DNA from: Bacillota bacterium
GTDB taxonomy: Bacteria; Bacillota; Clostridia; Christensenellales; JAEXRW01
NCBI GenBank assembly: GCA_023454175.1
Contig: JAEXRW010000037.1
Coordinates: 5,658-69,657 of the forward strand
Direction of reading: 5' to 3'
Length of the DNA stretch: 64,000 bases
Shown in pieces: positions 1 to 64,000 of the stretch. Each line of letters opens with the position of its first letter. Position 1 is the first letter of the stretch. Below the pieces are notes generated by a model. That model did no database searches. It saw nothing but the letters and a program-made list of their open reading frames with translations, and was not told where the DNA came from. Position numbers and translations under genes: made by a program.

Positions 1-24
1 GCTAAACCTTTGGGGGATAGGGAT

Positions 25-1047
25 ATGAAACCAGTGGATGAATGGATCAGGCCATTGCAGGCGCCGAGCGGAATGGCTGCGGATACGATGAAGGAAATGT
101 ACCGGAAGATGTGCACCATCCGGGAATTTGACAGCAAGGTGCGCGAACTGTGGATGGCCAACAAGATCGCCGGCATCGCGCATGCCTATGTGGGTGCGGA
201 GGCCATCGGCGTGGGGGCGTGCGCGGCATTGAACCCCGACGACTACATCACGAGCACGCACCGTGGACATGGCCACACCATCGCAAAGGGCGCAGACCTG
301 AACACGATGATGGCGGAACTATACGGCAAATACGAGGGATACAACCGCGGCAAGGGCGGCTCGATGCATATCGCGGACGTGGAGCACGGGATGCTGGGGG
401 CAACAGGAATCGTGGGGAGCGGCATGCCCATCGCACTGGGCAGCGCATTATCGGCTTTTGTACTGAAGAACAAGAAGGTGACGATCTGCTTCCACGGGGA
501 CGGCGGCACCAACCAGGGCGTGTGGCACGAGAGCATCAACATGGCGGCAGCCTGGAAATTGCCCGCTGTGTTCCTCATCGAAAACAACCAGATGGCCATC
601 GCCACATGCATCAACACCGTGGCCTGCGAGACGGATCTGTACAAGCGGGCGGCAGGATACGGGATACCGGGCGTACTGGCGGACGGGTTCAATGTGTTCG
701 ACGTTTACAGCAAAGTCAGGGAAGCTGTTGAGAGGGCCAGGAACGGCGGGGGGCCGACGCTGATCGAATGCCGGTTCTTACGATTGCTCGGCCATTTCGT
801 GGCGGACGACCAGTGGTACCGGGATCTGGAAGCGGTGAAGCCGTACTGGGAACTGGACCCCATCCTGCGGCTGAAAGAATACATGGTGGAGAACAAACTG
901 GCAGCGGCGGAAGAAATGGACAATATCAACGAACAGGCAATAGCGGCCGTGGCGGAATCCATCCGCTACACCGAGGAAGACTGCAGTGAGCCGCCAGCCG
1001 AAACGCTCTATGAAGACCTGTACGCCAACGGCGAGATCATCGTGTGA
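25..1047 (+). CDS. TPP-dependent dehydrogenase E1 component, alpha subunit (pyruvate/acetoin dehydrogenase E1-alpha family)
   Basis: ORF 10..1047; ATG at 25 follows GGGGGATAGGGAT. Has HRGHGH and the TPP motif HGDGGTNQG...ENNQMAI. The beta subunit gene follows 12 nt downstream. Confidence 0.85.
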   Translation: MKPVDEWIRPLQAPSGMAADTMKEMYRKMCTIREFDSKVRELWMANKIAGIAHAYVGAEAIGVGACAALNPDDYITSTHRGHGHTIAKGADLNTMMAELYGKYEGYNRGKGGSMHIADVEHGMLGATGIVGSGMPIALGSALSAFVLKNKKVTICFHGDGGTNQGVWHESINMAAAWKLPAVFLIENNQMAIATCINTVACETDLYKRAAGYGIPGVLADGFNVFDVYSKVREAVERARNGGGPTLIECRFLRLLGHFVADDQWYRDLEAVKPYWELDPILRLKEYMVENKLAAAEEMDNINEQAIAAVAESIRYTEEDCSEPPAETLYEDLYANGEIIV

Positions 1048-1059
1048 GGATATGAAGCA

Positions 1060-2049
1060 ATGAGAAAGATAACGATACGCGAAGCCCTAAACGAGGCAAT
1101 GCATGAGGAAATGGCACGGGATCCCCGAGTCATTGTGCTGGGATGCGATGTGGGGAACCGGGGCGGCCCGTTTGGGATCACAAAAGGGATATTGGACCGG
1201 TTCGGGCCCGAACGGATCTGGGACACGCCGATCTCGGAGCCCGCCTTCACGGGAGCCGGCATCGGTGCGGCGGCGACGGGATTACGCCCGATCGTCGAGA
1301 TCCTGTACTCGGACTGGATCACGCTAGGCATGGACCAGATCGTAAACATGGCGGCCAAGATGCGCTACATGTTCGGCGGGAAGGTGAATATGCCGCTGGT
1401 GGTGCGGGCGCCCTTCGGGGCGGGGAACTGCTACGCGGCGCAGCACTCACAAAGCTTTGAAAACTGGTTCAACCACGTGCCGGGACTGAAAGTCGTGGCC
1501 CCCTGTACGCCGTACGACATGAAGGGATTGCTGAAGGCGTCCATCCGGGACGACAACCCGGTCATCTTCTTTGAGCACAAGCGGGCGTATGCCTTCAAAG
1601 GCGACGTGCCGGACGCGGGCGAGGACTACATCGTCCCCATCGGAAAGGCCAACGTCATTAAAGAAGGCAAAGACGCGACGGTGGTGACGTACTCCTATAT
1701 CACAACACGCGTGCTCAACGCAGTGAAACAACTGGAACAGGAAGAGAACGTATCCATCGAGATCATCGACCTTCGGACGATCCTGCCGCTGGACTACGAG
1801 ACGGTGATGGCATCCGTTGCAAAGACGGGCAGGCTGGTGGTGGTACACGAGGCCAACGTGCGTGGGGGACTGGGCGGTGACATCGTGGCGGAAGTCATTG
1901 ACAAGGGGTATGACGCACTGAAGGCGCCGCCGCTGCGGGTGGGCGGACTGAACGTGCCCATGCCCTACAACCGCGGGCTGGAGAGCCTGGTGATACCCGA
2001 CGAGAAGAAGATCAACGAAGCCATTAAAAGGGTGTTAACCTATAGATAG
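1060..2049 (+). CDS. TPP-dependent dehydrogenase E1 component, beta subunit (transketolase-like pyrimidine-binding and C-terminal domains)
   Basis: 329-aa ORF with E1-beta signatures (DTPISEPAFTGAGIGAA, VVAPCTPYD, IIDLRTILPLD), directly after the alpha subunit. Confidence 0.85.
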   Translation: MRKITIREALNEAMHEEMARDPRVIVLGCDVGNRGGPFGITKGILDRFGPERIWDTPISEPAFTGAGIGAAATGLRPIVEILYSDWITLGMDQIVNMAAKMRYMFGGKVNMPLVVRAPFGAGNCYAAQHSQSFENWFNHVPGLKVVAPCTPYDMKGLLKASIRDDNPVIFFEHKRAYAFKGDVPDAGEDYIVPIGKANVIKEGKDATVVTYSYITTRVLNAVKQLEQEENVSIEIIDLRTILPLDYETVMASVAKTGRLVVVHEANVRGGLGGDIVAEVIDKGYDALKAPPLRVGGLNVPMPYNRGLESLVIPDEKKINEAIKRVLTYR

Positions 2050-2110
2050 TTGAATACTGAGGATCGGATAAGCCGTTAAAATATGCAGCACAAAGGTAAT
2101 CCCTCCTCCA

Positions 2111-2175
2111 GTCGCCTGCGGCGACAGCCCCCTCGTCTGAGGGGACTAAGAAGTTGCAGATGCCGTTACGGGCAT
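2111..2175 (+). repeat. cluster of short perfect GC hairpins (GTCGCC-TGC-GGCGAC, CCCCTC-GTCT-GAGGGG, ATGCC..GGCAT)
   Basis: Base pairing checked by hand. The CCCTC-GTCT-GAGGG hairpin plus TAAG..GTTGC recurs at 58510..58545. Confidence 0.6.
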
Positions 2176-2330
2176 GATATAGAATAGCCCGGTGGAAAAC
2201 CTGATGATAGAGAAATATATATACCGATGATATAAACTATGAGATTAAACTGCTACCGGACTTAGTTTTCTTGCTGGATTAGTTTAAACCAATGGTTAAA
2301 ATACCTATACTGACCTTTATGGGGGCAAGC

Positions 2331-3167
2331 ATGAACGATACTGCGCAGGCATTACAAAAGACTGCAATGCAGATACGAAGGAAGATCATCGAGATGATCG
2401 GGGTGGGGAAGGCCGGGCACATCGGCGGGTCGTGCTCACTCGCGGAGGTCATGGCGGTGTTGTATTTCCACAAATTGCATATTGATCCCCAAAACCCGAA
2501 GCTGCCGGAGCGAGACAGGGTGATCCTGAGCAAGGGGCACTCAGCCCCGGTGCAGTATGCGTGCCTGGCCATGCTTGGTTACTTCGACGAATCGGAGTTC
2601 AACCAATTCAAGCGGCTCGGCGGAACCCTGCAGGGGCACCCAGACCTGACAAAGGTGCCCGGCATCGAAGCCAACACCGGCTCGCTGGGGCAGGGACTAT
2701 CAATGGCTGCGGGAATGGCCGCGGGACTGAAACTGGACGGCCTTCCGGCCAAAGTCTACTGCATCGTGGGGGACGGGGAGCTGGCGGAAGGACAGATCTG
2801 GGAGGCGGCAATGGCGGCGAGCCACTACAGGCTGGACAACCTGAGGATGATCATCGACAAGAACAACTACCAGGCGATGGGCGCCATATCTGCGCGGATG
2901 AACAGCAACCCGGTGAAGGAGAAGATGCTGGCTTTCGGCTGGCATGTCATCGAAGCGGACGGACACAACACGGCATCCATCATGAACGCGCTGGACGAGG
3001 CGGATACGTTGAAGGATAAACCCGTATGCATCATCGCCCGCACGATGAAGGGCAAGTGCATATCCTTTGCGGAAAATAACTGCGCATTTCACAACGGGAT
3101 CCTGACGCAGGAACTCTATGACACCGCGCTAAGCGATATCGGAAGAGGGGGTGGGGAAAATGCCTAA
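2331..3167 (+). CDS. transketolase, N-terminal (TPP-binding) subunit, copy 1
   Basis: ORF 2292..3167; ATG 2331 follows GGGGGCAAGC. Motifs GHIGGS, SKGH, GSLGQGL, GDGELAEGQIWEA. Overlaps the C-terminal subunit gene (ATGCCTAA). Confidence 0.85.
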   Translation: MNDTAQALQKTAMQIRRKIIEMIGVGKAGHIGGSCSLAEVMAVLYFHKLHIDPQNPKLPERDRVILSKGHSAPVQYACLAMLGYFDESEFNQFKRLGGTLQGHPDLTKVPGIEANTGSLGQGLSMAAGMAAGLKLDGLPAKVYCIVGDGELAEGQIWEAAMAASHYRLDNLRMIIDKNNYQAMGAISARMNSNPVKEKMLAFGWHVIEADGHNTASIMNALDEADTLKDKPVCIIARTMKGKCISFAENNCAFHNGILTQELYDTALSDIGRGGGENA

Positions 3168-4101
3168 GAGCAACCCGAGACAGGCCTACGGCGAGACGCT
3201 GGCGGAGCTGGGCGAAAAGGATGAAAACATCGTGGTGCTGGAGGCGGACCTGGGCAAATCCACCATGAGCTGCCTTTTCGAAACGAAATTCCCGGAGCGC
3301 TACTTCGAAATGGGGATCGCGGAGGCGAATATGACCTCTTTCGCGGCGGGGCTGGCGCTCACGGGCAAGACGGCCTTCACGAACAGCTTTGCGGTATTTG
3401 CCGGGGGGCGCAGCTACGACCAGATACGGCAGGGCATCTGCACGGCGAAGCTGAATGTGAAGATCATCGGCTCGAGCGCGGGATTATCCGATTTCGGCGA
3501 CGGAGCGACACACCAGAGCGTGGAGGATATGGCCATCCTACGGGCCATCCCAAACATGACGGTGCTGGCGCCGATGGACGCCATCGAAACAAGGAAGATG
3601 ACCGAATACCTGGCCGGGCACAAGGGGCCTGCATACATGCGTATCTCCCGCAACGACACGGAGGAACAGTACCCTGCGGACAGGCCTTTTGAACCCGGCA
3701 AGCCGCTGGTATTGCGGGAGGGGAAAGACGTATGCATCCTGGCGTGCGGGGTGATGGTGGAAAAGGCGCTGGAAGCCGCAGCCAAACTCATAAAGGAAGG
3801 CATCGACGCGAAGGTAGCCAACGTGAGCACGCTGAAACCCTTCCCGGAGGAAGCCATCCGTGAATTCGCCGCGGGATGCAGGGGCGTGGTCACAGCGGAG
3901 GAGCATTCCATCATCGGCGGGCTGGGGAGCGCGGTATGCAGCGCACTTTCCGAAAGCAGGACTCCAGTGAAAATGGTGGGGATACAGGACGTATTCGGTC
4001 AATCGGCATCCAACCACGAGGAGCTGCTGGAACACTACGGGCTCACAGCCGATGCGATCGCAGACGCATGCAAGGCCTTTATTCAGAATTGCAACGAATA
4101 G
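3160..4101 (+). CDS. transketolase, C-terminal (pyrimidine-binding) subunit, copy 1
   Basis: ORF 3151..4101; ATG 3160 follows GGGGGTGGGG. Motifs FEMGIAEANM, GATHQSVEDMAILRAIPNM. Confidence 0.85.
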   Translation: MPKSNPRQAYGETLAELGEKDENIVVLEADLGKSTMSCLFETKFPERYFEMGIAEANMTSFAAGLALTGKTAFTNSFAVFAGGRSYDQIRQGICTAKLNVKIIGSSAGLSDFGDGATHQSVEDMAILRAIPNMTVLAPMDAIETRKMTEYLAGHKGPAYMRISRNDTEEQYPADRPFEPGKPLVLREGKDVCILACGVMVEKALEAAAKLIKEGIDAKVANVSTLKPFPEEAIREFAAGCRGVVTAEEHSIIGGLGSAVCSALSESRTPVKMVGIQDVFGQSASNHEELLEHYGLTADAIADACKAFIQNCNE

Positions 4102-4124
4102 CGTACATAAAGGAGGCGCCCGGG

Positions 4125-5258
4125 ATGAAAACGGTGAATGTCGGCCTGATCGGCCACAAATTTATGGGAAAAGCACACAGCCACGCGCTCTACGACCTGA
4201 ACTTTTTCTTCGAGACGGACGCAAAACCGGTGATGAAGACCATCTGCGGCATTGGGGACGACCTGCCTGCGGTGGCCTCCAGATACGGCTGGCAGAACCA
4301 TGAGACGGACTGGAAGAAAGTCGTTGAAGACCCCGACATCCAGGCCATCGACATCGCGACGCCCGAAAACACGCACAAAGAGATCGCCCTCGCGGCGGCT
4401 GCAAACGGGAAACATGTATTCTGCGAGAAGCCCATGGCCATCTCCTACGCGGAGACGGTGCAGATGTACGAGGCCGTGCATGCGGCGGGCGTGAAGCACA
4501 TGGTGGATTTCAATTACCGGACGCTCCCGGCCATCCGCCTGGCAAAACAGCTTATTACTGAGGGTAAAATCGGTAAGATATACAGTTTTAAGGCGCAATA
4601 CATGCAGGACTGGGGGCTCTCCCCCGCGACGCCCTTCCTGTGGCGCATGGACGCAAAGGCGGCGGGTCGGGGACCGACGGAAGCGGGCAGCCATATCGTG
4701 GACCTGGCAAGGTACCTGGCGGGCGAGATCGAACAGGTGGCAGCTACCTATAATATCGTGGTCAAAGAACGCAAAGATATTGCCACCGGGGCTAATAAGG
4801 AAGTTACCAGTGAGGACAACACGGTCTTTATCGTGCGGTTCACCGAAGGGGCCATCGGCATGTTTGAGACGAGCCGGGTGACGGCAGGCAGGAAGAACGC
4901 ATTGCTACTCGAAATAAACGGCTCAAAAGGAAGCATCCGCTTCAACCTGGAGCGGCTGGACGAGCTGGAAGTGTACCTGGAGGAAGACCCCGCTTACATC
5001 CAGGGATTCCGCACCGTCATCGCGACGCAGCCCGAGCATATGTACATCAAAAACTGGTGGCCGACGGGGCATATCATCGGGTGGGAGCACACATTCGTGC
5101 ACCAATACTATGAATTCATCCAGGCTATCGCCCAGGACCGGCTGCCCTCCCCGAACTTCCATGACGGGATGAAATGCCAGCAGGTCATCGAGGCCGTGTG
5201 GCTGGCGGGCGAGGAGAAGCGCTGGGTGAAGGTAGAAGACGTGGGACAGGGGCGATAG
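4125..5258 (+). CDS. Gfo/Idh/MocA family NAD(P)-dependent oxidoreductase
   Basis: ATG 4125 follows AGGAGG. N-terminal Rossmann GLIGHKFMGKAHS and the EKP motif (VFCEKPMA). Paralogue of 33224..34390. Confidence 0.85.
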   Translation: MKTVNVGLIGHKFMGKAHSHALYDLNFFFETDAKPVMKTICGIGDDLPAVASRYGWQNHETDWKKVVEDPDIQAIDIATPENTHKEIALAAAANGKHVFCEKPMAISYAETVQMYEAVHAAGVKHMVDFNYRTLPAIRLAKQLITEGKIGKIYSFKAQYMQDWGLSPATPFLWRMDAKAAGRGPTEAGSHIVDLARYLAGEIEQVAATYNIVVKERKDIATGANKEVTSEDNTVFIVRFTEGAIGMFETSRVTAGRKNALLLEINGSKGSIRFNLERLDELEVYLEEDPAYIQGFRTVIATQPEHMYIKNWWPTGHIIGWEHTFVHQYYEFIQAIAQDRLPSPNFHDGMKCQQVIEAVWLAGEEKRWVKVEDVGQGR

Positions 5259-5260
5259 AC

Positions 5261-6292
5261 ATGAAAGCACTGATGAAAATGAGCCATGACGTGGGGGACG
5301 TCCATCTGCAGGACATCCCGGAGCCGGAATGCCGGCCGGGTATGGTAAAGGTCAAAATCAAGTACTGCGGTATCTGCGGGACGGATCTGCACATCTACCA
5401 CGATACATTCACGTATTACCCGCCGGTGATCATGGGGCACGAAATGTCGGGCACCGTTATTGAAACCGGTGAGGGCATCACGGACATCCAAAAAGGGGAC
5501 CGGGTGGCCATCCTGGGCTCGACGATGATCACATGCGGGACATGCGAATACTGCCGGGCGGGATACTACATGTTTTGCAAAACGCGGCGGGGGATGGGGC
5601 ACGGCACGCACGGGGGATTTACGGAGTACGTGGTGGTGCGGGAAGACCAGTGCTACAAACTGCCCGAAAACGTATCGTACGAGACGGGCGCGGTGATCGA
5701 AGCCTTCGCCACATCGGTGCAGGCAGTGGAGGAATTAATACCCTTCGGCCCGGGGGATACGGTATTGATCTCCGGCCCCGGACCCATCGGCCTGCTGACG
5801 CTGGCGCTGGTCGTGGCCCACGGGTGCAGGGTTATTGTTGCGGGAACGGCGAGCGACTCGAAACGGCTGGAGACCGCGCTGAAAATGGGCGCCGCGGCCA
5901 CCATCGACGTAGGGCAGCAGGACCTCGTTGAGACTGTAAAGACCCTGACGAACGGCAGGGGTGCTGACATCGCCATCGACTGCTCGGGCGCGGCGAAGTC
6001 CATCGACGCATGCCTTTCGGCGCTGCGCAACATGGGAACGCATATCCAGCTCGGCATCGCGGGGAAACCCATCACCATGGACTTTGACAAGACGATCTTC
6101 AAGCGGATCCAGGTATTCGGCTCGGTGGGGCATTCGCTGAAAACCTGGGACACGGCGATGCGCATCCTGGGGCAGAACAAGGTGGACCTGGGGCCCGTCA
6201 TCTCCCATATCATGCCGCTCGCCGAGTGGGAAAAGGCGTTTGACATGCTGGAGAAAAAGGATGCGCTGAAGATACTGCTTCAATGCAGTTGA
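5261..6292 (+). CDS. zinc-dependent alcohol/polyol dehydrogenase (MDR family, sorbitol/threonine dehydrogenase-like)
   Basis: ATG 5261. Motifs CGICGTDLH, GHEMSG, structural-Zn Cys cluster CGTCEYCRAGYYMFC, GPGPIG NAD fold. Confidence 0.85.
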   Translation: MKALMKMSHDVGDVHLQDIPEPECRPGMVKVKIKYCGICGTDLHIYHDTFTYYPPVIMGHEMSGTVIETGEGITDIQKGDRVAILGSTMITCGTCEYCRAGYYMFCKTRRGMGHGTHGGFTEYVVVREDQCYKLPENVSYETGAVIEAFATSVQAVEELIPFGPGDTVLISGPGPIGLLTLALVVAHGCRVIVAGTASDSKRLETALKMGAAATIDVGQQDLVETVKTLTNGRGADIAIDCSGAAKSIDACLSALRNMGTHIQLGIAGKPITMDFDKTIFKRIQVFGSVGHSLKTWDTAMRILGQNKVDLGPVISHIMPLAEWEKAFDMLEKKDALKILLQCS

Positions 6293-6363
6293 GAGTTGAT
6301 AGTTGAGAGTTGAGAGTTGCGGTAAGCCCCTCGGGCATGGATTATAAATTGGGGCACTGCCCC
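6287..6363 (+). repeat. stop-heptad array (AGTTGAG AGTTGAT AGTTGAG AGTTGAG AGTTGCG) plus hairpins GCCC-CTC-GGGC and GGGGC-ACT-GCCCC
   Basis: Five 7-nt units at 6287..6321. The ADH stop TGA (6290..6292) lies in unit 1. Hairpins at 6326..6336 and 6351..6363 flank ATTATAA. Confidence 0.85.
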
Positions 6364-6422
6364 ACACCCCGTTTCTTTTCTTGTAGAAAAGAAACAAAAG
6401 ACTTGCATAAGAGGTGAAGGAT

Positions 6423-7217
6423 ATGAGGCTGAAGGACAAGACCGTATTGATCACGGGGGCCAGCAAGGGGATCGGGAAGGCGCTGGCCATCGGGATGGCA
6501 AAGGAAGGCGCGGATATTATCATCAACTACAACAGCGACAAAAAGGGCGCGGAGGACACGAAGGCGGCCGTTGAGGCGCTGGGAAGAAAAGCGTGGATCG
6601 AGCAGTGTGACATCAGCAGCACGGACTCCATCTTTGCGATGTATAAACGCATCCAAACGTATACGAAGCAGATCGACGTGCTGGTGAACAACGCTGCCAT
6701 CACAGGGTGGGGGAAGGTATTCGAACTGACACCCGAAAAATGGGACTATGTGATCAACACGAACCTGCGGGGCACCTTTTTCTGCTCGGTGGAAGCCGCG
6801 AGGATGATGAAGGAGCACGGCGGCGGGTCCATCATCAACATCTCCACCAACTGCGCGGAGCTGGGCGTGAAGAACCTGGTGGCGTACTCCTCCAGCAAGG
6901 GCGGGGTGCACGCGATGACGAAGCAGCTGGCCATCGAACTGGCACAGTACAAAATACGCGTCAATACCTTTGCCCCGGGGCCCACGAACGTGGAGCGGAA
7001 CCTCTCGGACGACCCGGAATACCGGACGTCCTGGGGGAGCATGGTACCCATGAAGCGCACCGCGGACGCGGAAGAAATGGTGGGGCCGGCGGTATTCCTG
7101 GCATGCGAGGACTCCTCGTATATGACGGGGCAGGTCTTTTTCGTGGACGGAGGCTGGACGGTACAGGGCAAGATACCCGAGGCCAATGCCGAGATGGCGG
7201 CAAATAAGAACAAGTGA
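6423..7217 (+). CDS. SDR family oxidoreductase
   Basis: ATG 6423 follows GAGGTGAAGG. Motifs TGASKGIG, NNAA, and YSSSK of the catalytic tetrad. Confidence 0.85.
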   Translation: MRLKDKTVLITGASKGIGKALAIGMAKEGADIIINYNSDKKGAEDTKAAVEALGRKAWIEQCDISSTDSIFAMYKRIQTYTKQIDVLVNNAAITGWGKVFELTPEKWDYVINTNLRGTFFCSVEAARMMKEHGGGSIINISTNCAELGVKNLVAYSSSKGGVHAMTKQLAIELAQYKIRVNTFAPGPTNVERNLSDDPEYRTSWGSMVPMKRTADAEEMVGPAVFLACEDSSYMTGQVFFVDGGWTVQGKIPEANAEMAANKNK

Positions 7218-7233
7218 GGTAAGATCAAGGATC

Positions 7234-8064
7234 ATGTTAGACAACGGGAAACTGGAAGAACTGAAACGAACGACACAGACGCTGAAATGCGACGTGGTGG
7301 ATATGGTGCACAAGGCGGGGTCGGGCCACCTGGGCGGGTCCTTTTCCGCGGCGGAAATGGTGAGCTACCTGTATTTCCACAAGATGAAGGCAGACCCGCA
7401 AAACCCGAAATGGGAGGATCGGGACCGGTTCCTGCTCTCCAAGGGGCATTGCGGGCCGATCCAGTATGCGGCACTGGCGCGGAAGGGGTTCTTCCCATTG
7501 GCTATACTGGATACCCTCCGGGATATCGACAGCATATTGCAGGGGCACCCGGACTGGAACAAGACGCCGGGCATCGAGATGACGACCGGTTCGCTGGGGC
7601 AGGGCCTCTCCATCGCGACGGGGATGGCGCTGGCGGGCAAACTGCAAAAAAAGGATCATACCGTCTACGCGATGATGGGGGACGGGGAGATGCAGAGCGG
7701 GATGATCTGGGAAGCCGTGATGTACGCCGGACACCGGGGACTCGACAATCTGGTGGCCATCGTGGACAACAACCGGATCCAGTGCGACGGGAAGACGCAG
7801 GACATCTCCGCTGTGGAGCCGCTGGAAGACAAATTCAAGGCGTTCAACTGGGAAGTATTCAGCGTGGACGGGCATGACTTCACCAGCATCGACGAGGCAT
7901 TTTCTAAATTAAATATGAAAAGCGGCAAACCCAAGGCGATCATCTCCTATACCACCAAAGGCAAAGGCGTATCCTTCATGGAGTGCACAGCCAAATGGCA
8001 TGGCGGCGCGCCGAACGACGAACAGGCGCAGAAGGCATTAGACGAAATACGGGGGGCGTGCTGA
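7234..8064 (+). CDS. transketolase, N-terminal (TPP-binding) subunit, copy 2
   Basis: ATG 7234. Motifs GHLGGS, SKGH, GSLGQGL, GDGEMQSGMIWEA. Clearly diverged paralogue of copy 1. Confidence 0.85.
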   Translation: MLDNGKLEELKRTTQTLKCDVVDMVHKAGSGHLGGSFSAAEMVSYLYFHKMKADPQNPKWEDRDRFLLSKGHCGPIQYAALARKGFFPLAILDTLRDIDSILQGHPDWNKTPGIEMTTGSLGQGLSIATGMALAGKLQKKDHTVYAMMGDGEMQSGMIWEAVMYAGHRGLDNLVAIVDNNRIQCDGKTQDISAVEPLEDKFKAFNWEVFSVDGHDFTSIDEAFSKLNMKSGKPKAIISYTTKGKGVSFMECTAKWHGGAPNDEQAQKALDEIRGAC

Positions 8065-8065
8065 A

Positions 8066-8998
8066 ATGGCGGAATCAAACAGGACTGCATACGGAAGAGC
8101 GCTGGCCGAGCTGGCAGATATAGACCCGATGGTGGTGGCGCTGGACGGGGACGTTTCGGGCTCCACCAACACCATCCTGCTGGGGAAAAAATACCCCGAA
8201 CGCTTCTTCAATGTGGGGGTGGCGGAACAAAACGAGGTGGGCATCGCGGCGGGACTGGCCGTCTCGGGATTCAAACCCTATGTGAGCACGTTCGCGACAT
8301 TTGCGAGCATGCGCGCGTGCGACCAAGTACGGCAATCCCTGGCATATGGCAAACTGAATGTCAAAGTCGTTGCCACCAATGCGGGGATAGAGAACAACGG
8401 GGACGGCGTGACGCACCAGGCCATCGAGGATATCGCCATCATGCGGGCGATGCCAAACATGATGGTGGTATGCCCATCGGATCCTATTTCCACGCGCAAG
8501 GCCGTATTTGCCCTCTACAACACCACGGGGCCGGCATACATGCGGCTGGGGCGGTATGAAAGCGACGTCATCTACAACGAAGACATGGAATTCGAACTTG
8601 GCAAGATGATCCAATTACGTGAAGGCAATGACCTGACCCTCATCGCTACGGGCAGGATGGTATACGAGGGGGTAAAGGCGGCGGAGGAACTGGCCAGCAA
8701 AGGCATCCAGTGCAGGGTACTGGACTGCCACACGATCAAACCCATCGACCGGGAGGCCATCATCCGGGCCGCGAAAGAGACCAAAGGCATCATTACCATA
8801 GAAGACCACAGCATCATCGGCGGCCTGGGCGGCGCGGTATGCGAGGTGGTATGCGAAACATGTCCGACCAAAGTTGAGCGCATCGGCGTGCAGGATGTAT
8901 TCGCACGGTCATCCCGTGATTACCGTCAGCTGTACGAACGGTACGGGCTGACGGCGGCGCATATCGTGAAGAAAGCGCTGGAGATAGTTAATAGTTAA
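8066..8998 (+). CDS. transketolase, C-terminal subunit, copy 2
   Basis: ATG 8066 lies 1 nt after the upstream stop (TGAAATG). Motifs FNVGVAEQN, GVTHQAIEDIAIMRAMPNM. Confidence 0.85.
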   Translation: MAESNRTAYGRALAELADIDPMVVALDGDVSGSTNTILLGKKYPERFFNVGVAEQNEVGIAAGLAVSGFKPYVSTFATFASMRACDQVRQSLAYGKLNVKVVATNAGIENNGDGVTHQAIEDIAIMRAMPNMMVVCPSDPISTRKAVFALYNTTGPAYMRLGRYESDVIYNEDMEFELGKMIQLREGNDLTLIATGRMVYEGVKAAEELASKGIQCRVLDCHTIKPIDREAIIRAAKETKGIITIEDHSIIGGLGGAVCEVVCETCPTKVERIGVQDVFARSSRDYRQLYERYGLTAAHIVKKALEIVNS

Positions 8999-9037
8999 TA
9001 GTAATGCCTTCGGCATGATTATTAAACCCTGTGGGGT
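8986..9037 (+). repeat. stop-heptad array (AGTTAAT AGTTAAT AGTAATG) plus hairpins ATGCC-TTC-GGCAT and CCC-TGT-GGG
   Basis: The gene stop TAA 8996..8998 lies in unit 2, and the last codons (V N S) are encoded by the array. Hairpin at 9004..9016. Confidence 0.8.
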
Positions 9038-9039
9038 TC

Positions 9040-9193
9040 ACTCCTTCCGGCGCCATAGTGATTCCAATTGGGCTAATTGGAATCACATTCGCGCCATCTC
9101 CACTCACAAACGGGTGCTGACCCGTACAAGGGGGGCAAGACAGCTAAAACCCCTCAGGCGCCTACGGCGCCAGTCCCCTAATAGGGGCGCCAT
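9040..9193 (+). repeat. hairpin-rich intergenic block (10-bp GATTCCAATT stem, CGGGT/ACCCG, GGCGCC-TAC-GGCGCC, CCCCT-AAT-AGGGG; GCGCCAT x3)
   Basis: Stems verified by hand at 9060..9084, 9111..9124, 9157..9171 and 9175..9187. The leading CACTCCTTCCGG recurs at 58464. Confidence 0.6.
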
Positions 9194-9228
9194 AAATTTA
9201 GCTTAAATATGCTATCGGAGGTGGGGAT

Positions 9229-9888
9229 ATGAGGAAGTATTACGACATCACCGTGCCATACTGCAACGACATCCCGCGGTTCCCGAACGACAAGGTGAAC
9301 GTGACACGGATAGCGGACATGGAAAAGGGCGATCCGTACAACCAGTGGATCATCGAGTGCGGCACGCATACAGGGACGCACGTGGACGCGCCGAGGCACT
9401 TCATAAGGGACGGGAAGACCATCGAGCAGATCCCCTATGACCGGTTCCTGGGGGAGGCGAAGGTATTTGAAATACCGGGCAAGCGGGCCATCGAGGTGAC
9501 AGATATCCGGAACTTCGATATCCGGGAAGGGGACAGGGTCTTTCTCAAGACGTACAACTCAGAAACGATGCTGGAAGGGCAAAAGTTCCGCGAGGACTAT
9601 GCCTATGTGACACCGGAAGCGGCGCAGTACCTCGTCTCGAAAAAGATTCGGACGCTGGGCTTTGACTGGCTGGCGGTGGAGATGTACGGCAGCAAGGACT
9701 TCGGCGCGCACAAGGCGCTGCTGGGCGCGGAGGTCACCATCATCGAAGGATGCAGGTTGAAGGACGTGCCGCCCGGTACTTACGAGATGGTGGGGCTGCC
9801 CATCCAGATACCAGGCGGGAACGGAAGCCCGATAACCATTCTGCTCTTTGAGCAAGAGCAAAATCGTGAATTGAGAATTAATAGTTAA
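9229..9888 (+). CDS. cyclase family protein (kynurenine formamidase-like metal hydrolase)
   Basis: RBS GGAGGTGGGG. Signature HxGTHxDxPxH present as HTGTHVDAPRH. Confidence 0.75.
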   Translation: MRKYYDITVPYCNDIPRFPNDKVNVTRIADMEKGDPYNQWIIECGTHTGTHVDAPRHFIRDGKTIEQIPYDRFLGEAKVFEIPGKRAIEVTDIRNFDIREGDRVFLKTYNSETMLEGQKFREDYAYVTPEAAQYLVSKKIRTLGFDWLAVEMYGSKDFGAHKALLGAEVTIIEGCRLKDVPPGTYEMVGLPIQIPGGNGSPITILLFEQEQNRELRINS

Positions 9889-10001
9889 GAATTAAGAATT
9901 TTGGTGAGCCCTGCGGGGAAATTATATTGGCCTGCGGGGAATTAAGTTGATAGTTGAGAGTTGTGGTGAGCCCTTCGGGGATATTATATGACCCTGCGGG
10001 T
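9869..10001 (+). repeat. two tandem stop-heptad/hairpin units
   Basis: Array 1 at 9869..9903 (AATTGAG AATTAAT AGTTAAG AATTAAG AATTTTG), then hairpins near 9909 and 9931. Array 2 at 9945..9965 (AGTTGAT AGTTGAG AGTTGTG), then hairpins near 9971 and 9991. The cyclase stop TAA 9886..9888 lies in unit 3. Confidence 0.85.
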
Positions 10002-10048
10002 AACTGATGGAACATGAAACTGAGAAATAATATTCGGAGGGATAGTAT

Positions 10049-10936
10049 ATGAAAATCGGATTTATCGGACTGGGGATCATGGGGAAGCCCATGGCAAAGA
10101 ACCTGATCAAGGCCGGTTATGAACTGACAGTATATGACGTAGTCACAGCAAGCGTGGATGATGTGGTCGCAGCAGGCGCTGAAAAAGGGACATCCTGCAA
10201 GGACGTCGCAGCGAAAAGCGAGGTCATCATCACGATGCTGCCCAATTCCCCGCACGTGAAAACCGCAGTGCTGGGGAAGGACGGGGTGATCGAGGGCATC
10301 AAACCCGGCTCCATCCTCATCGACATGAGCTCTATCGCACCGCTGGCTTCCAAGGAGATCGAAGCCGAGGTGGCGAAGAAAGGCGCGGTAATGCTGGATG
10401 CACCGGTGAGCGGCGGGGAACCCAAGGCGATCGAGGGCACGCTGGCCATCATGGTGGGCGGAGATGAAGCGGCATTTGAGAAGGTCAAGGATATATTACT
10501 GAAAATGGGGTCGTCCGCTGTTCACATCGGAGAGATCGGGAGCGGGAACGTGGCGAAGCTGGCCAACCAGATCGTGGTGGCACTGAACATCGCAGCGGTG
10601 AGCGAGGCATTTACCCTCGCCTCCAAAGCGGGCGTGGACCCCGAAAAGGTGTATAAAGCCATCCGGGGCGGCCTTGCAGGGAGCACGGTGATGGACGCGA
10701 AGGTGCCGATGATGCTGGAGGGGAATTTCAAGCCGGGATTCCGCATCGAACTGCATATCAAGGACCTGAACAACGCGCTGGAAACGGGGCATGAGGTGGG
10801 GGTGCCGCTGCCGCTGACGAGCGAAGTGATGGAGATCATGCAGGCTTTAAAAGTGGACGGATGCGAAACGAATGACCACAGCGCCATCGTGAAATTTTAC
10901 GAGAAGCTGAGCAAGACAGAAGTCAGAAAGAAATAG
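10049..10936 (+). CDS. 2-hydroxy-3-oxopropionate (tartronate semialdehyde) reductase / 3-hydroxyisobutyrate dehydrogenase family
   Basis: N-terminal GFIGLGIMG Rossmann fold; DAPVSGG and IKD motifs typical of GarR/MmsB. Confidence 0.8.
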   Translation: MKIGFIGLGIMGKPMAKNLIKAGYELTVYDVVTASVDDVVAAGAEKGTSCKDVAAKSEVIITMLPNSPHVKTAVLGKDGVIEGIKPGSILIDMSSIAPLASKEIEAEVAKKGAVMLDAPVSGGEPKAIEGTLAIMVGGDEAAFEKVKDILLKMGSSAVHIGEIGSGNVAKLANQIVVALNIAAVSEAFTLASKAGVDPEKVYKAIRGGLAGSTVMDAKVPMMLEGNFKPGFRIELHIKDLNNALETGHEVGVPLPLTSEVMEIMQALKVDGCETNDHSAIVKFYEKLSKTEVRKK

Positions 10937-10945
10937 CACATAAAC

Positions 10946-10979
10946 GAACAGCCTCCATGAGCATTCGTGGAGGCTGTTC
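10946..10979. terminator. bidirectional stem-loop between convergent genes
   Basis: 14-bp stem GAACAGCCTCCATG/CGTGGAGGCTGTTC checked by hand, between the stops at 10936 (+) and 11020 (-). Confidence 0.6.
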
Positions 10980-11019
10980 TCTATACTTGGGATGCTGGTT
11001 ATATGCATTCCGACTTGTC

Positions 11020-12000
11020 TCAACCCTCGGCGCGGAGTTCCCACCATTTGACCTGGGGGCGCTCGGCGATGACGACCTGTTTCAGGAATTCAACGGCCTT
11101 GCTGAACCCCTCCTCACGGGACATCAATGCGTCCTCGTGTTCAATGGAGAGAACATGATCATACCCCACCTTGGCGAAGGCGGACATCATAGCGCGCCAT
11201 ACCTCCAGGGACTGGCCGTAACCCACGGTGCGGAAGAGCCAGGATCGGTCCACAAGCCTGTCGTAACCTTTCGTCTCGATGACGCCGTTCACCCGGATAT
11301 TGCGCGGATTCAGCTCGGTATCCTTGGCATGGACGTGGAAGATGCAGTCCCCCAGCGCAAGGATGGCTTCTGAAGGATCAATTCCCTGCCAGAACAGGTG
11401 GCTGGGATCGAAGTTGATCCCTATCTCAGGGCCTACGGCGCTACGCAGTTTCAGCATGGTCTCGGTATTGTATACGCAGAAGCCGGGATGGGGCTCGATG
11501 GCCAGCTTGGTGACTCCGTACGGCCTTGCGAACTCCACAGCCTTTTTCCAGTAGGGGATGAGTACCTCCTCCCACTGGTACTGATGGATCCTGGCAAAAT
11601 CCTCGGGCCAGGTGCAGGTGACCCAGTTGGGCGTGGCGTCTCCGGGGGAGCCTCCCGGGCAGCCCGATAGGAGGAGCACCGTATCCACGTTCAACTCACT
11701 TGCCAGTCGCACTGCGTCTTCAAACTGCGCATGGTGGCGCGCCGCATAGGCTTTATCGGGATGAATGGGATTGCCGTGGGCGCTGAGGGCGCTGATAACG
11801 AGCCCCCGCGAATCAAAAGCATTACGGTATTGGGCGAGACTTTTCGGATCGCTGAGCAGGAGGGGGGCATCGCAATGATTGGAGAGGGAGTAGCCACCGC
11901 ATCCGAGCTCCACCGCTTCAATGCCTTTTGTTACGAACATGTCCAGACAGGTATCGAGGGACTGGTCATTGAACAAAATGGAAAATACGCCGATCTTCAT
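11020..12000 (-). CDS. sugar phosphate isomerase/epimerase (xylose isomerase-like TIM barrel)
   Basis: ORF 11020..12087; likely ATG at 12000 (MKIGVFS). C-terminal SIEHED..MS..EG motif is shared with 25851 and 28029. Confidence 0.75.
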   Translation of the reverse strand: MKIGVFSILFNDQSLDTCLDMFVTKGIEAVELGCGGYSLSNHCDAPLLLSDPKSLAQYRNAFDSRGLVISALSAHGNPIHPDKAYAARHHAQFEDAVRLASELNVDTVLLLSGCPGGSPGDATPNWVTCTWPEDFARIHQYQWEEVLIPYWKKAVEFARPYGVTKLAIEPHPGFCVYNTETMLKLRSAVGPEIGINFDPSHLFWQGIDPSEAILALGDCIFHVHAKDTELNPRNIRVNGVIETKGYDRLVDRSWLFRTVGYGQSLEVWRAMMSAFAKVGYDHVLSIEHEDALMSREEGFSKAVEFLKQVVIAERPQVKWWELRAEG

Positions 12001-12255
12001 AGCCGTGACCTCCATGTCATAATTCGGGACTCCATCCTTCATTATACGGTGCGCAAAACGTGTAAAGCCATGCACGGTATATATCATTATTTATCCAAAA
12101 TATCGCAATGGCGGATGATCACAGGAATCAAATGACGCAATTTGTGCTATTATTAAAAGAAACCAGCCCGGTCAGAAACAATCATGACCCAATGGGCACA
12201 AACAAGGATTTATCCAGGATGAAGATGAACACCAAATACAGAGGGGACTTGAAAG

Positions 12256-13116
12256 ATGAAAAACGAGGTCCTGTGGGTGGCCAAATACGATTACCCCGAA
12301 GGGTATGGCATCAAAGCACATATACATGACTATTACCAGATCATGTGCATCACCGCGGGGGAATGCACCTTCCATATCGGCCAGGAAACGACGATGCTCA
12401 AAAAAGACATTTGGATCCTTTTAAAGCCGGGCGTGGAACACAGCATGGACAAGGTCACCGAAGGCACGCTCAAAATGCTGGACATCAAATTTGTCATACA
12501 CGAAAAGAAGCTGCAGGAAAAGGTGAACCTGCTGCCGCTGCTTTTAACTTCGGAGGACCAGTACGCCCCATTCCTCGTGGAGCGTATCCGGAAGGAAGGC
12601 AAACAAAAGCAGGTATTTTATAAAGAGATGACCGGATTGCTCCTGACGGAACTGCTCATCAACCTGGTCCGCGAAAACCTGCCGGGGGAAAGCAGGGAAA
12701 AGCCGTCTACATACGAGCCCGACGCTGAAGCCTCCCCCCTGCTCAGGCGCATCATGGAATACATCCATAAAAATTTCGCATCCAAAATCCATCTGGAGAC
12801 ACTGGCGGACGGACTGGGGTACAATAAAAATTACCTTTGCCAGAAATTCAAAAAGGACGTAGGGATGACCATCGCCGATTACATCCAGAACTACAGGATC
12901 CAGAAGGCGAAGGAACTGATGGTATACTCGGACTATGACCTCAAACAGATATGCGAAAAAGTGGGCTTCGAAAACATATACCATTTCTCCAGGGTCTTCA
13001 AGCAGCAGGAAGGCGTTCCGCCGGGAGCCTACAAAAAACGGGAGAAAGAGGAGATGGGCAAGGACATCATCATCAAGGAGAACTTTGTGAATCCCGATAA
13101 AATCGACAAGTCATGA
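12256..13116 (+). CDS. AraC family transcriptional regulator (cupin sensor plus HTH)
   Basis: N-terminal cupin-like domain and C-terminal AraC HTH (NKNYLCQKFKKDVGMTIADYIQNYRIQKAKELM...GFENIYHFSRVFK). Divergent from the 11020 gene. Confidence 0.85.
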   Translation: MKNEVLWVAKYDYPEGYGIKAHIHDYYQIMCITAGECTFHIGQETTMLKKDIWILLKPGVEHSMDKVTEGTLKMLDIKFVIHEKKLQEKVNLLPLLLTSEDQYAPFLVERIRKEGKQKQVFYKEMTGLLLTELLINLVRENLPGESREKPSTYEPDAEASPLLRRIMEYIHKNFASKIHLETLADGLGYNKNYLCQKFKKDVGMTIADYIQNYRIQKAKELMVYSDYDLKQICEKVGFENIYHFSRVFKQQEGVPPGAYKKREKEEMGKDIIIKENFVNPDKIDKS

Positions 13117-13620
13117 AGAAGACATTATCTATCACAGCATGTGAAACCGGTCATCCCGGAATACCATGAACCGAATAAAATACTAATCCCAGACAAAACG
13201 ACATGAAAAGGATACAATTTACAAAGCACTTGAAATGGTGTAGAATCATCGTGTGAGGCGTTTTGAGCGCGGAACGTACAAAACCTGAAGCTATGCCACA
13301 CAATCATTTGGTTTCATTTTTTTGACCGGGCATTTATACGTACAAGTTACCAGCAAGGACTGTAAATCAAACGAATTCATTCCAATCACCATTCATCACC
13401 GCATCCGCAGCAAAGCGCCGGTTATCGTATACACGTGCGGCTCATACTTTACTAAGAGATGCATATTGACAGAACGCATCGGCTTATGATAGATTTCAGT
13501 AGTGGTTGTTATAACGACATTACAAGCACGAAACGGATAAATTCAATATACCCGCCAATGCCCCCGGAAAACGAGGAATGCACCGACATATAGCGATATG
13601 CATAGCAGGAGGAGAAAAAT

Positions 13621-14463
13621 ATGCTGAAACTGGGCATGCACACAGACAATCTCCGGGTCCTGAGCGGTTCCTTTGACGCCGCACTGAAATTGGGCCATAA
13701 ATACGGGCTTCAGTTTACAGAAAGTGGTTATGTCAATGGTACGTATTATGTCCAGTGGATGGGATATGAGCCTTCCGTTTCCTCACAGGAGAACCCTATC
13801 GCCATCCGCAAGAAGTGCGAAGCGCTGGGCATGCCGTATTCGCAATTGGACTGCGCATTCCCGATGTTCAGCTACGAAGGCGCACGGTACGGCGTACTGT
13901 ACGTACAGCAGGGCATGATCTTTGCAAAGCACCTGGGCTGCCCCAAGATCGACACCACGGACAGCGCGTTCCGGGACAAGAGCCTGTCGGACGACGAGCT
14001 TTTCAACATCACGGTGCGCAACTACCGTGAACTGCTCAAATGGGCAGAGGACTTTGACATGATCATCAACATCGAACCCCACGGCGAGATGACAAACAAT
14101 GTGGAATTCATGTACAAGCTGCTCTCGTATTTCGAGAACGAGCACATCCGGCTGAACATGGATACAGGCAATACATTCATCGCAGGAAATGACCCGCTGG
14201 AGTACCTCAAACCCCTGCGCAAGTACCTGACCCACTGCCACATCAAGGATGTGAGCGCATCGCTGGCGGCGGCCATGCGGGGCGAGGAGACGGGCATTGC
14301 ATGCAGCGAGGAGCCCATCGGGAGCGGCGTGAACGCGCCCAACATCCAAAAAGTGATCGCATACCTGAAAGAGACCAACTGGTCCGGCGACCTTTCCATC
14401 GAATGCTCGGGCACCGAGGAAAACATCAAAAAGAGTGTGGAATGGCTTCGCTCGATCATCTAA
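13621..14463 (+). CDS. sugar phosphate isomerase/epimerase (xylose isomerase-like TIM barrel)
   Basis: RBS AGGAGGAG. Metal-ligand context IEPHGE, NMDTGN, HCHIKD typical of the AP_endonuc_2 fold. Confidence 0.7.
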   Translation: MLKLGMHTDNLRVLSGSFDAALKLGHKYGLQFTESGYVNGTYYVQWMGYEPSVSSQENPIAIRKKCEALGMPYSQLDCAFPMFSYEGARYGVLYVQQGMIFAKHLGCPKIDTTDSAFRDKSLSDDELFNITVRNYRELLKWAEDFDMIINIEPHGEMTNNVEFMYKLLSYFENEHIRLNMDTGNTFIAGNDPLEYLKPLRKYLTHCHIKDVSASLAAAMRGEETGIACSEEPIGSGVNAPNIQKVIAYLKETNWSGDLSIECSGTEENIKKSVEWLRSII

Positions 14464-14535
14464 CTAAAAAAATATCGATTTGCAGGTAAAAACGTTGCCT
14501 GCAGTAAATACACATAAAAGGAAGGATGGAACACA

Positions 14536-15552
14536 ATGAAGAAATTCCTCATCGTTGCCCTGTGCGTCGTTTTCGTGGCCGTACTGGCAGCCTGCACAGC
14601 AGCGCCGGCTCCCACAACAGCCCCCACGACCGCTCCCACAACGGCTCCCACGACCGCTCCCACAACAGCGGCAGAAAAACCCCTCGTGGGCATCAGCGTG
14701 CCGCAGGCCCCCACAGGCTGGGTGGCAGCAGTACAGTACTATGCTGACAAAACCGCCAAGGAACTTGGCCTGAACTACAAGCTCGTCGCAGCGGCAGACC
14801 CGAATGAACAGGCCAGCCAGATCGACGAACTGATCAACCTCAAACCCAAAATCATCGTCCTGTTCCCCTGCAACGACCAGGTGGCCGTGGCAGCCCAGAA
14901 GGTAAAAGATGCCGGCATCATCCTGATGGACTATGACAGGACGATCAACCCCACCGAGCCCGACTACTACCTGGCCGGTGACAACTACGGCATGGGCGTG
15001 GCAGGTGCCAAATACATCGCCGAGAAACTGAACAAGAAGGGCAAAGTCATCATGGCCGGCTGCGCCGCATACGGTGACGCTGTCAACGGACAGCGCATCA
15101 AAGGCTTCCTGGATACCATCAAGACCGAAGCCCCCGAAATCGAGATCCTCAACGGCGGAAACGCATATGACAGCCCCAACTGCGCTCCCGAATCCGGCCT
15201 GAAGACCATGACCGACGCCCTGCAGGCCAACAAGCAGATCGACGGCGTGTTCTCCATCGACGATGAACTCTCCGTAGGCCTCTACCAGGCAGTAAAAGAA
15301 GCCAACAGGACGGACGTCAAAGTCATGACCGGCGGCGGCGGAAACCAGTCCTACTTCAAAGTCATGCCCACCACACCCGCTGATGTGTGGCTGGCAAGCG
15401 CACTGTATTCCCCGAACATGATGATCGACATCGTAAAGAACGCTGACAAGCTCCTCAAGGGCGAAACAGTGGAGAAGAAGATCATCGTACCGTCCAAGAT
15501 CGTTGACAAGAGCAACGTCGCGGATTACCTGGATGCCAATTCACCCTACTAA
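14536..15552 (+). CDS. sugar ABC transporter substrate-binding lipoprotein (periplasmic binding protein type I), copy 1
   Basis: Signal peptide with lipobox LAAC, an (APTT)5 linker, then a ribose/galactose-type PBP fold. First gene of the transporter operon. Confidence 0.85.
   Translation: MKKFLIVALCVVFVAVLAACTAAPAPTTAPTTAPTTAPTTAPTTAAEKPLVGISVPQAPTGWVAAVQYYADKTAKELGLNYKLVAAADPNEQASQIDELINLKPKIIVLFPCNDQVAVAAQKVKDAGIILMDYDRTINPTEPDYYLAGDNYGMGVAGAKYIAEKLNKKGKVIMAGCAAYGDAVNGQRIKGFLDTIKTEAPEIEILNGGNAYDSPNCAPESGLKTMTDALQANKQIDGVFSIDDELSVGLYQAVKEANRTDVKVMTGGGGNQSYFKVMPTTPADVWLASALYSPNMMIDIVKNADKLLKGETVEKKIIVPSKIVDKSNVADYLDANSPY
14608..14667 (+). repeat. 5 x 12-nt tandem repeat encoding (APTT)5 linker
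   Basis: GCTCCCACAACA GCCCCCACGACC GCTCCCACAACG GCTCCCACGACC GCTCCCACAACA, counted by hand. Confidence 0.9.
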
Positions 15553-15594
15553 GAAGCAGCCGGCAACGGCATAAACGCTTGGTAAGTAACATGT

Positions 15595-15629
15595 CGAAAT
15601 TCGGGAGCGATTTTCGCTCCCGAATTTCG
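15595..15629 (+). terminator. perfect 15-bp intercistronic stem-loop after the binding-protein gene (attenuator/mRNA-stabiliser type, no U tract)
   Basis: CGAAATTCGGGAGCG-ATTTT-CGCTCCCGAATTTCG, every pair checked. Lies between the SBP and ATPase genes. Confidence 0.5.
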
Positions 15630-15658
15630 GTTAACTCTGAAAACAGGGGGTAGGAAAT

Positions 15659-17167
15659 ATGCCTGAATATGCACTGAAAATGACAGGTATCAACAAAAGC
15701 TTTGATGGCGTGCCCGTCCTGAAGAATGTTGACCTTTTTGTAAAAAAAGGCGAGATACATGCTCTACTGGGTGAAAACGGCGCCGGCAAGACGACCCTGA
15801 TGAACATATTGGGCGGCGTACTGCTGGCTGACACCGGAAAGATCGAGATCGATGAAAAGGAAGTCGTGCTTCATACGCCGAGCGAGTCACTGAACCACGG
15901 AATAGCCTTCATCCACCAGGAACTCAATGTGATCAATGACCTGAAAGTATACGAGAACATGTACCTGGGCGCCGAGATGGTCAACAAGGCGGGACACATA
16001 CGGGCCAAGGAAATGATCGTGAAATGCAAGGAGATCTTTGACTACATGGGGATCGAGCTGGATCCCAAAACAATGGTATCGGACCTGGATGCATCCTACA
16101 AGCAGATCGTGGAGATCGCAAGAGCGCTGCTTCAGAATGCAAAGATCATCATCATGGACGAACCGACGACATCTTTAACGAAAGTGGAAATAACGCATGT
16201 CTTTTCCATCATGCGCACGCTGAAGGAAAAAGGCACGACAATCATATTTATATCCCATAAACTGGGTGAGGTCGTGGACGTCTGCGATCGCTACACCGTA
16301 CTGCGAAACGGTGAAAACATCATCGTAGAGGATATACACCAGCCGCAGGGGATCGTATCAGTCGAGACCATCGCACGGTACATGGTAGGCAGGGACGTGC
16401 TGAATGTGGAAGTCTACCAGGAACATAAAATCGGAGACGTGGTGCTGGAGGTGGAAAACCTCAACGTGGGCACCCAGCTGAAAAACATCTGCTTCAACCT
16501 GAAAAAAGGGGAGATCGTGGGATTCACCGGGCTGCTGGGCGACGGGCGTACCGAACTGGCGCAGGCGATATTCGGCGACCTGAAAATAAACTCCGGTACG
16601 ATCCGGATACACGGGAAGAAGATCATCAACAAGAATCCGGAACAGGCCAAAAGGCGGAAATTCGGATATGTGCCCGCAAACCGCAAGGAGAACGGCATCG
16701 TACGAGACCTGACGGTGACGGAGAACATCACCCTGGCCACACTGGACAGTTTCCAGACCGCCACGAAGGTGAACCACCGCAAGGAACGCAATATAGCCAA
16801 CGAGTTCGTGGATTCCCTGCGCATCAAAACGCCATCCATCAACGCCTACATCACCAGCCTTTCGGGCGGCAACCAGCAGAAAGTGGTGCTGGCCAAATGG
16901 CTGAATGCCAAACCGGATGTCATGATCTTTTCCAACCCGACGCAGGGCGTGGACGTTGGCGCGAAAAACGAGATCTACGGCCTTATCATGGAATTGGCCA
17001 GAAATGGCGTGGCTGTAATGGTCACTTCGGGAGAGGCGCAGGAAGTCATCAAGATCTGTGACAGGGTATGCATCATGTACCACGGCGAGATCAGGGGCGA
17101 GCTGGCACGGCAGGAATGCACCGAGGAATCGCTCATGATCCTCTCGACCGGCGGCTCATTGAACTAA
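15659..17167 (+). CDS. sugar ABC transporter ATP-binding protein (duplicated ABC domains, RbsA/MglA type)
   Basis: Walker A GENGAGKTT, signature LSGGNQQKV, two nucleotide-binding domains in 502 aa. Confidence 0.9.
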   Translation: MPEYALKMTGINKSFDGVPVLKNVDLFVKKGEIHALLGENGAGKTTLMNILGGVLLADTGKIEIDEKEVVLHTPSESLNHGIAFIHQELNVINDLKVYENMYLGAEMVNKAGHIRAKEMIVKCKEIFDYMGIELDPKTMVSDLDASYKQIVEIARALLQNAKIIIMDEPTTSLTKVEITHVFSIMRTLKEKGTTIIFISHKLGEVVDVCDRYTVLRNGENIIVEDIHQPQGIVSVETIARYMVGRDVLNVEVYQEHKIGDVVLEVENLNVGTQLKNICFNLKKGEIVGFTGLLGDGRTELAQAIFGDLKINSGTIRIHGKKIINKNPEQAKRRKFGYVPANRKENGIVRDLTVTENITLATLDSFQTATKVNHRKERNIANEFVDSLRIKTPSINAYITSLSGGNQQKVVLAKWLNAKPDVMIFSNPTQGVDVGAKNEIYGLIMELARNGVAVMVTSGEAQEVIKICDRVCIMYHGEIRGELARQECTEESLMILSTGGSLN

Positions 17168-17181
17168 CATATAAGGAGGGT

Positions 17182-18213
17182 ATGCCAATGGATGCAACAC
17201 AGAAGACTGCCGGTTCAAAGGCAGCAAATCTTTGGAAAAGATTTTGGGGCCAATACAGCATCATCGTGATATTTCTGATTTTCATCGTGGGTGCTTCGAT
17301 CATACTTGGCACTACATTTGTGGATGGACAGAATTTCATCAACATCATACGCAACAACGCAATCCTTGGGATGATATCCCTGGGCATGGCCTTTATCATC
17401 ATATCCGGCAACATCGATCTGAGCGTAGGCTCGTCGTTGGTGGCTGTAGGCGCTCTGACGATCGCCATCACAAACCAGATGGGCAAGCTGATGGATCCCA
17501 GCATGGGATGGCTGGCTGTGATCATCGGCATCGTAGCCGGACTGATCATCGGCGCGGCATTCGGCGGACTCATCGGCCTGATCGTAACGAAAGGGCGCGT
17601 GCCGTCCTTCATCGTGACGCTGGGCATGATGAATATCTTCCGTTCAGGCGCAATGTTCTTCATGAACGGCGGCGGATTCTTCTGCGATGTGCCTGCTTTC
17701 AAGGCCATATCCAATACAGAGCTTTTCAAGAACCCCCAAAGCGGTTTGGGGCTGCCCCTGCCGATCCTTTACCTGCTGGTAGCCTGCGTGATATGCTACT
17801 ACGTCGCAAAACATACGCGCTTCGGTCGTTATGTGTACGCGGTGGGCAGCAATGAGAAGGCAGCCAGACTGAGCGGTATCAACACCGACAGGATCAAGAT
17901 ACTGACCTTTGTGTTCATGGGCGTCATGGTAGCGCTGGCAGCCATCATGGAAGCTTCCCGCATGAACAGCATCAACGCGACATCCTCGGGGCAGGGCTAT
18001 GAACTCAATGCCATCGCCGCAGTCGTCATCGGCGGCGTGTCCATGGCGGGCGGCAAAGGGTCCATCATCGGTGTAATCATCGGCGTGCTGCTCCTGGGAA
18101 TCATCAGCAACGTGCTGAACATGATCGGCATAAACATATTCCTCATCAACGCCATCAAGGGCGCGCTGGTCATCGCGGCCGTGCTGCTGCAGAAAAAGGA
18201 AGTCCTGAGATAA
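17182..18213 (+). CDS. sugar ABC transporter permease (RbsC/branched-chain type)
   Basis: ATG 17182 follows AAGGAGGG. Multi-TM protein containing the AVGSNEKAARLSGI motif typical of ribose-type permeases. Confidence 0.85.
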   Translation: MPMDATQKTAGSKAANLWKRFWGQYSIIVIFLIFIVGASIILGTTFVDGQNFINIIRNNAILGMISLGMAFIIISGNIDLSVGSSLVAVGALTIAITNQMGKLMDPSMGWLAVIIGIVAGLIIGAAFGGLIGLIVTKGRVPSFIVTLGMMNIFRSGAMFFMNGGGFFCDVPAFKAISNTELFKNPQSGLGLPLPILYLLVACVICYYVAKHTRFGRYVYAVGSNEKAARLSGINTDRIKILTFVFMGVMVALAAIMEASRMNSINATSSGQGYELNAIAAVVIGGVSMAGGKGSIIGVIIGVLLLGIISNVLNMIGINIFLINAIKGALVIAAVLLQKKEVLR

Positions 18214-18234
18214 GATAATAAAAAGAAGCATATA

Positions 18235-18269
18235 AAAGCAGGCATCGAAAGGCGCCTGCTTTTTGTTTT
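18235..18269 (+). terminator. rho-independent terminator after the permease gene
   Basis: Stem AAAGCAGGC/GCCTGCTTT followed by TTGTTTT. Confidence 0.7.
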
Positions 18270-18484
18270 CGTTCTACCTTTCAACGAGGTTATGTGAGAG
18301 GCACTGCTGTGCAAAAAGGATGGAAGATCTATGTCAAAGAAGCGGCAGCATCAATGCATGCACAACCACTTGATTGTGTCAATTGGAAGCAGTACGATCA
18401 TGAACCATATTTTGAAAGGTTAACGCAGGGGATATTCGGGAATCCTTTAGAAAGCAGAAGCATCAAAGGAAGGTTGGAACAATC

Positions 18485-19507
18485 ATGAAAAAGATCCTCG
18501 TATTCATCTTTTGCGCCATCTTTGTGATGGTACTGGCGGCATGCGGACCGGCGCCTTCGCCCTCGCCTTCACCAAGCCCGACCGCCACAACTACTCCAGG
18601 CGCAAGCCCGAGTGGCACGGCGGCTGCCGGGGCCCCCCTGGTGGGCATCAGCGTGCCGCAGGCCCCCACAGGCTGGGTGGCTGCAGTGCAGTACTATGCC
18701 GATAAGACAGCCAAGGACCTGGGGCTGAACTACAAGCTCGTTGCGGCGGCGGACCCCAACGAACAGGCGAGCCAGATCGACGAACTGATCAATTTGAAAC
18801 CCAAAATCATCGTACTTTTCCCATCCAATGACCAGGTAGCCGTGGCCGCCCAGAAAATAAAGGATGCCGGCATCATCCTGATCGACTATGACAGGACGAT
18901 CAATCCCACCCAGCCAGACTATTACCTGGCCGGCGACAACTACGGCATGGGCGTGGCAGGCGCCAAGTACATCGCTGAGAAACTCGGCAAAAAAGGGAAC
19001 GTAATGATGGCGGGCTGCGCCGCATATGGCGACGCCGTCAACGGACAGCGCCTCAAAGGATTCCTCGATACCATCAAGACAGAAGCCCCGGATATCAAGA
19101 TCCTCAATAATGGCAACGCATATGACAGCCCGAACTGTGCGCCTGAATCCGGCCTGAAGACCATGACAGACGCGCTGCAGGCCAATAAAAAAATCGATGG
19201 GGTATTTTCCATCGACGACGAGCTTTCGGTAGGATTATACCAGGCAGTGAAGGAGGCAAACAGGACTGACGTGAAAGTCATGACAGGCGGCGGCGGAAAC
19301 CAGTCCTACTTCAAGATCATGCCCACGACACCTGCCGATGTATGGCTGGCAAGCGCATTGTACTCCCCAACCATGATCATCGATTGCGTCAAGAATGCCG
19401 ACAAGCTCATCAAGGGCGAGACCGTTGAAAAGAAGATCATCGTCCCGTCCAAGATCGTGGACAAGAGCAATGTGAACCAGTATTTGGACCCCAGTTCACC
19501 GTATTAA
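18485..19507 (+). CDS. sugar ABC transporter substrate-binding lipoprotein, copy 2 (paralogue of 14536..15552)
   Basis: Lipobox LAAC and a (PS)n/T-rich linker. The mature domain differs from copy 1 at about two dozen of about 290 positions by eye. Separated from the operon by a terminator. Confidence 0.85.
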   Translation: MKKILVFIFCAIFVMVLAACGPAPSPSPSPSPTATTTPGASPSGTAAAGAPLVGISVPQAPTGWVAAVQYYADKTAKDLGLNYKLVAAADPNEQASQIDELINLKPKIIVLFPSNDQVAVAAQKIKDAGIILIDYDRTINPTQPDYYLAGDNYGMGVAGAKYIAEKLGKKGNVMMAGCAAYGDAVNGQRLKGFLDTIKTEAPDIKILNNGNAYDSPNCAPESGLKTMTDALQANKKIDGVFSIDDELSVGLYQAVKEANRTDVKVMTGGGGNQSYFKIMPTTPADVWLASALYSPTMIIDCVKNADKLIKGETVEKKIIVPSKIVDKSNVNQYLDPSSPY

Positions 19508-19542
19508 TCCAGCTACAACTCCAAAAACATCACGGAAAATAG

Positions 19543-19577
19543 AAAGAGGGGAGCAGATATAAACTGCTCCCCTCTTT
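19543..19577. terminator. bidirectional terminator between convergent genes
   Basis: 14-bp stem AAAGAGGGGAGCAG/CTGCTCCCCTCTTT with A and T runs on either side. Confidence 0.7.
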
Positions 19578-19589
19578 TGAGACAATCAA

Positions 19590-20432
19590 TTAAAACACGG
19601 TCTTGAGAAAATTTATGCCTTCCTGGGCAAGGATGTCCTGGGACTTGGCGAGGGGCCTCCACAGGGACACGGCCTTGGCGATCTCAACGATATCGGTGGT
19701 GAAGGATTCAATGATGACGGGGCCATCATAGCCGATCTCGTCAAACGCCTTTTTGATGCCTTTCCAGTCGATATGGTCCTTCCCGGGAGTGCCGCGGTTA
19801 TTGGCGCAGGAGTGGAAGCTGATGAGCCTTTTACCGGCCTTGCGCACCGCATCGGGGATGCTGGGCTCTTCGATATTGGCATGGAAGGTATCGATCAGAA
19901 AGCCGACATTGGACATGCCGAGCTGGTCGAGGAACTCCACGCCCTGGTCTACGGTATTGATGAAGTCGGTCTCGAAGCGATTCAAGGGCTCCACAGCCAA
20001 CTTGACATTTTTCTTTGCCGCGTACTCTGCGACGACATGCATATTTTCCAGCGCCCATTTGGTCTGATCCGCCTTTTCTTTGGGTGTGGTCATGCGCGCC
20101 TTGCCTACGGCGGAGTACATGGGGCCTGCCACGAACGGGGAACCGATCTCGGCAGCGAGATCCGTCATGAATTTGATATAGTCAACGCCTTCGGCACGGA
20201 TGGCGGGATCCTCCGAGCTGATGTCCCGCGTGGGACCAAAAGCGCCGCAGACGGTGACCTGAATGCCGGCTTCCTTTGCCGCTTTGGCTATGGACGGGCC
20301 GTCGATGACTTCGGGCTGCTCCACGCAGACCTCATAGATGTCGAATCCCATGGCTTTGGCTTTTTGGAACTGGTCGAGGGTCTTGTTGCTGAAAGGGGAT
20401 ACCCAGATGAATGAACTGGCGCCGAATTTCAT
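19590..20432 (-). CDS. sugar phosphate isomerase/epimerase (ketose 3-epimerase-like TIM barrel)
   Basis: 280-aa ORF with AVEPLNRFE, IDTFHANIEE and FHSCANNRG motifs typical of xylose isomerase-like TIM barrels. Confidence 0.75.
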   Translation of the reverse strand: MKFGASSFIWVSPFSNKTLDQFQKAKAMGFDIYEVCVEQPEVIDGPSIAKAAKEAGIQVTVCGAFGPTRDISSEDPAIRAEGVDYIKFMTDLAAEIGSPFVAGPMYSAVGKARMTTPKEKADQTKWALENMHVVAEYAAKKNVKLAVEPLNRFETDFINTVDQGVEFLDQLGMSNVGFLIDTFHANIEEPSIPDAVRKAGKRLISFHSCANNRGTPGKDHIDWKGIKKAFDEIGYDGPVIIESFTTDIVEIAKAVSLWRPLAKSQDILAQEGINFLKTVF

Positions 20433-20653
20433 AATTGTGTTCCTCCCAAGTGATTTATTTATGGTTTAAACCAAACCGGCCGACGCCGGCTAAAACAGGC
20501 CATCGAAAAGCATACCCAGCGGGCTTCAAACCAATACGCGAATCCATTCCATGCTATTCACTTATACGTTTAAATCAATTTACATTATACCACCATAACG
20601 AAGGGGCAAACAAGGGACGCAAGAGGTATTGGAATGCCGGAAAAGAAATTGTG

Positions 20654-21451
20654 TCACTGCGAATCCGCCTGCGCCAGGAGCACCTGAACGCCGGCTTCGG
20701 TGATGGCCTGGACATCTGCGGGGTCTATGCCGGAATCGGTTATCAAAGCGGCAAAGTGCTGGACGGCTCCAAACTGGACGAAAGAGGTCTTGCCCAGCTT
20801 GCTGCTATCTGCCAGCAGATATGCCTCGGAGGCAATGGCGATGAGCCTTTCCTTCACCCGGGCCAGATCCATATTGGGCGTAGTAACGCCGCTTTTTAAT
20901 GTGATACCGTTGCAGGCAATGAAAGCCTTGTCCACGTTCAACCCTTCCAGGGAGGAGAGGGTGAGGGGCCCTACGGTGCAGTGGAAATTGGTGCGGATCA
21001 TGCCCCCGGCCAGCAGGATGTGCGCGGAGGACTCCCTTTCCAGGAAGGAGGCTATCTGCATGTCGTTCGTTACGACCGTGAGATCCCTGAAACGCGGGAG
21101 AAGCTGCGCCAGCTCAAAGACCGTGGTACCCGTATCCAGCGCGATGGTATCGCCGTCCCGGATACGGCGTACCGCCTCGAGGGCGATAGCACGTTTTTCC
21201 GCGATGCGCGCGATTTCCTTCTGATAGGAATCGGGCTCAAAACCGGCACGGGAATTACTGATGGCGCCGCCGTGGGTCCTTTTGAGCAGCCCGCGATCCT
21301 CCAGCTCACGCAGGTCACTTCGGATCGTGGCGGGAGAGACATGGAAATGGTCGCAGAGGGCTTCCACGGTGGCAGTGACCTCGCGATTTACCAGCTCCAC
21401 AATCATATGCTGCCGCTCCTCGGCAAACATGCTGTCCTTGGTCCTGCCCAT
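20654..21451 (-). CDS. DeoR/GlpR family transcriptional regulator
   Basis: N-terminal HTH (VEALCDHFHVSPATIRSDLRELEDRGLLKRTHGGA) plus a DeoR C-terminal sensor domain. Start ambiguous (21451 or 21430). Confidence 0.85.
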   Translation of the reverse strand: MGRTKDSMFAEERQHMIVELVNREVTATVEALCDHFHVSPATIRSDLRELEDRGLLKRTHGGAISNSRAGFEPDSYQKEIARIAEKRAIALEAVRRIRDGDTIALDTGTTVFELAQLLPRFRDLTVVTNDMQIASFLERESSAHILLAGGMIRTNFHCTVGPLTLSSLEGLNVDKAFIACNGITLKSGVTTPNMDLARVKERLIAIASEAYLLADSSKLGKTSFVQFGAVQHFAALITDSGIDPADVQAITEAGVQVLLAQADSQ

Positions 21452-21672
21452 GTACACCACCCTTTTCCGATCCTGAAACATTCCAATCAACACTATACCA
21501 AAGTCACGAGCGGTATACAATCAGAAAATACCCAAAAAAGCGTAAAGCAACAAGATATGAGAATAATTTTAGGTTAAAACAATGATATATTAATCGTAAA
21601 CGAAAATATATAGGTGCACAGAACAATAATATATGATAATATTAAAATGCATAAGCAAGGTTTTTTCCTACA

Positions 21673-22722
21673 ATGATAACGAACAACCGGAGGTTAGGAG
21701 ATTTGAGCAAGAAAACGGTATCCATCTGCCTGATCGGCGCCGGCCGGGCGGGTATGATCCACGCAAGGAACTACAAGAACATGGTACCGGGCGCGCGGAT
21801 AGCCGCAGTGGCGGATCCATTTGAAGAGGCGTGCAAAAAGGCGTGCGAAGAGCTGGAGATCGACCGATATTACCTGGATTACAGGGAAGTATTGAAACAG
21901 GCGGATATCGACGCCGTGGTGGTCGTATCCCCCACCAAGTACCACCGGGACATCGTGGTGGACGCAGCGGATGCGGGCAAGCATATCCTGTGCGAAAAAC
22001 CCATGGCGATGAATGAAAAAGAATGCGAAGAGATGATCGAAGCCGCCGAACGCAACCATGTAAAGCTGCAGCTGGGATTCATGCGGCGCTTCGACGAAAG
22101 CTTTGCGGAAGCTAAAAAGGCAATCGACTCCGGGGCTATCGGGGCAGTGGTGGAGATCCGCTCCGTCACAAGGGGCCCATCCAAACCCCAGGAATGGATG
22201 TACGACATCGAGAAGAGCAACGGGCCGCTGGCCGAGGTGAACAGCCACGATATCGACTGCATCCGGTGGCTGGCGGGGAGCGAACTGGAACACGTATACG
22301 CCATCGGCGGGAACTACCGGAACCCTGAGATCAAGGCGCAATGGCCGGATTTCTATGACAATGTGGTGCTCTCGGGCCGGTTCAAAAACGGCATAACAGC
22401 CGTGATCGAGGGCGCTCAATATGTGAAATACGGCTATGACGCACACGTGGAGGTGCTGGGGACGGACGGCGTGATCCATATCGGCAGAAACGACGCATAC
22501 GGCTACCATGTGACCACGAAAGAACTGGGGACGCATACGCCTTTTATCTCCAGCTGGACGACGCTATTCAAAGACGCGTATTTGGCGGAGGACAAGCACT
22601 TCGTGGACTGCATCCTGAACGACAAGACGCCGAGTGTGACCGGGACAGACGGAAAGATGGCCGTCAAAATCGTTAATGCGGGGAACACATCCATTAAAAC
22701 GGGTACAATCGTCAGACTATAA
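21673..22722 (+). CDS. Gfo/Idh/MocA family oxidoreductase (inositol 2-dehydrogenase-like)
   Basis: Motifs IGAGRAG, ILCEKPMA. An alternative TTG start at 21703 follows GGAGGTTAGGAG. Divergent from the DeoR gene. Confidence 0.8.
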   Translation: MITNNRRLGDLSKKTVSICLIGAGRAGMIHARNYKNMVPGARIAAVADPFEEACKKACEELEIDRYYLDYREVLKQADIDAVVVVSPTKYHRDIVVDAADAGKHILCEKPMAMNEKECEEMIEAAERNHVKLQLGFMRRFDESFAEAKKAIDSGAIGAVVEIRSVTRGPSKPQEWMYDIEKSNGPLAEVNSHDIDCIRWLAGSELEHVYAIGGNYRNPEIKAQWPDFYDNVVLSGRFKNGITAVIEGAQYVKYGYDAHVEVLGTDGVIHIGRNDAYGYHVTTKELGTHTPFISSWTTLFKDAYLAEDKHFVDCILNDKTPSVTGTDGKMAVKIVNAGNTSIKTGTIVRL

Positions 22723-22788
22723 ATTAAGAATTAATAATTAATAATTGCGGTATGCCTCCGGCATGATTCTAATATAATGCCGCGGGCA
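22720..22788 (+). repeat. stop-heptad array (AATTAAG AATTAAT AATTAAT AATTGCG) plus hairpins ATGCC-TCC-GGCAT and TGCC-GCG-GGCA
   Basis: The gene stop TAA 22720..22722 abuts unit 1. Units at 22722..22749, hairpins at 22752..22764 and 22778..22788. Confidence 0.85.
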
Positions 22789-22807
22789 GGGATTGGAGAT
22801 AGAGAAT

Positions 22808-23851
22808 ATGCTGGCTGCAAGACTGTACGGACCGATGGACCTGCGATTGGACGAGGTAAAGAAGCCCCAGATCAACCAAGATGAAATCCTTCTGAAAATA
22901 ACGAGCGCTGCGGTGTGCGGCACGGACATACGGATGTACAAAAACGGGTATGCAGGTGTGGACGCAGAGCATCCGCGCATCCTGGGACATGAATTCGGCG
23001 GCGTGATCGAACAGGTCGGCAGCAATGTGCCTTTTTACAAGGAAGGGATGAACGTGGCCCTGGCACCCAACATCGGCTGCGGTACCTGCGACCGGTGTGT
23101 GAACGGTGATTTCCACCTGTGCGACGACTTCCAGGCTTTCGGCGTAACCATGGATGGCGCATTTGCCGAGTACGTAAAGGTGCCTGCCAACGCCATACGC
23201 CAGGGAAACCTTTCACTCGTGCCTGAAGGGGTGGATTCTGAAGAAGTGGCGCTGAACGAACCGCTCTCCTGCGCATACAACGGCTTTCTCAAGTGCGATA
23301 TCCACTCCGGGGACTATGTGCTGATCGTGGGGGCGGGCCCCATTGGCATCATGCACGCGATGCTGGCCAAAATGGGGGGCGCGGCCAAGGTGATCATGAA
23401 CGACATCTCGAAGGAACGGCTGGACGAGTGCAGCGCGATGATCCCGGGGCTCATCACCTACCACGGCAGCGACCTGAAAGGATTCATCCATGGGCAGACG
23501 CGCGGCAGGGGGCTGGACGTAGCGATCACAGCGTGCCCGGTGCCCGAAGTGCAGGCGGCCGTCATAGAAATGATGGGGCTGTGGGGAAGGGTCAATTTCT
23601 TCGGCGGACTGCCCAAGAGCAGGGAGATCGTGCCAATCAACACGAACCTGATCCACTACAAGCAGCTGAACGTGACGGGGACGACGCGCGCGAACGTGGT
23701 GCATTTCCGCAAGACGCTCGGCTTCATCGCCGACGGGCTGCTGGACGTGAAAAAAATGGTGACTGCGCGGTTCCCGCTGAAAGACATCGGAAAGGCGTTT
23801 GAATACGCGGCACAGGCGAAGGGCTTTAAAAACGTCATCACGTTTGATTGA
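22808..23851 (+). CDS. zinc-dependent alcohol/polyol dehydrogenase (MDR family)
   Basis: ATG 22808. Motifs CGTDIRMY, GHEFGG, CGTCDRCVNGDFHLC, GAGPIG. Confidence 0.85.
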   Translation: MLAARLYGPMDLRLDEVKKPQINQDEILLKITSAAVCGTDIRMYKNGYAGVDAEHPRILGHEFGGVIEQVGSNVPFYKEGMNVALAPNIGCGTCDRCVNGDFHLCDDFQAFGVTMDGAFAEYVKVPANAIRQGNLSLVPEGVDSEEVALNEPLSCAYNGFLKCDIHSGDYVLIVGAGPIGIMHAMLAKMGGAAKVIMNDISKERLDECSAMIPGLITYHGSDLKGFIHGQTRGRGLDVAITACPVPEVQAAVIEMMGLWGRVNFFGGLPKSREIVPINTNLIHYKQLNVTGTTRANVVHFRKTLGFIADGLLDVKKMVTARFPLKDIGKAFEYAAQAKGFKNVITFD

Positions 23852-24033
23852 GCAAAAAAAGATGTTACCGGCATGCCGTGAAGAAACACTGTTTCCACCA
23901 GGGAGGCCATAAACATGGGTTTCGATGCGGCAGAATGGAAACCGGAGCGAAACAAAGCAGGTATTTGTGTTAAATCTGAAGAAAACCACTATACATTTTG
24001 CGTCAAATTTGATATGTTTGGGGGTATAAACCA

Positions 24034-25530
24034 ATGCAGTATCTCATCGGCGTAGATATCGGGACACAGGGCACCAAAACGACCCTCTTCGATACCACGG
24101 GAAAAGCGCTGGCCGAAAGTTTCGAGGCCTCCAACCTGATCTCCCCCAAACCGGGCGTGGTGGAACAGGACCCGGGCGAAGTATTTGAATCCGTCATACG
24201 CACCATCAACGACGTGATGGACAAGTCGGGAACAAAACCCGGCGAAGTGGCAGCCGTGGCCTTTGACGGGCAGATGGCGGGCGTGATGGGCATCGACGAA
24301 AACTTCGATGCGGCGACCTACTATGACAGCTGGCTGGACACGCGGTGTGAAACATATATCGAGGTCATGAAAAAGACCGCCCGCAAGCGGGTGGTGGAAC
24401 TGACGGGCTGCCCCATCACGTATGCGCACGGGCCCAAGATCCTGTGGTGGAAGCACGAACGGCCCGAAGCGTATGCAAAGATCAAAAAATTCGTCATGCT
24501 GCAGGGGTACTGCGCGGGCAAGCTCTGCGGCCTGAAGGCAGAAGACGCCTTCATCGACCACACGAATATCCATTTCACAGGGTATGCGGACAACAAGAAC
24601 AAGCAGTGGTCGGATGAGCTGCTGGAAACGTTCCAGGTGGAGAAGGGCAAGATGCCGCAGATCGTGGCACCCTGGAAGGTGGTCGGCGGCGTGGATAAGC
24701 GGTTTGCCGACGAATGCGGGCTGCTCGCCGGAACGCCGGTGGCGGCAGGATGCGGCGACTCGGCCGCAACGAGCCTGGGCGCGGGCATCGTGCGGGCGGG
24801 GCAGGTCTTCGACGTGGCCGGGACGGCTTCCATCTTTTCTTGCTGCGTGGACACGTACGCCCCGGATACGAAGCACGAAGCGATGCTGCAGATGCGTTCG
24901 GTCATCGACGGATACTGGCAGCCGCTGGCCTATATCAACGGCGGCGGGCTGTGCGTCCGCTGGTTCAAGGACAACATCGCACGCAGCGACTACGATAAAC
25001 TCGCAAACGAGGCCGAACAAGTGACGCCGGGCTCGGACGGAATCATCTTTACCCCGCATTTTGCCGGAAGGGTGTGCCCCAACAACCCGTACGTGAAAGG
25101 CAGTTTCATCGGCCTGGACTGGATCCACACACGCGCGCATATGTACCGCGCCATACTGGAAGGGATCGCATACGAATACCGGTTCTACCTGGATGTGCTG
25201 AAGGACCTGGGCGTGGGGAAGGGGTTCAAGGAAGTGTACGCAATGGGCGGCGGGGCGAAGAGCAGGCTCTTCAACCGCATCAAGGCGGACATGCTGGGGC
25301 TGGACTACAACGTGCTGCGCAACAACGATACCGCCACACTGGGCTGCGCGCTCATAGCGGGGCATGCGGCGGGCATATATACTGATATAGCCAAGACCGT
25401 GGAAGGCATGGTGGAGACCGGCGAGCATGTCTCTGCAAAACCCGGCCAGAGCGCGGCATACGACAAGTACTACGAGGCGTACAAGGACCTTTTCGGCGCA
25501 CTCGAAGGCATTTACAAACGATTGAAGTAG
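24034..25530 (+). CDS. FGGY family carbohydrate kinase (xylulokinase-like)
   Basis: N-terminal IGVDIGTQGTK and C-terminal GGGAKS motifs; 498 aa. Confidence 0.85.
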   Translation: MQYLIGVDIGTQGTKTTLFDTTGKALAESFEASNLISPKPGVVEQDPGEVFESVIRTINDVMDKSGTKPGEVAAVAFDGQMAGVMGIDENFDAATYYDSWLDTRCETYIEVMKKTARKRVVELTGCPITYAHGPKILWWKHERPEAYAKIKKFVMLQGYCAGKLCGLKAEDAFIDHTNIHFTGYADNKNKQWSDELLETFQVEKGKMPQIVAPWKVVGGVDKRFADECGLLAGTPVAAGCGDSAATSLGAGIVRAGQVFDVAGTASIFSCCVDTYAPDTKHEAMLQMRSVIDGYWQPLAYINGGGLCVRWFKDNIARSDYDKLANEAEQVTPGSDGIIFTPHFAGRVCPNNPYVKGSFIGLDWIHTRAHMYRAILEGIAYEYRFYLDVLKDLGVGKGFKEVYAMGGGAKSRLFNRIKADMLGLDYNVLRNNDTATLGCALIAGHAAGIYTDIAKTVEGMVETGEHVSAKPGQSAAYDKYYEAYKDLFGALEGIYKRLK

Positions 25531-25850
25531 GCCAGGGCAGCCATATTTCAATACACCGGTACTCCTGAAGCATTACAGCAGCTTCCGGACGCCGGTGTTA
25601 CTTTTAACGGGGAAACCTGATTGATTCGTGCGATATCTTTGCGGTTAATTTGGCACCTACCTGTGTCGCTAAAAACTTGAAATAGCGATGCTATCGAAAC
25701 AGCACTATGCTGTTCCTTCGTTTTTGCTCCTTGGTATATGCCAAATTTCCTCGCAAATCTTATCGCCCTCATTTCAATCAGTGTTTCCCTAATCATCCAG
25801 AATAAAAAGTGGATACTAACAAAACTTATATAATACGGAGGAATCATAAT

Positions 25851-26843
25851 ATGAAACTATCAGCCTTTTCAGTATTGTACAAGGACAAGCCGCTTTCCGA
25901 GGTCCTGGATCTCTTCAAAGGCAAGGGGATCACCCATGCGGAGATCGGCGCGGGCGGATTCATCGGCAAGGACCACTGCAATCCGGCGCAGCTGCTGGCG
26001 GACAAGAAGGCACGGGAAAAATTCCACGACCTTTTCAAGAGCAGGGACATGACCATCTCCAGCCTGAGCTGCCACGGCAACCCCGTGCACCCGCAGAAAC
26101 AGCTGGCGCAGAGCTACCACCAGGACATCAAGGAGGCCATCGACCTGGCCGCGCTGCTGGGCGTGGAACGTATCGTGACATTTTCCGGCTGCCCGGGGGA
26201 CAGCGACCATTCGCTTTACCCGAACTGGCCGGTATCGCCCTTCCCGGAGGACTTCCAGGCTGTGGTGAACTGGCAGTGGGAGAAAAAACTCATCCCCTAC
26301 TGGAAGGAGATGGGGAAATACGCCGAGGACAAGGGCGTGAAGGTGGCGATGGAGATGCACGGCGGCTATTCCGTCCACACTCCTTTCACCGCCATCAAAA
26401 TGCGGAGGCTAACAGGCTGCAAGGCGCTGGGCGCAAACCTGGACCCGAGCCACATGTGGTGGCAGGGCATCGACCCGGCGGAGGCGGCGCGCTACCTGAA
26501 CAAGGAAGGCTGCCTGTATTTCTTCCATGCAAAGGACGCGTTCATCGACCCGGCGTATGTATCCTACTACGGCGTGACGGATATGCAGAGCTTCGGCGTG
26601 GCATACGGAAGGGGCTGGCAATTCCGTACGGTGGGATTCGGGCACGACCTGAAAGAATGGTCAAATATTTTCAGCGTCTTGCGCGCTACTGGATATGACG
26701 ATATAATAAGCATAGAGCATGAAGATTCGTATATGTCGGTGGAGGAAGGGCTGGAAAAGGCGGTCAACAACCTGAAACAGGTGATGATCTTCGAGCCTGC
26801 GTCCGCACCCAAGGCCTTTAACCTGGATGAGCGGTTTATCTGA
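25851..26843 (+). CDS. sugar phosphate isomerase/epimerase (xylose isomerase-like TIM barrel)
   Basis: ATG 25851 follows GGAGGAA. Paralogue of 11020..12000 (shared GNPVHP, LIPYWK, DPSHMWWQGIDP, SIEHED). Confidence 0.75.
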   Translation: MKLSAFSVLYKDKPLSEVLDLFKGKGITHAEIGAGGFIGKDHCNPAQLLADKKAREKFHDLFKSRDMTISSLSCHGNPVHPQKQLAQSYHQDIKEAIDLAALLGVERIVTFSGCPGDSDHSLYPNWPVSPFPEDFQAVVNWQWEKKLIPYWKEMGKYAEDKGVKVAMEMHGGYSVHTPFTAIKMRRLTGCKALGANLDPSHMWWQGIDPAEAARYLNKEGCLYFFHAKDAFIDPAYVSYYGVTDMQSFGVAYGRGWQFRTVGFGHDLKEWSNIFSVLRATGYDDIISIEHEDSYMSVEEGLEKAVNNLKQVMIFEPASAPKAFNLDERFI

Positions 26844-26913
26844 ACCGGAAACAAACCGATCAGGCGGGGATAGACGCCATCTTCATGTACATGAAAATAT
26901 GGAGGAATATCCC

Positions 26914-27606
26914 ATGGTACTGACCACTGCCGATGTAGCGAAAATGCTGGACCTGAGCTGCGTGCGGATGCACCACACCGCCGACGACATCCACAAGATG
27001 GTCAATGCGGCCAAGGAATACCGGTGCGGGCAGGTATCCGTACTGCAGTGTTATATCGGCCTGACGAAGGAACTGCTGAAAGGGGACAAGGACATCCACG
27101 TGGTGGGGAACATCAGCTTCCCATCGGGCTCGGACATCACCGAACTCAAGGTGTTCCATGCAAAACAGATGGTGAAAGCCAAATGCGACGAGGTCGACAT
27201 GGTGATGAACATAAACTTCCTGAAATCCGGGATGTACAGGGAAGTTGAAGAAGATGTGAAGGCCGTCCGAAAGGCTGTAGGGAATATCCCCATGAAGGTC
27301 ATCATCGAGTCGCCCATCCTGGACAAGGAACTCATAAAGAAAGCCTGCGAGATCTGCATGAACGCGAAGGCTACATTTGTGAAGACGGGCACAGGCTGGA
27401 CCGAACCCACGACGCTGGAACAGGTGCAGTACATCAAATCCATCGTGGGGGACAACATCTTCATCAAGGCTTCGGGCGGCGTGAAAAACCTGGACCTGCT
27501 GGCGGAGATGTACCGGGCCGGCGCGAGGCGTTTCGGCGTGAACCTGCGCGGGGGCATCTCCCTGCTGGAGGAATGCAAGGCGCGGGGCGGAAGCATCGAG
27601 ATCTAA
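26914..27606 (+). CDS. deoxyribose-phosphate aldolase family (class I aldolase)
   Basis: ATG 26914 follows GGAGGAA. DeoC landmarks EVDMVMNI, KVIIE, Schiff-base region FVKTGTGW, KASGG. Confidence 0.75.
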   Translation: MVLTTADVAKMLDLSCVRMHHTADDIHKMVNAAKEYRCGQVSVLQCYIGLTKELLKGDKDIHVVGNISFPSGSDITELKVFHAKQMVKAKCDEVDMVMNINFLKSGMYREVEEDVKAVRKAVGNIPMKVIIESPILDKELIKKACEICMNAKATFVKTGTGWTEPTTLEQVQYIKSIVGDNIFIKASGGVKNLDLLAEMYRAGARRFGVNLRGGISLLEECKARGGSIEI

Positions 27607-27625
27607 TAAAGCTAACAGATACATG

Positions 27626-27658
27626 AAGCGCAAGGGGTGCGTGCCACCCCTTGCGCTT
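27626..27658 (+). terminator. 14-bp GC-rich stem-loop after the aldolase gene
   Basis: AAGCGCAAGGGGTG/CACCCCTTGCGCTT checked by hand; only a weak U tract follows. Confidence 0.5.
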
Positions 27659-28028
27659 GCTTATACCCGCGGACATACCGCCAGGATGAACCCCTGTGAT
27701 GGTGGCACCCACCATGCCGGCATACGTCATAAGTGCCGATGCAGCGGCGCGGGCGGAGTTTCCCTCCGCCGGGATGATAAAGCGCGAGCCATAGGCATAT
27801 CAAATTACTGTTTTCTGACAATAAACCAACAATAATGAACGATTTACAAGGCACCTATACATTGACATGATATCCTGCAAATGATAAACTTATTATAACG
27901 TCCTTACGACTATACCATTTTGCATAATATGTGTACACTTACAGAAAGATAATGAAAAAACAATTTTTCGTAAAACGCGCCATTCTTTTGCGTTTAATAT
28001 CATAACAGCATCGGGAGGGATAACAAGA

Positions 28029-29003
28029 ATGAAGATCGGACTTTTTTCTGCAACGTACCTGGACAAGAGCCTGGAAGAGACCTGCGCCATGGCTTCCAAA
28101 TACGGCTATGAGGCCGTGGAACTCCCCGCCTTCTCCGGGAACCCCCACCTGGACATCGAAAAAGCCGTAAGCGACAAAAATTACCGTGAGCAAATCAAAA
28201 AGGCGGTATCCGCCAACGGACTCATCATTTCTGCACTGAGCAACCATCCTGAAGGACAGATCACACTGGGACCATACGGCGAAGACACCGACGCCATCTT
28301 CAAAGGCACCCGCGAAGAAAAAATCAAATTCGGTACCGAACGCATGATCAAGACGGCCCAGGCGGCAAACGCCCTGGAAGTGCCCGTGGTATGCGGCTTC
28401 ATCGGCTGCGAGAATTTCGGCAGGTTCTTCAACTGGCCCTGGTCAAAGGGCTGGGCCAAGATGGAGCAGGATTTCGTAGAGATCTGGAGCCCCATCCTGG
28501 ACAAATTCGGCGAATACGGCGTGAAATTTGCCCATGAGCCCCATCCCAATGAACTGGTTTATGACGTTGACACGGCTGTGCGCGCGGTGGAACTGCTGGG
28601 CGGACGCAAGGAGTTTGGCTTCAACTTCGACCCGGCCAACCTGACCTACCTGGACATCAAAGTGGAAGTATTCCTCGACGTGCTCAAAGACCGGATATTC
28701 CACGTGCATGCCAAGGACGCCGAAGTGGTGGACCACAACCTGCAGCGCAGCGGCCGTATCCCGCAGGGCGACTGGCAGCGGCTGGGCAGGGGCTTCCGCT
28801 TCCGCATCCCCGGCTGGGGCGATGTGCCGTGGAAGAAGGTCATCACCGAACTTTCCATGATCGGCTACAACTACGTGATGAGCTACGAGCACGAGGACGT
28901 CACGATGAGCCGCCAGGACGGCATCGAAAAGACCATTGCGTACCTCAAACCGCTGATGATCCAGGCGCCGTACGAGGGCCGCAACGACGTATTGTTCAAC
29001 TGA
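28029..29003 (+). CDS. sugar phosphate isomerase/epimerase (xylose isomerase-like TIM barrel)
   Basis: RBS GGGAGGG. Motifs HEPHPNE, NFDPANL, HVHAKD, SYEHEDVTMS. Confidence 0.75.
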   Translation: MKIGLFSATYLDKSLEETCAMASKYGYEAVELPAFSGNPHLDIEKAVSDKNYREQIKKAVSANGLIISALSNHPEGQITLGPYGEDTDAIFKGTREEKIKFGTERMIKTAQAANALEVPVVCGFIGCENFGRFFNWPWSKGWAKMEQDFVEIWSPILDKFGEYGVKFAHEPHPNELVYDVDTAVRAVELLGGRKEFGFNFDPANLTYLDIKVEVFLDVLKDRIFHVHAKDAEVVDHNLQRSGRIPQGDWQRLGRGFRFRIPGWGDVPWKKVITELSMIGYNYVMSYEHEDVTMSRQDGIEKTIAYLKPLMIQAPYEGRNDVLFN

Positions 29004-29129
29004 AAAATATACAGAATTCAACAATAAAATATTGGAAATTGCCATGGAGACGGTTATAATACTGTAAATGGCAATTCAAATGGAACAGCAACCAATAATT
29101 TGAATACTGAATACGGAGTGACATGAAAA

Positions 29130-30182
29130 ATGAAAATGAAAGCTGCAATGTTTGAAAAGCCGGACGTCATCACCATCAAGGAGATACCGGTACCCGATAT
29201 CAACGACAACGAAGTACTCATCAAAGTGAAATACACCGGCATCTGCGGAACGGACTGGAGCATTTACAAGGGCTATTATTCGTCGGACAAGCTGCCGCTG
29301 GTGGCGGGACATGAGTTTTCGGGCGTGGTGACCAAGGTGGGCAAAAACGCCCAGGGACTGAAAGAAGGCGACCGGGTAACGGCCGACATCAACCTGAGCT
29401 GCGGAACATGCTTTTACTGCAGGCGCGGACAGAAACTCCTCTGCCCCGAATTCACCCAGCTGGGCATCCACACCCACGGGAGCTATGCAGAATATGTGAA
29501 GGCCCCCTGGGAGCAGGTGCACATCCTCCCCGAGAACCTGGATTTCCTTTCGGGCGCATTCATCGAGCCGGTGAGCTGCGTGATCCACAGCAGCAAGGCA
29601 GCCGAGATCAAGATCGGCTCCAGCGTGGCCGTCATCGGCTGCGGGCTGGGCATCCTGCACGCAAGGCTGGCCATGCTGCGGGGCGCCGCTCCCGTGATCA
29701 TCTTCGGCGACAATGAAAAACGCCTGCAGATCGCACGGGACATGGGCGTGGACTACGCCATCAACATCAACGAGAAACCCGACATGATCGCGGAGACGCT
29801 CAAACTGACGGGCGGGCGCGGCGCGGACTATGTGATAGAAGCCGTGGGCCTCAAAAAGACGTATGAAGATGCATTCAAGATGGTGCGCAAGGGCGGCAGG
29901 GTGGTCGGATTTGGCATCGCTGCAAACGGCGTGGAGATCTCCGTGAACCCCTCCGAGATGGTGCTGGGCGAGAAGACCTTTGCAAGCTCCTGCGCGGGCG
30001 TGGGCGTGGACTGGCTGGACTCCATGGCGCTGCTGGCGCACGGCCGTATAAAACCCGAGAAGATGTTTTCCATGATCGTACCGCTGGAAGAGCTGGAAGC
30101 GGCACTGCATGAACTCAAGACCAATCCCGACCTGATCAAGGTATTCGTATCATCCGAGATCAAGGAAAGGCAAGTATTCTAA
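29130..30182 (+). CDS. zinc-dependent alcohol/polyol dehydrogenase (MDR family)
   Basis: Motifs CGTDWSIY, GHEFSG, CGTCFYCRRGQKLLC, GCGLG. The start may be 29136. Confidence 0.85.
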   Translation: MKMKAAMFEKPDVITIKEIPVPDINDNEVLIKVKYTGICGTDWSIYKGYYSSDKLPLVAGHEFSGVVTKVGKNAQGLKEGDRVTADINLSCGTCFYCRRGQKLLCPEFTQLGIHTHGSYAEYVKAPWEQVHILPENLDFLSGAFIEPVSCVIHSSKAAEIKIGSSVAVIGCGLGILHARLAMLRGAAPVIIFGDNEKRLQIARDMGVDYAININEKPDMIAETLKLTGGRGADYVIEAVGLKKTYEDAFKMVRKGGRVVGFGIAANGVEISVNPSEMVLGEKTFASSCAGVGVDWLDSMALLAHGRIKPEKMFSMIVPLEELEAALHELKTNPDLIKVFVSSEIKERQVF

Positions 30183-30250
30183 GGTGTATGAAAGTGCGGG
30201 GCGGCTTTCCAGCCGCCCTGTGCGTTCAATGTTTGTGGGGGGTACTATCC

Positions 30251-30994
30251 ATGATAGACAAGAGCAGCCCGGTGCCTTTATACCACCAGATCAGGCAGGA
30301 TATAAAGGCCAAGATCAAAAGCGAGAAATTCCCGGTGAACCAGCCCATCCCTTCGGAGAGCGAATTGATGGTGCATTATAACGTGAGCCGCATGACGGTG
30401 CGCCTCGCAATCGATGAGCTGGAAAAAGAGGGGTATGTGAAAAAGATCCAGGGCAAGGGCACATACGTCAAGAAGCGGAAAATGACCCAGCAGCTCAACA
30501 CCATCACCAGCTGGACCGAGACGATGCTCGCCCAGGGGCTGAACCCGGTGACCACAAGCATCAGCACGGACGAAATCGAGGCCTCGGAAGAACTGGCAGA
30601 GCAGATGCAAATAGACCCGGGCATCCGGCTCTACAGCATCCACCGCGTGAAAAGCGTGGAAGGAGAGCCCATCGGCATCTCACAGGTGTACCTGGTGGCG
30701 GATGTGGCGCCCGGACTAACGGATATGCCGCAGATACGGGACTCCATCTACTCCGTGCTGGAATCGGTGTACAATGTGGACCTGGCTTCGGCCACGGAAA
30801 CGGTGGAAGCGCATGCCGCGGAGAAAGAGGAAGCCCGGCTTTTGAATATCAAGGAGGGGGAACCCGTCATCTGCGTGACGCGGCTGACATATGACTCCTT
30901 CGGCAAAGTCATCGAGCTGGTCCAGATCACCTCCCGCGCGGACCGGTATGCCTACACCATCACCCTGAGCGGGCGCAAACGCAAACAGGACTAA
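30251..30994 (+). CDS. GntR family transcriptional regulator (HutC subfamily, UTRA effector domain)
   Basis: ATG 30251 follows GGGGGG. N-terminal PLYHQIRQDIKAKI...LPSESELMVHYNVSRMTVRLAIDELEKEGYV, followed by a UTRA-like C-terminus. Confidence 0.85.
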   Translation: MIDKSSPVPLYHQIRQDIKAKIKSEKFPVNQPIPSESELMVHYNVSRMTVRLAIDELEKEGYVKKIQGKGTYVKKRKMTQQLNTITSWTETMLAQGLNPVTTSISTDEIEASEELAEQMQIDPGIRLYSIHRVKSVEGEPIGISQVYLVADVAPGLTDMPQIRDSIYSVLESVYNVDLASATETVEAHAAEKEEARLLNIKEGEPVICVTRLTYDSFGKVIELVQITSRADRYAYTITLSGRKRKQD

Positions 30995-31015
30995 AAACCA
31001 GGAGCATACAAGCAA

Positions 31016-31405
31016 ATGAAGATACAAGGCTTTAACCATATCGGCATCAACATCACGGACATCGAAAAGTCCCTGGCATTTTACCGCGACGTATTAAAGG
31101 CAAACGTGCAGTTCTCGGCCAAAATGGACGATTGCACCATCACCTACCTGCTGCTTCCCAGCGGGGAGCGCATCGAGCTTTTTGACTATTACGGAAAAAA
31201 CAAAACGAACCCGCCCGAGGAGAGCCAGGCGGGCTACCGCCATATCGCCATTCAGGTGGATGATACCGATGCGTGGGAGGAATGGCTGAGGCAGAATGAG
31301 GTACCCATCGTACTGGCCTCGACGGATATCGCGGCGCTGCACGTGCGCGTGCTGCTTTTCAAGGACCCGGACGGGACGGTGCTGGAATTCTGCAAACCGA
31401 TTTAG
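31016..31405 (+). CDS. VOC family protein (glyoxalase/bleomycin resistance/dioxygenase fold)
   Basis: 129 aa with NHIGINITDIEKSLAFY and HIAIQVDD motifs. Confidence 0.75.
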   Translation: MKIQGFNHIGINITDIEKSLAFYRDVLKANVQFSAKMDDCTITYLLLPSGERIELFDYYGKNKTNPPEESQAGYRHIAIQVDDTDAWEEWLRQNEVPIVLASTDIAALHVRVLLFKDPDGTVLEFCKPI

Positions 31406-31408
31406 CTC

Positions 31409-31501
31409 AGTTGAGAGTTGACAGTTGAGAGTTGCGGAATGCCCTTCGGGCATGGACCCCATGAGTTGATAGTTAAGAGCTGAGGGGTGCCCTTCGGGCA
31501 T
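31409..31501 (+). repeat. two tandem stop-heptad/hairpin units
   Basis: AGTTGAG AGTTGAC AGTTGAG AGTTGCG then ATGCCC-TTC-GGGCAT (31439..31453). Next AGTTGAT AGTTAAG AGCTGAG then TGCCC-TTC-GGGCA (31488..31500). Starts 4 nt after stop 31405. Confidence 0.85.
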
Positions 31502-31622
31502 GAATTCATAGAAAATTAAAAAGCACGAGCGCAAATTTGTGATATAACAAGGGTGGACCCTATATACAATCATTATATCGATATATCGATATCATTTGTA
31601 ACAACCAGAGGAGCGTTAAAGT

Positions 31623-33155
31623 ATGGACAGGATCATCGCATACGATCTGGGAACGGGGGGCATAAAAGCCTCGCTGTATGATGAAAAGGGCGTATCGCTG
31701 GCGGCGAGCTTTGAACCCTATGACACCCATTACACCGGTGCGCTGCTGCACGAACAGAAGCCGGAGGACTGGTGGAACGGCGTGATCGTAAGCACGAAAA
31801 AGCTGCTGGAGAAAAGCGGCGTGAAACCGTCAGACGTGGCGGGGCTTTCGATATCGGGGCACAGCCTGGGCGTGATCCCTGTGGACAAAGACGGTGCATT
31901 GCTGCGCGACAAGACGCCCATCTGGTCGGACGCGCGGGCGCGGGAGCAGGCAAAGAAATTTTTTTCCGGATACAGTTTTGACGAGTGGTATATGAAAACG
32001 GGGAACGGGTTCCCGGCGGAACTCTACGCCATATTCAAAATCATGTGGTACAAGGACAACGAGCCGGAGGTATACGCAAAGACGTACAAGTTTCTCGGCA
32101 CGAAGGACTACATCAATTACCGCCTGACGGGCGTGATGCTGACGGACCAGTCCTACGCATCGGGCAGCGGCGTTTACGACCTGGCTGGCGGCGGATACGA
32201 CGAAGCCATGATCGCGGCATCGGGCATAGACCCGCGCAAATTAACGGACATCGTACCCTCCACACACCTGGTGGGCACCATTACCAAGGAAGCGGCACTG
32301 GCGAGCGGGCTTGCTGCGGGGACCAGAGTCTACTGCGGGGGCGTGGACAACAGCTGCATGGCGCTGGGGGCCACATGCTACAAGGCCGGACGTGCGTACA
32401 CCTCCCTGGGTAGCTCGGCCTGGATCGCCGTATCCACCCCGAAACCCCTGGTGGACATCCAGATCAAACCCTTCATCTTTGCGCATGTGGCGCCGGGGCA
32501 ATTCGCTTCGGCGGTATCGATATTTTCCGCGGGCAACTCCTTTCGCTGGATCCGCGACAACATTTGCAGGGACCTCATCCTCAAAGCCAAAAGCGAGAAC
32601 ACAGACCCATATGTCCTGATGGGCGAACTGGCGCAGCAATCCCCCATCGGCTCCAACAAACTGATCTTCAACCCCAACCTGGCGGGGGGCGCAGCTTACG
32701 AGTACAGCCCCAACATCCGGGGCGGATACTGCGGGCTGGTCCTGGGCCATACGACCAGCGACATGGTCCGGGCCGCGATGGAAGGCATCGCGATGAACCT
32801 GGGCGTGGTGCTGGAACTGCTTCGTTCCCTGACGGACGTATCGGACGACATGATCTTCGTGGGCGGGGGAAGCAAGAGCGAATTCTGGCGGCAGATCTTC
32901 GCGGACGTGTACCGCTGCAATATCGTAAAGACCAATATCGATCAGGATGCCGCCTCCCTGGGCGCGGCTGCACTGGCCGCGGTGGGCCTGGGCCTGTGGA
33001 AGGATTTCGCGCCGGTGGACGAGGCGCATGCCATCCAAGACATCCGCAAACCCATTGAAGGCAACGTGGAAGCGTATCAACGGTATATGGAAGCCTTCCG
33101 GAAGGCAGCCGTGCATTTCGCGCAGATGGGCGACATGCTGCACGGGATGGATTGA
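31623..33155 (+). CDS. FGGY family carbohydrate kinase
   Basis: N-terminal IAYDLGTGGIKA and C-terminal GGGSKS; 510 aa. Confidence 0.85.
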   Translation: MDRIIAYDLGTGGIKASLYDEKGVSLAASFEPYDTHYTGALLHEQKPEDWWNGVIVSTKKLLEKSGVKPSDVAGLSISGHSLGVIPVDKDGALLRDKTPIWSDARAREQAKKFFSGYSFDEWYMKTGNGFPAELYAIFKIMWYKDNEPEVYAKTYKFLGTKDYINYRLTGVMLTDQSYASGSGVYDLAGGGYDEAMIAASGIDPRKLTDIVPSTHLVGTITKEAALASGLAAGTRVYCGGVDNSCMALGATCYKAGRAYTSLGSSAWIAVSTPKPLVDIQIKPFIFAHVAPGQFASAVSIFSAGNSFRWIRDNICRDLILKAKSENTDPYVLMGELAQQSPIGSNKLIFNPNLAGGAAYEYSPNIRGGYCGLVLGHTTSDMVRAAMEGIAMNLGVVLELLRSLTDVSDDMIFVGGGSKSEFWRQIFADVYRCNIVKTNIDQDAASLGAAALAAVGLGLWKDFAPVDEAHAIQDIRKPIEGNVEAYQRYMEAFRKAAVHFAQMGDMLHGMD

Positions 33156-33223
33156 TACCCCATCAGCTTATACTGAAGTTTAAATTACTCTCATGATAAA
33201 AAATGATGAAAGGATTGATCGTG

Positions 33224-34390
33224 ATGGCAAAAAAACTGAACATCGCTGTAGTAGGCGGGGGATTCATGGGCAAGGCGCACAGCAACGCCTGGAAGACTGC
33301 CGGAAAATTCTTTGAGATGGAATATGAACCGGTACTGAAAGTATCGGTGGACAGCAACGAAGCCGTCAAGGGCTTCGCGGACCACTGGGGATACGAAGAA
33401 TTCAGCACGAAATTCGACGAAGTGATCGCCCGCAAGGATATCGACGTGGTGGATATCTGCACACCGACATTCACGCACAAGGAGCTGGCGGTGAAGGCTG
33501 CCAATGCCGGCAAACACGTATTCTGCGAGAAACCGTGCGCGATCACCTATGCCGAAGCCAAGGAGATGCTGGAGGCCGCCAAAAAGGCCGGCGTGGTGCA
33601 TTACCTGAACCATAACTACCGCAGGGTACCCGCCGTGGCATATGCCAAGCAGATGATCGAAGAAGGCAAGCTGGGCACGATCTACCACTGGAAGGGCGCG
33701 TACCTGCAGGACTGGATCATGGACCCCAACTTCCCGCTGACATGGCACCTGAAAGAGGAGACGGCGGGTGGCGGACCGCTGTGGGACCTGAACTCCCATT
33801 CCATGGACCTGGCCCGCTTCCTAGTGGGCGAAGTGGAATCCCTCTCGGCCATCAACAAGACCTTCATCACCGAACGGCCGATACCGGGCGGGAGCACAAG
33901 CACATTCGGCGCAGTGGAGAAGGAGACCACCAGCAAGGGCAAGGTGACGGTGGACGACGCAAGCTTCCTGCTGCTGAACTTTGAAAACGGCGCGCTGGGC
34001 TCGCAGGAAGGCTCACGGTTTGCCTGCGGACGCAAAAACTACAATACGTTTGAGATCTACGGGAGCAAGGGCGCAGTATCGTTCAACTTTGAGCGCATGA
34101 ACGAGCTCCAGTACCTCGATTTCACCCAGAAGGCAACGGAACAGGGTTTCAAGACCATCATGGTGACGGAATACGCGCACCCGTACTGCAAGGCGTGGTG
34201 GGCGCCGGGCCACATCATCGGCTATGAGAACACCTTTGTCCATGCCGTGGCGGATTTCACGGACGCGGTGACGAAGGGCACATCCGTCAGCCCGAATTTC
34301 GAGGACGGCGTGAAGAACATCCAGATCCTCGAAGCCGCCAAACTCTCGAGCGCAAAAAAACAGGTCGTGAAGGTATCAGACATCAAATAA
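33224..34390 (+). CDS. Gfo/Idh/MocA family oxidoreductase
   Basis: ATG 33224. Motifs VVGGGFMGKAHS, VFCEKPCA. Paralogue of 4125..5258. Confidence 0.85.
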   Translation: MAKKLNIAVVGGGFMGKAHSNAWKTAGKFFEMEYEPVLKVSVDSNEAVKGFADHWGYEEFSTKFDEVIARKDIDVVDICTPTFTHKELAVKAANAGKHVFCEKPCAITYAEAKEMLEAAKKAGVVHYLNHNYRRVPAVAYAKQMIEEGKLGTIYHWKGAYLQDWIMDPNFPLTWHLKEETAGGGPLWDLNSHSMDLARFLVGEVESLSAINKTFITERPIPGGSTSTFGAVEKETTSKGKVTVDDASFLLLNFENGALGSQEGSRFACGRKNYNTFEIYGSKGAVSFNFERMNELQYLDFTQKATEQGFKTIMVTEYAHPYCKAWWAPGHIIGYENTFVHAVADFTDAVTKGTSVSPNFEDGVKNIQILEAAKLSSAKKQVVKVSDIK

Positions 34391-34520
34391 CCGTGCAGTA
34401 CCGGCGCGCATAATACAGGCGTGCATATGGCAGCGAATCCCTCCTCCTGCCGTAAGCACGCCAACCGATCCGACAGATAGGCTCCAAAGAGAGGCTCAAG
34501 CGACGAAAGGAAGATGAGCA

Positions 34521-35846
34521 ATGAAAACAAGATTATTGCCACTTTATTTTTCCGAGACAAACGACCGTGAACGCGACGAATTCGCCGCGCAGATGGCGAG
34601 GCTCAAAGAGTATTACGGTGACTGCGCGGAATTCTTGGACCCGGTATGCATCGGGGAGAAGATCCCTGAGGCTGACGCCGTGGTATTCCCGCAGTTGATA
34701 TTCCAGGCATTCCGGCAGGCAGACATACTGAAGAGGATCAAACTCCCGATGATCGTACTGACCTCACGCTTCGGGACGGTGGAGATGTGGGACTGGGAGA
34801 TCATCACATACCTGCGGGACGAGGGCCTGACAATATTTTCTCCATACAACATCGAACTGGCCAAGACCATCATACGGGCCGTAGGCGTGAAGAAAATGCT
34901 GAACGGCGCGAAATTCCTGATGATGCAGGACAGCCCGGGCGAGGGCATGCAGGCCAACATCTTCAAACGCTTTTACTGGTGGGAGAAGGAATGCTCGGAG
35001 AACATGGAAAAGGTCTTCGGCATCAAGATCATCTACAGGAGCTGGAAGGAAGTATCGGACAAGGCCGCCAGGATCACGGACGATGCGGCGCGGGAAGCGG
35101 CCAAAGATTGGGACGTGTGCAAGGAAGGCGTGTGCGAAGCCAATTACCTGAAGGCCGTGAAGATATACATGGGCGTGAAGGACGTCATCAACGAGATCGG
35201 CGGGGTGCAGGGCGTGGGCAGCAACTGCCTGAACGAATCCTTCAACTGCTTTACCACACCCTGCCTGGCATGGAACATGATCTTTGAAAAGGATGACATC
35301 ATCTGGGCGTGCGAAGGGGACACCGTATCCCTTTTGACGAAATTCATCCTGTACCGCTCGCTCAAATCCCCCATCATGATGACCAACATCTACCCCTTCC
35401 TGGTGGGGATGGCGGCGCTGGCCCATGAAAAGATCGATAAATTCCCCGACATCAAAGATCCCGACAACCATGCGCTGGGCGTGCACTGCGGCTATTTCGG
35501 GCTGGCACCGCAGTCTTTCTGCACCGAATGGACGCTGCGGCCCAAAGTGCTGGGAATCGTGGACGACAACGCAATCGCAGTGGACTGCCGGATGGCGACG
35601 GGGAAGGCGACGCTGGCCAAGGTATTCCCGAGCTTCAAGAAGATATTGATCGTATCGGCGGAGATCGAGGATTATGTGCAATACCCCGGATCGGACTGCA
35701 GGAACGGCGCGCTGATCCGCTACAACGACGGGCACAGGGTGATGGAGAGCTTCAGCTCCCACCATATCCTGATCCTGACAGGGGACAAGAAGCCGGAACT
35801 CATCCAGCTGGCAAAGGTATTTGGGTGGGAAGTAGAAGCGATCTAA
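34521..35846 (+). CDS. hypothetical protein, possible distant L-fucose/L-arabinose isomerase superfamily member
   Basis: Clean 441-aa ORF with RBS GAAAGGAAG. The weak family call rests only on size, context and a C-terminal SSHH motif reminiscent of FucI/AraA C-terminal domains. Confidence 0.45.
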   Translation: MKTRLLPLYFSETNDRERDEFAAQMARLKEYYGDCAEFLDPVCIGEKIPEADAVVFPQLIFQAFRQADILKRIKLPMIVLTSRFGTVEMWDWEIITYLRDEGLTIFSPYNIELAKTIIRAVGVKKMLNGAKFLMMQDSPGEGMQANIFKRFYWWEKECSENMEKVFGIKIIYRSWKEVSDKAARITDDAAREAAKDWDVCKEGVCEANYLKAVKIYMGVKDVINEIGGVQGVGSNCLNESFNCFTTPCLAWNMIFEKDDIIWACEGDTVSLLTKFILYRSLKSPIMMTNIYPFLVGMAALAHEKIDKFPDIKDPDNHALGVHCGYFGLAPQSFCTEWTLRPKVLGIVDDNAIAVDCRMATGKATLAKVFPSFKKILIVSAEIEDYVQYPGSDCRNGALIRYNDGHRVMESFSSHHILILTGDKKPELIQLAKVFGWEVEAI

Positions 35847-35912
35847 TAATTAATAATTAAGAGTTAAGAATTAAGAATTGAGGTGTCAAGGGCGAATCAT
35901 AATTCGCCCTTG
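35844..35912 (+). repeat. stop-heptad array (AATTAAT AATTAAG AGTTAAG AATTAAG AATTGAG) plus 11-bp hairpin CAAGGGCGAAT/ATTCGCCCTTG
   Basis: The gene stop TAA 35844..35846 starts the array. Hairpin 35887..35912 checked by hand. Confidence 0.85.
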
Positions 35913-36054
35913 GACAATCCATATGCGCTTCGCGGCAACGGTTCAAACCACCGCAGGCGGCAAAACAAAATGGGCTGCCGGCAAACAGCAGCCCTACGGG
36001 TATGATACAGACTGTTGCAGATAATAACAGAAGATTTATGGAGGCAATTCAAAC

Positions 36055-36693
36055 ATGCATGAAATGATCGAGAAACTGGCCAAATATGTACTGGTCCCTG
36101 TTATCAAGATAGACCGGGTGGAGGACGCCGTGCCGCTGTGCAGGACATTGAAGGAGGGCGGGCTGCCGGTGGCGGAGATCACATTTCGTACGGACGCCGC
36201 CGAGGAATCCATCCGCAGGGTGAACAAGGAATACCCCGATATCCTGCTGGGCGCGGGCACGGTATTAACCGTGGACCAAGTCAAAAGGGCAGTTGATGCA
36301 GGCGCGGGATACATCATCTCTCCCGGCTTTTCGCGCAGTGTCGTGGAATACTGCGGAAAAAACAACATCGCCGTGACGCCCGGCGCCATTACGCCCACCG
36401 AGATCCAGTACCTGATCGAATACGGGCTGGACGTGGCGAAATTTTTCCCGGCGGAGCAGGCGGGCGGCGTGAATATGATCAAGGCCCTGGCCGCACCCTT
36501 CCCGCAGATGAAATTCATTCCCACGGGCGGCATCAGCGCGAAGAACGTGCTGGATTACCTGGCATTCAAAAAGGTGGTCGCATGCGGCGGGAGCTGGATG
36601 GTGAAGGACGACCTGATCAAGGCCGGAGAATTTGACAAGATACGGGAACTGGTTGTCGAGGCGGTCAAACTGGTCAAATCAATTGACAATTGA
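36055..36693 (+). CDS. eda: 2-dehydro-3-deoxyphosphogluconate / 4-hydroxy-2-oxoglutarate aldolase
   Basis: 212 aa with VPVIKI, AEITFRT, GAGTV and FIPTGGIS motifs of the KDPG aldolase family. Confidence 0.85.
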   Translation: MHEMIEKLAKYVLVPVIKIDRVEDAVPLCRTLKEGGLPVAEITFRTDAAEESIRRVNKEYPDILLGAGTVLTVDQVKRAVDAGAGYIISPGFSRSVVEYCGKNNIAVTPGAITPTEIQYLIEYGLDVAKFFPAEQAGGVNMIKALAAPFPQMKFIPTGGISAKNVLDYLAFKKVVACGGSWMVKDDLIKAGEFDKIRELVVEAVKLVKSIDN

Positions 36694-36776
36694 CAATTGA
36701 CAATTGACAATGAAGGTAAGCCCTGCAGAGGATTTAATAATTAAGAATTAAGAATTTTGATGAGCCCTGCGGGGAA
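36681..36776 (+). repeat. two tandem stop-heptad/hairpin units
   Basis: AATTGAC x4 plus AATGAAG (36681..36715), with the eda stop TGA 36691..36693 inside unit 2. Then ATTTAAT AATTAAG AATTAAG AATTTTG (36732..36759) and CCC-TGC-GGG at 36765..36774. Confidence 0.85.
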
Positions 36777-36805
36777 TTAAAACATTAAACAACAAGGGAT
36801 GCAAG

Positions 36806-37759
36806 ATGGGAACTGTACGAACGGTGACGGGAGACATAGACAGCGGGACCCTGGGCCACTGCCAATGCCATGAACATATCTTCCTTGCGAAGGGGAAATC
36901 CTATGAAGTGAACCCCGCGCTGTGGATGGACGACGAGGCCGCCTCCAGAAGGGAACTGAACCTGTATAAAGAGGCGGGGGGCGGTACGATCGTGGACGCG
37001 CAGCCTGTGGGGGGCGGATCAATGCCCCGGCAGCTTTACGACGCGTCCGTGACCACGGGTATCCGGATCGTGGCATCCACGGGCTTTCACAAGCTGATTT
37101 TTTACCCCGAAGACCACTGGCTTTTCACTGCCGAAGCGGACGAAATAGCCGAATATTTCACCTATGACATCACCATCGGCATGGCGGGGGACGCAGACAA
37201 TGACAGGCCTTTTTACCGTTATGGGACGAGAGCCGGCATCATCAAATGCGCGCTGGACATGCAGGGGCTGGAAGGGGTATACACCAAGCTTTTCCGGGCG
37301 GCAGTGAACGCGCATATGGCAACGAACGCGCCCATCATGGTACACACCGAGGACGGCGCGCACGCCGGGGAACTGGTGGACTTCATGACCGGCCTGGGGG
37401 TCTTGCCCGAAAAGCTGATTCTGTGCCACATGGAACGGAGCGTCACGCGCATGGATGAAAAGATCCGGGCGGCGAAGACGGGCGTGTACCTGCAGTGCGA
37501 CACCATCGCACGGTACAAGTACCACAACGACGAGGACGAGGCGCTTTTCCTCAAGCGCATGTGCGATGAAGGGTTGGAGGAGAGGCTCCTGCTCGGACTG
37601 GACACCACCCGGCAGCGGCTGAAGAGCTACGGCGGAGAAACGGGGCTGGACTATATCCTGACGGATTTCCTGCCGCTGCTGAAAAAACAAGGGTTTTCAG
37701 ATGAACAGCTGCACAGATTCTGTGCGGAGAACCCGGCGCAGGCGCTGTGCATCACATAG
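36806..37759 (+). CDS. phosphotriesterase-related protein (PTE/PHP amidohydrolase family, likely sugar-lactone hydrolase)
   Basis: N-terminal metal motif GHCQCHEH; an amidohydrolase (beta/alpha)8 family of about 315 aa. Confidence 0.7.
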   Translation: MGTVRTVTGDIDSGTLGHCQCHEHIFLAKGKSYEVNPALWMDDEAASRRELNLYKEAGGGTIVDAQPVGGGSMPRQLYDASVTTGIRIVASTGFHKLIFYPEDHWLFTAEADEIAEYFTYDITIGMAGDADNDRPFYRYGTRAGIIKCALDMQGLEGVYTKLFRAAVNAHMATNAPIMVHTEDGAHAGELVDFMTGLGVLPEKLILCHMERSVTRMDEKIRAAKTGVYLQCDTIARYKYHNDEDEALFLKRMCDEGLEERLLLGLDTTRQRLKSYGGETGLDYILTDFLPLLKKQGFSDEQLHRFCAENPAQALCIT

Positions 37760-37820
37760 CGATGTGCATCACATTGAAACCAATGGAATATTACAAATAG
37801 ATTGAAGGAGAATTGAACAA

Positions 37821-38396
37821 ATGGGCTACGACGTAAGCAAACCGAGCGTATTCGCATTTGACATGCAGACGGGACTGAGCGCAAAACAACCCGCGTCCAA
37901 ACGCTTCCTCTCCCACATGAAGGGCATGTACGCAGACGACAAGGCGCTGGCAGCGATGATGGAGAAGGAAAACACGCTGGTGTACGAATTCAACGAAATG
38001 GGCGTGCCCGAACACGAAGGGGATATAGCCTTCGGCACAAGTATCATCTACCCCGGCACGGTGGGCGGCGAGTACTTCATGACGAAGGGGCATTTCCACA
38101 CCATCCTGGATACGGCGGAAGTCTACCTGTGCATCCAGGGCCGCGGCCTGATCCTGATGGAGAACCCCGAGGGGGAGTGGGGATATGAAGTGATCACCCC
38201 GGGCCAGATGGCGTATGTGCCCAAACGCTGGGCGCACCGCAGCATCAACATCGGCAAGGAACCGTTCGTACAGTTTTTCGCCTTCCGCGCAGACGCGGGG
38301 CACGACTACGGCACCATCGAGACCAAGGGTTTCCGCAAGCTGGTGGTGGAGAAAAACGGGGAATTTGCCATCATCGACAACCCCAAGTGGAAGTGA
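37821..38396 (+). CDS. cupin-type (archaeal-type) glucose-6-phosphate isomerase family protein
   Basis: From memory of Pyrococcus cPGI: TKGHFH...AEVY, YVP..WAHR..NIG.EPF, ADAGHDYGTI..KGF, DNPKWK are all present in a 191-aa cupin. Confidence 0.8.
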   Translation: MGYDVSKPSVFAFDMQTGLSAKQPASKRFLSHMKGMYADDKALAAMMEKENTLVYEFNEMGVPEHEGDIAFGTSIIYPGTVGGEYFMTKGHFHTILDTAEVYLCIQGRGLILMENPEGEWGYEVITPGQMAYVPKRWAHRSINIGKEPFVQFFAFRADAGHDYGTIETKGFRKLVVEKNGEFAIIDNPKWK

Positions 38397-38409
38397 GGAC
38401 TGAAACGAA

Positions 38410-39363
38410 TTGAAAATACTCGTGACACCCACATCCTTTTTGAAACCCGAGAACCGTGAAGCCAAGGAAAAGCTGGAGCGGTTTGCGGATGAAGTGATCT
38501 ACAACCCGTTTGGCAGGCCGCTGCAGGCCGATGAGATCGGCCCACTGCTGGCCGGTGTGGACGGGTACATCGCAGGGCTGGATTATATCACGGCGGAAGT
38601 ACTGGAAGAAGCGCCGGATACACTGAAAACCATCTCCCGCTACGGCGCGGGCGTGGACAGGGTGGACCTGCCAGCGGCAAAAGCCAAGGGCATCACCGTG
38701 ACAAACACCCCGGGCACCAACGCCGTGGCGGTATGCGAACTGGCCTTTGGCATGCTGCTGGGCCTGGCCCGGTCCATCACAAGGCTGGATAAAGCGGTGC
38801 GCAAAGGGGAATGGCCGCGGAACGACGGCATGGAACTCAAGGGCAAGACGTTGGGCATCGCAGGGATGGGCGCCATCGGCAAGAACCTGGCAGTGCGCGC
38901 AAGAGCCTTTGAGATGAACGTGGTGGCATACGATCCATGGTTCGATGAAGCATTCGGCAGGGAGTACGGTGTGTCCAGCGTGACTTTTGAGGAGCTCTTG
39001 AAGGTATCTGACGCCATATCGCTGCACATGCCGCTGAATGATGCAACGCACCATATCGTGAACGCGCAGGCGCTGTCCACCATGAAAGACGGCGCCATCC
39101 TGATCAACACGGCGCGGGGCGGACTCATCGACGAACTGGCGGCGGCGGAAGCGCTGAAATCCGGCAAGCTGCGCGGGCTGGGGCTGGACGTGTACGAAAC
39201 AGAACCCGTTACGGACTCGCCATTGATCGGCTTTGACAATGTGGTGATGACGCCGCACACGGGCGCGCACACGAAGGAAGCCATCGTGGGCATGGGCGTG
39301 ATGGCGGTGGACAACCTCATCGCGGTGCTCAAGGGCGAAAAATGCCCATACACCGTAAAATAG
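38410..39363 (+). CDS. D-isomer-specific 2-hydroxyacid dehydrogenase (phosphoglycerate dehydrogenase-like)
   Basis: TTG start 38410. Motifs GIAGMGAIG, catalytic R/E/H region NTARGGLID...TPHTGAHT. Confidence 0.8.
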   Translation: MKILVTPTSFLKPENREAKEKLERFADEVIYNPFGRPLQADEIGPLLAGVDGYIAGLDYITAEVLEEAPDTLKTISRYGAGVDRVDLPAAKAKGITVTNTPGTNAVAVCELAFGMLLGLARSITRLDKAVRKGEWPRNDGMELKGKTLGIAGMGAIGKNLAVRARAFEMNVVAYDPWFDEAFGREYGVSSVTFEELLKVSDAISLHMPLNDATHHIVNAQALSTMKDGAILINTARGGLIDELAAAEALKSGKLRGLGLDVYETEPVTDSPLIGFDNVVMTPHTGAHTKEAIVGMGVMAVDNLIAVLKGEKCPYTVK

Positions 39364-39382
39364 CATTTACATATAATACAGA

Positions 39383-39417
39383 AAAAGCGGGGAACGATAA
39401 TCCCCGCTTTTGGTTTT
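39383..39417. terminator. bidirectional rho-independent terminator
   Basis: 10-bp stem AAAAGCGGGG/CCCCGCTTTT with flanking T run, between convergent genes. Confidence 0.7.
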
Positions 39418-39541
39418 ACATGGCCTTATCCTTAGCGCGCCGGCATGCAGTGCACAAAAATATTCTATATATATGATACATTATAACTCGGATAGACAGG
39501 TCCCGGACGTAAGCGAGCAGCCAGGGCAACTGTTTATCAGA

Positions 39542-40879
39542 TCATTGGTCTTCAGATTTACCGGCTTCCACGGGCTTTTCGATAACGGAGACGAGCGCCC
39601 ATTCCACGCGGTGGTCCTCTATCTGCTCCACCCTGATCGTAAGACCATCCTTTTCAAGCTGGGGCCTGGCGCCGTCGGCGGGGATGACATCAAACTGGCC
39701 GAATATATAGCCGCCGAAGGTATCGTAGACCTCCACAGGCAGGGGAATATCCAAGGCTTCCGAAACCTCGCCCAGGTCCGTACTGCCGCGGATGCGCCAG
39801 GTATTGGCGTCCAGTTTCTGAATGCTCTTTTCGAGCGGGTCGTACTCGTCATTGATGCTGCCCACGATCTCCTCCAGGAGGTCTTCAATGGTGACAAGGC
39901 CGCTGGTACCGCCGTATTCATCCACGACGATAGCCATCTGGATGTGGTTCTGCTGCATATTGCGAAAGAGCACGTCCGCACGGATGCTTTCGGGCACCAT
40001 ATACGGGGGACGCAGCAGTTCCTGCAACGTTTTCGGACTGCCACTGATGTCATTGATGAGATAATCGCGCTGGTGGAGGATGCCCACGATATCGTCAATA
40101 TCCTCGCTAAAGACCGGGAAGCGGGAATGGGTGTTTTCCATGATGATCCCGCGGACAATGCCGGGCTGGTCCTGCAGCCAAATCGCTACGATATCCGTCC
40201 GGTGCGTCATGATCTCCTCCACCGTCTGATTATTGAAATCAAAGATGTTTTCGATCATTTCCTTTTCCGCCGGCTGGATATTTCCTTTTTCCTCACCGAT
40301 GCTGATCATCATGCGGATCTCTTCCTCAGTGGCCTCCTGCTGTTTGGCATGGGGATCGATACGGAAGAGGCGCAGGATGCCATTGGTCGTGACGGTGAGG
40401 AGCCAGACGAGGGGCATGAGGATCAGGGAGACGAATTTGATGACGCCCGCGACCACCATGGCGATGCGCTCGGGGTTATGCATGGCGATGCGCTTGGGGA
40501 CCAGCTCCCCGAGAACCAGGGTGAAAAAGGACAGAATGATGGTAATGACAATGACCGCGATGGTGTCCAGCGTGGCGACAGGCATCTGAACACCGATGCT
40601 GAGGGCCCACTGTACGATGCGGTCGGAGAAATTATCCGCCGCGAAGGCGCTGCCAAGAAAACCGGCCAGCGTGATGCCGACCTGGATGGTGGAGAGGAAA
40701 CGGGTGGGCCTTTTGGTGAGCCAGATGAGGCTTTTCGCGCGCTTATTGCCCGAATCGGCGATTCTGCGAAGCTTGGTATCATTCAGGGATATCACTGCGA
40801 TCTCTGTAAGCGCAAAGAAGGCGTTGACCAATATGAGGAGGAGCTGGAACAGTATTTGACCTAAAAGGGGATCAGGCAT
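39542..40879 (-). CDS. CNNM/HlyC-CorC family transporter (DUF21, CBS pair, CorC_HlyC domains)
   Basis: RBS GGAGG. N-terminal TM domain with FFALTEIA, a CBS pair and a C-terminal transporter-associated domain. Confidence 0.85.
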   Translation of the reverse strand: MPDPLLGQILFQLLLILVNAFFALTEIAVISLNDTKLRRIADSGNKRAKSLIWLTKRPTRFLSTIQVGITLAGFLGSAFAADNFSDRIVQWALSIGVQMPVATLDTIAVIVITIILSFFTLVLGELVPKRIAMHNPERIAMVVAGVIKFVSLILMPLVWLLTVTTNGILRLFRIDPHAKQQEATEEEIRMMISIGEEKGNIQPAEKEMIENIFDFNNQTVEEIMTHRTDIVAIWLQDQPGIVRGIIMENTHSRFPVFSEDIDDIVGILHQRDYLINDISGSPKTLQELLRPPYMVPESIRADVLFRNMQQNHIQMAIVVDEYGGTSGLVTIEDLLEEIVGSINDEYDPLEKSIQKLDANTWRIRGSTDLGEVSEALDIPLPVEVYDTFGGYIFGQFDVIPADGARPQLEKDGLTIRVEQIEDHRVEWALVSVIEKPVEAGKSEDQ

Positions 40880-40998
40880 TACGACCTCCGGTTTTTATAT
40901 TACATTTATTATACCACATTCAAAAAACCCTATAAAAGACCGGTCTGGCGGGGCAATGGCGGACATGATATGATGCAGATGAATACGGGGTGACAAAC

Positions 40999-42072
40999 AT
41001 GGCTGAACACAACGATATCCTGCAATACGAGCCGGTGAGGCTGGATGCGGAGAACGATACGCTCATCATCCTGGACCAGACGTGCCTGCCTTACGAGACA
41101 AGGCTATTACGACTGCAAACACAGGAGGAGATCCGCAGCGCAATTTATCTTTTACAAGTGCGGGGCGCGCCGGCCATCGGGGTGGCGGCGGCTTTCGGGA
41201 TCTACCTGGCGGCAAAGGGCATCCGGGCCGGGGACTACGGGACGTTTATTAAGCGGTTTACAGCAGCGAAGGAATACCTGGCATCTGCGCGGCCCACGGC
41301 AGTGAACCTCAGCTGGGCGCTGGAACGGATGGCCCGTATCGTTGAGCGAAATGCTGACAAGACCATTCACGCGATCATCCAGTCATTACATGACGAAGCA
41401 ATGAAAATACGGGATGAAGATACCGCGGTATGCAGGGCGATCGGCGAGCACGGGCTGACGCTATTACAGGACGGCTGGGGCATCCTGACACACTGCAACG
41501 CGGGACAACTGGCGACCTCGCGCTACGGCACGGCGCTGGCGCCCATCCACCTGGGGCAGGAGCGTGGTCATTCATTCCACGTATATGCGGACGAGACACG
41601 TCCATTACTCCAGGGCGCGAGATTGACAGCATACGAACTGGCGTGCGCGGGAGTGGACACGACGCTGATCTGCGACAACATGGCGGCGCGGGTGATGAAG
41701 AACGGATGGGTGAACGCGGTGCTGGTGGGGTGCGACCGGGTGGCGGCAAACGGGGACACGGCCAACAAGATCGGAACGTCCGCCGTGGCTATATTGGCCA
41801 AACATTACGGCATCCCGTTCTACGTGTGCGCGCCGACCTCCACCATCGACCTGGACTGCACATGCGATGACGAAATACACATCGAAGAGCGGCCGGCTGC
41901 CGAAGTGACGGAGATGTGGTACAAGAAACGGATGGCTCCGGAAGGCATCAAGGTATACAACCCGGCTTTCGACGTGACGGAGGCAGGGCTGATCACGGCT
42001 TTTATCACGGAACACGGGATCATAAGACCGCCGTTTGAAGAGGGACTGCGGGGAGTCAAAGCAAAGCGGTGA
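40999..42072 (+). CDS. mtnA: S-methyl-5-thioribose-1-phosphate isomerase
   Basis: eIF-2B alpha/beta/delta-like fold. Motifs ILDQT.LP, VRGAPAIG, RPTAVNL, THCNAG, VGCDRVAANGDTANKIGT. Confidence 0.85.
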   Translation: MAEHNDILQYEPVRLDAENDTLIILDQTCLPYETRLLRLQTQEEIRSAIYLLQVRGAPAIGVAAAFGIYLAAKGIRAGDYGTFIKRFTAAKEYLASARPTAVNLSWALERMARIVERNADKTIHAIIQSLHDEAMKIRDEDTAVCRAIGEHGLTLLQDGWGILTHCNAGQLATSRYGTALAPIHLGQERGHSFHVYADETRPLLQGARLTAYELACAGVDTTLICDNMAARVMKNGWVNAVLVGCDRVAANGDTANKIGTSAVAILAKHYGIPFYVCAPTSTIDLDCTCDDEIHIEERPAAEVTEMWYKKRMAPEGIKVYNPAFDVTEAGLITAFITEHGIIRPPFEEGLRGVKAKR

Positions 42073-42089
42073 TGCAAGCGCTTGCGCCA

Positions 42090-42215
42090 AATGTATAATG
42101 TATAATGAAGGTATGCCTTCGGCATAATCAGGATACCCTCGGGGGAAACCCCTCAAGGCAGAACGACCCCTTAAAGGGCCGCTCGGATGCCAGATCCCCG
42201 ATCTGGGGCGCCATC
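42090..42215 (+). repeat. degenerate heptad array (AATGTAT AATGTAT AATGAAG) plus ATGCC-TTC-GGCAT and a run of further short hairpins
   Basis: Hairpin 42113..42125 is identical to that at 9004..9016. AATGAAGGTA(T/A)GCC matches 36709..36722. Further stems: GGGG-AAA-CCCC, CCCT-TAA-AGGG, CAGATC-CCC-GATCTG. Confidence 0.65.
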
Positions 42216-42271
42216 TCATAGACACTGATAAGGAAGCGGTTGCGGTACTACCGGTTGAAAGGAGAATCATT

Positions 42272-42754
42272 GTGAAGCGTGAGATATTGCTACTGGGTGA
42301 TCTACGGTTATACGAGACTAGTAAACCCATTCTGAAGAGTGAACTGGATGGCCTGCCTGCCATCGTACAGGACCTGCACGATACCCTGATGGACTTCCGG
42401 AGCAAACACCATGCGGGGCGGGCCATCGCGGCACCGCAGATCGGCATAGCCAAGCGGCTGATCTACATGCACATCGACAAGCCAACCGTGTTCATAAACC
42501 CCACGCTGGAATTCCCGGATGACGAGCTGATGACGGTGATGGACGACTGCATGTCCTTCCCGGGCCTGCTGGTGAAGGTACAGCGGCACAGGCGGTGCAG
42601 GATCCATTACCTGGACATGGACTGGAAGCAGTGCACGCTTTCACTGGAAGGCGACCTATCCGAACTGCTGCAGCACGAATATGACCACCTGGACGGGATC
42701 CTCGCGACGATGCGGGCGATGGACAACCGGTCATACTTTATGAAAAGCATATAA
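42272..42754 (+). CDS. def: peptide deformylase (divergent motifs)
   Basis: GTG start follows AAAGGAG. Motif 1 is GRAIAAPQ, motif 2 is DDCMS in place of EGCLS, motif 3 is HEYDH. Confidence 0.7.
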   Translation: MKREILLLGDLRLYETSKPILKSELDGLPAIVQDLHDTLMDFRSKHHAGRAIAAPQIGIAKRLIYMHIDKPTVFINPTLEFPDDELMTVMDDCMSFPGLLVKVQRHRRCRIHYLDMDWKQCTLSLEGDLSELLQHEYDHLDGILATMRAMDNRSYFMKSI

Positions 42755-42834
42755 TAAAAACAACCTTTATTTTCATGAAAGTCCTGTAATCATTGAATGG
42801 AGTGCAAGCCTATCGAGCATTTATAAAAGGAGCG

Positions 42835-43899
42835 TTAGCCTGGCCCCGGCAAAGCAGACTTACAGTACTCACACTTTCCTGCTGTTCCTCCCGGAACCTT
42901 ATTGGAAGCGCCGCAGTTGGGGCAAACAACATCATATGTGGGAACTTCCACTCCTGCCTGTGCGGAAGACTGCGCCAATGCCGCCCTTTTCTTTTTGGCT
43001 TTTGCCCGAAGCGGCAGAACGATAGCCAGAATGATGCCTGTAAGAGCGATGACTCCATATAATGCAACCAAACCCGGGGATGCCTTGCCGTATACGGTTT
43101 GCGCAACAGCTGCAACGGGTGATCTGACCGGTGATGCCACACTCAATGAGGGAGCCGGCTTTGCAGGACTGCTGGTGTCCACCGGTGCGGCTTCATGAAA
43201 ATACTCTTCCGGAAGCGCCGCAGACAGGATCACTTTTTCCCCGGGTTCAACATCATAGATGTAAGAAGAAACAGCATTTCTGTATTCAACGTACTTATAA
43301 TTTTTCGCTTTCTTGCCGGTAAACTTGGTGACAAACAGACGATCGCTGGAAAAATCATCGGGCATCTCAACATTGTAGCCCAAAATTTCAACCCTACAAT
43401 CCCAGTTGCCAGCCAAATCATACAAGAGCTTATCAAAAGAAGGTTCAGAATCTTCGCTGAAGTGCAATTTATAGTTAATAGCGAAGGTCTTCGTACCCTT
43501 CAGGGGCTTGCCAGCATCCCCAATATCAATTCTGCAATATGTATTTCCACCCTCGGTAACCGTGCCGGCTGTATAAGCAGAACCCTTCACCTTCACATCA
43601 CTGACCGAGCAGGTATATGGAACGGCGACGTTTGCCACCTTACCGGTTTCCAAAACGTCCGGCGCAGCACCCTGCAACAGAATGGTCCGGGAGATAACGC
43701 TGCGACCGGATGCGAAGGAATATTTAACGGTCTCACTAACGTCAAAGGTACGATCTGCAGCAACTTTGATGCTGACCGAATAGTCTTTTATATAATCATC
43801 CCCCCCGGCGGAGCCAGGGACAGCAAACAGCATCATACAAACCAGGATGGAGCAGAAAACGGCAATCCTTTTCACTTCATATCCCTCATATTCATCCAA
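42835..43899 (-). CDS. membrane-anchored protein: signal/anchor, about 230-aa extracytoplasmic domain, TM helix, C-terminal zinc ribbon
   Basis: Hydrophobic N-terminus (IAVFCSILVCMMLFAVPGSA), a second TM (LVALYGVIALTGIILAIVLPL), and a tail ending CPNCGASNKVPGGTAGKCEYCK. Confidence 0.6.
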   Translation of the reverse strand: MDEYEGYEVKRIAVFCSILVCMMLFAVPGSAGGDDYIKDYSVSIKVAADRTFDVSETVKYSFASGRSVISRTILLQGAAPDVLETGKVANVAVPYTCSVSDVKVKGSAYTAGTVTEGGNTYCRIDIGDAGKPLKGTKTFAINYKLHFSEDSEPSFDKLLYDLAGNWDCRVEILGYNVEMPDDFSSDRLFVTKFTGKKAKNYKYVEYRNAVSSYIYDVEPGEKVILSAALPEEYFHEAAPVDTSSPAKPAPSLSVASPVRSPVAAVAQTVYGKASPGLVALYGVIALTGIILAIVLPLRAKAKKKRAALAQSSAQAGVEVPTYDVVCPNCGASNKVPGGTAGKCEYCKSALPGPG

Positions 43900-43910
43900 G
43901 AATTATGGAG

Positions 43911-44165
43911 TCAAATCATTTTTGGGCCCTGCAGAACAGTCTTGCAGTATTCGCACTGCCCCGTGAGGGCGGCCGGGACCTTGTTCGTGGCGCCGCAATT
44001 GGGACAGGCTACTTCGACATCCACATCCTCCATTACGGGCTGAGCCCGCCGGAGCGCTTCCGCTCTATTTCTCCTTTTGTAATAAACAACAAAAGGCATC
44101 ACAATGGCAAGGATGGTGCCTGCAACAAGAATGATCCAAAAGAGCGTCATGAGCGCGGTAACCAC
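43911..44165 (-). CDS. small membrane protein: one TM helix plus zinc ribbon
   Basis: 84 aa with TM LMTLFWIILVAGTILAIVMPFVV and CPNCGATNKVPAALTGQCEYCK. Probable GTG start. Confidence 0.55.
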   Translation of the reverse strand: MVTALMTLFWIILVAGTILAIVMPFVVYYKRRNRAEALRRAQPVMEDVDVEVACPNCGATNKVPAALTGQCEYCKTVLQGPKMI

Positions 44166-44189
44166 TATATTACATCAACCTTTCCAAGA

Positions 44190-44891
44190 CTAATTTGCAC
44201 GCTTCATCCGCTTCACCGAGTCATTGCGCCCGGCGATCAGGGCAAGCAGCCCATCGGTCTTTTGTGACACAGCCGTTACTGCCGCCGGAGGAACCGCTTT
44301 CAGAAGCTCCTCCAGGCCGGAAAGCTGCGCAAAGATAACCTCGTCTTCCTCCAAGGAAACGGTTTTATCACTGAACCTTATCTCGTCGTAGAGTTTATTC
44401 AATACGCCTGCATACTGATGGTAAGCTGCATTGGAGACTATGGAGAAGGCGAGCTTTTCGCAACTCTCCAATAACACACTTTCCCTGCTTCTTGCAATTT
44501 CCCTGCGCCTGAGCGAGGATGCCATAGCGGCGAACAAAATACCAAGGATGAGCGCGACGGTGACGAGGATGACCTGGATGATAATAAAAGCATTCAGATC
44601 GTCAGAGAAGATCAGCGGCGAAAGGAATGCAGACAGCAGCATAAGCACCCAGTAAATGCAGAACGTAGTGATGATACCCGTACGCATGATGGCTGCACTG
44701 CCGGAACCGCTGCATACCAGGATAACACTTATAAACAGTGCAAGCTCTGAAAAGAGAAGAAAGGCCAGGGACCACCAGGCGATGAGCGGCACGGTCCGGG
44801 CACCGTATCCGACGAAGAATACGACAAGGGTCACAGCAACAACAGCGATCCCCACGGCTGAAAAAACCAATGTTTTAACAGTTTTACCCAA
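44190..44891 (-). CDS. polytopic membrane protein (4-5 TM) with helical cytoplasmic C-terminal domain
   Basis: TTG start follows AAGGAGGG. Hydrophobic segments span the first 130 aa or so. Confidence 0.6.
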   Translation of the reverse strand: MGKTVKTLVFSAVGIAVVAVTLVVFFVGYGARTVPLIAWWSLAFLLFSELALFISVILVCSGSGSAAIMRTGIITTFCIYWVLMLLSAFLSPLIFSDDLNAFIIIQVILVTVALILGILFAAMASSLRRREIARSRESVLLESCEKLAFSIVSNAAYHQYAGVLNKLYDEIRFSDKTVSLEEDEVIFAQLSGLEELLKAVPPAAVTAVSQKTDGLLALIAGRNDSVKRMKRAN

Positions 44892-44918
44892 ACGGAATCC
44901 CTCCTTGTTATTTACCCA

Positions 44919-46079
44919 TCAAAGTTTGGCGCCGCATTTGGGACAGAAAGCAAAACCTTTCCCTGCCGGTGCGCCACACTTTGGACAGAACCCCCCGGCA
45001 GCACGTTTGCGTCCCACAGCCGCCTTTTCCCCGCACTTGGGACAGAAAGCCATATCCGGGGACATCTTCGCACCGCATTTCCCGCAGATCCGAACACTGC
45101 CTTCAAGGTTTTCGGAATCGGCCCCGCACCGACTGCAAAAACGCTGCGCTTTTTCCATAGGCGTACCACAGCCGGGGCAGCTCTTCTTTTGCGAGGAAGT
45201 GGATAAGTTTTGTACCAAGCCGCCCATCTGGCTGCCGAAACCGCTGCCTATACTCACGCCCATGCCCAGACCGATGCCAGTGCCCATCACCCCGCCCTGA
45301 CCGGAACCCGGGTTGGCAGCGGCTCCTTCCAGCGTATCAAAAGACCTTTCCTGTACGTAATCGTAACCGACGATATCCATCTCGGCCCGCTTGGCCAGCG
45401 CAGCCTTGAGCCGGGTAACGGCCGGGTCATTTTCGGGTACGCTGATATCGTTCACAAAGAAATTGACGAGCCTGATGCCGTAGTCATCCAGCTCGGGCTG
45501 TATGGCATCCCGAAGATTGCCGGAAATCTCATTCAGATAGGCATTAATCTCAAGTACGCTGATCTTTTTCCGAAGCACATAGGTGGAGATGGTATCTTTG
45601 ACATGGGTAAGCAAAAGCCCCCTGAAATACTGCTCAATGCTTTCCTTGTCAAAGGACGGCAGCGTACCAACGAGCTTGATCAGAAACTTTTTTGAATTAT
45701 CGATCTGTATGCCGAATTGCCCGTATGAACGTACGGGGATAAATACCTTGTATTTGGGATCCTGCAACTGAATAGGCGTGGGAGAGCCCCATTTGATATC
45801 CAGAGAATAGACCTTGTTGATAAACCAGATCTCCGCAGAAAAGGGAGATCTACCGCCGAATGGAATATTCAGCACGTGGTTCAGTATGGGAATATTCTGT
45901 GTATCAAGCGTATACCGACCGCTGGTAAACAGGTCCTGCGCCTGGCCGCCTTTAAACAATATGGCTTCCTGCGACTCGTTCACAATCAATTGCGTCCAGG
46001 TGGCGAGCTCTTCGTCCGGGAATTTCCATGCAAAAACATCGGGCATCCCATCGTATTTTACAACCTTGACAATCGCCAT
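44919..46079 (-). CDS. SPFH/band-7 domain protein with Gly-rich linker and three C-terminal zinc ribbons (COG4260/YdjI-like)
   Basis: ATG 46079 (MAIVKVVKYDG). The N-terminal region resembles the YdjI-type SPFH family. The C-terminus carries six CxxC pairs (CPGC, CSRC, CGKC, CPKC x3). Confidence 0.8.
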   Translation of the reverse strand: MAIVKVVKYDGMPDVFAWKFPDEELATWTQLIVNESQEAILFKGGQAQDLFTSGRYTLDTQNIPILNHVLNIPFGGRSPFSAEIWFINKVYSLDIKWGSPTPIQLQDPKYKVFIPVRSYGQFGIQIDNSKKFLIKLVGTLPSFDKESIEQYFRGLLLTHVKDTISTYVLRKKISVLEINAYLNEISGNLRDAIQPELDDYGIRLVNFFVNDISVPENDPAVTRLKAALAKRAEMDIVGYDYVQERSFDTLEGAAANPGSGQGGVMGTGIGLGMGVSIGSGFGSQMGGLVQNLSTSSQKKSCPGCGTPMEKAQRFCSRCGADSENLEGSVRICGKCGAKMSPDMAFCPKCGEKAAVGRKRAAGGFCPKCGAPAGKGFAFCPKCGAKL

Positions 46080-46329
46080 CGACCATACCCCCAATATAAA
46101 AATATCAACCGATTATCAACAATACCGGTCAAGACATACATGCACGCTGAAGACCTAGGATTAGTATAAATGATAACATATAAGTCATGTTAAACCAAAT
46201 ATTATTTCCATATCCTGCTGATGCGGCAATCCAAAACCTATTGAATCATCTTGATAAAAGCTATTAAGTCATATACGACTGCCCTTGTTCATAAAGATGT
46301 ACAAAAAGCATGGACAAGGGGGAAAAGAC

Positions 46330-46602
46330 GTGAGGGACTATATAGAAGAACGGGTCATGTCGATAGCGGACTATATCCTGCAGGAGGGCGCGACGGTACG
46401 GGACGCAGCCAAGGTATTCAAGATCTCCAAATCCACGGTACACAAGGATATGGCCGACCGGCTTCCAAGGATCAACCAGCACGTGGCCCTGGAAGTGAAA
46501 AGGGTGCTGGAGAAGAACAAGTCCGAGCGTCACCTGCGAGGCGGGCGCGCGACCTACCTGAAATACAAGGGCGGGTACAAAAAGGCGAGGCGGGCGATCT
46601 GA
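46330..46602 (+). CDS. spoIIID: sporulation transcriptional regulator SpoIIID
   Basis: GTG 46330 follows GGGGGA. Close match to remembered B. subtilis SpoIIID (YI.ER....A.YI.....TVR..AK.F.ISKSTVHKD...RLP.IN...A.EVK..L..NK.ER...GG..T..KYK). Confidence 0.85.
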   Translation: MRDYIEERVMSIADYILQEGATVRDAAKVFKISKSTVHKDMADRLPRINQHVALEVKRVLEKNKSERHLRGGRATYLKYKGGYKKARRAI

Positions 46603-46911
46603 ACACCCCGATTTCAAATGCATATCGATTTACATGCATGGCCGCGGCAGAAGCTGCGGCTTTTCGTTTGCCCCGGTACTGCTGCGTTTTGCAGTTGCCG
46701 GATACCATTACAATATCGTGAAAGGCAATGGCGCCGGGGTCCTGCAAGCATTACAAGAGTATTACATAATTATTGTGGCTGTAAAAAACATGGTTGAAAA
46801 AAGGGGGCAAAACCGTTATTATTATATGCGTATAAAAACCTCGAAAAACTACCAATAATCGCATATATCGCTTAATGGCATATTTGAACAGACGATCGGA
46901 GTATTGACAGC

Positions 46912-47943
46912 ATGGCAAACAACGATATCGGAATAGACCTGGGCACTTCAACAGTGCTGGTATATGTAAGGGGAAAAGGCATCGTACTGCGTGAACCGTC
47001 CGTGGTCGCGATAGACAAGCTTTCAGGCAAGATGCTGGCCATCGGCGACGAGGCCAGAAGGATGCTGGGCAGGACGCCGGGCACCATCATGGCGGTGCGG
47101 CCGCTGCGTGAGGGCGTGATATCCAACTTTGATCTGACGGAAAGGATGCTGCGGTTCTTCCTGCACAAGGTGATCGGCCGGCGCGCCTTTTTCAAACCGC
47201 GCGTGATCGTGTGCGTGCCCAGCGGGGTAACGGAAGTAGAAAAGCGCAGCGTCATCGAGGCAACGATGGAAGCGGGCGCCAAGCATACCTACCTGATAGA
47301 AGAACCCATCGCGGCAGCCATCGGGGCGGGTGTGGACATCGGCGCGCCCTACGGCAATATGGTGGTGGATATCGGCGGCGGCACGACGGATATCGCCGTC
47401 ATCTCCCTGGGCAATGCCGTGGTGAGCGACTCGGTGCGGTGCGCGGGGGACAAATTTGACGAGGCCATCGTACGCTACCTGCGCAAGAAGCACAACATCC
47501 TCATTGGCGACCGGTCGGCGGAAGATATCAAGATCCGTATCGGCACGGCATGGCCGCGCAAGGACGAGAAAATGATGGAGGTCACGGGCAGGAACCTCAT
47601 ATCGGGCCTTCCCAAGACGGTGAACATCAACAGCAACGAGATCGCGGAAGCACTGGCTGAGCCGCTGGAATTGATCTTTGAAAAGGTACACAGCGTTCTG
47701 GAACGCACCATGCCCGAACTCGCGGCAGATATCGCAGAGCGCGGCATCTGCATGACGGGCGGCGGCGCACTGCTGGACGGGATGGACAGATACCTCTCGG
47801 AAAAAACGAAAGTGCCCTGCTATGTGGCGGAAGACGCTGTATCCTGCGTGGCCATCGGAACGGGCAAGGCGCTGGAGGACCTGGATATGTACTCCACAGG
47901 CGCGGTATATGATTACAGGCGCGGAGATTATTACGACGTATAA
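46912..47943 (+). CDS. mreB: rod shape-determining protein, MreB/Mbl family
   Basis: Actin-like ATPase motifs IGIDLGTS, VVDIGGGTTD, GIxxTGGGA. Its position just after spoIIID mirrors the B. subtilis spoIIID-mbl arrangement. Confidence 0.9.
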   Translation: MANNDIGIDLGTSTVLVYVRGKGIVLREPSVVAIDKLSGKMLAIGDEARRMLGRTPGTIMAVRPLREGVISNFDLTERMLRFFLHKVIGRRAFFKPRVIVCVPSGVTEVEKRSVIEATMEAGAKHTYLIEEPIAAAIGAGVDIGAPYGNMVVDIGGGTTDIAVISLGNAVVSDSVRCAGDKFDEAIVRYLRKKHNILIGDRSAEDIKIRIGTAWPRKDEKMMEVTGRNLISGLPKTVNINSNEIAEALAEPLELIFEKVHSVLERTMPELAADIAERGICMTGGGALLDGMDRYLSEKTKVPCYVAEDAVSCVAIGTGKALEDLDMYSTGAVYDYRRGDYYDV

Positions 47944-47960
47944 AGGCTATCAAATATTAT

Positions 47961-47988
47961 AAAAGTGGCTTAAAAGCCACTTTTCTTT
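47961..47988 (+). terminator. rho-independent terminator after mreB/mbl
   Basis: AAAAGTGGCT-TAAA-AGCCACTTTT followed by CTTT. Confidence 0.7.
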
Positions 47989-48020
47989 CGAAAACGAAAG
48001 ACAGAGTGGAGGTTCCGAAT

Positions 48021-49196
48021 GTGAAGGGAGAATCCGGGGACAAAAATATGGATAAACCGACAAACATTCCGGAAAAGACATCAGAAGAGCTGGCAGCAGG
48101 GGATAATCCGGCAGACAACCAAACAGAGGCAAAACCCAAAAAGCGGCGCAAGAAGGCGCTGATCATCGTGGCATGCGTGCTGGCATTCCTGATCGTGGCG
48201 GCGGGCGTAACATTCCTGGTGCTATACGAAAGGTATAAGTACCTGGGGCAAAACCCGTTAAGCGCATTCCAAAGCCAACAACCGGAACAAACACCGGATG
48301 AAAGCGAAGTCCCGGACCCGACGCTGGGGCCCGACGACCCGACGCCCGTTGCAACACCCACGCAGACACCCGTGTCGGGCCAGGTGAATATCATGCTGAT
48401 CGGGCTGGACCGCAGTGATGACCGCAGTGAAGAGAACATGGGCGCACGGAACGATACCAATATCGTCCTAAGTGTGAACTTTGACAAGAAGACGGCCAAA
48501 ATGCTGGCAATCCCGCGCGATACGCTTGTCACGATGTCGCATCTCAACAGCAAAGGCAAGGCTACATACAAATTCTGGAGCAATATGTACACAGGCTTCC
48601 GCAACGGCGGGGGCGAAAAAGGCTACGGATATAAAAATATCATGCAGGTAACGTCCAAACTCCTGAGCTGCGGCAACAAGTATTCAGTGCCCATCAATTA
48701 TTATGTGAGCATCGATATCGATGGGATCGTGCCCATGTGCGATGCAGTGGGCGGCGTACCGGTGACAATGGATGCAAATTTCCCGGGACCGGACAAGGTG
48801 CTGAACTGGAAGAAAGGGCAGACTGTGCTTCTCAAGGGAGACTGGGCGCAGTTTTACCTGCGGTGGCGCCATTCGGATGAGGTGGGAGACCATACAGGAG
48901 ATATCGGCCGCGGACACAGGCAGCAGGTATTCCTGGTGGCGCTGGCGAAAAAAATAAAGGAAATGGGACCGGTGGAAACGGTACAGAAGCTCTTTGGCGA
49001 GATGACCAAATACATGCGCACCAATATGAGCCTGGAACAACTGGTGGCCCTGGCCGAGACGCTCAAGGACATGGATATCAGCACGGTGGACATCAACAGC
49101 GTGGACGGACACCTGGGCAGCAGGGACGGCAAATCCGGCTGGGTGCCGGAAAGCAAGAAACTGCAAAAAAAGGTCGATGAGATCTTCTTCAATTGA
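48021..49196 (+). CDS. LCP (LytR-CpsA-Psr) family protein
   Basis: GTG 48021 follows GGAGG. N-terminal tail, TM, P/T-rich linker, then an LCP core (NIMLIGLDRS...RNDTNIVLSVN...LAIPRDT). Confidence 0.8.
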   Translation: MKGESGDKNMDKPTNIPEKTSEELAAGDNPADNQTEAKPKKRRKKALIIVACVLAFLIVAAGVTFLVLYERYKYLGQNPLSAFQSQQPEQTPDESEVPDPTLGPDDPTPVATPTQTPVSGQVNIMLIGLDRSDDRSEENMGARNDTNIVLSVNFDKKTAKMLAIPRDTLVTMSHLNSKGKATYKFWSNMYTGFRNGGGEKGYGYKNIMQVTSKLLSCGNKYSVPINYYVSIDIDGIVPMCDAVGGVPVTMDANFPGPDKVLNWKKGQTVLLKGDWAQFYLRWRHSDEVGDHTGDIGRGHRQQVFLVALAKKIKEMGPVETVQKLFGEMTKYMRTNMSLEQLVALAETLKDMDISTVDINSVDGHLGSRDGKSGWVPESKKLQKKVDEIFFN

Positions 49197-49204
49197 TGTG
49201 AAAA

Positions 49205-49232
49205 GAAGAAAACCCCGAAAGGGGTTTTCTTC
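49205..49232 (+). terminator. 12-bp stem with GAAA loop after the first LCP gene
   Basis: GAAGAAAACCCC-GAAA-GGGGTTTTCTTC checked by hand. Confidence 0.6.
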
Positions 49233-49476
49233 ATGGAGACGGAACGAAAACACAAGTGACCAGTCCCGCAACCACAGGTGTTTGCGCGGGCTGATATAAC
49301 TGGGCGGTACGGCTGCCAATTCATGCATGCATTGCCAGCCGCATGCCGTGTTGACTTGACAAAGCCGGAGAACATAGTATTATTAAAAATGCATTGCAAA
49401 AGTTCAACGCATTTTTCCCGGGCATGGGCGAGAGTACGAACAACACACTTTTTATATTTTACGGGGGACAACAAGC

Positions 49477-50538
49477 GTGGAGGCTCGAAAATCAAGAAAA
49501 ACAGCTTTGGTGGTCGTAAGCATGCTGCTGGTGCTGCTGGTGGTGGCGGCCGGACTGGTCGTCTATTTCATGATCACCAGATACCAGTACCTGGGCGATA
49601 ACCCGATGAGCGCATTCCTGGGCGGCGGCAGCTGCGCTGCGAAGACGGACGAACTGGCAAAAGCCACACCGCAGGGACCGCAACTGAAAACAGGACCCAC
49701 GTCTGCCCCCAAAAAGACCGCGCCGAAGGGCAGCATCAACGTGATGCTGATGGGGATGGACAATGACTCGGAGCGCGACAAGAGCAGCATGGGTTCTCGC
49801 AACGACATGAACATGGTGCTGAATATCGACTTTGACAAGAAGACTGCACGGATGATAGTGATCCCGCGCGACTCCCGCGTCAAGGTATCCAAGGTAAACG
49901 ACTCCGGGAAGGTAACCGGATACACAGACGACAGGATCAATACGGCGTATGCGGACGGCGGATATGAGGACGGCTATGGATTTCAGAACGTGATGCACGT
50001 AACCTCCACATTCCTCTCCTGCAACGGGACGTATGACATCCCCATCGACTACTATGTGAGCATCAACCTGGACGGCATCGAACCCATCTGCAACGCGGTG
50101 GGCGGCGTGCCCCTAAAACTGGACAAGGATTTCCCGGGGCTGAAATGGAAAGCGGGGCAGACCGTGATCATCAAGGGTGAAGTGGCGCAGATGTACCTGC
50201 GCTGGCGCCACCCCGACCAGACGGGGGATAACCTGGGCGACATCGGCAGGGGGGAACGGCAGCAGAAATTCCTCATCGCCCTGGCCAAGAAAATCAAATC
50301 CATGGGGCCGGTGGAGACCGTACAGAAGTTATTTAACAGCATGCAGAAATACATGCGTACGAACATGAGCCTGGACCAGATCGTGGCCCTGGCGCAGGTG
50401 CTGAAGGGCATGAACGTGGACAGCATCGAGATGTATTCGGCACCGGGGAAGAACGCCAGCTATGACGGCGCATCGATGTGGGCGCCGGATATGAAGAAAC
50501 TGCCGGATGTTGTGGAAAAGGTATTCTATGCAAATTAA
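49477..50538 (+). CDS. LCP (LytR-CpsA-Psr) family protein, paralogue
   Basis: GTG start. Same architecture and shared blocks (VMLMGMD, RNDMNMVLNID, IPRDS, LRWRH, GDIGRG.RQQ.FL.ALAKKIK). Confidence 0.8.
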   Translation: MEARKSRKTALVVVSMLLVLLVVAAGLVVYFMITRYQYLGDNPMSAFLGGGSCAAKTDELAKATPQGPQLKTGPTSAPKKTAPKGSINVMLMGMDNDSERDKSSMGSRNDMNMVLNIDFDKKTARMIVIPRDSRVKVSKVNDSGKVTGYTDDRINTAYADGGYEDGYGFQNVMHVTSTFLSCNGTYDIPIDYYVSINLDGIEPICNAVGGVPLKLDKDFPGLKWKAGQTVIIKGEVAQMYLRWRHPDQTGDNLGDIGRGERQQKFLIALAKKIKSMGPVETVQKLFNSMQKYMRTNMSLDQIVALAQVLKGMNVDSIEMYSAPGKNASYDGASMWAPDMKKLPDVVEKVFYAN

Positions 50539-50583
50539 TAATTAATAATTAAGAATTAATAATTGTGGTAGGCCCCGCGGGGG
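50533..50583 (+). repeat. stop-heptad array (AATTAAT AATTAAT AATTAAG AATTAAT AATTGTG) plus GGCCCCGCGGGGG
   Basis: The LCP stop TAA 50536..50538 lies in unit 1. Units at 50533..50567. Confidence 0.85.
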
Positions 50584-50698
50584 AAAAATTAAAACAGAAC
50601 TATGATTTAAGAAACAAAGACCCTTTGCCGGGTTTTTGTTTTTTTGAGGCGCTTTGGCGCATAATAATGGATGAGAAACATGAGGAGGCATTTTCACC

Positions 50699-50893
50699 AT
50701 GCCTGTGATCATCACGATCGAATCCATGAAACTCAACAAGGAACAAAAGATCAGCCTGGTCAAGGAACTGGCGCCGATATGCAGCGACATCCTGCGCGTG
50801 CCGGCGGAATCCATCATCCTGATCATCAGGGAGAACGAGCCGGACAACATGGGAAGCGGGCCGCACCTGCTATCTGAGAAGAACAAACGGTAA
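50699..50893 (+). CDS. 4-oxalocrotonate tautomerase family protein
   Basis: RBS GAGGAGG. 64 aa starting MP (catalytic Pro1), the typical size for the family. Confidence 0.65.
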   Translation: MPVIITIESMKLNKEQKISLVKELAPICSDILRVPAESIILIIRENEPDNMGSGPHLLSEKNKR

Positions 50894-50990
50894 GCCGGAT
50901 CACATTACACGCGAGGAGCCGAAAGGCTTCTTTTTTATGGAGAAAAGTGGTAGATTAAAATAGATAATTAATGAACAAGGTGATAAACAA

Positions 50991-52676
50991 ATGAAGGTAT
51001 CGGATGTAATTAAAGATTATTGCTTGACAAATCAATTACTTACTTTGGATGATGTCATTTCATCTTTTATTCCTTCTCTTAAAAGTGATGATGAGAGAGA
51101 ACAAAGAGAAGCTAGAATTGAGTATATCTTACTTGGTGGAGACGAATTGGAAGGATGCGGTAATCAAATAAAAACATTAATGAACGAGTTTAGTGATTAT
51201 GAGGAAGAAGTATTCGAGTATATAAAATATAGGATTGTCGATTCCAAACATCCAATACTTTTAGCACGTTACAATGATATATTATGGGAGTATACAAAAG
51301 CTATATATAACAAGCATCCCGAAGTACAGTATGCGTTTTCAGCTATTGATAACTATATAGATATTGTCCTAAATAAATTAGAAAAAACCGCAATTTATAC
51401 TACATATAAATTAATAAGAGCATTCAATTTATCTATTCTAATCAATAATAAAGAAAGAATATATGGAGTTAAACAATTACTATTTGAATCTTTAAATACC
51501 CCTAATGACGATAAACCAGGAATATGGAGCAATGTATTTAAATGTTTATTAAAGAATAGGAATTATTTTGATAAAGAAGAATCTAAATTGTTCGAAAGTA
51601 ATATGTTTGAGAGATTAAATCGTTTTGAGAAAGATACTGATTTCTACCATACAGAACATGCAGTACTTTGCTTATTAGAATATTACGCATTTTTAAAGGA
51701 TAAAGCGAAAACTTTAGAAATACTACAAATTTATAAAAGGATTTTTATTAACTTTTCAGGAAAGCTTTCAGGCATACAAAAAGCTTACTGGCTACAAGAA
51801 ATTAGAGCATTAATGATAAAATATCAGTTAAACAGTGAAGCCGATGAGATTTCTATAATGATACAAGGGCTAGGAAGAGAAATTAAAAAAGATTTAGACC
51901 ATGTATATGAGGTGGAAATAAAACCGGATAAAAAAGTTTTAGATAAACACTTGAAACTGCTTCAGAATAAAAGCACAGAGTATCAAATGGCCTTTATGGC
52001 ACATACTTACATTAAAGCCAAAAAAGATGCAGAAAATGCTATTAAGGAATTGTCAAAAGACAACCCGTTTTTTTCAATTGTCAAAAGAAACCTTCTGAAC
52101 CCAGATTATATTGTTGCTGCTCAAGTTACTCTGGAAGACGATGGGGCTTTAATACAACAAACAGTAGATATGCTTAAAATGGATGCTCCTTACTTACATT
52201 ATGTATTAAGCTTTTTCAAATCCGAAGGTAATCTAAAACAAGATCAAGTCTACGAAGTAATTAAAAAATCACCCGTTATTTTAGATTCAAGATATAGTCT
52301 TTTAGAGAAAGCGTTAGATGCATATTACCATGAAAGAAACGAAGAATTTATTCATTTAATTATCCCTCAAATTGAAGCTGCATTTCGAGAACTAGTAATG
52401 CAATTAGGAGGAGTAATAATTACTCCAAATAAAATCGGAGGAGATAATTATAAGCTACTTCATGATATTTTACTTGATCCTATATTAAAAATAGTTTTTG
52501 ATGAAGATACATTATTTAACCTCAGGATAATTCTAGTTGAGAACAGAGGTTGGAATATTAGAAATAATGTATGTCATGGAATATTGAGTGACATACATTT
52601 TAGTTCGGTGGTTAGCGAGAGATTATTGCAAATAGTTTTTTTACTTGGATTAATAAGAAGAGAAAAAATAAATTGA
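50991..52676 (+). CDS. hypothetical 561-aa protein in an AT-rich island; C-terminal HEPN-like R-x4-H motif (possibly DUF4209-type)
   Basis: Clean ORF. About 28-30% GC in hand-counted lines against about 55% in the flanks. C-terminal NRGWNIRNNVCHG, with R-x4-H at 52560..52577. Confidence 0.5.
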   Translation: MKVSDVIKDYCLTNQLLTLDDVISSFIPSLKSDDEREQREARIEYILLGGDELEGCGNQIKTLMNEFSDYEEEVFEYIKYRIVDSKHPILLARYNDILWEYTKAIYNKHPEVQYAFSAIDNYIDIVLNKLEKTAIYTTYKLIRAFNLSILINNKERIYGVKQLLFESLNTPNDDKPGIWSNVFKCLLKNRNYFDKEESKLFESNMFERLNRFEKDTDFYHTEHAVLCLLEYYAFLKDKAKTLEILQIYKRIFINFSGKLSGIQKAYWLQEIRALMIKYQLNSEADEISIMIQGLGREIKKDLDHVYEVEIKPDKKVLDKHLKLLQNKSTEYQMAFMAHTYIKAKKDAENAIKELSKDNPFFSIVKRNLLNPDYIVAAQVTLEDDGALIQQTVDMLKMDAPYLHYVLSFFKSEGNLKQDQVYEVIKKSPVILDSRYSLLEKALDAYYHERNEEFIHLIIPQIEAAFRELVMQLGGVIITPNKIGGDNYKLLHDILLDPILKIVFDEDTLFNLRIILVENRGWNIRNNVCHGILSDIHFSSVVSERLLQIVFLLGLIRREKIN

Positions 52677-52680
52677 AGTT

Positions 52681-53820
52681 TTACTTTTCCCTGACCCTGT
52701 TTTTTTCCTGATACATCTTTTTATCCAACTGGTCGATGAATTCATCGGGTTTCATACCGGATGCCTTTTCATACACCAGCGAACCTATGCTGGCTGTGAG
52801 GACATAGGGCTTATTGGCTGACTGATTGAATCTTTCAAACGCTGTGTGGATGCGCGCGACTGCAGAATCCAGATCGTGCCGGGAGTGGACATCCAAAATA
52901 ATCAGGAATTCATCCCCGCCGTAACGGTAGACGGGATCCTGTTCGCGCAGGCTCTGGCGCAGGACCTTCACGGTATCCTCCAGCGCACGGTCCCCTTCGG
53001 CGTGACCGTAAGTATCGTTGATATGCTTGAAATCGTCCAGATCCAACATCATGGCACCAAAAGGGATCTCATAGCCTTCCAGCCGGATACGGTCTTTCAA
53101 AAAAGCGTTCAACTGGCGCCTGTTGTTTGCCCCGGTGAGATAGTCCGTATTGAGCCGGTGGTTCTGTACGCTGATGAAAACATGCAGCAGGGAAAGGGCA
53201 ACAGTACTCCAAATCACATTGGTGCCGTAAAACTGCAACTGGATCATGTTGCCGATAAAAGGCGGCACCGCGAAGAGGAGAAGGGCAGGCAGGTAACGGC
53301 GCTCGAACCTTTTCCGCTGGACTATGATCTTGGCCAGGACGAAGAGGAAAAGCCCGAACGTAATCAGCACAAAAAAATAGTAAAAGACGTTCAACCCGCG
53401 ATGGTAGACATTGGACGCATCCACGGTGAAGTATAAGTTATAATACGGGCTCAGCACGGACATTACAACATTAATCAGGACAATGGGCGCAAAGACCCAG
53501 CCCACGACCCGGAGGCGCCGCAGGCTGTGAAACGCCAGATAATCGGCATACATGTACCATAACACGGCAGGAACAGGGCCGAAGGAAAAGAGCAGTATAT
53601 TAAACAGAATATTCAACGTGCGCGCCATGCGGCCGGGCAGGAGGTTGAACGCCCAGGCGCCGGCATCCACGACCAGGATGCACATAACGAATATGACCAT
53701 GAAGACAAAGAGCCAATGGCGGACATGGGCAGGCCGGTCGTGCCGGAGCGTATGTATCAGAACATAGACCAGCATGATAAATGCGAAAATATTGATGGAT
53801 ATGAAATTAAATATCTGCAT
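52681..53820 (-). CDS. diguanylate cyclase: multi-TM sensor domain plus GGDEF domain
   Basis: ATG 53820 follows AGAGG (the ORF extends to 53865). Motifs DLDDFKHINDTYGH, RYGGDEF. Confidence 0.85.
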   Translation of the reverse strand: MQIFNFISINIFAFIMLVYVLIHTLRHDRPAHVRHWLFVFMVIFVMCILVVDAGAWAFNLLPGRMARTLNILFNILLFSFGPVPAVLWYMYADYLAFHSLRRLRVVGWVFAPIVLINVVMSVLSPYYNLYFTVDASNVYHRGLNVFYYFFVLITFGLFLFVLAKIIVQRKRFERRYLPALLLFAVPPFIGNMIQLQFYGTNVIWSTVALSLLHVFISVQNHRLNTDYLTGANNRRQLNAFLKDRIRLEGYEIPFGAMMLDLDDFKHINDTYGHAEGDRALEDTVKVLRQSLREQDPVYRYGGDEFLIILDVHSRHDLDSAVARIHTAFERFNQSANKPYVLTASIGSLVYEKASGMKPDEFIDQLDKKMYQEKNRVREK

Positions 53821-53980
53821 CAACAATACCTCTGAAACCGACCGGAAGGGTAAAGGCTTCATCAAGTTAGGTGCTTTTCATTATTATATCGAAACTTTCG
53901 CGTTATAAAAACAGAAAAGAATATGTAAATAAGGTATTTGGGCTATCGAAACCAACATGATTCATTATAAGATGCGTCTG

Positions 53981-54694
53981 TCAATCATCCCAGAGGCGGT
54001 ACTGCTCCGTATTCATGAGGGCACCGAGCAACTTGTCCTCGGCATCGGGGACCAAATGGGCCAGGTGCTTCAGCAGGTCCTTCATCTCCTGCCGCTTGGT
54101 GCGGCCGGCGGCGGGGCAGGGCGAGGGCTGCACCGGTAACCCCAATTTGCGTGCAAGGGATATGATATGCTTTTCGGGAAGGAGGACGAAAGGACGGATC
54201 AGCGTGATGCCGCTGCGGTCGAGATAGGACCTGGGCTCCAGCGCCGCCATACGGCCTTCATACAGGATGGCCATGAGCAGGGTCTCGAGCACATCCTCCC
54301 TATTGTGCCCCAGGGCGACTTTATTGCATCCCAATGAGAGCGCGGTATTGTTCAGCGCACCGCGGCGGAGTTTGGCGCAGAGGGCGCAGGGGTTTTTCTC
54401 TTTGCGTATATCAAAGACGATCTCCCCGATCCGCGTCTCCACGACTGTATAAGGTACATCCAGCCGTTCACACATCTTCCTGACCGGTTCGAGGTCAAAC
54501 GGTTTCAGACCCATGTCTATGGTAATGGCATAGAGTTTGTAATCCTTCTTCGAGAAAAGGCGGTAGGTGGAAAGCGCCTCCAGGAGCAGGAGGCTGTCCT
54601 TGCCGGCGGAAATGCCGACGGCGATGGAATCACCCGATTCGATCAATCCAAAGCGGTCATCCGCACGGCGGAGACAACCGAGAGTCCGTTTCAT
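53981..54694 (-). CDS. PP-loop ATPase, tRNA 2-thiocytidine synthetase (TtcA)-like
   Basis: PP-loop SAGKDS, CALCAKLRRG cysteine motif, 237 aa. Confidence 0.7.
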   Translation of the reverse strand: MKRTLGCLRRADDRFGLIESGDSIAVGISAGKDSLLLLEALSTYRLFSKKDYKLYAITIDMGLKPFDLEPVRKMCERLDVPYTVVETRIGEIVFDIRKEKNPCALCAKLRRGALNNTALSLGCNKVALGHNREDVLETLLMAILYEGRMAALEPRSYLDRSGITLIRPFVLLPEKHIISLARKLGLPVQPSPCPAAGRTKRQEMKDLLKHLAHLVPDAEDKLLGALMNTEQYRLWDD

Positions 54695-54801
54695 TAACGT
54701 TACCTTTCACAGGGACATTCTGTGACCAATTCAATATGTATTATAGCGTTAACAGAACGGAATACAAGGATGGTATTTCAGCCATCAGTGAATATAGCAT
54801 A

Positions 54802-54830
54802 TTGACAAGCGCATGAAGCGGGGATAAAAT
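54802..54830 (+). promoter_or_regulatory. sigma-A type promoter for the S-box/metK transcript
   Basis: TTGACA (54802..54807), a 17-nt spacer, then TAAAAT (54825..54830). Confidence 0.55.
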
Positions 54831-54852
54831 GGAGCGGAAAATAACATAATTG

Positions 54853-54958
54853 CCTTATCAAGAGTGGTAGAGGGACGGGCCCGATGATACCCGGCAACCT
54901 TCCCAGCAATGGGAGCAAGGTGCCAAATCCCGCAGGCTGTGAACCTGGCAGATGAGGC
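54853..54958 (+). promoter_or_regulatory. SAM-I (S-box) riboswitch
   Basis: CTTATCAAGAG..GGTAGAGGGACGGGCCCGATGATACCCGGCAACC...GGTGCCAAATCC...AGATGAGG matches the S-box consensus. It sits upstream of metK. Confidence 0.85.
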
Positions 54959-54985
54959 GTATTTGAAACAAACTTCAAATACATG

Positions 54986-55026
54986 CGCCCGGGCCTGCCA
55001 ATATGGGAACCCGGGCGTTACTATTT
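54986..55026 (+). terminator. riboswitch expression-platform terminator
   Basis: Stem CGCCCGGG/CCCGGGCG followed by the T-rich TTACTATTT, just before the metK RBS. Confidence 0.6.
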
Positions 55027-55052
55027 ATATGAACAACGGAGGAACCAGAAAA

Positions 55053-56225
55053 ATGAGCAGGAACTTTCTTTTCACGTCGGAATCCGTCACCGAGGGACAC
55101 CCGGACAAACTCTGCGACGCCATCGCAGACAGCATACTGGACCAGATCCTGAGCGAGGACAAAAAGGCGCGCGTGGCGTGCGAAGTGACGGCCACGACAG
55201 GCCTCGTCATGGTAATGGGCGAGATCACGACGGAATGCTACGCCGACATCCCCAGCCTGGTGCGCAAGAAGGTGGACGAGATCGGCTACACGCGGGCAAA
55301 GTACGGCTTTGACGCGGAGACGTGCGGTGTGATCACCAGCATCAAGGAACAATCCCCCGATATCGCCCAGGGCGTGAACGAGGCCCTGGAGACGCGGGGC
55401 ACGGCCGCCCATACGCTGGGCGCGGGGGACCAGGGGATGATGTTCGGATTTGCCTGCAGCGAGACACCGCAATTGATGCCCCTTCCCATCACACTGGCCC
55501 ACGACCTGGCCAAACGGCTGGCGGCGGTGCGCAAGGAAGGGCTGCTGGCCTACCTGCGGCCCGACGGCAAAACGCAGGTCACCGTCCGCTATGAAAACGA
55601 CAAGCCGGTAGCGATCGACAGCATCACGGTATCGGCCCAGCACCACCCCGAGGTGGAGCAGAGCCAGATCCGCGAGGATATCATCAAACACGTGATCCTG
55701 CCAACCATCCCCGGCAAGCTGCTATTGCCTGAAACACGGTACCTCGTCAACCCGACGGGACGATTCGTGACGGGCGGGCCGCACGGGGACACCGGACTGA
55801 CCGGCCGCAAGATCATCGTGGACACCTACGGCGGGTATGCGCGGCACGGGGGCGGCTCTTTTTCGGGCAAGGATCCCACGAAGGTGGACCGGAGCGCGGC
55901 ATATGCTGCACGGCATGCGGCGAAAAACATCGTGGCGGCGGGCCTGGCCGAGAAGTGCGAAGTGGAACTGGCATACGTAATCGGCGTGGCGCGCCCGCAA
56001 TCCATCATGGTGGACACCTTCGGTACGGGGAAGATCAAGGACAGCCGCATCACCGAGCTGGTGGAAAAACACTTTGACCTGACGCCGGGCGGCATCATCC
56101 AACGCTTTGACCTGATGCGGCCCATCTATTCGCAAATCTCCGCATACGGCCATTTCGGGCGGCCGGAACTGGATCTGCCCTGGGAAAAGACGGACGAAGC
56201 CGCCCTGCTGGCAAAGGACGCCTAA
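55053..56225 (+). CDS. metK: S-adenosylmethionine synthetase
   Basis: ATG 55053 follows GGAGGAA. Motifs [28 protein letters not shown]. Confidence 0.95.
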
Positions 56226-56231
56226 AACCTT

Positions 56232-58397
56232 ATGGAGCAATTGAACGGAAGCGTGGAAAGGATCATCTACCGCAGCGCGTCCGACGGATGGACCGTGATG
56301 GAATTCACGTGCGAAGAAGGCAAGATCACGGCTGTGGGCAAGATGCCTTTTCTTTCAGAGGGGGAAAGTGCGAGCCTTTCGGGGGAGTGGGTGAACCACG
56401 CCAGCTACGGAAGGCAATTCCGCGTTGATTCCTTTGAAAGCACGGCGCCACAGGGCGCGGAGGCTATCCGCAGATACCTGGCCAGCGGGGCTGTGAAGGG
56501 AATCGGCCCCGTGACGGCGGACGCCATCGTGGCGGCATTCGGCACGGATTCGCTGGATATCCTGCAATTCGCCCCCATCCGGCTGACGGAGATCTACGGC
56601 ATCGGGGAAAAGCGGGCGGAGATGATCGCACGGTCCTTCGCCGAGCAGGCGGGGACGCGGCGGGTGATGATGGGGCTGCAGGGCTTCGGCATCACGCTGA
56701 ACCAGGCACAAAAGATTTATAAATTATATGGAGAAGACGCGCTCCGGACCGTCCAGGAGGACCCATATCGGCTCATTGACGACGTATGGGGCATCGGCTT
56801 CAAGACGGCGGACCGGATCGCCCGGGCGGCGGGGGTGGAGGAATCCTCCCCTTTCCGGGTGCGGGCGGGCATCAAATATGTACTGAGCGAAGGGCTGGGC
56901 GAGGGGCACACGCACCTGCCCTATGAAAAGCTGGTGGAGCTCTGCGTGAGCTCGCTGGGGCTGGAAACGGCGCTGGTGGAGCGGGAGCTCCAGAAGCTGG
57001 CATTTGAACACCAGGTCAAGCTCCTGGAGACGGCGGCACAGACATGCGTATACCTGGAATACGTGTATACCATCGAAAATGACGTGGCGCGAAGGCTGTA
57101 CATGCTCTCACGGTACAACGCACAACCCCTCCAAATCATCGAAAACATGGACGACTCCTCCCTCGAGCTCTCGGGACAGCAGATGGAGGCCGTGCAACAG
57201 GCCTGCACGAGCCAGCTGCTCGTCATCACGGGAGGGCCGGGCACCGGGAAAACCACGATACTGAAAAAGATCATCGAACTGTATGACCAGGCGAGACTGC
57301 CCTGCGAACTGGCGGCGCCCACGGGACGGGCGGCCAAGCGCATGAGCGAAGCATCGGGGAAAGATGCGCGCACCATCCACCGGTTACTTGAATACGCATG
57401 GAGCGAGCAGGGGGAGGGGTATTTCGGGCGGAACGAGGACAACCCGCTGGACACGGCCGCCGTCATCCTGGACGAAACATCCATGCTGGACCTTTTCCTG
57501 CTGTACCGCGTATTGAAGGCATTAAAGAAGGGCACACGCCTCGTACTCGTGGGAGACGCGGACCAGCTGCCCTCCCTGGGACCGGGAAACGTACTGCGTG
57601 ACATCATCGAGAGCGGCGCGGCGCCGTGCATCCGGCTGACCGAAGTCTTCCGCCAGGAGGGGGAGAGCGGGATCGTGGTGAACGCCCACCGCATCAACGA
57701 GGGAACAGAGCCGGTATTTGCCCAGGATGGGGACTTCGTATTCCTTCCGCGGGACCCGGAGGGGACGAAAAAGACGGTGCTGGAACTGGCATTACGTGCA
57801 AAGGGGAATGCGCAGGTGCTCACGCCGATGCGGAAAGTCGACCTCGGCGTCATCCCGATGAACGGCATATTGCAGCAGGCCATGAACCCCCCCGCGCCGG
57901 GCAAGGCGGAACTCCAGATCGGGCAGACGGTCTTCCGCGAGGGGGACAAGGTGATGCAGATCAAAAACAACTATAAACAGGAATGGTTCCGCGAGGGGCC
58001 CCTGTGCAGCGAGCAGGGGACGGGCGTCTTCAACGGGGACATGGGAATATTAAAGAAAATAGACCATGAAGAGGAGAAGGCGCTGGTGGAGATGGATGAC
58101 GGGCGGAGCGTGTGCTACGACTTCTCCACGATGGACGAGGTGGAGCTGGCCTACGCGATATCGGTCCACAAGAGCCAGGGCAGCGAATTTGACACCGTCA
58201 TCATGCCTGTCTACGGCGGGCCGCCGATGCTGATGACGCGGAACATGCTGTACACCGCCGTTACAAGGGCGAAAAAGAAGGTGTACCTGGTGGGGAAGAT
58301 GTATTCCCTGAACAGCATGATCCAAAACAACCGGACTTCCAACCGGTATACCAATCTGGAATACCGGCTGCGGATACTGACGGATACGTTGGATTAG
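56232..58397 (+). CDS. recD2: ATP-dependent RecD-like DNA helicase (SF1B, RecD2/YrrC type)
   Basis: 721 aa with Walker A GGPGTGKTT, DETSM, and a C-terminal SVHKSQGSE motif. Confidence 0.9.
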   Translation: MEQLNGSVERIIYRSASDGWTVMEFTCEEGKITAVGKMPFLSEGESASLSGEWVNHASYGRQFRVDSFESTAPQGAEAIRRYLASGAVKGIGPVTADAIVAAFGTDSLDILQFAPIRLTEIYGIGEKRAEMIARSFAEQAGTRRVMMGLQGFGITLNQAQKIYKLYGEDALRTVQEDPYRLIDDVWGIGFKTADRIARAAGVEESSPFRVRAGIKYVLSEGLGEGHTHLPYEKLVELCVSSLGLETALVERELQKLAFEHQVKLLETAAQTCVYLEYVYTIENDVARRLYMLSRYNAQPLQIIENMDDSSLELSGQQMEAVQQACTSQLLVITGGPGTGKTTILKKIIELYDQARLPCELAAPTGRAAKRMSEASGKDARTIHRLLEYAWSEQGEGYFGRNEDNPLDTAAVILDETSMLDLFLLYRVLKALKKGTRLVLVGDADQLPSLGPGNVLRDIIESGAAPCIRLTEVFRQEGESGIVVNAHRINEGTEPVFAQDGDFVFLPRDPEGTKKTVLELALRAKGNAQVLTPMRKVDLGVIPMNGILQQAMNPPAPGKAELQIGQTVFREGDKVMQIKNNYKQEWFREGPLCSEQGTGVFNGDMGILKKIDHEEEKALVEMDDGRSVCYDFSTMDEVELAYAISVHKSQGSEFDTVIMPVYGGPPMLMTRNMLYTAVTRAKKKVYLVGKMYSLNSMIQNNRTSNRYTNLEYRLRILTDTLD

Positions 58398-58445
58398 TTG
58401 AGAGTTGAAAGTTGAAAGTGGAGAGTTGCGGTTAGCCTTGCGAGA
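58396..58445 (+). repeat. stop-heptad array (AGTTGAG AGTTGAA AGTTGAA AGTGGAG AGTTGCG) plus degenerate hairpin
   Basis: The recD2 stop TAG 58395..58397 overlaps unit 1. Units at 58396..58430. Confidence 0.8.
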
Positions 58446-58459
58446 TTAAATAGTAGTAG

Positions 58460-58546
58460 ATATCACTCCTTCCGGTTGCATGCTCACCCGCTTGGTTTGC
58501 TTGCAACCACCTCCCTCGTCTGAGGGAGGTAAGTTGCCTGCGGGCG
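58460..58546 (+). repeat. hairpin-rich block related to 2111..2175 and 9040..9193
   Basis: Contains CACTCCTTCCGG, a GGTTGCA/TGCAACC stem, the 8-bp CCTCCCTC-GTCT-GAGGGAGG stem (58510..58529) and GCC-TGCG-GGC. Confidence 0.6.
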
Positions 58547-58650
58547 GAATCTAGATAAACCATCTGCAAAAAATCAGGTGGTTTTATTTAATTGCCAGGG
58601 GGTGGGAAGACATGTAGAATATGGGTAAGTCCTTCAAGGGGGTGCAGGAA

Positions 58651-59559
58651 ATGAATGCGACCAAAAGAGTTATGGCGTTTATCACACTGGCGATGGCGGC
58701 TGTTTTGATCACTGCTTGCACAAACACAAGTGTTGCCGTGATACCATCAATGCCAGAAGCAAGCGTAACACAGCCTGTGACTGCCACACCAACCCCTAGT
58801 CCAACGGCAGTAAAATCTACAATGATCACATCCATCGACGTGCTGCTGGAGTATGAGGGAGAATCCGACCCGATCTTCTTCACCCTGAGTGGAGAGGATA
58901 CGGAGTTCGTACAGAATGCACTGCAAGGCGGCGAGCAGATGAAGGGTACGGTAACGCACGCGCCGGTGGTGCATTACCTTTACATCCATTATGCAGACAG
59001 GAACGAGGACGGCGTGCTGTGGCTGCCATACAAGGAAAGCAGATACGTATTTGAAAACGGGGCGGGGGTACAGTACAGGCTGGAAGAAGGACAAACCGCC
59101 AAACTTCAGGCGTTCCTGAAAACCGCATCGAATGCAAAAGCGGGAAAGGATGCCAAGGCAAGGGAGAAACTAAAAAGCATCGCAACTGACATCCAGAAAC
59201 TATTTGAACAATCGGGAACCAAGGTGATCATGGATACGGAAGGGAACGGTTACGGCGTAATCCCCCTCTACCGGGCGCTGTTGCCCTTTGCTGATTCAGT
59301 CTGGGGAAAAGGTATAGAATATGAAAGCGGTTTTGTATCGTGGCTGATATTCAGAATCAAAGACGGAATGAAGAGCGACGACGTGGCCCGCGAAATTCCG
59401 GGACGCAACTGGCATTACAAGTATTTGGAAACAAGAGGACTCAAGGAACCGGTCTTTGCAGTTTATGGAGAGTATAGCGCCATCATCCATGCAACGAGCC
59501 TAGAAGGAGCAAACAAGGCAGCAGGGGTTATCCAAAAGATATTAGAAGAAGACGATTAA
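58651..59559 (+). CDS. hypothetical lipoprotein
   Basis: ATG 58651 follows AAGGGGG. Signal peptide with lipobox LITAC. No recognisable domain. Confidence 0.6.
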   Translation: MNATKRVMAFITLAMAAVLITACTNTSVAVIPSMPEASVTQPVTATPTPSPTAVKSTMITSIDVLLEYEGESDPIFFTLSGEDTEFVQNALQGGEQMKGTVTHAPVVHYLYIHYADRNEDGVLWLPYKESRYVFENGAGVQYRLEEGQTAKLQAFLKTASNAKAGKDAKAREKLKSIATDIQKLFEQSGTKVIMDTEGNGYGVIPLYRALLPFADSVWGKGIEYESGFVSWLIFRIKDGMKSDDVAREIPGRNWHYKYLETRGLKEPVFAVYGEYSAIIHATSLEGANKAAGVIQKILEEDD

Positions 59560-59604
59560 TATCTCGATTCAGCCCTGGGCATTGACTGTATTGGAGAAAA
59601 TGCC

Positions 59605-60264
59605 ATGAATATTCACGATGTGTTGCATGGTCTGGGGGATATCATTTTCCCACCCGACGCGAGCTGCTCCATCTGCCGCGGGGAAAAGGGCATGATGCGC
59701 GGGTACGGCATCTGCGCGGACTGCCATGCATGCCTGGCCTTCAAGGGGCAGCCGGATACCGCATGGACGCTGCCTTTCATCCCGGCGCTGCACTATGACG
59801 GGGCGGGGGCGCGGATGATCCAACGATTGAAATACGAAGGGCAGCGGTACATTGCGCGGACGCTGGGGCGGCTGATGGCAGACGCATACAACCAAAACGA
59901 GTGGGCCCTCCCCGACCTGCTGGTCCCCGTGCCGCTGCACCCCAAACGCAGGCGGAAGCGGGGATACAACCAATCCGACCTGCTGTGCCGGGAGCTATCG
60001 GCCATCCTGACGGCGCCATATGACGAAAAGGCATTAACACGTATCCGGAACACGCGGACACAGACGGGGCTGAACCGTGAGGAGCGGCTGGAGAACATGG
60101 ACGGCGCATTCACGCTGGGAAAAGGATTCGACCCTGCCGGTATGCGGATCCTGCTCATAGACGACGTATGCACGACGGGCGCGACGCTCTACGAATGCGC
60201 GAAGGTGCTGCTGGGCAGCGGCGCGGAAGACGTGCGGGCGCTGGTGGCGGCACACGGAGGATAG
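59605..60264 (+). CDS. comFC: ComF family protein (amidophosphoribosyltransferase-like, ComFC)
   Basis: N-terminal double CxxC finger (CSIC...CADC) and PRTase motif LLIDDVCTTGATL. Confidence 0.8.
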   Translation: MNIHDVLHGLGDIIFPPDASCSICRGEKGMMRGYGICADCHACLAFKGQPDTAWTLPFIPALHYDGAGARMIQRLKYEGQRYIARTLGRLMADAYNQNEWALPDLLVPVPLHPKRRRKRGYNQSDLLCRELSAILTAPYDEKALTRIRNTRTQTGLNREERLENMDGAFTLGKGFDPAGMRILLIDDVCTTGATLYECAKVLLGSGAEDVRALVAAHGG

Positions 60265-60309
60265 TTGACAGTTGAAAGTTGAGAGTTGACAGTTGCCCTG
60301 CGGGGGCTG
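60263..60309 (+). repeat. stop-heptad array (AGTTGAC AGTTGAA AGTTGAG AGTTGAC AGTTGCC) plus GCCC-TGCGG-GGGC hairpin
   Basis: The comFC stop TAG 60262..60264 overlaps unit 1. Units at 60263..60297. Confidence 0.85.
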
Positions 60310-60535
60310 TAAAAGCAAATGGACAATTTGCAATTACGATGCGGGTACGGGACTGGGAACCTTCGAATCCAACTTCATTGCTGCCCTTCAAGTGCCAATA
60401 TTCATTTTATCAAGCAGTTCATTTATTTGCATTCATTGCGCCGGTTCGTTTATAATGATAGGCAGTGTTCAAACACGCCTTGTGATTTTCACAATCCCTG
60501 TGTTCCGCACAATCCAACAATCGAGGTTTTGAAAC

Positions 60536-61399
60536 ATGAAACGTGAAGCCTGGGGGATCATCGCCTCCATCAGTATAGTCGTGTTATTGATCGGTGTCGT
60601 CATCATTCTGGCATTCACCGGGGGTGGATTAAAGGCGAAGATCGCCGCAAAGTATTCCATCCTAACCCCGGGACCTCAAACCATGGCGGACAGCAATTTT
60701 GAAAAAGGTTATTCCGGCCTGGGCTATGACAGGGAAGCAGCGCTGGATGCGAAGATAGCCTTCTACAACCAGATCAACAACATCGGTGCAACAGATGCAG
60801 AATTACAGTCCGAAATGAGTAAACAACTTTACTCCCAAAAGGACGATAGTGTGATCGCTTATGTAGACGGCACGCCTGTACTGAAATCCGGGCTGGAACT
60901 CGCACTGCTGCAGCAGAATCTGAATTACCAGACATACATAGCACAATACAATTCTGAGCAATATGCCGAATACAGGAAGGACGATCCAACAAGGCTGAAG
61001 ATGAAGGAAGCGCTCTCGGGCTCCGTACTGAGCGAGGCTGACCTCATGTATACTGTCATCGGGGAAACCGCCGTTTTGAATGAAGCAAAAAAGCAGGGGC
61101 TGGCAATGAGCCCGGAGGACGCAAAAAACTCGGCACTGCAAAACCTGCAATCCGGCACCGCCACACCTGAAGGACTGGGAGCTTACCGGACGTTTTTGAA
61201 TGAGATGGGGATATCGGAAGATACCTTCCTTGAGAAATTAACGACGCAGATACAGGAAGGAACTACAAAGAACAACCTGTTCAACGCCTTCATTCAGGTA
61301 CTCCCACAGGAGATGCAACAAGACCAAAATAGTGTGTATTCAGCATGGAACACCTATGTAAACAGCCTGGTCGAGAAGGCAAGCGTGACGCTGGTCTGA
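60536..61399 (+). CDS. hypothetical membrane-anchored protein
   Basis: RBS GAGGT. A single N-terminal TM (IIASISIVVLLIGVVIILAF) followed by a helical, Q/E/L-rich extracytoplasmic domain. Confidence 0.55.
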   Translation: MKREAWGIIASISIVVLLIGVVIILAFTGGGLKAKIAAKYSILTPGPQTMADSNFEKGYSGLGYDREAALDAKIAFYNQINNIGATDAELQSEMSKQLYSQKDDSVIAYVDGTPVLKSGLELALLQQNLNYQTYIAQYNSEQYAEYRKDDPTRLKMKEALSGSVLSEADLMYTVIGETAVLNEAKKQGLAMSPEDAKNSALQNLQSGTATPEGLGAYRTFLNEMGISEDTFLEKLTTQIQEGTTKNNLFNAFIQVLPQEMQQDQNSVYSAWNTYVNSLVEKASVTLV

Positions 61400-61537
61400 C
61401 CGGCTGTGAAGCCTTTTTCAGGGTATAATTACATACCAATAAGCCTTTACCAGACTCCAAAGCATGGTTTTAGAGGTAAAATTGGAGCAAAAAGACACAT
61501 AAATGGCTGTTTTTAGTATAATTATTAATAAAATTTA

Positions 61538-61565
61538 TTGATTTTTTACAATTGAATGCTATAAT
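61538..61565 (+). promoter_or_regulatory. sigma-A type promoter with extended -10
   Basis: TTGATT (61538..61543), a 16-nt spacer, then TGcTATAAT (61557..61565). Confidence 0.55.
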
Positions 61566-61574
61566 AAAAACAGT

Positions 61575-61896
61575 GCTTAAGTTTCCAGGTCTGTGGTTGA
61601 AAGTCGAAGCCAGCTGCAGGCTAAACGACCCACGTAAGGCGGCAATAAAGTGCCGCCGATCATGGTGCGGCTTAGAAGTAAGCCCGACCAGGTTTTCATG
61701 GAACCCATGGGACAAGACGCTTTGAAGAATCCCCGCTTTTCTACAATTGCCGTGGATCCAGGCGACCTCCAAGGATGCCAAAAACCTGAGAGAAGAAGTA
61801 GTGAGGAAGGTCAACCTTTATTAGCGAAACTTCCTGTCGGCGGGTGTGGGGTCAAAGACCAGGTCAGCTGGAAACAAGGGCGAGAATTAATTAAGC
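61575..61896 (+). ncRNA. candidate structured leader / cis-regulatory or independent RNA of about 320 nt (class unknown)
   Basis: Long-range closing helix: GCTTAAGTTTCCAG (61575..61588) pairs with CTGGAAAC (61868..61875) and TTAAGC (61891..61896). Perfect internal hairpins at 61638..61657, 61669..61684 and 61697..61709. Ends at the RBS of the zinc-ribbon gene. Confidence 0.3.
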
Positions 61897-61911
61897 GAGG
61901 GGATTTTTTTC

Positions 61912-62178
61912 ATGTACCAGGACAAAACTCTTAACTGCAAGGAGTGCGGCGCAGAATTTGTGTTCACCGCAGGCGAACAGGAATTTTACGCACAGAAGGG
62001 CTTTCTGAATGAGCCTGCCCGCTGCAAGAACTGCCGCGACGCGAAAAAGAACATCAAACGTGAACGCCAGATGTTCAGCGCCGTATGCGCAGACTGCGGC
62101 AAGGAGACACAGGTGCCGTTCCAGCCCAAAGAAGACAGGCCAGTGTACTGCGACGAATGCTTCGCAGCCAGGAGGTAA
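61912..62178 (+). CDS. zinc-ribbon protein with CxxC-x17-CxxC repeats
   Basis: 88 aa with CKECGAEF...CKNC and CADCGKET...CDEC, and RBS GAGGGGA. Confidence 0.7.
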   Translation: MYQDKTLNCKECGAEFVFTAGEQEFYAQKGFLNEPARCKNCRDAKKNIKRERQMFSAVCADCGKETQVPFQPKEDRPVYCDECFAARR

Positions 62179-62236
62179 ATCCCCACGCTTGAATGGATTT
62201 TCCCTTACAAGAGCGAGGATTAAAATTTGGCCGAAT

Positions 62237-62280
62237 GACCCGGTTGGGGTAATACAAACCCAACCGGGTCCTTTTATTTA
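62237..62280 (+). terminator. rho-independent terminator
   Basis: GACCCGGTTGGG/CCCAACCGGGTC stem followed by CTTTTATTTA. Confidence 0.75.
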
Positions 62281-62620
62281 TAGCAGGCGGCCTGGGATGG
62301 CCAATTACTGCGTTGAAGCTCCGCTTAGTCGGTGCAGCGTAGCGTTGCTACGCCTCCCTCCTAATGCTCGCTTCGCCTTGTACAACGCGCAACGTGCGCG
62401 CTGGCCACCCCAGATTGCCTGCTATAAATGATAAAAGAACAGCAATTATCTCACTTATATAGCGACAAGTACTCTAGTTCCTAAGCCTCGCTACGCCTTG
62501 TACAACGCGCGACACGCGCGAATGGTCATCATGGATTGTCTGCAATTTTTAAGTCTATTAGTGTGGCACGATGCGCTTGTGGGCACACTGGGTTGCCTGC
62601 TAGTGTATGATAGAGTAAGG
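62277..62620 (+). repeat. repeat-rich spacer: 20-nt inverted repeat, 120-nt-spaced direct repeats, three copies of a GATTGCCTGCTA-type tail
   Basis: 62277..62296 is the reverse complement of 62409..62428 (17/20). 62360..62400 matches 62480..62520. Tails near 62413, 62533 and 62591. Confidence 0.7.
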
Positions 62621-62724
62621 CAACGCATTTGTTTGGCCATCCCTGAACACTGCCGTCAAAACTACATTCAAACTTCTGATATGTGACCACTAATCAAAAA
62701 AGGACTCAATAAACATTGAGCCGC

Positions 62725-62752
62725 TTGACTTTTCATTGCGCGAGCGTATAAT
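62725..62752 (+). promoter_or_regulatory. sigma-A type promoter
   Basis: TTGACT (62725..62730), a 16-nt spacer, then TATAAT (62747..62752). Confidence 0.5.
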
Positions 62753-62858
62753 AAATAAATTGGAGATTTACATAATATCCTTTTAAAACCATAATTATCA
62801 TATCACATTCTACTATGGTTGTCAAGGGACAAATGAAAAATATCAGGAGGGAAAAAGG

Positions 62859-63341
62859 ATGGATGGGTTATCGCTATTCACAATGTACGGTGAAGCCGCA
62901 GTGATGCAGGAACTCCTCCAATGCAACAATGAATTGAACAGTCATGGCCTCAGTTTGACTAACGCTGATGTCACGGATATCTTGACCGCGCGAAAGGAGG
63001 TACTGGAAAGCCAGGGTAGGATCGAACTGGACAACCGTGTATTGAGGGGCATCATCGGAAGGGTGGCAGTATCTGCATATGTCTCACCGGATAACCTGAA
63101 AACGACCATCAACGAGATGTACGAGGTATTCCACTACATCAAGAACGCGACATCCGATGTGACAAGCGATGACGACATACTGGACGCCATGTACATATTT
63201 TACGAAAAGGTGTGCAGGGGATCGACGGAGCTGCTCATGGGGAAGGGGATCGAAAAGATACTCGATAATTTCAGGGCGGGCAGGGAGCTGGCGTATATCA
63301 TCAATGAGGAGGAGGAAGCAGAGTGGGAGAGCGAAGCGTAA
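62859..63341 (+). CDS. hypothetical protein (acidic C-terminus)
   Basis: RBS AGGAGGG. 160-aa ORF with no motif I recognise. Confidence 0.6.
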   Translation: MDGLSLFTMYGEAAVMQELLQCNNELNSHGLSLTNADVTDILTARKEVLESQGRIELDNRVLRGIIGRVAVSAYVSPDNLKTTINEMYEVFHYIKNATSDVTSDDDILDAMYIFYEKVCRGSTELLMGKGIEKILDNFRAGRELAYIINEEEEAEWESEA

Positions 63342-64000
63342 ACGGCCTTGCAGAGGACGGGAAAATAGAGATCGCCGGAACGCCGGTACACCATTGCCCG
63401 CGCAACGAAACGAGCGCGCGGCTGTTGCCGTCTGCGGCGGATGACGCGCACAACAGCATGGCGGCCATCCTGCGGGAACTGATCATAGAATACCTGGGGT
63501 GCGACAATTCCTCCATCCGGGAGGATACGGCGATGGGACTGCTGGGCTCCATTGCCTTCACCATCGAAACCGCACTGTTCAAAAGACAGGCGCCGGACAA
63601 AGATATTGCCCCGGGGATGGATATCCGGCTGCTTTATGCAGAAGGATCGAAAATGATCGAGTCAAGTTTCGAGGATGCAAAGAGACTATACAAAAAAGTA
63701 TACGGGAACAGGCTGCAGATCCCCATGGAGACCTACAACGATACGCTTGATACGGCCCTGCCGGATTTTTTCAAGGCGTATGACACCCGATTTGCCGCGC
63801 AGGAGACCGCATGCTCCATCGATTATCCCCTGGCTCTGGACGATATGTCACGCAGAGGCATCCACTACATCCGCCAATACCTGGATATGCTGGAACTGGA
63901 AACGGATTTCTGCAGGCGTTTCGAGCGGAGCGACATATTGAAACTGCTAAAAACATACGGGCTCAGGTACCAGATGAATATCCGTGAAGTAAGGGTCAAT
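63323..64000 (+). CDS. hypothetical protein, 3' end beyond the window
   Basis: Frame open from GTG 63323 (after GGAGGAGGAAGCA, overlapping the upstream gene by 19 nt) to the window end. An alternative ATG lies at 63458. Absent from the ORF track because no stop is reached. Confidence 0.5.
   Translation, partial: MGERSVNGLAEDGKIEIAGTPVHHCPRNETSARLLPSAADDAHNSMAAILRELIIEYLGCDNSSIREDTAMGLLGSIAFTIETALFKRQAPDKDIAPGMDIRLLYAEGSKMIESSFEDAKRLYKKVYGNRLQIPMETYNDTLDTALPDFFKAYDTRFAAQETACSIDYPLALDDMSRRGIHYIRQYLDMLELETDFCRRFERSDILKLLKTYGLRYQMNIREVRVN

Follow-up and report, generated by a model that had tools for sequence, protein, structure and literature searches.

A stop-codon heptad array joined to a short GC hairpin forms an intergenic repeat module at gene ends in gut Clostridia and Bacteroidota

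Intergenic heptamer repeats of the TAACTGA/TAATTGA type have been described, (TAACTGA)n in Beggiatoaceae, Cyanobacteria and Bacteroidetes, and a post-transcriptional or translational regulon acting through a binding protein has been proposed for the TAACTGA repeats (MacGregor 2015; PMC4679880). Read in another phase, (TAACTGA)n is (AACTGAT)n, one base from the unit ARTTRAN described here, and TAATTGA is AATTGAT (PMC4679880). These repeats are the closest described relatives of a module that we catalogued in a 64,000-nt stretch of Bacillota bacterium DNA (the window), where it occurs 14 times, every time on the + strand (Table 1).

The module is an oriented, interspersed repeat of about 40-80 nt. 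At its 5' end stand 2-6 tandem heptads (consensus ARTTRAN, TAATTGA-type), which lead through a conserved junction, ARTT-KY-GG(T), into a short GC hairpin whose loop is 3 nt long. An AT-rich linker of 10-14 nt follows, frequently with a second small hairpin after it (in six window copies, 21-27 nt after the first). The decay of the terminal unit to TTGCG, TTGTG or TTTTG, which had been described in an earlier note on this DNA, is real and belongs to this junction. The same note had listed 11 array sites, and period-7 arrays are present on the + strand at all of them; the analysis added three second copies in direct tandem (modules 4, 7 and 10). The TRA core of the units proved not to be invariant as claimed, since AGTGGAG (in the array at 58396) and AATGTAT (42090) lack TRA or carry it shifted, and the stop-less AATGGAA makes up ~10% of forward units outside the window. 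The proposed placing of stops in all three forward frames was found for 10 of the 14 arrays; the other four, which are short, cover two frames.

Table 1. Modules of the window, with their parts and the genes upstream of them.
Module	Span	Strand	Array and junction	Hairpins and linker	Upstream context
1	6287..6363	+	(AGTTGAG/T)x4 + AGTTGCGG, 6287-6322	GCCC-CTC-GGGC 6326-6336; AT-rich linker; GGGGCA-C-TGCCCC 6351-6363	Zn-dehydrogenase-like ORF 5174-6292, stop = TGA of unit 1
2	8986..9036	+	AGTTAAT x2 + AGTA, 8986-9003	ATGCC-TTC-GGCAT 9004-9016; linker GATTATTAAA; hairpin 2 9027-9036	Transketolase C-subunit ORF 8066-8998, stop = TAA of unit 2
3	9869..9939	+	4 units + AATTTTGG, 9869-9904	(G)CCC-TGC-GGG(G) 9908-9918; linker AAATTATATT; GGCCTGCGGGG 9929-9939	Cyclase ORF 9229-9888, stop in unit 3, so that the last 6 residues are array-encoded
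4	9940..10001	+	AATTAAG-TTGAT-AGTTGAG-AGTTGTGG, 9940-9966	GCCC-TTC-GGGG 9970-9980; second hairpin 9991-10001	Direct tandem with module 3
5	22720..22787	+	AATTAAG/AATTAAT x3 + AATTGCGG, to 22750	ATGCC-TCC-GGCAT 22752-22764; linker; GCC-GCG-GGC 22779-22787	IolG-like ORF 21673-22722, TAA stop, then array; next gene starts ~20 nt after module
6	31409..31453	+	AGTTGAG/AGTTGAC x3 + AGTTGCGG, 31409-31437	ATGCCC-TTC-GGGCAT 31439-31453	ORF 31016-31405, stop 3 nt before array
7	31464..31500	+	AGTTGAT AGTTAAG AGCTGAGGGG, 31464-31487	TGCCC-TTC-GGGCA 31488-31500	Direct tandem with module 6
8	35844..35915	+	5 units (AATTAAT ... AATTGAGG), to 35883	Atypical 13-bp hairpin GTCAAGGGCGAAT-CATA-ATTCGCCCTTGGAC 35885-35915	ORF 34521-35846, TAA stop, then array
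9	36681..36731	+	AATTGAC x4 + AATGAAGG, 36681-36716	Degenerate, GCCCTGCAGAGG 36720-36731	KDPG-aldolase ORF 36055-36693, stop in unit 2, array-encoded tail IDN
10	36736..36774	+	AATTAAG x2 + AATTTTGATG, 36736-36762	(G)CCC-TGC-GGG(G) 36764-36774	Direct tandem with module 9
11	42090..42145	+	Degenerate, AATGTAT x2 + AATGAAGG, 42090-42111	TATGCC-TTC-GGCATA 42112-42126; CCC-TCG-GGGG 42136-42145	MtnA ORF 40990-42072, stop 17 nt upstream of array
12	50533..50583	+	AATTAAT/AATTAAG x4 + AATTGTGG, 50533-50568	Small hairpin in GCCCCGCGGGGG 50572-50583; canonical terminator ~40 nt further on	LytR-family ORF 49477-50538, stop = TAA of unit 1
13	58396..58444	+	AGTTGAG AGTTGAA AGTTGAA AGTGGAG AGTTGCGG, 58396-58431	Degenerate, GCCTTGCGAG	RecD2, stop TAG (58395-58397) overlaps first 2 array bases
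14	60263..60304	+	AGTTGAC/A/G x4 + AGTTG, 60263-60295	CCC-TGC-GGG 60296-60304, directly after array	ComF-like ORF 59605-60264, stop TAG overlaps array start

Chance accounts for few of these arrays. A search for two or more copies of NRTTRAN found 13 arrays on the + strand of the window and, on the - strand, only self-complementary AATTAAT cases, against ~1.3 matches expected from Markov shuffles with both strands summed; a composite pattern, ARTTRANARTTRANARTTKYGGTRNGCC, matched five times against an expectation of 0.00. The window contains no inverted arrays at all.

The arrays are tied to the ends of genes. In the window ORF list, 9 of 11 genes terminate in an array or no more than 1 nt from one, their stop codons falling within the array or overlapping or abutting its opening bases (stops at 6292, 8998, 9888, 22722, 35846, 36693, 50538, 58397 and 60264); the earlier claim that genes end in or at the array holds for these sites, and gaps of 3 nt and 17 nt intervene at 31409 and 42090. 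The link to a stop codon was present for all nine window arrays of at least three units, and the bias was kept in other genomes, where 42 of 74 arrays had an ORF of 80 codons or more in the same direction ending between 10 nt upstream of the array start and 21 nt inside the array (versus 6-10% of random positions). Modules are co-oriented with the upstream gene, and whichever of the three frames they use, ORFs read straight into the array and end at the first TGA or TAA that they meet in frame. Because these stops are spread about evenly over the units (13 in unit 1, 14 in unit 2 and 8 in unit 3), their use is independent of frame. Eighty-nine array-adjacent ORFs are ordinary housekeeping genes.

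Our best explanation, to which we give about an even chance, is that the module spreads by duplication in the manner of REP/BIME elements and is kept at gene ends since its array ends translation regardless of frame. Under this explanation the array would end translation within at most six codons whatever the frame, and a module copy could fuse with or replace a gene's own stop with the protein unharmed and no read-through, so that copies would survive right at the stop codon. A spacer between stop and array that has no function would be open to deletion. Such simple tolerance does not fully account for the precision of abutment, as the module still abuts the stop in the window where a spacer of 100-400 nt follows.

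Beyond the window, the composite pattern was found at 64 genome loci (43 in Bacteroidota, mostly Tidjanibacter, 20 in Clostridia and one probable chance match), where we estimate ~0.3 chance matches from a pattern of ~42 bits and the size of the collection. The family is therefore common to two phyla, through gut Clostridia and Rikenellaceae-type Bacteroidota. No arrays were found in 387 kb around aldolase homologues of other Clostridia or in the 18-kb syntenic locus L130, and no phage copies were found in viral contigs.

Copies outside the window frequently form tail-to-tail doublets, which fill the stop-to-RBS gaps between co-directional genes and for which RNAfold predicts long stems with energies between -33 and -70 kcal/mol. 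The functional unit might be the doublet, folded into a single extended RNA hairpin that has a three-way junction and whose stem is formed by the arrays. It could serve as a structured RNA, as a substrate of RNase III or as a stop-to-start translational coupling device, with the window copies as half-decayed remnants. However, arms from the same locus are no more complementary (0.786) than arms from different loci (0.791), and G.U mismatches are about as frequent as A.C mismatches (23 versus 20), which indicates that pairing of the arms is not selected; in addition, some doublets pair poorly (L027) and the window has no inverted arrays. These two measurements largely refute the doublet as a long hairpin, and we consider it very improbable.

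Another reading rests on the unit itself. Heptad positions A1, T3, T4 and A6 and the period of 7 are conserved across the two phyla, arrays are conserved between species, and in Parabacteroides distasonis a bare array makes up the entire spacer from stop to next ATG. Arrays could accordingly consist of iterated sites bound by a single-strand nucleic-acid-binding protein whose footprint is ~7 nt (cold-shock-domain, S1-like or similar), the hairpin only delimiting the site, in a post-transcriptional or translational regulon of the kind proposed for TAACTGA, one base away (PMC4679880). We regard this as improbable: no candidate protein was identified, the module-adjacent genes are functionally unrelated, positions 2, 5 and 7 vary freely, units differ between orthologous sites, and array copy number shifts by slippage.

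Presence/absence polymorphism, which the earlier note had suggested looking for, was found as filled and empty orthologous sites among related species. Site 50533 is filled in the window and empty in sister species L129, where the same terminator follows 38 nt after the stop; the RecD2 and ComF-like gene ends are empty in L130, with protein length the same within 1 aa; L024 is filled where L032 is empty (TAA, 9 nt, ATG), and L038 where L034 is empty, at equal protein length. A near-identical core of ~45 nt is embedded in unrelated flanks at five loci of one Tidjanibacter MAG (L010, L020, L028, L035 and L048). Within the window one core is shared by modules 3, 4 and 10 (when modules 10 and 3 are aligned through array, junction and hairpin, 35 of the first 37 bases agree) and another by modules 2, 5 and 11.

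These observations bear on whether arrays simply grew by slippage beside pre-existing hairpins, independently at each locus, with neither common descent nor mobility. Arrays are indeed homogenised within a locus, orthologous arrays differ by 7-nt indels (whole units gained or lost), and in several prokaryotes heptanucleotide repeats are the most frequent of the long simple repeats, at least as Mrazek (2007) is summarised in PMC4679880. Against this, arrays in both phyla are followed by the same junction, ARTT-KY-GGTG, and hairpin type, the irregular unit AATGTAC/AATGTAT recurs at the same place in many copies, sub-families with near-identical cores lie at distant loci, and empty orthologous sites lack array and hairpin together. 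The shared junction, the shared cores and this joint absence disfavour independent microsatellite growth, which is hardly credible as an explanation.

Of three roles that the earlier note had proposed, a non-autonomous mobile element tolerated at gene ends fits best, given the filled and empty sites, the identical cores at different loci of one genome and the frame-independent stops; the other two putative roles, a translation barrier or insulator and an mRNA stabiliser, are plausible. As to the agent of spread, our leading guess is a trans-acting HUH/Y1 enzyme (RAYT or IS200-like) working on single-stranded lagging-strand template, with recombination or template switching between arrays as the alternative. 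Neither transposase, terminal inverted repeat nor target-site duplication was found for the module, the clean filled/empty pair shows no duplication, and an IS200 TnpA query gave no match at module-bearing loci.

Pairing in the hairpin has been preserved through compensatory changes, and it is the array strand that folds. In an alignment of 68 modules, double changes occur in five of six stem pairs, and 32 compensatory cells were counted versus 9.1 +/- 2.4 in shuffles, none of 500 reaching 32. There are 24 U.G pairs versus 2 A.C/C.A, which assigns folding to the array strand, though GC skew is positive across the whole window and replication and transcription run in the same direction there, so that neither this asymmetry nor the 14:0 strand bias separates RNA from single-stranded DNA. 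The hairpin probably acts in mRNA. On direct reading, the window hairpins are weaker than the 4-6 bp that the earlier note gave: stems of 4-13 bp are present in 7 of the 14 copies, five have only 3 bp (CCC-TGC-GGG type) and two, at 36720 and 58435, are broken, making an RNA role doubtful for the 3-bp and broken ones. When a terminator was required to have 5 or more T within 8 nt, none of the + strand module hairpins in the window qualified. The window copies thus lack U tracts, which bears out the earlier view that, in this genome, the module is no classical terminator. Elsewhere, U tracts or full intrinsic terminators follow the same junction (L015, L018, L029 and L011), and a U tract is present in many Tidjanibacter and some Clostridia copies.

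One could see the module as host-selected mRNA punctuation, in which the array would block ribosomes in all frames, guarantee termination and act as a spacer protecting the downstream hairpin from melting by ribosomes, frameshifted and read-through ones included. RNase Y-type endonucleases cut AU-rich, G-containing single strands preceding a hairpin, and work on the S. aureus sae operon reportedly found a preference of RNase Y for downstream structure. Such a cut would leave the downstream cistron a protective 5' hairpin, and differential stability or partial termination between cistrons would result. Between orthologous sites, modules are at least as well conserved as their coding flanks (94% versus 84-88%, 95% versus 83-88% and 96% versus 88-89%), and the RecD2 array (module 13) has one difference in 30 comparable bases from that of the sister species, the two species being 77% identical; this argues for host-level constraint or gene conversion over neutral junk. 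A compensatory hairpin change between L007 and L008, the covarying hairpin with U.G pairs on the sense strand, the strict gene co-orientation and abutment to stops, and the terminators after the same junction also favour punctuation. Nevertheless, modules are patchy among close relatives with gene order unchanged, array flavour turns over rapidly at an orthologous site, many window hairpins are marginal or broken, and the inverted modules of doublets are antisense and precede start codons, a position in which punctuation would be meaningless. We thus hold host-selected punctuation to be possible but rather unlikely as the primary explanation. In the explanation that we prefer, the duplicative module would be co-transcribed and its array would keep ribosomes off the hairpin, which may serve as a 3' stabiliser or processing barrier in mRNA or, with a U tract in many Tidjanibacter and some Clostridia copies, as a terminator.

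The earlier note had found no match to any known element. No Rfam 15 family matches the module at the gathering score, searches at permissive E-values returned only generic hairpin noise, and module sequences are absent from the searchable literature; the array, however, has a precedent in the TAACTGA/TAATTGA repeats, so that the description as an undescribed intergenic repeat family stands for a genuine family tied to gene stop codons and not for its array part. Direct tandems, tail-to-tail doublets, identical cores and filled and empty sites are behaviour of the REP/BIME or MITE type, and the occurrence as singlets, inverted doublets and mosaic clusters follows the logic of REP, BIME and REPIN elements. 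The module looks like an undescribed relative of the REP-type intergenic repeats.

Period-7 arrays were recovered by Tandem Repeats Finder at all 11 of the sites in the window where an earlier note, made from the sequence alone, had listed them, and also at 9945 and 36734. A regular expression for two or more units of NRTTRAN matched 13 arrays on the + strand and, on the - strand, only self-complementary AATTAAT cases, with about 1.3 matches expected in shuffles on the two strands combined; adding the degenerate AATGTAT array at 42090 brings the number of modules to 14, three more than had been listed. A module consists of the heptad array (consensus ARTTRAN), a junction and a short GC hairpin. 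In the window these occur only as singlets and as direct tandems, with second copies at 9940, 31464 and 36736; inverted arrays and tail-to-tail doublets are absent from it, and no further module or transposase was found in the ~9 kb read on either side on the source contig (~18 kb in total). The units are AGTTGAN, AATTAAN or AATTGAC, that is, of TAATTGA type. The TRA core that had been described as invariant is broken by the units AGTGGAG and AATGTAT, and the stops said to fall in every forward frame do so in 10 of the 14 arrays, the other four lacking this property. The decay of the last unit was borne out and corresponds to a conserved junction, ARTT-KY-GG, which leads into a hairpin that is present but weaker than claimed: by direct reading, seven stems have at least 4 bp, five have only 3 bp and two are broken. 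A second hairpin lies 21-27 nt after the first in 6 copies. None of the module hairpins on the + strand of the window is followed by a U tract or passes a terminator scan, in agreement with the earlier note, and we therefore reject classical terminators as their identity in the window.

The window has a G+C content of 53.8%, with G > C and A > T on the + strand throughout, and almost all of its long ORFs lie on that strand. The presence of a raiA RNA and a SAM riboswitch points to an origin in the Clostridia, as do the protein relatives; for RecD2 of the source organism, relatives were found at only 90% and 64% identity, the rest being at most 51% identical. One window ORF carries near its 5' end a 24-nt tandem repeat that probably codes for an Ala-Pro-Thr-rich low-complexity linker.

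Genes do end in or at the arrays, as had been proposed: the upstream stop codon lies inside or touches the array at 9 of 11 window sites, and in the remaining two it falls 3 nt and 17 nt upstream. To extend this to other genomes, an array was counted when an ORF of 80 codons or more, running in the same direction, ended between 10 nt upstream of the array start and 21 nt inside it. Such an ORF accompanied 42 of 74 arrays in other genomes and 9 of 9 in the window, as against 6-10% of random positions. The position of the stop is spread about evenly over the first, second and third unit (13, 14 and 8 cases), so the frame in which an ORF runs into the array is immaterial: it ends at the first stop that the array offers, thereby acquiring an array-encoded tail of 1-6 residues; the stops used are mostly UGA and UAA. 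The RefSeq annotation of Parabacteroides distasonis is consistent with this link. We also considered whether insertion might be safe only in tight operons, in the few nucleotides that separate a stop codon from the ribosome-binding site after it. Empty sites in Tidjanibacter (orthologous gene ends without a module), which have spacers of 9-20 nt, are compatible with this idea, but it fails for the window, most of whose modules are followed by ~100-400 nt. A gene for a peptide-chain release factor lies some way beyond the 3' end of the window.

Alignment of 68 modules revealed double-sided changes in five of the six stem pairs of the first hairpin. Compensatory (double-change) cells number 32, compared with 9.1 +/- 2.4 in shuffles, and 0 of 500 shuffles reach 32. 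In the 50 copies of canonical geometry, wobble pairs are strongly asymmetric (24 U.G versus 2 A.C or C.A), from which it follows that the array strand is the one that forms the hairpin. Because this strand in the window serves as mRNA sense strand and, judging from the skew, also as the template for lagging-strand synthesis, folding as RNA and as single-stranded DNA are indistinguishable there. Fifteen tail-to-tail doublets were found in other genomes. Their arrays are reverse complements of one another, and RNAfold gives them a long stem with a three-way junction, which would suit a long structured RNA; however, arm complementarity is the same within a locus as between loci (0.786 versus 0.791) and the mismatches are balanced (23 G.U versus 20 A.C). 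We therefore reject a selected doublet-arm stem and disfavour a long-stem RNA as an explanation of the family. Since the pairing of doublet arms is not selected, one oriented module on its own is the basic unit, with doublets reminiscent of REPIN-like pairs.

The earlier note had proposed a search of relatives for arrays with a hairpin, and matches were obtained in both Clostridia and Bacteroidota. We scanned one genome per GTDB species, a collection that does not include the source organism, with the composite pattern ARTTRANARTTRANARTTKYGGTRNGCC, which has five copies in the window against 0.00 expected. It matched 64 loci: 37 in Tidjanibacter, 6 in other Bacteroidales (Rikenellaceae, Alistipes, Parabacteroides and one unclassified), 20 in Clostridia (Oscillospiraceae, Acutalibacteraceae, Ruminococcus, Ruminiclostridium, Lachnospiraceae and unclassified) and one, without a hairpin and probably a chance match, in a marine gammaproteobacterium. 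Among 104 distinct arrays of at least three units from these loci and the window, about two-thirds are followed by the ARTTnnGG junction and a hairpin, and in several copies outside the window (L015, L018, L029, L011) a U tract or full terminator follows the junction. Three controls show that the family is restricted to certain lineages. Aldolase homologues were sought in JGI metagenomes, where the best match was only 65% identical and so served as a negative control, and no array was present in the 387 kb surrounding aldolase homologues of other Clostridia; the relative at 64% identity had none in its 18-kb syntenic locus; and the composite pattern had no match in IMG/VR viral contigs, on which ground a phage origin was rejected. 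Intergenic regions of Tidjanibacter also contain other repeat types, namely heptad arrays of (GTCGACC)n and (GTCTAAC)n, the latter also followed by GGTG and a hairpin, CCCCTCTAAGTTAGAGGGGG palindromes, (AGCAGAAAG)n and a recurrent GGGTATTAAAAAAGATACCC hairpin, which combine into BIME-like mosaics. Bare (ATCAATT/GTCAATT)n arrays resembling those of the window occur on a Planktothrix plasmid and on other cyanobacterial plasmids.

Presence/absence polymorphism at orthologous loci, which the earlier note had suggested looking for, is seen in several comparisons of filled with empty sites. No target-site duplication is visible at the filled/empty pair L024/L032, and no inverted ends were found on singlets. 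The genes flanking modules (RecD2, ComF-like, MetK) are syntenic housekeeping genes in relatives without a module.

Coordinates and context of orthologous sites and of other features in the window and the fetched loci of other genomes (L-numbers)
Locus	Position (strand)	Feature	Context
Window / L129 (sister species)	50533	Filled, after LytR-family gene	Empty in L129: TAG, 38 nt, then the same terminator
Window / L130 (syntenic locus of relative)	58396 and 60263	Filled, at the ends of RecD2 and the ComF-like gene	Empty in L130; protein lengths within 1 aa
L024 / L032		Filled in L024: doublet directly after TAA, 7 nt before ATG	Empty in L032: TAA, 9 nt, ATG
L038 / L034		Filled in L038: ...GEN*, TGA in unit 1	Empty in L034: ...GDR* + 20 nt; protein length equal
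Window	14608-14669 (+)	24-nt tandem repeat, 2.6 copies (GCTCCCACAACAGCCCCCACGACC)	Near 5' end of ORF 14536-15552
Window	39383-39411	Perfect 11-bp hairpin with A run and T run (AAAAGCGGGGAACGATAATCCCCGCTTTT)	Between ORFs 38410-39363 and 39410-40864; called a terminator on both strands by terminator scan
Window	54852-54958 (+)	SAM-I riboswitch	Ahead of S-adenosylmethionine synthetase gene (54909-56225)
Window	61580-61876 (+)	raiA RNA (RF03072, 182 bits)	Downstream of last module
L135	16119-17096	Peptide-chain release factor gene (PCRF + RF-1 domains, 325 aa called)	~5 kb past window 3' end
L050	4401-4751 (-)	117-aa ORF	Between two inverted modules, one Tidjanibacter
L003	~3143-3321	3' remnant only of the L050 ORF	Orthologous site, another species
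L004	5640-5680	Other repeat types	Tidjanibacter, intergenic
L033	3140-3200	Other repeat types	Tidjanibacter, intergenic
L055	4740-4800	Other repeat types	Tidjanibacter, intergenic
L025	6240-6270	Other repeat types	Tidjanibacter, intergenic
L006	2931-2965	Other repeat types	Tidjanibacter, intergenic
L131	1502-1540	Bare heptad array without hairpin	Parabacteroides distasonis NZ_OY725751.1
L132	1463-1539	~11 bare ATCAATT/GTCAATT units, no hairpin	Planktothrix agardhii plasmid AP017993.1, directly upstream of hsdR
L129	10904-10933	Contig end/start inside heptad array	Sister species, Logan SRR29758288, 77% identical
L133	1-31	Contig end/start inside heptad array	Sister species, Logan SRR29758288, 77% identical

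Copies are also shared between unrelated positions of one genome. Five loci of a single Tidjanibacter MAG have a near-identical core of ~45 nt in unrelated flanks, a pattern that suggests recent spread, and in the window modules 3, 4 and 10 share one core and modules 2, 5 and 11 another. Orthologous arrays differ by exact 7-nt indels, as slippage produces, and purely local microsatellite growth might be invoked for the arrays as a whole; however, many Clostridia copies have an irregular unit, AATGTAC or AATGTAT, at one and the same place, which favours shared ancestry over slippage that is purely local, and we disfavour microsatellite growth of this kind. Both contigs of the sister species end or start inside heptad arrays; since arrays fragment short-read assemblies in this way, module counts in MAGs are underestimates.

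Given this insertion polymorphism, the identical copies within a genome and the cross-phylum distribution, we consider it an even bet that the modules are a repeat of the REP/BIME/MITE kind, duplicative and non-autonomous, that survives at gene 3' ends. The leading array would make fusion to an ORF harmless, so that copies survive there, and the spacer between stop and array would then be free to be deleted. In a co-transcribed module, the array might shield the hairpin from ribosomes, and the hairpin could stabilise the transcript, hinder its processing or, where a U tract follows, terminate transcription. Two observations are not fully explained by such a repeat. One is the precise abutment of stop codons despite long following spacers. 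The other is the strong conservation of orthologous copies: modules are at least as conserved as the coding flanks (94% versus 84-88%, 95% versus 83-88% and 96% versus 88-89%), 1 of 30 RecD2-array bases is changed between species with 77% identity, and one hairpin shows a compensatory change among orthologous modules. At the aldolase-PTE junction, the array of the sister species is of a different flavour (unit sequence). The main rival holds that a host function is primary, the modules being operon punctuation and possibly RNase Y-type sites; we regard this as possible but on the unlikely side.

Nor does such a repeat fully account for the agent of its spread. Within ~0.6 Mb of scattered loci, tblastn with an IS200 TnpA sequence against all loci found no IS200/RAYT-like gene in module-bearing loci, and when 89 ORFs next to arrays were scanned with Pfam, only housekeeping families appeared, with no transposase or integrase; an associated transposase thus has no support in these loci. 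A single ORF, enclosed by two modules in L050, resembles by its sequence a four-helix-bundle protein of the 23S rRNA intervening-sequence type. Among the fetched loci, only L083 has a homologue of it, and it was rejected as a general partner because modules enclose it only this once. Searches of the window and 18 loci against Rfam 15 at gathering score returned only raiA, SAM, tmRNA, lysine and TPP, none at modules, and two full doublets searched in E-value mode gave only miRNA-precursor hairpin noise far below threshold. Integron attC sites were rejected on anatomy, the core sites RYYYAAC ... GTTRRRY being absent from the window modules by direct reading, and CRISPR was likewise dismissed on anatomy. 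The array sequences are absent from the searchable literature, where string matches were unrelated primers only.

A more speculative possibility, which we think doubtful, is a stop-codon-directed mobility or maintenance system, or a termination-coupled RNA device, common to gut Bacteroidota and Clostridia. As a mobility or maintenance system, it would be undescribed so far and akin to the TAACTGA repeats found in Beggiatoaceae and Cyanobacteria, with the modules as its footprint; a trans-acting enzyme would either recognise or cut the iterated TTGAN/TTAAN heptads or produce them by copying a template, and candidates are an HUH/Y1 nuclease or a reverse-transcriptase-like activity that would place the element precisely at stop codons. 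As an RNA device, a ribosome reaching the array would govern the fate of the downstream hairpin. Either would make the modules a new class of stop-codon-associated element whose junction and hairpin are conserved across phyla.

To our knowledge, interspersed repeats between genes, of which REP, BIME and REPIN are examples, are well studied in Proteobacteria and almost uncharted in the dominant gut phyla. The modules matter here for their reach, with junction and hairpin conserved between Clostridia and Bacteroidota, for a design that joins a microsatellite-like array to a palindrome, and for a placement that provides the actual stop codon of many housekeeping genes. If mobile, they exemplify an element that renders gene-end insertion harmless through all-frame stops; if functional, they would be a widespread operon punctuation signal whose expression effects 7-nt slippage could tune. 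In practical terms, the arrays break short-read assemblies and lengthen annotated proteins by a few residues. They also tie in with the unexplained TAACTGA heptamer repeats of other phyla.

Those repeats are the closest relatives of the arrays. MacGregor (2015, PMC4679880) described intergenic TAACTGA and mixed heptamer direct repeats in marine Beggiatoaceae, Cyanobacteria and some Bacteroidetes. Like the arrays, they have a 7-nt unit in 2-6 tandem copies, are almost always intergenic, stop all three forward frames so that they overlap ORF ends by only a few codons, differ between strains by 7-nt indels and are distributed patchily across phyla, including Bacteroidetes (PMC4679880). Tandem copies of this number, intergenic position and all-frame stops are all found in the window. 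The unit, (TAACTGA)n or (AACTGAT)n, is one base apart from ARTTRAN, the window units being one mismatch away, and TAATTGA (AATTGAT) figures among the rare variants of that study (PMC4679880). A bare array ending at ATG is seen both in BOGUAY (PMC4679880) and in P. distasonis, where five units form the entire spacer, with the TGA of a DUF3298 gene inside and the ATG of rsmG at the end (RefSeq annotation). In contrast, TAACTGA repeats mostly lie one to a few nucleotides upstream of start codons and not at stops (PMC4679880), a position seen in P. distasonis, whereas window arrays abut stop codons with the next start ~50-430 nt away. Their unit is nearly invariant whereas module units vary, and a junction with GC hairpin, inverted doublets and Clostridia hosts are not reported for them (PMC4679880). 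That the arrays are protein-binding sites, as has been proposed for TAACTGA repeats, we consider very unlikely.

Bacterial MITEs (Correia/NEMIS, RUP, BOX, ERIC) can alter mRNA processing. They share with the modules a non-autonomous, intergenic, often co-transcribed character and presence/absence polymorphism. The modules differ in having no defined terminal inverted repeats or target-site duplication, their ends being arrays of variable length, and in that singlets are strictly oriented with the gene; they show no sequence similarity to these four groups, and no Rfam model matched. Intrinsic terminators likewise place a GC hairpin shortly past the gene end, but window modules have 3-6 bp stems with no immediate U tract, which only some copies elsewhere possess, and the majority have co-directional genes on both sides. 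Cyanobacterial STRR heptanucleotide repeats and long simple sequence repeats, reportedly described by Mazel in 1990 and Mrazek in 2007, are also tandem heptamers in intergenic DNA; the STRR units are said to differ in sequence from module units, and the arrays can be much longer. We know of no description of a hairpin module or stop-codon placement for them.

REPs are said, in work by Liang, Rudd and Deutscher from 2015, to stabilise upstream mRNA and, within about 15 nt of the stop codon, to affect translation. REP/BIME elements and REPIN-RAYT systems (Bertels and Rainey 2011, PMC3116915; PMC3337134) share much with the modules. Both are short, GC-rich, imperfect palindromes kept as hairpins by compensatory change, here in the covarying stem pairs; both are extragenic, mostly just 3' of genes and within operons; both form singlets, inverted doublets foldable as a long hairpin, which for the modules are seen only outside the window, and mosaic clusters; and both exist as many near-identical copies per genome at unrelated loci (14 copies in 64 kb of the window), persist across species and have no internal transposase. 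The modules differ in having the junction ARTT-KY-GG(T) and no GTAG-type tetranucleotide 5' of the palindrome, in the tandem heptad array ahead of it, which REPs do not have, in that no RAYT gene was found in the DNA examined, and in their hosts, Clostridia and Bacteroidota rather than Proteobacteria. With an oriented unit, a strand-specific covarying hairpin, array stops used in any frame and 7-nt slippage, the modules are a real, statistically solid, cross-phylum repeat family in which REP-like palindromes are fused to TAACTGA-like heptamer arrays.
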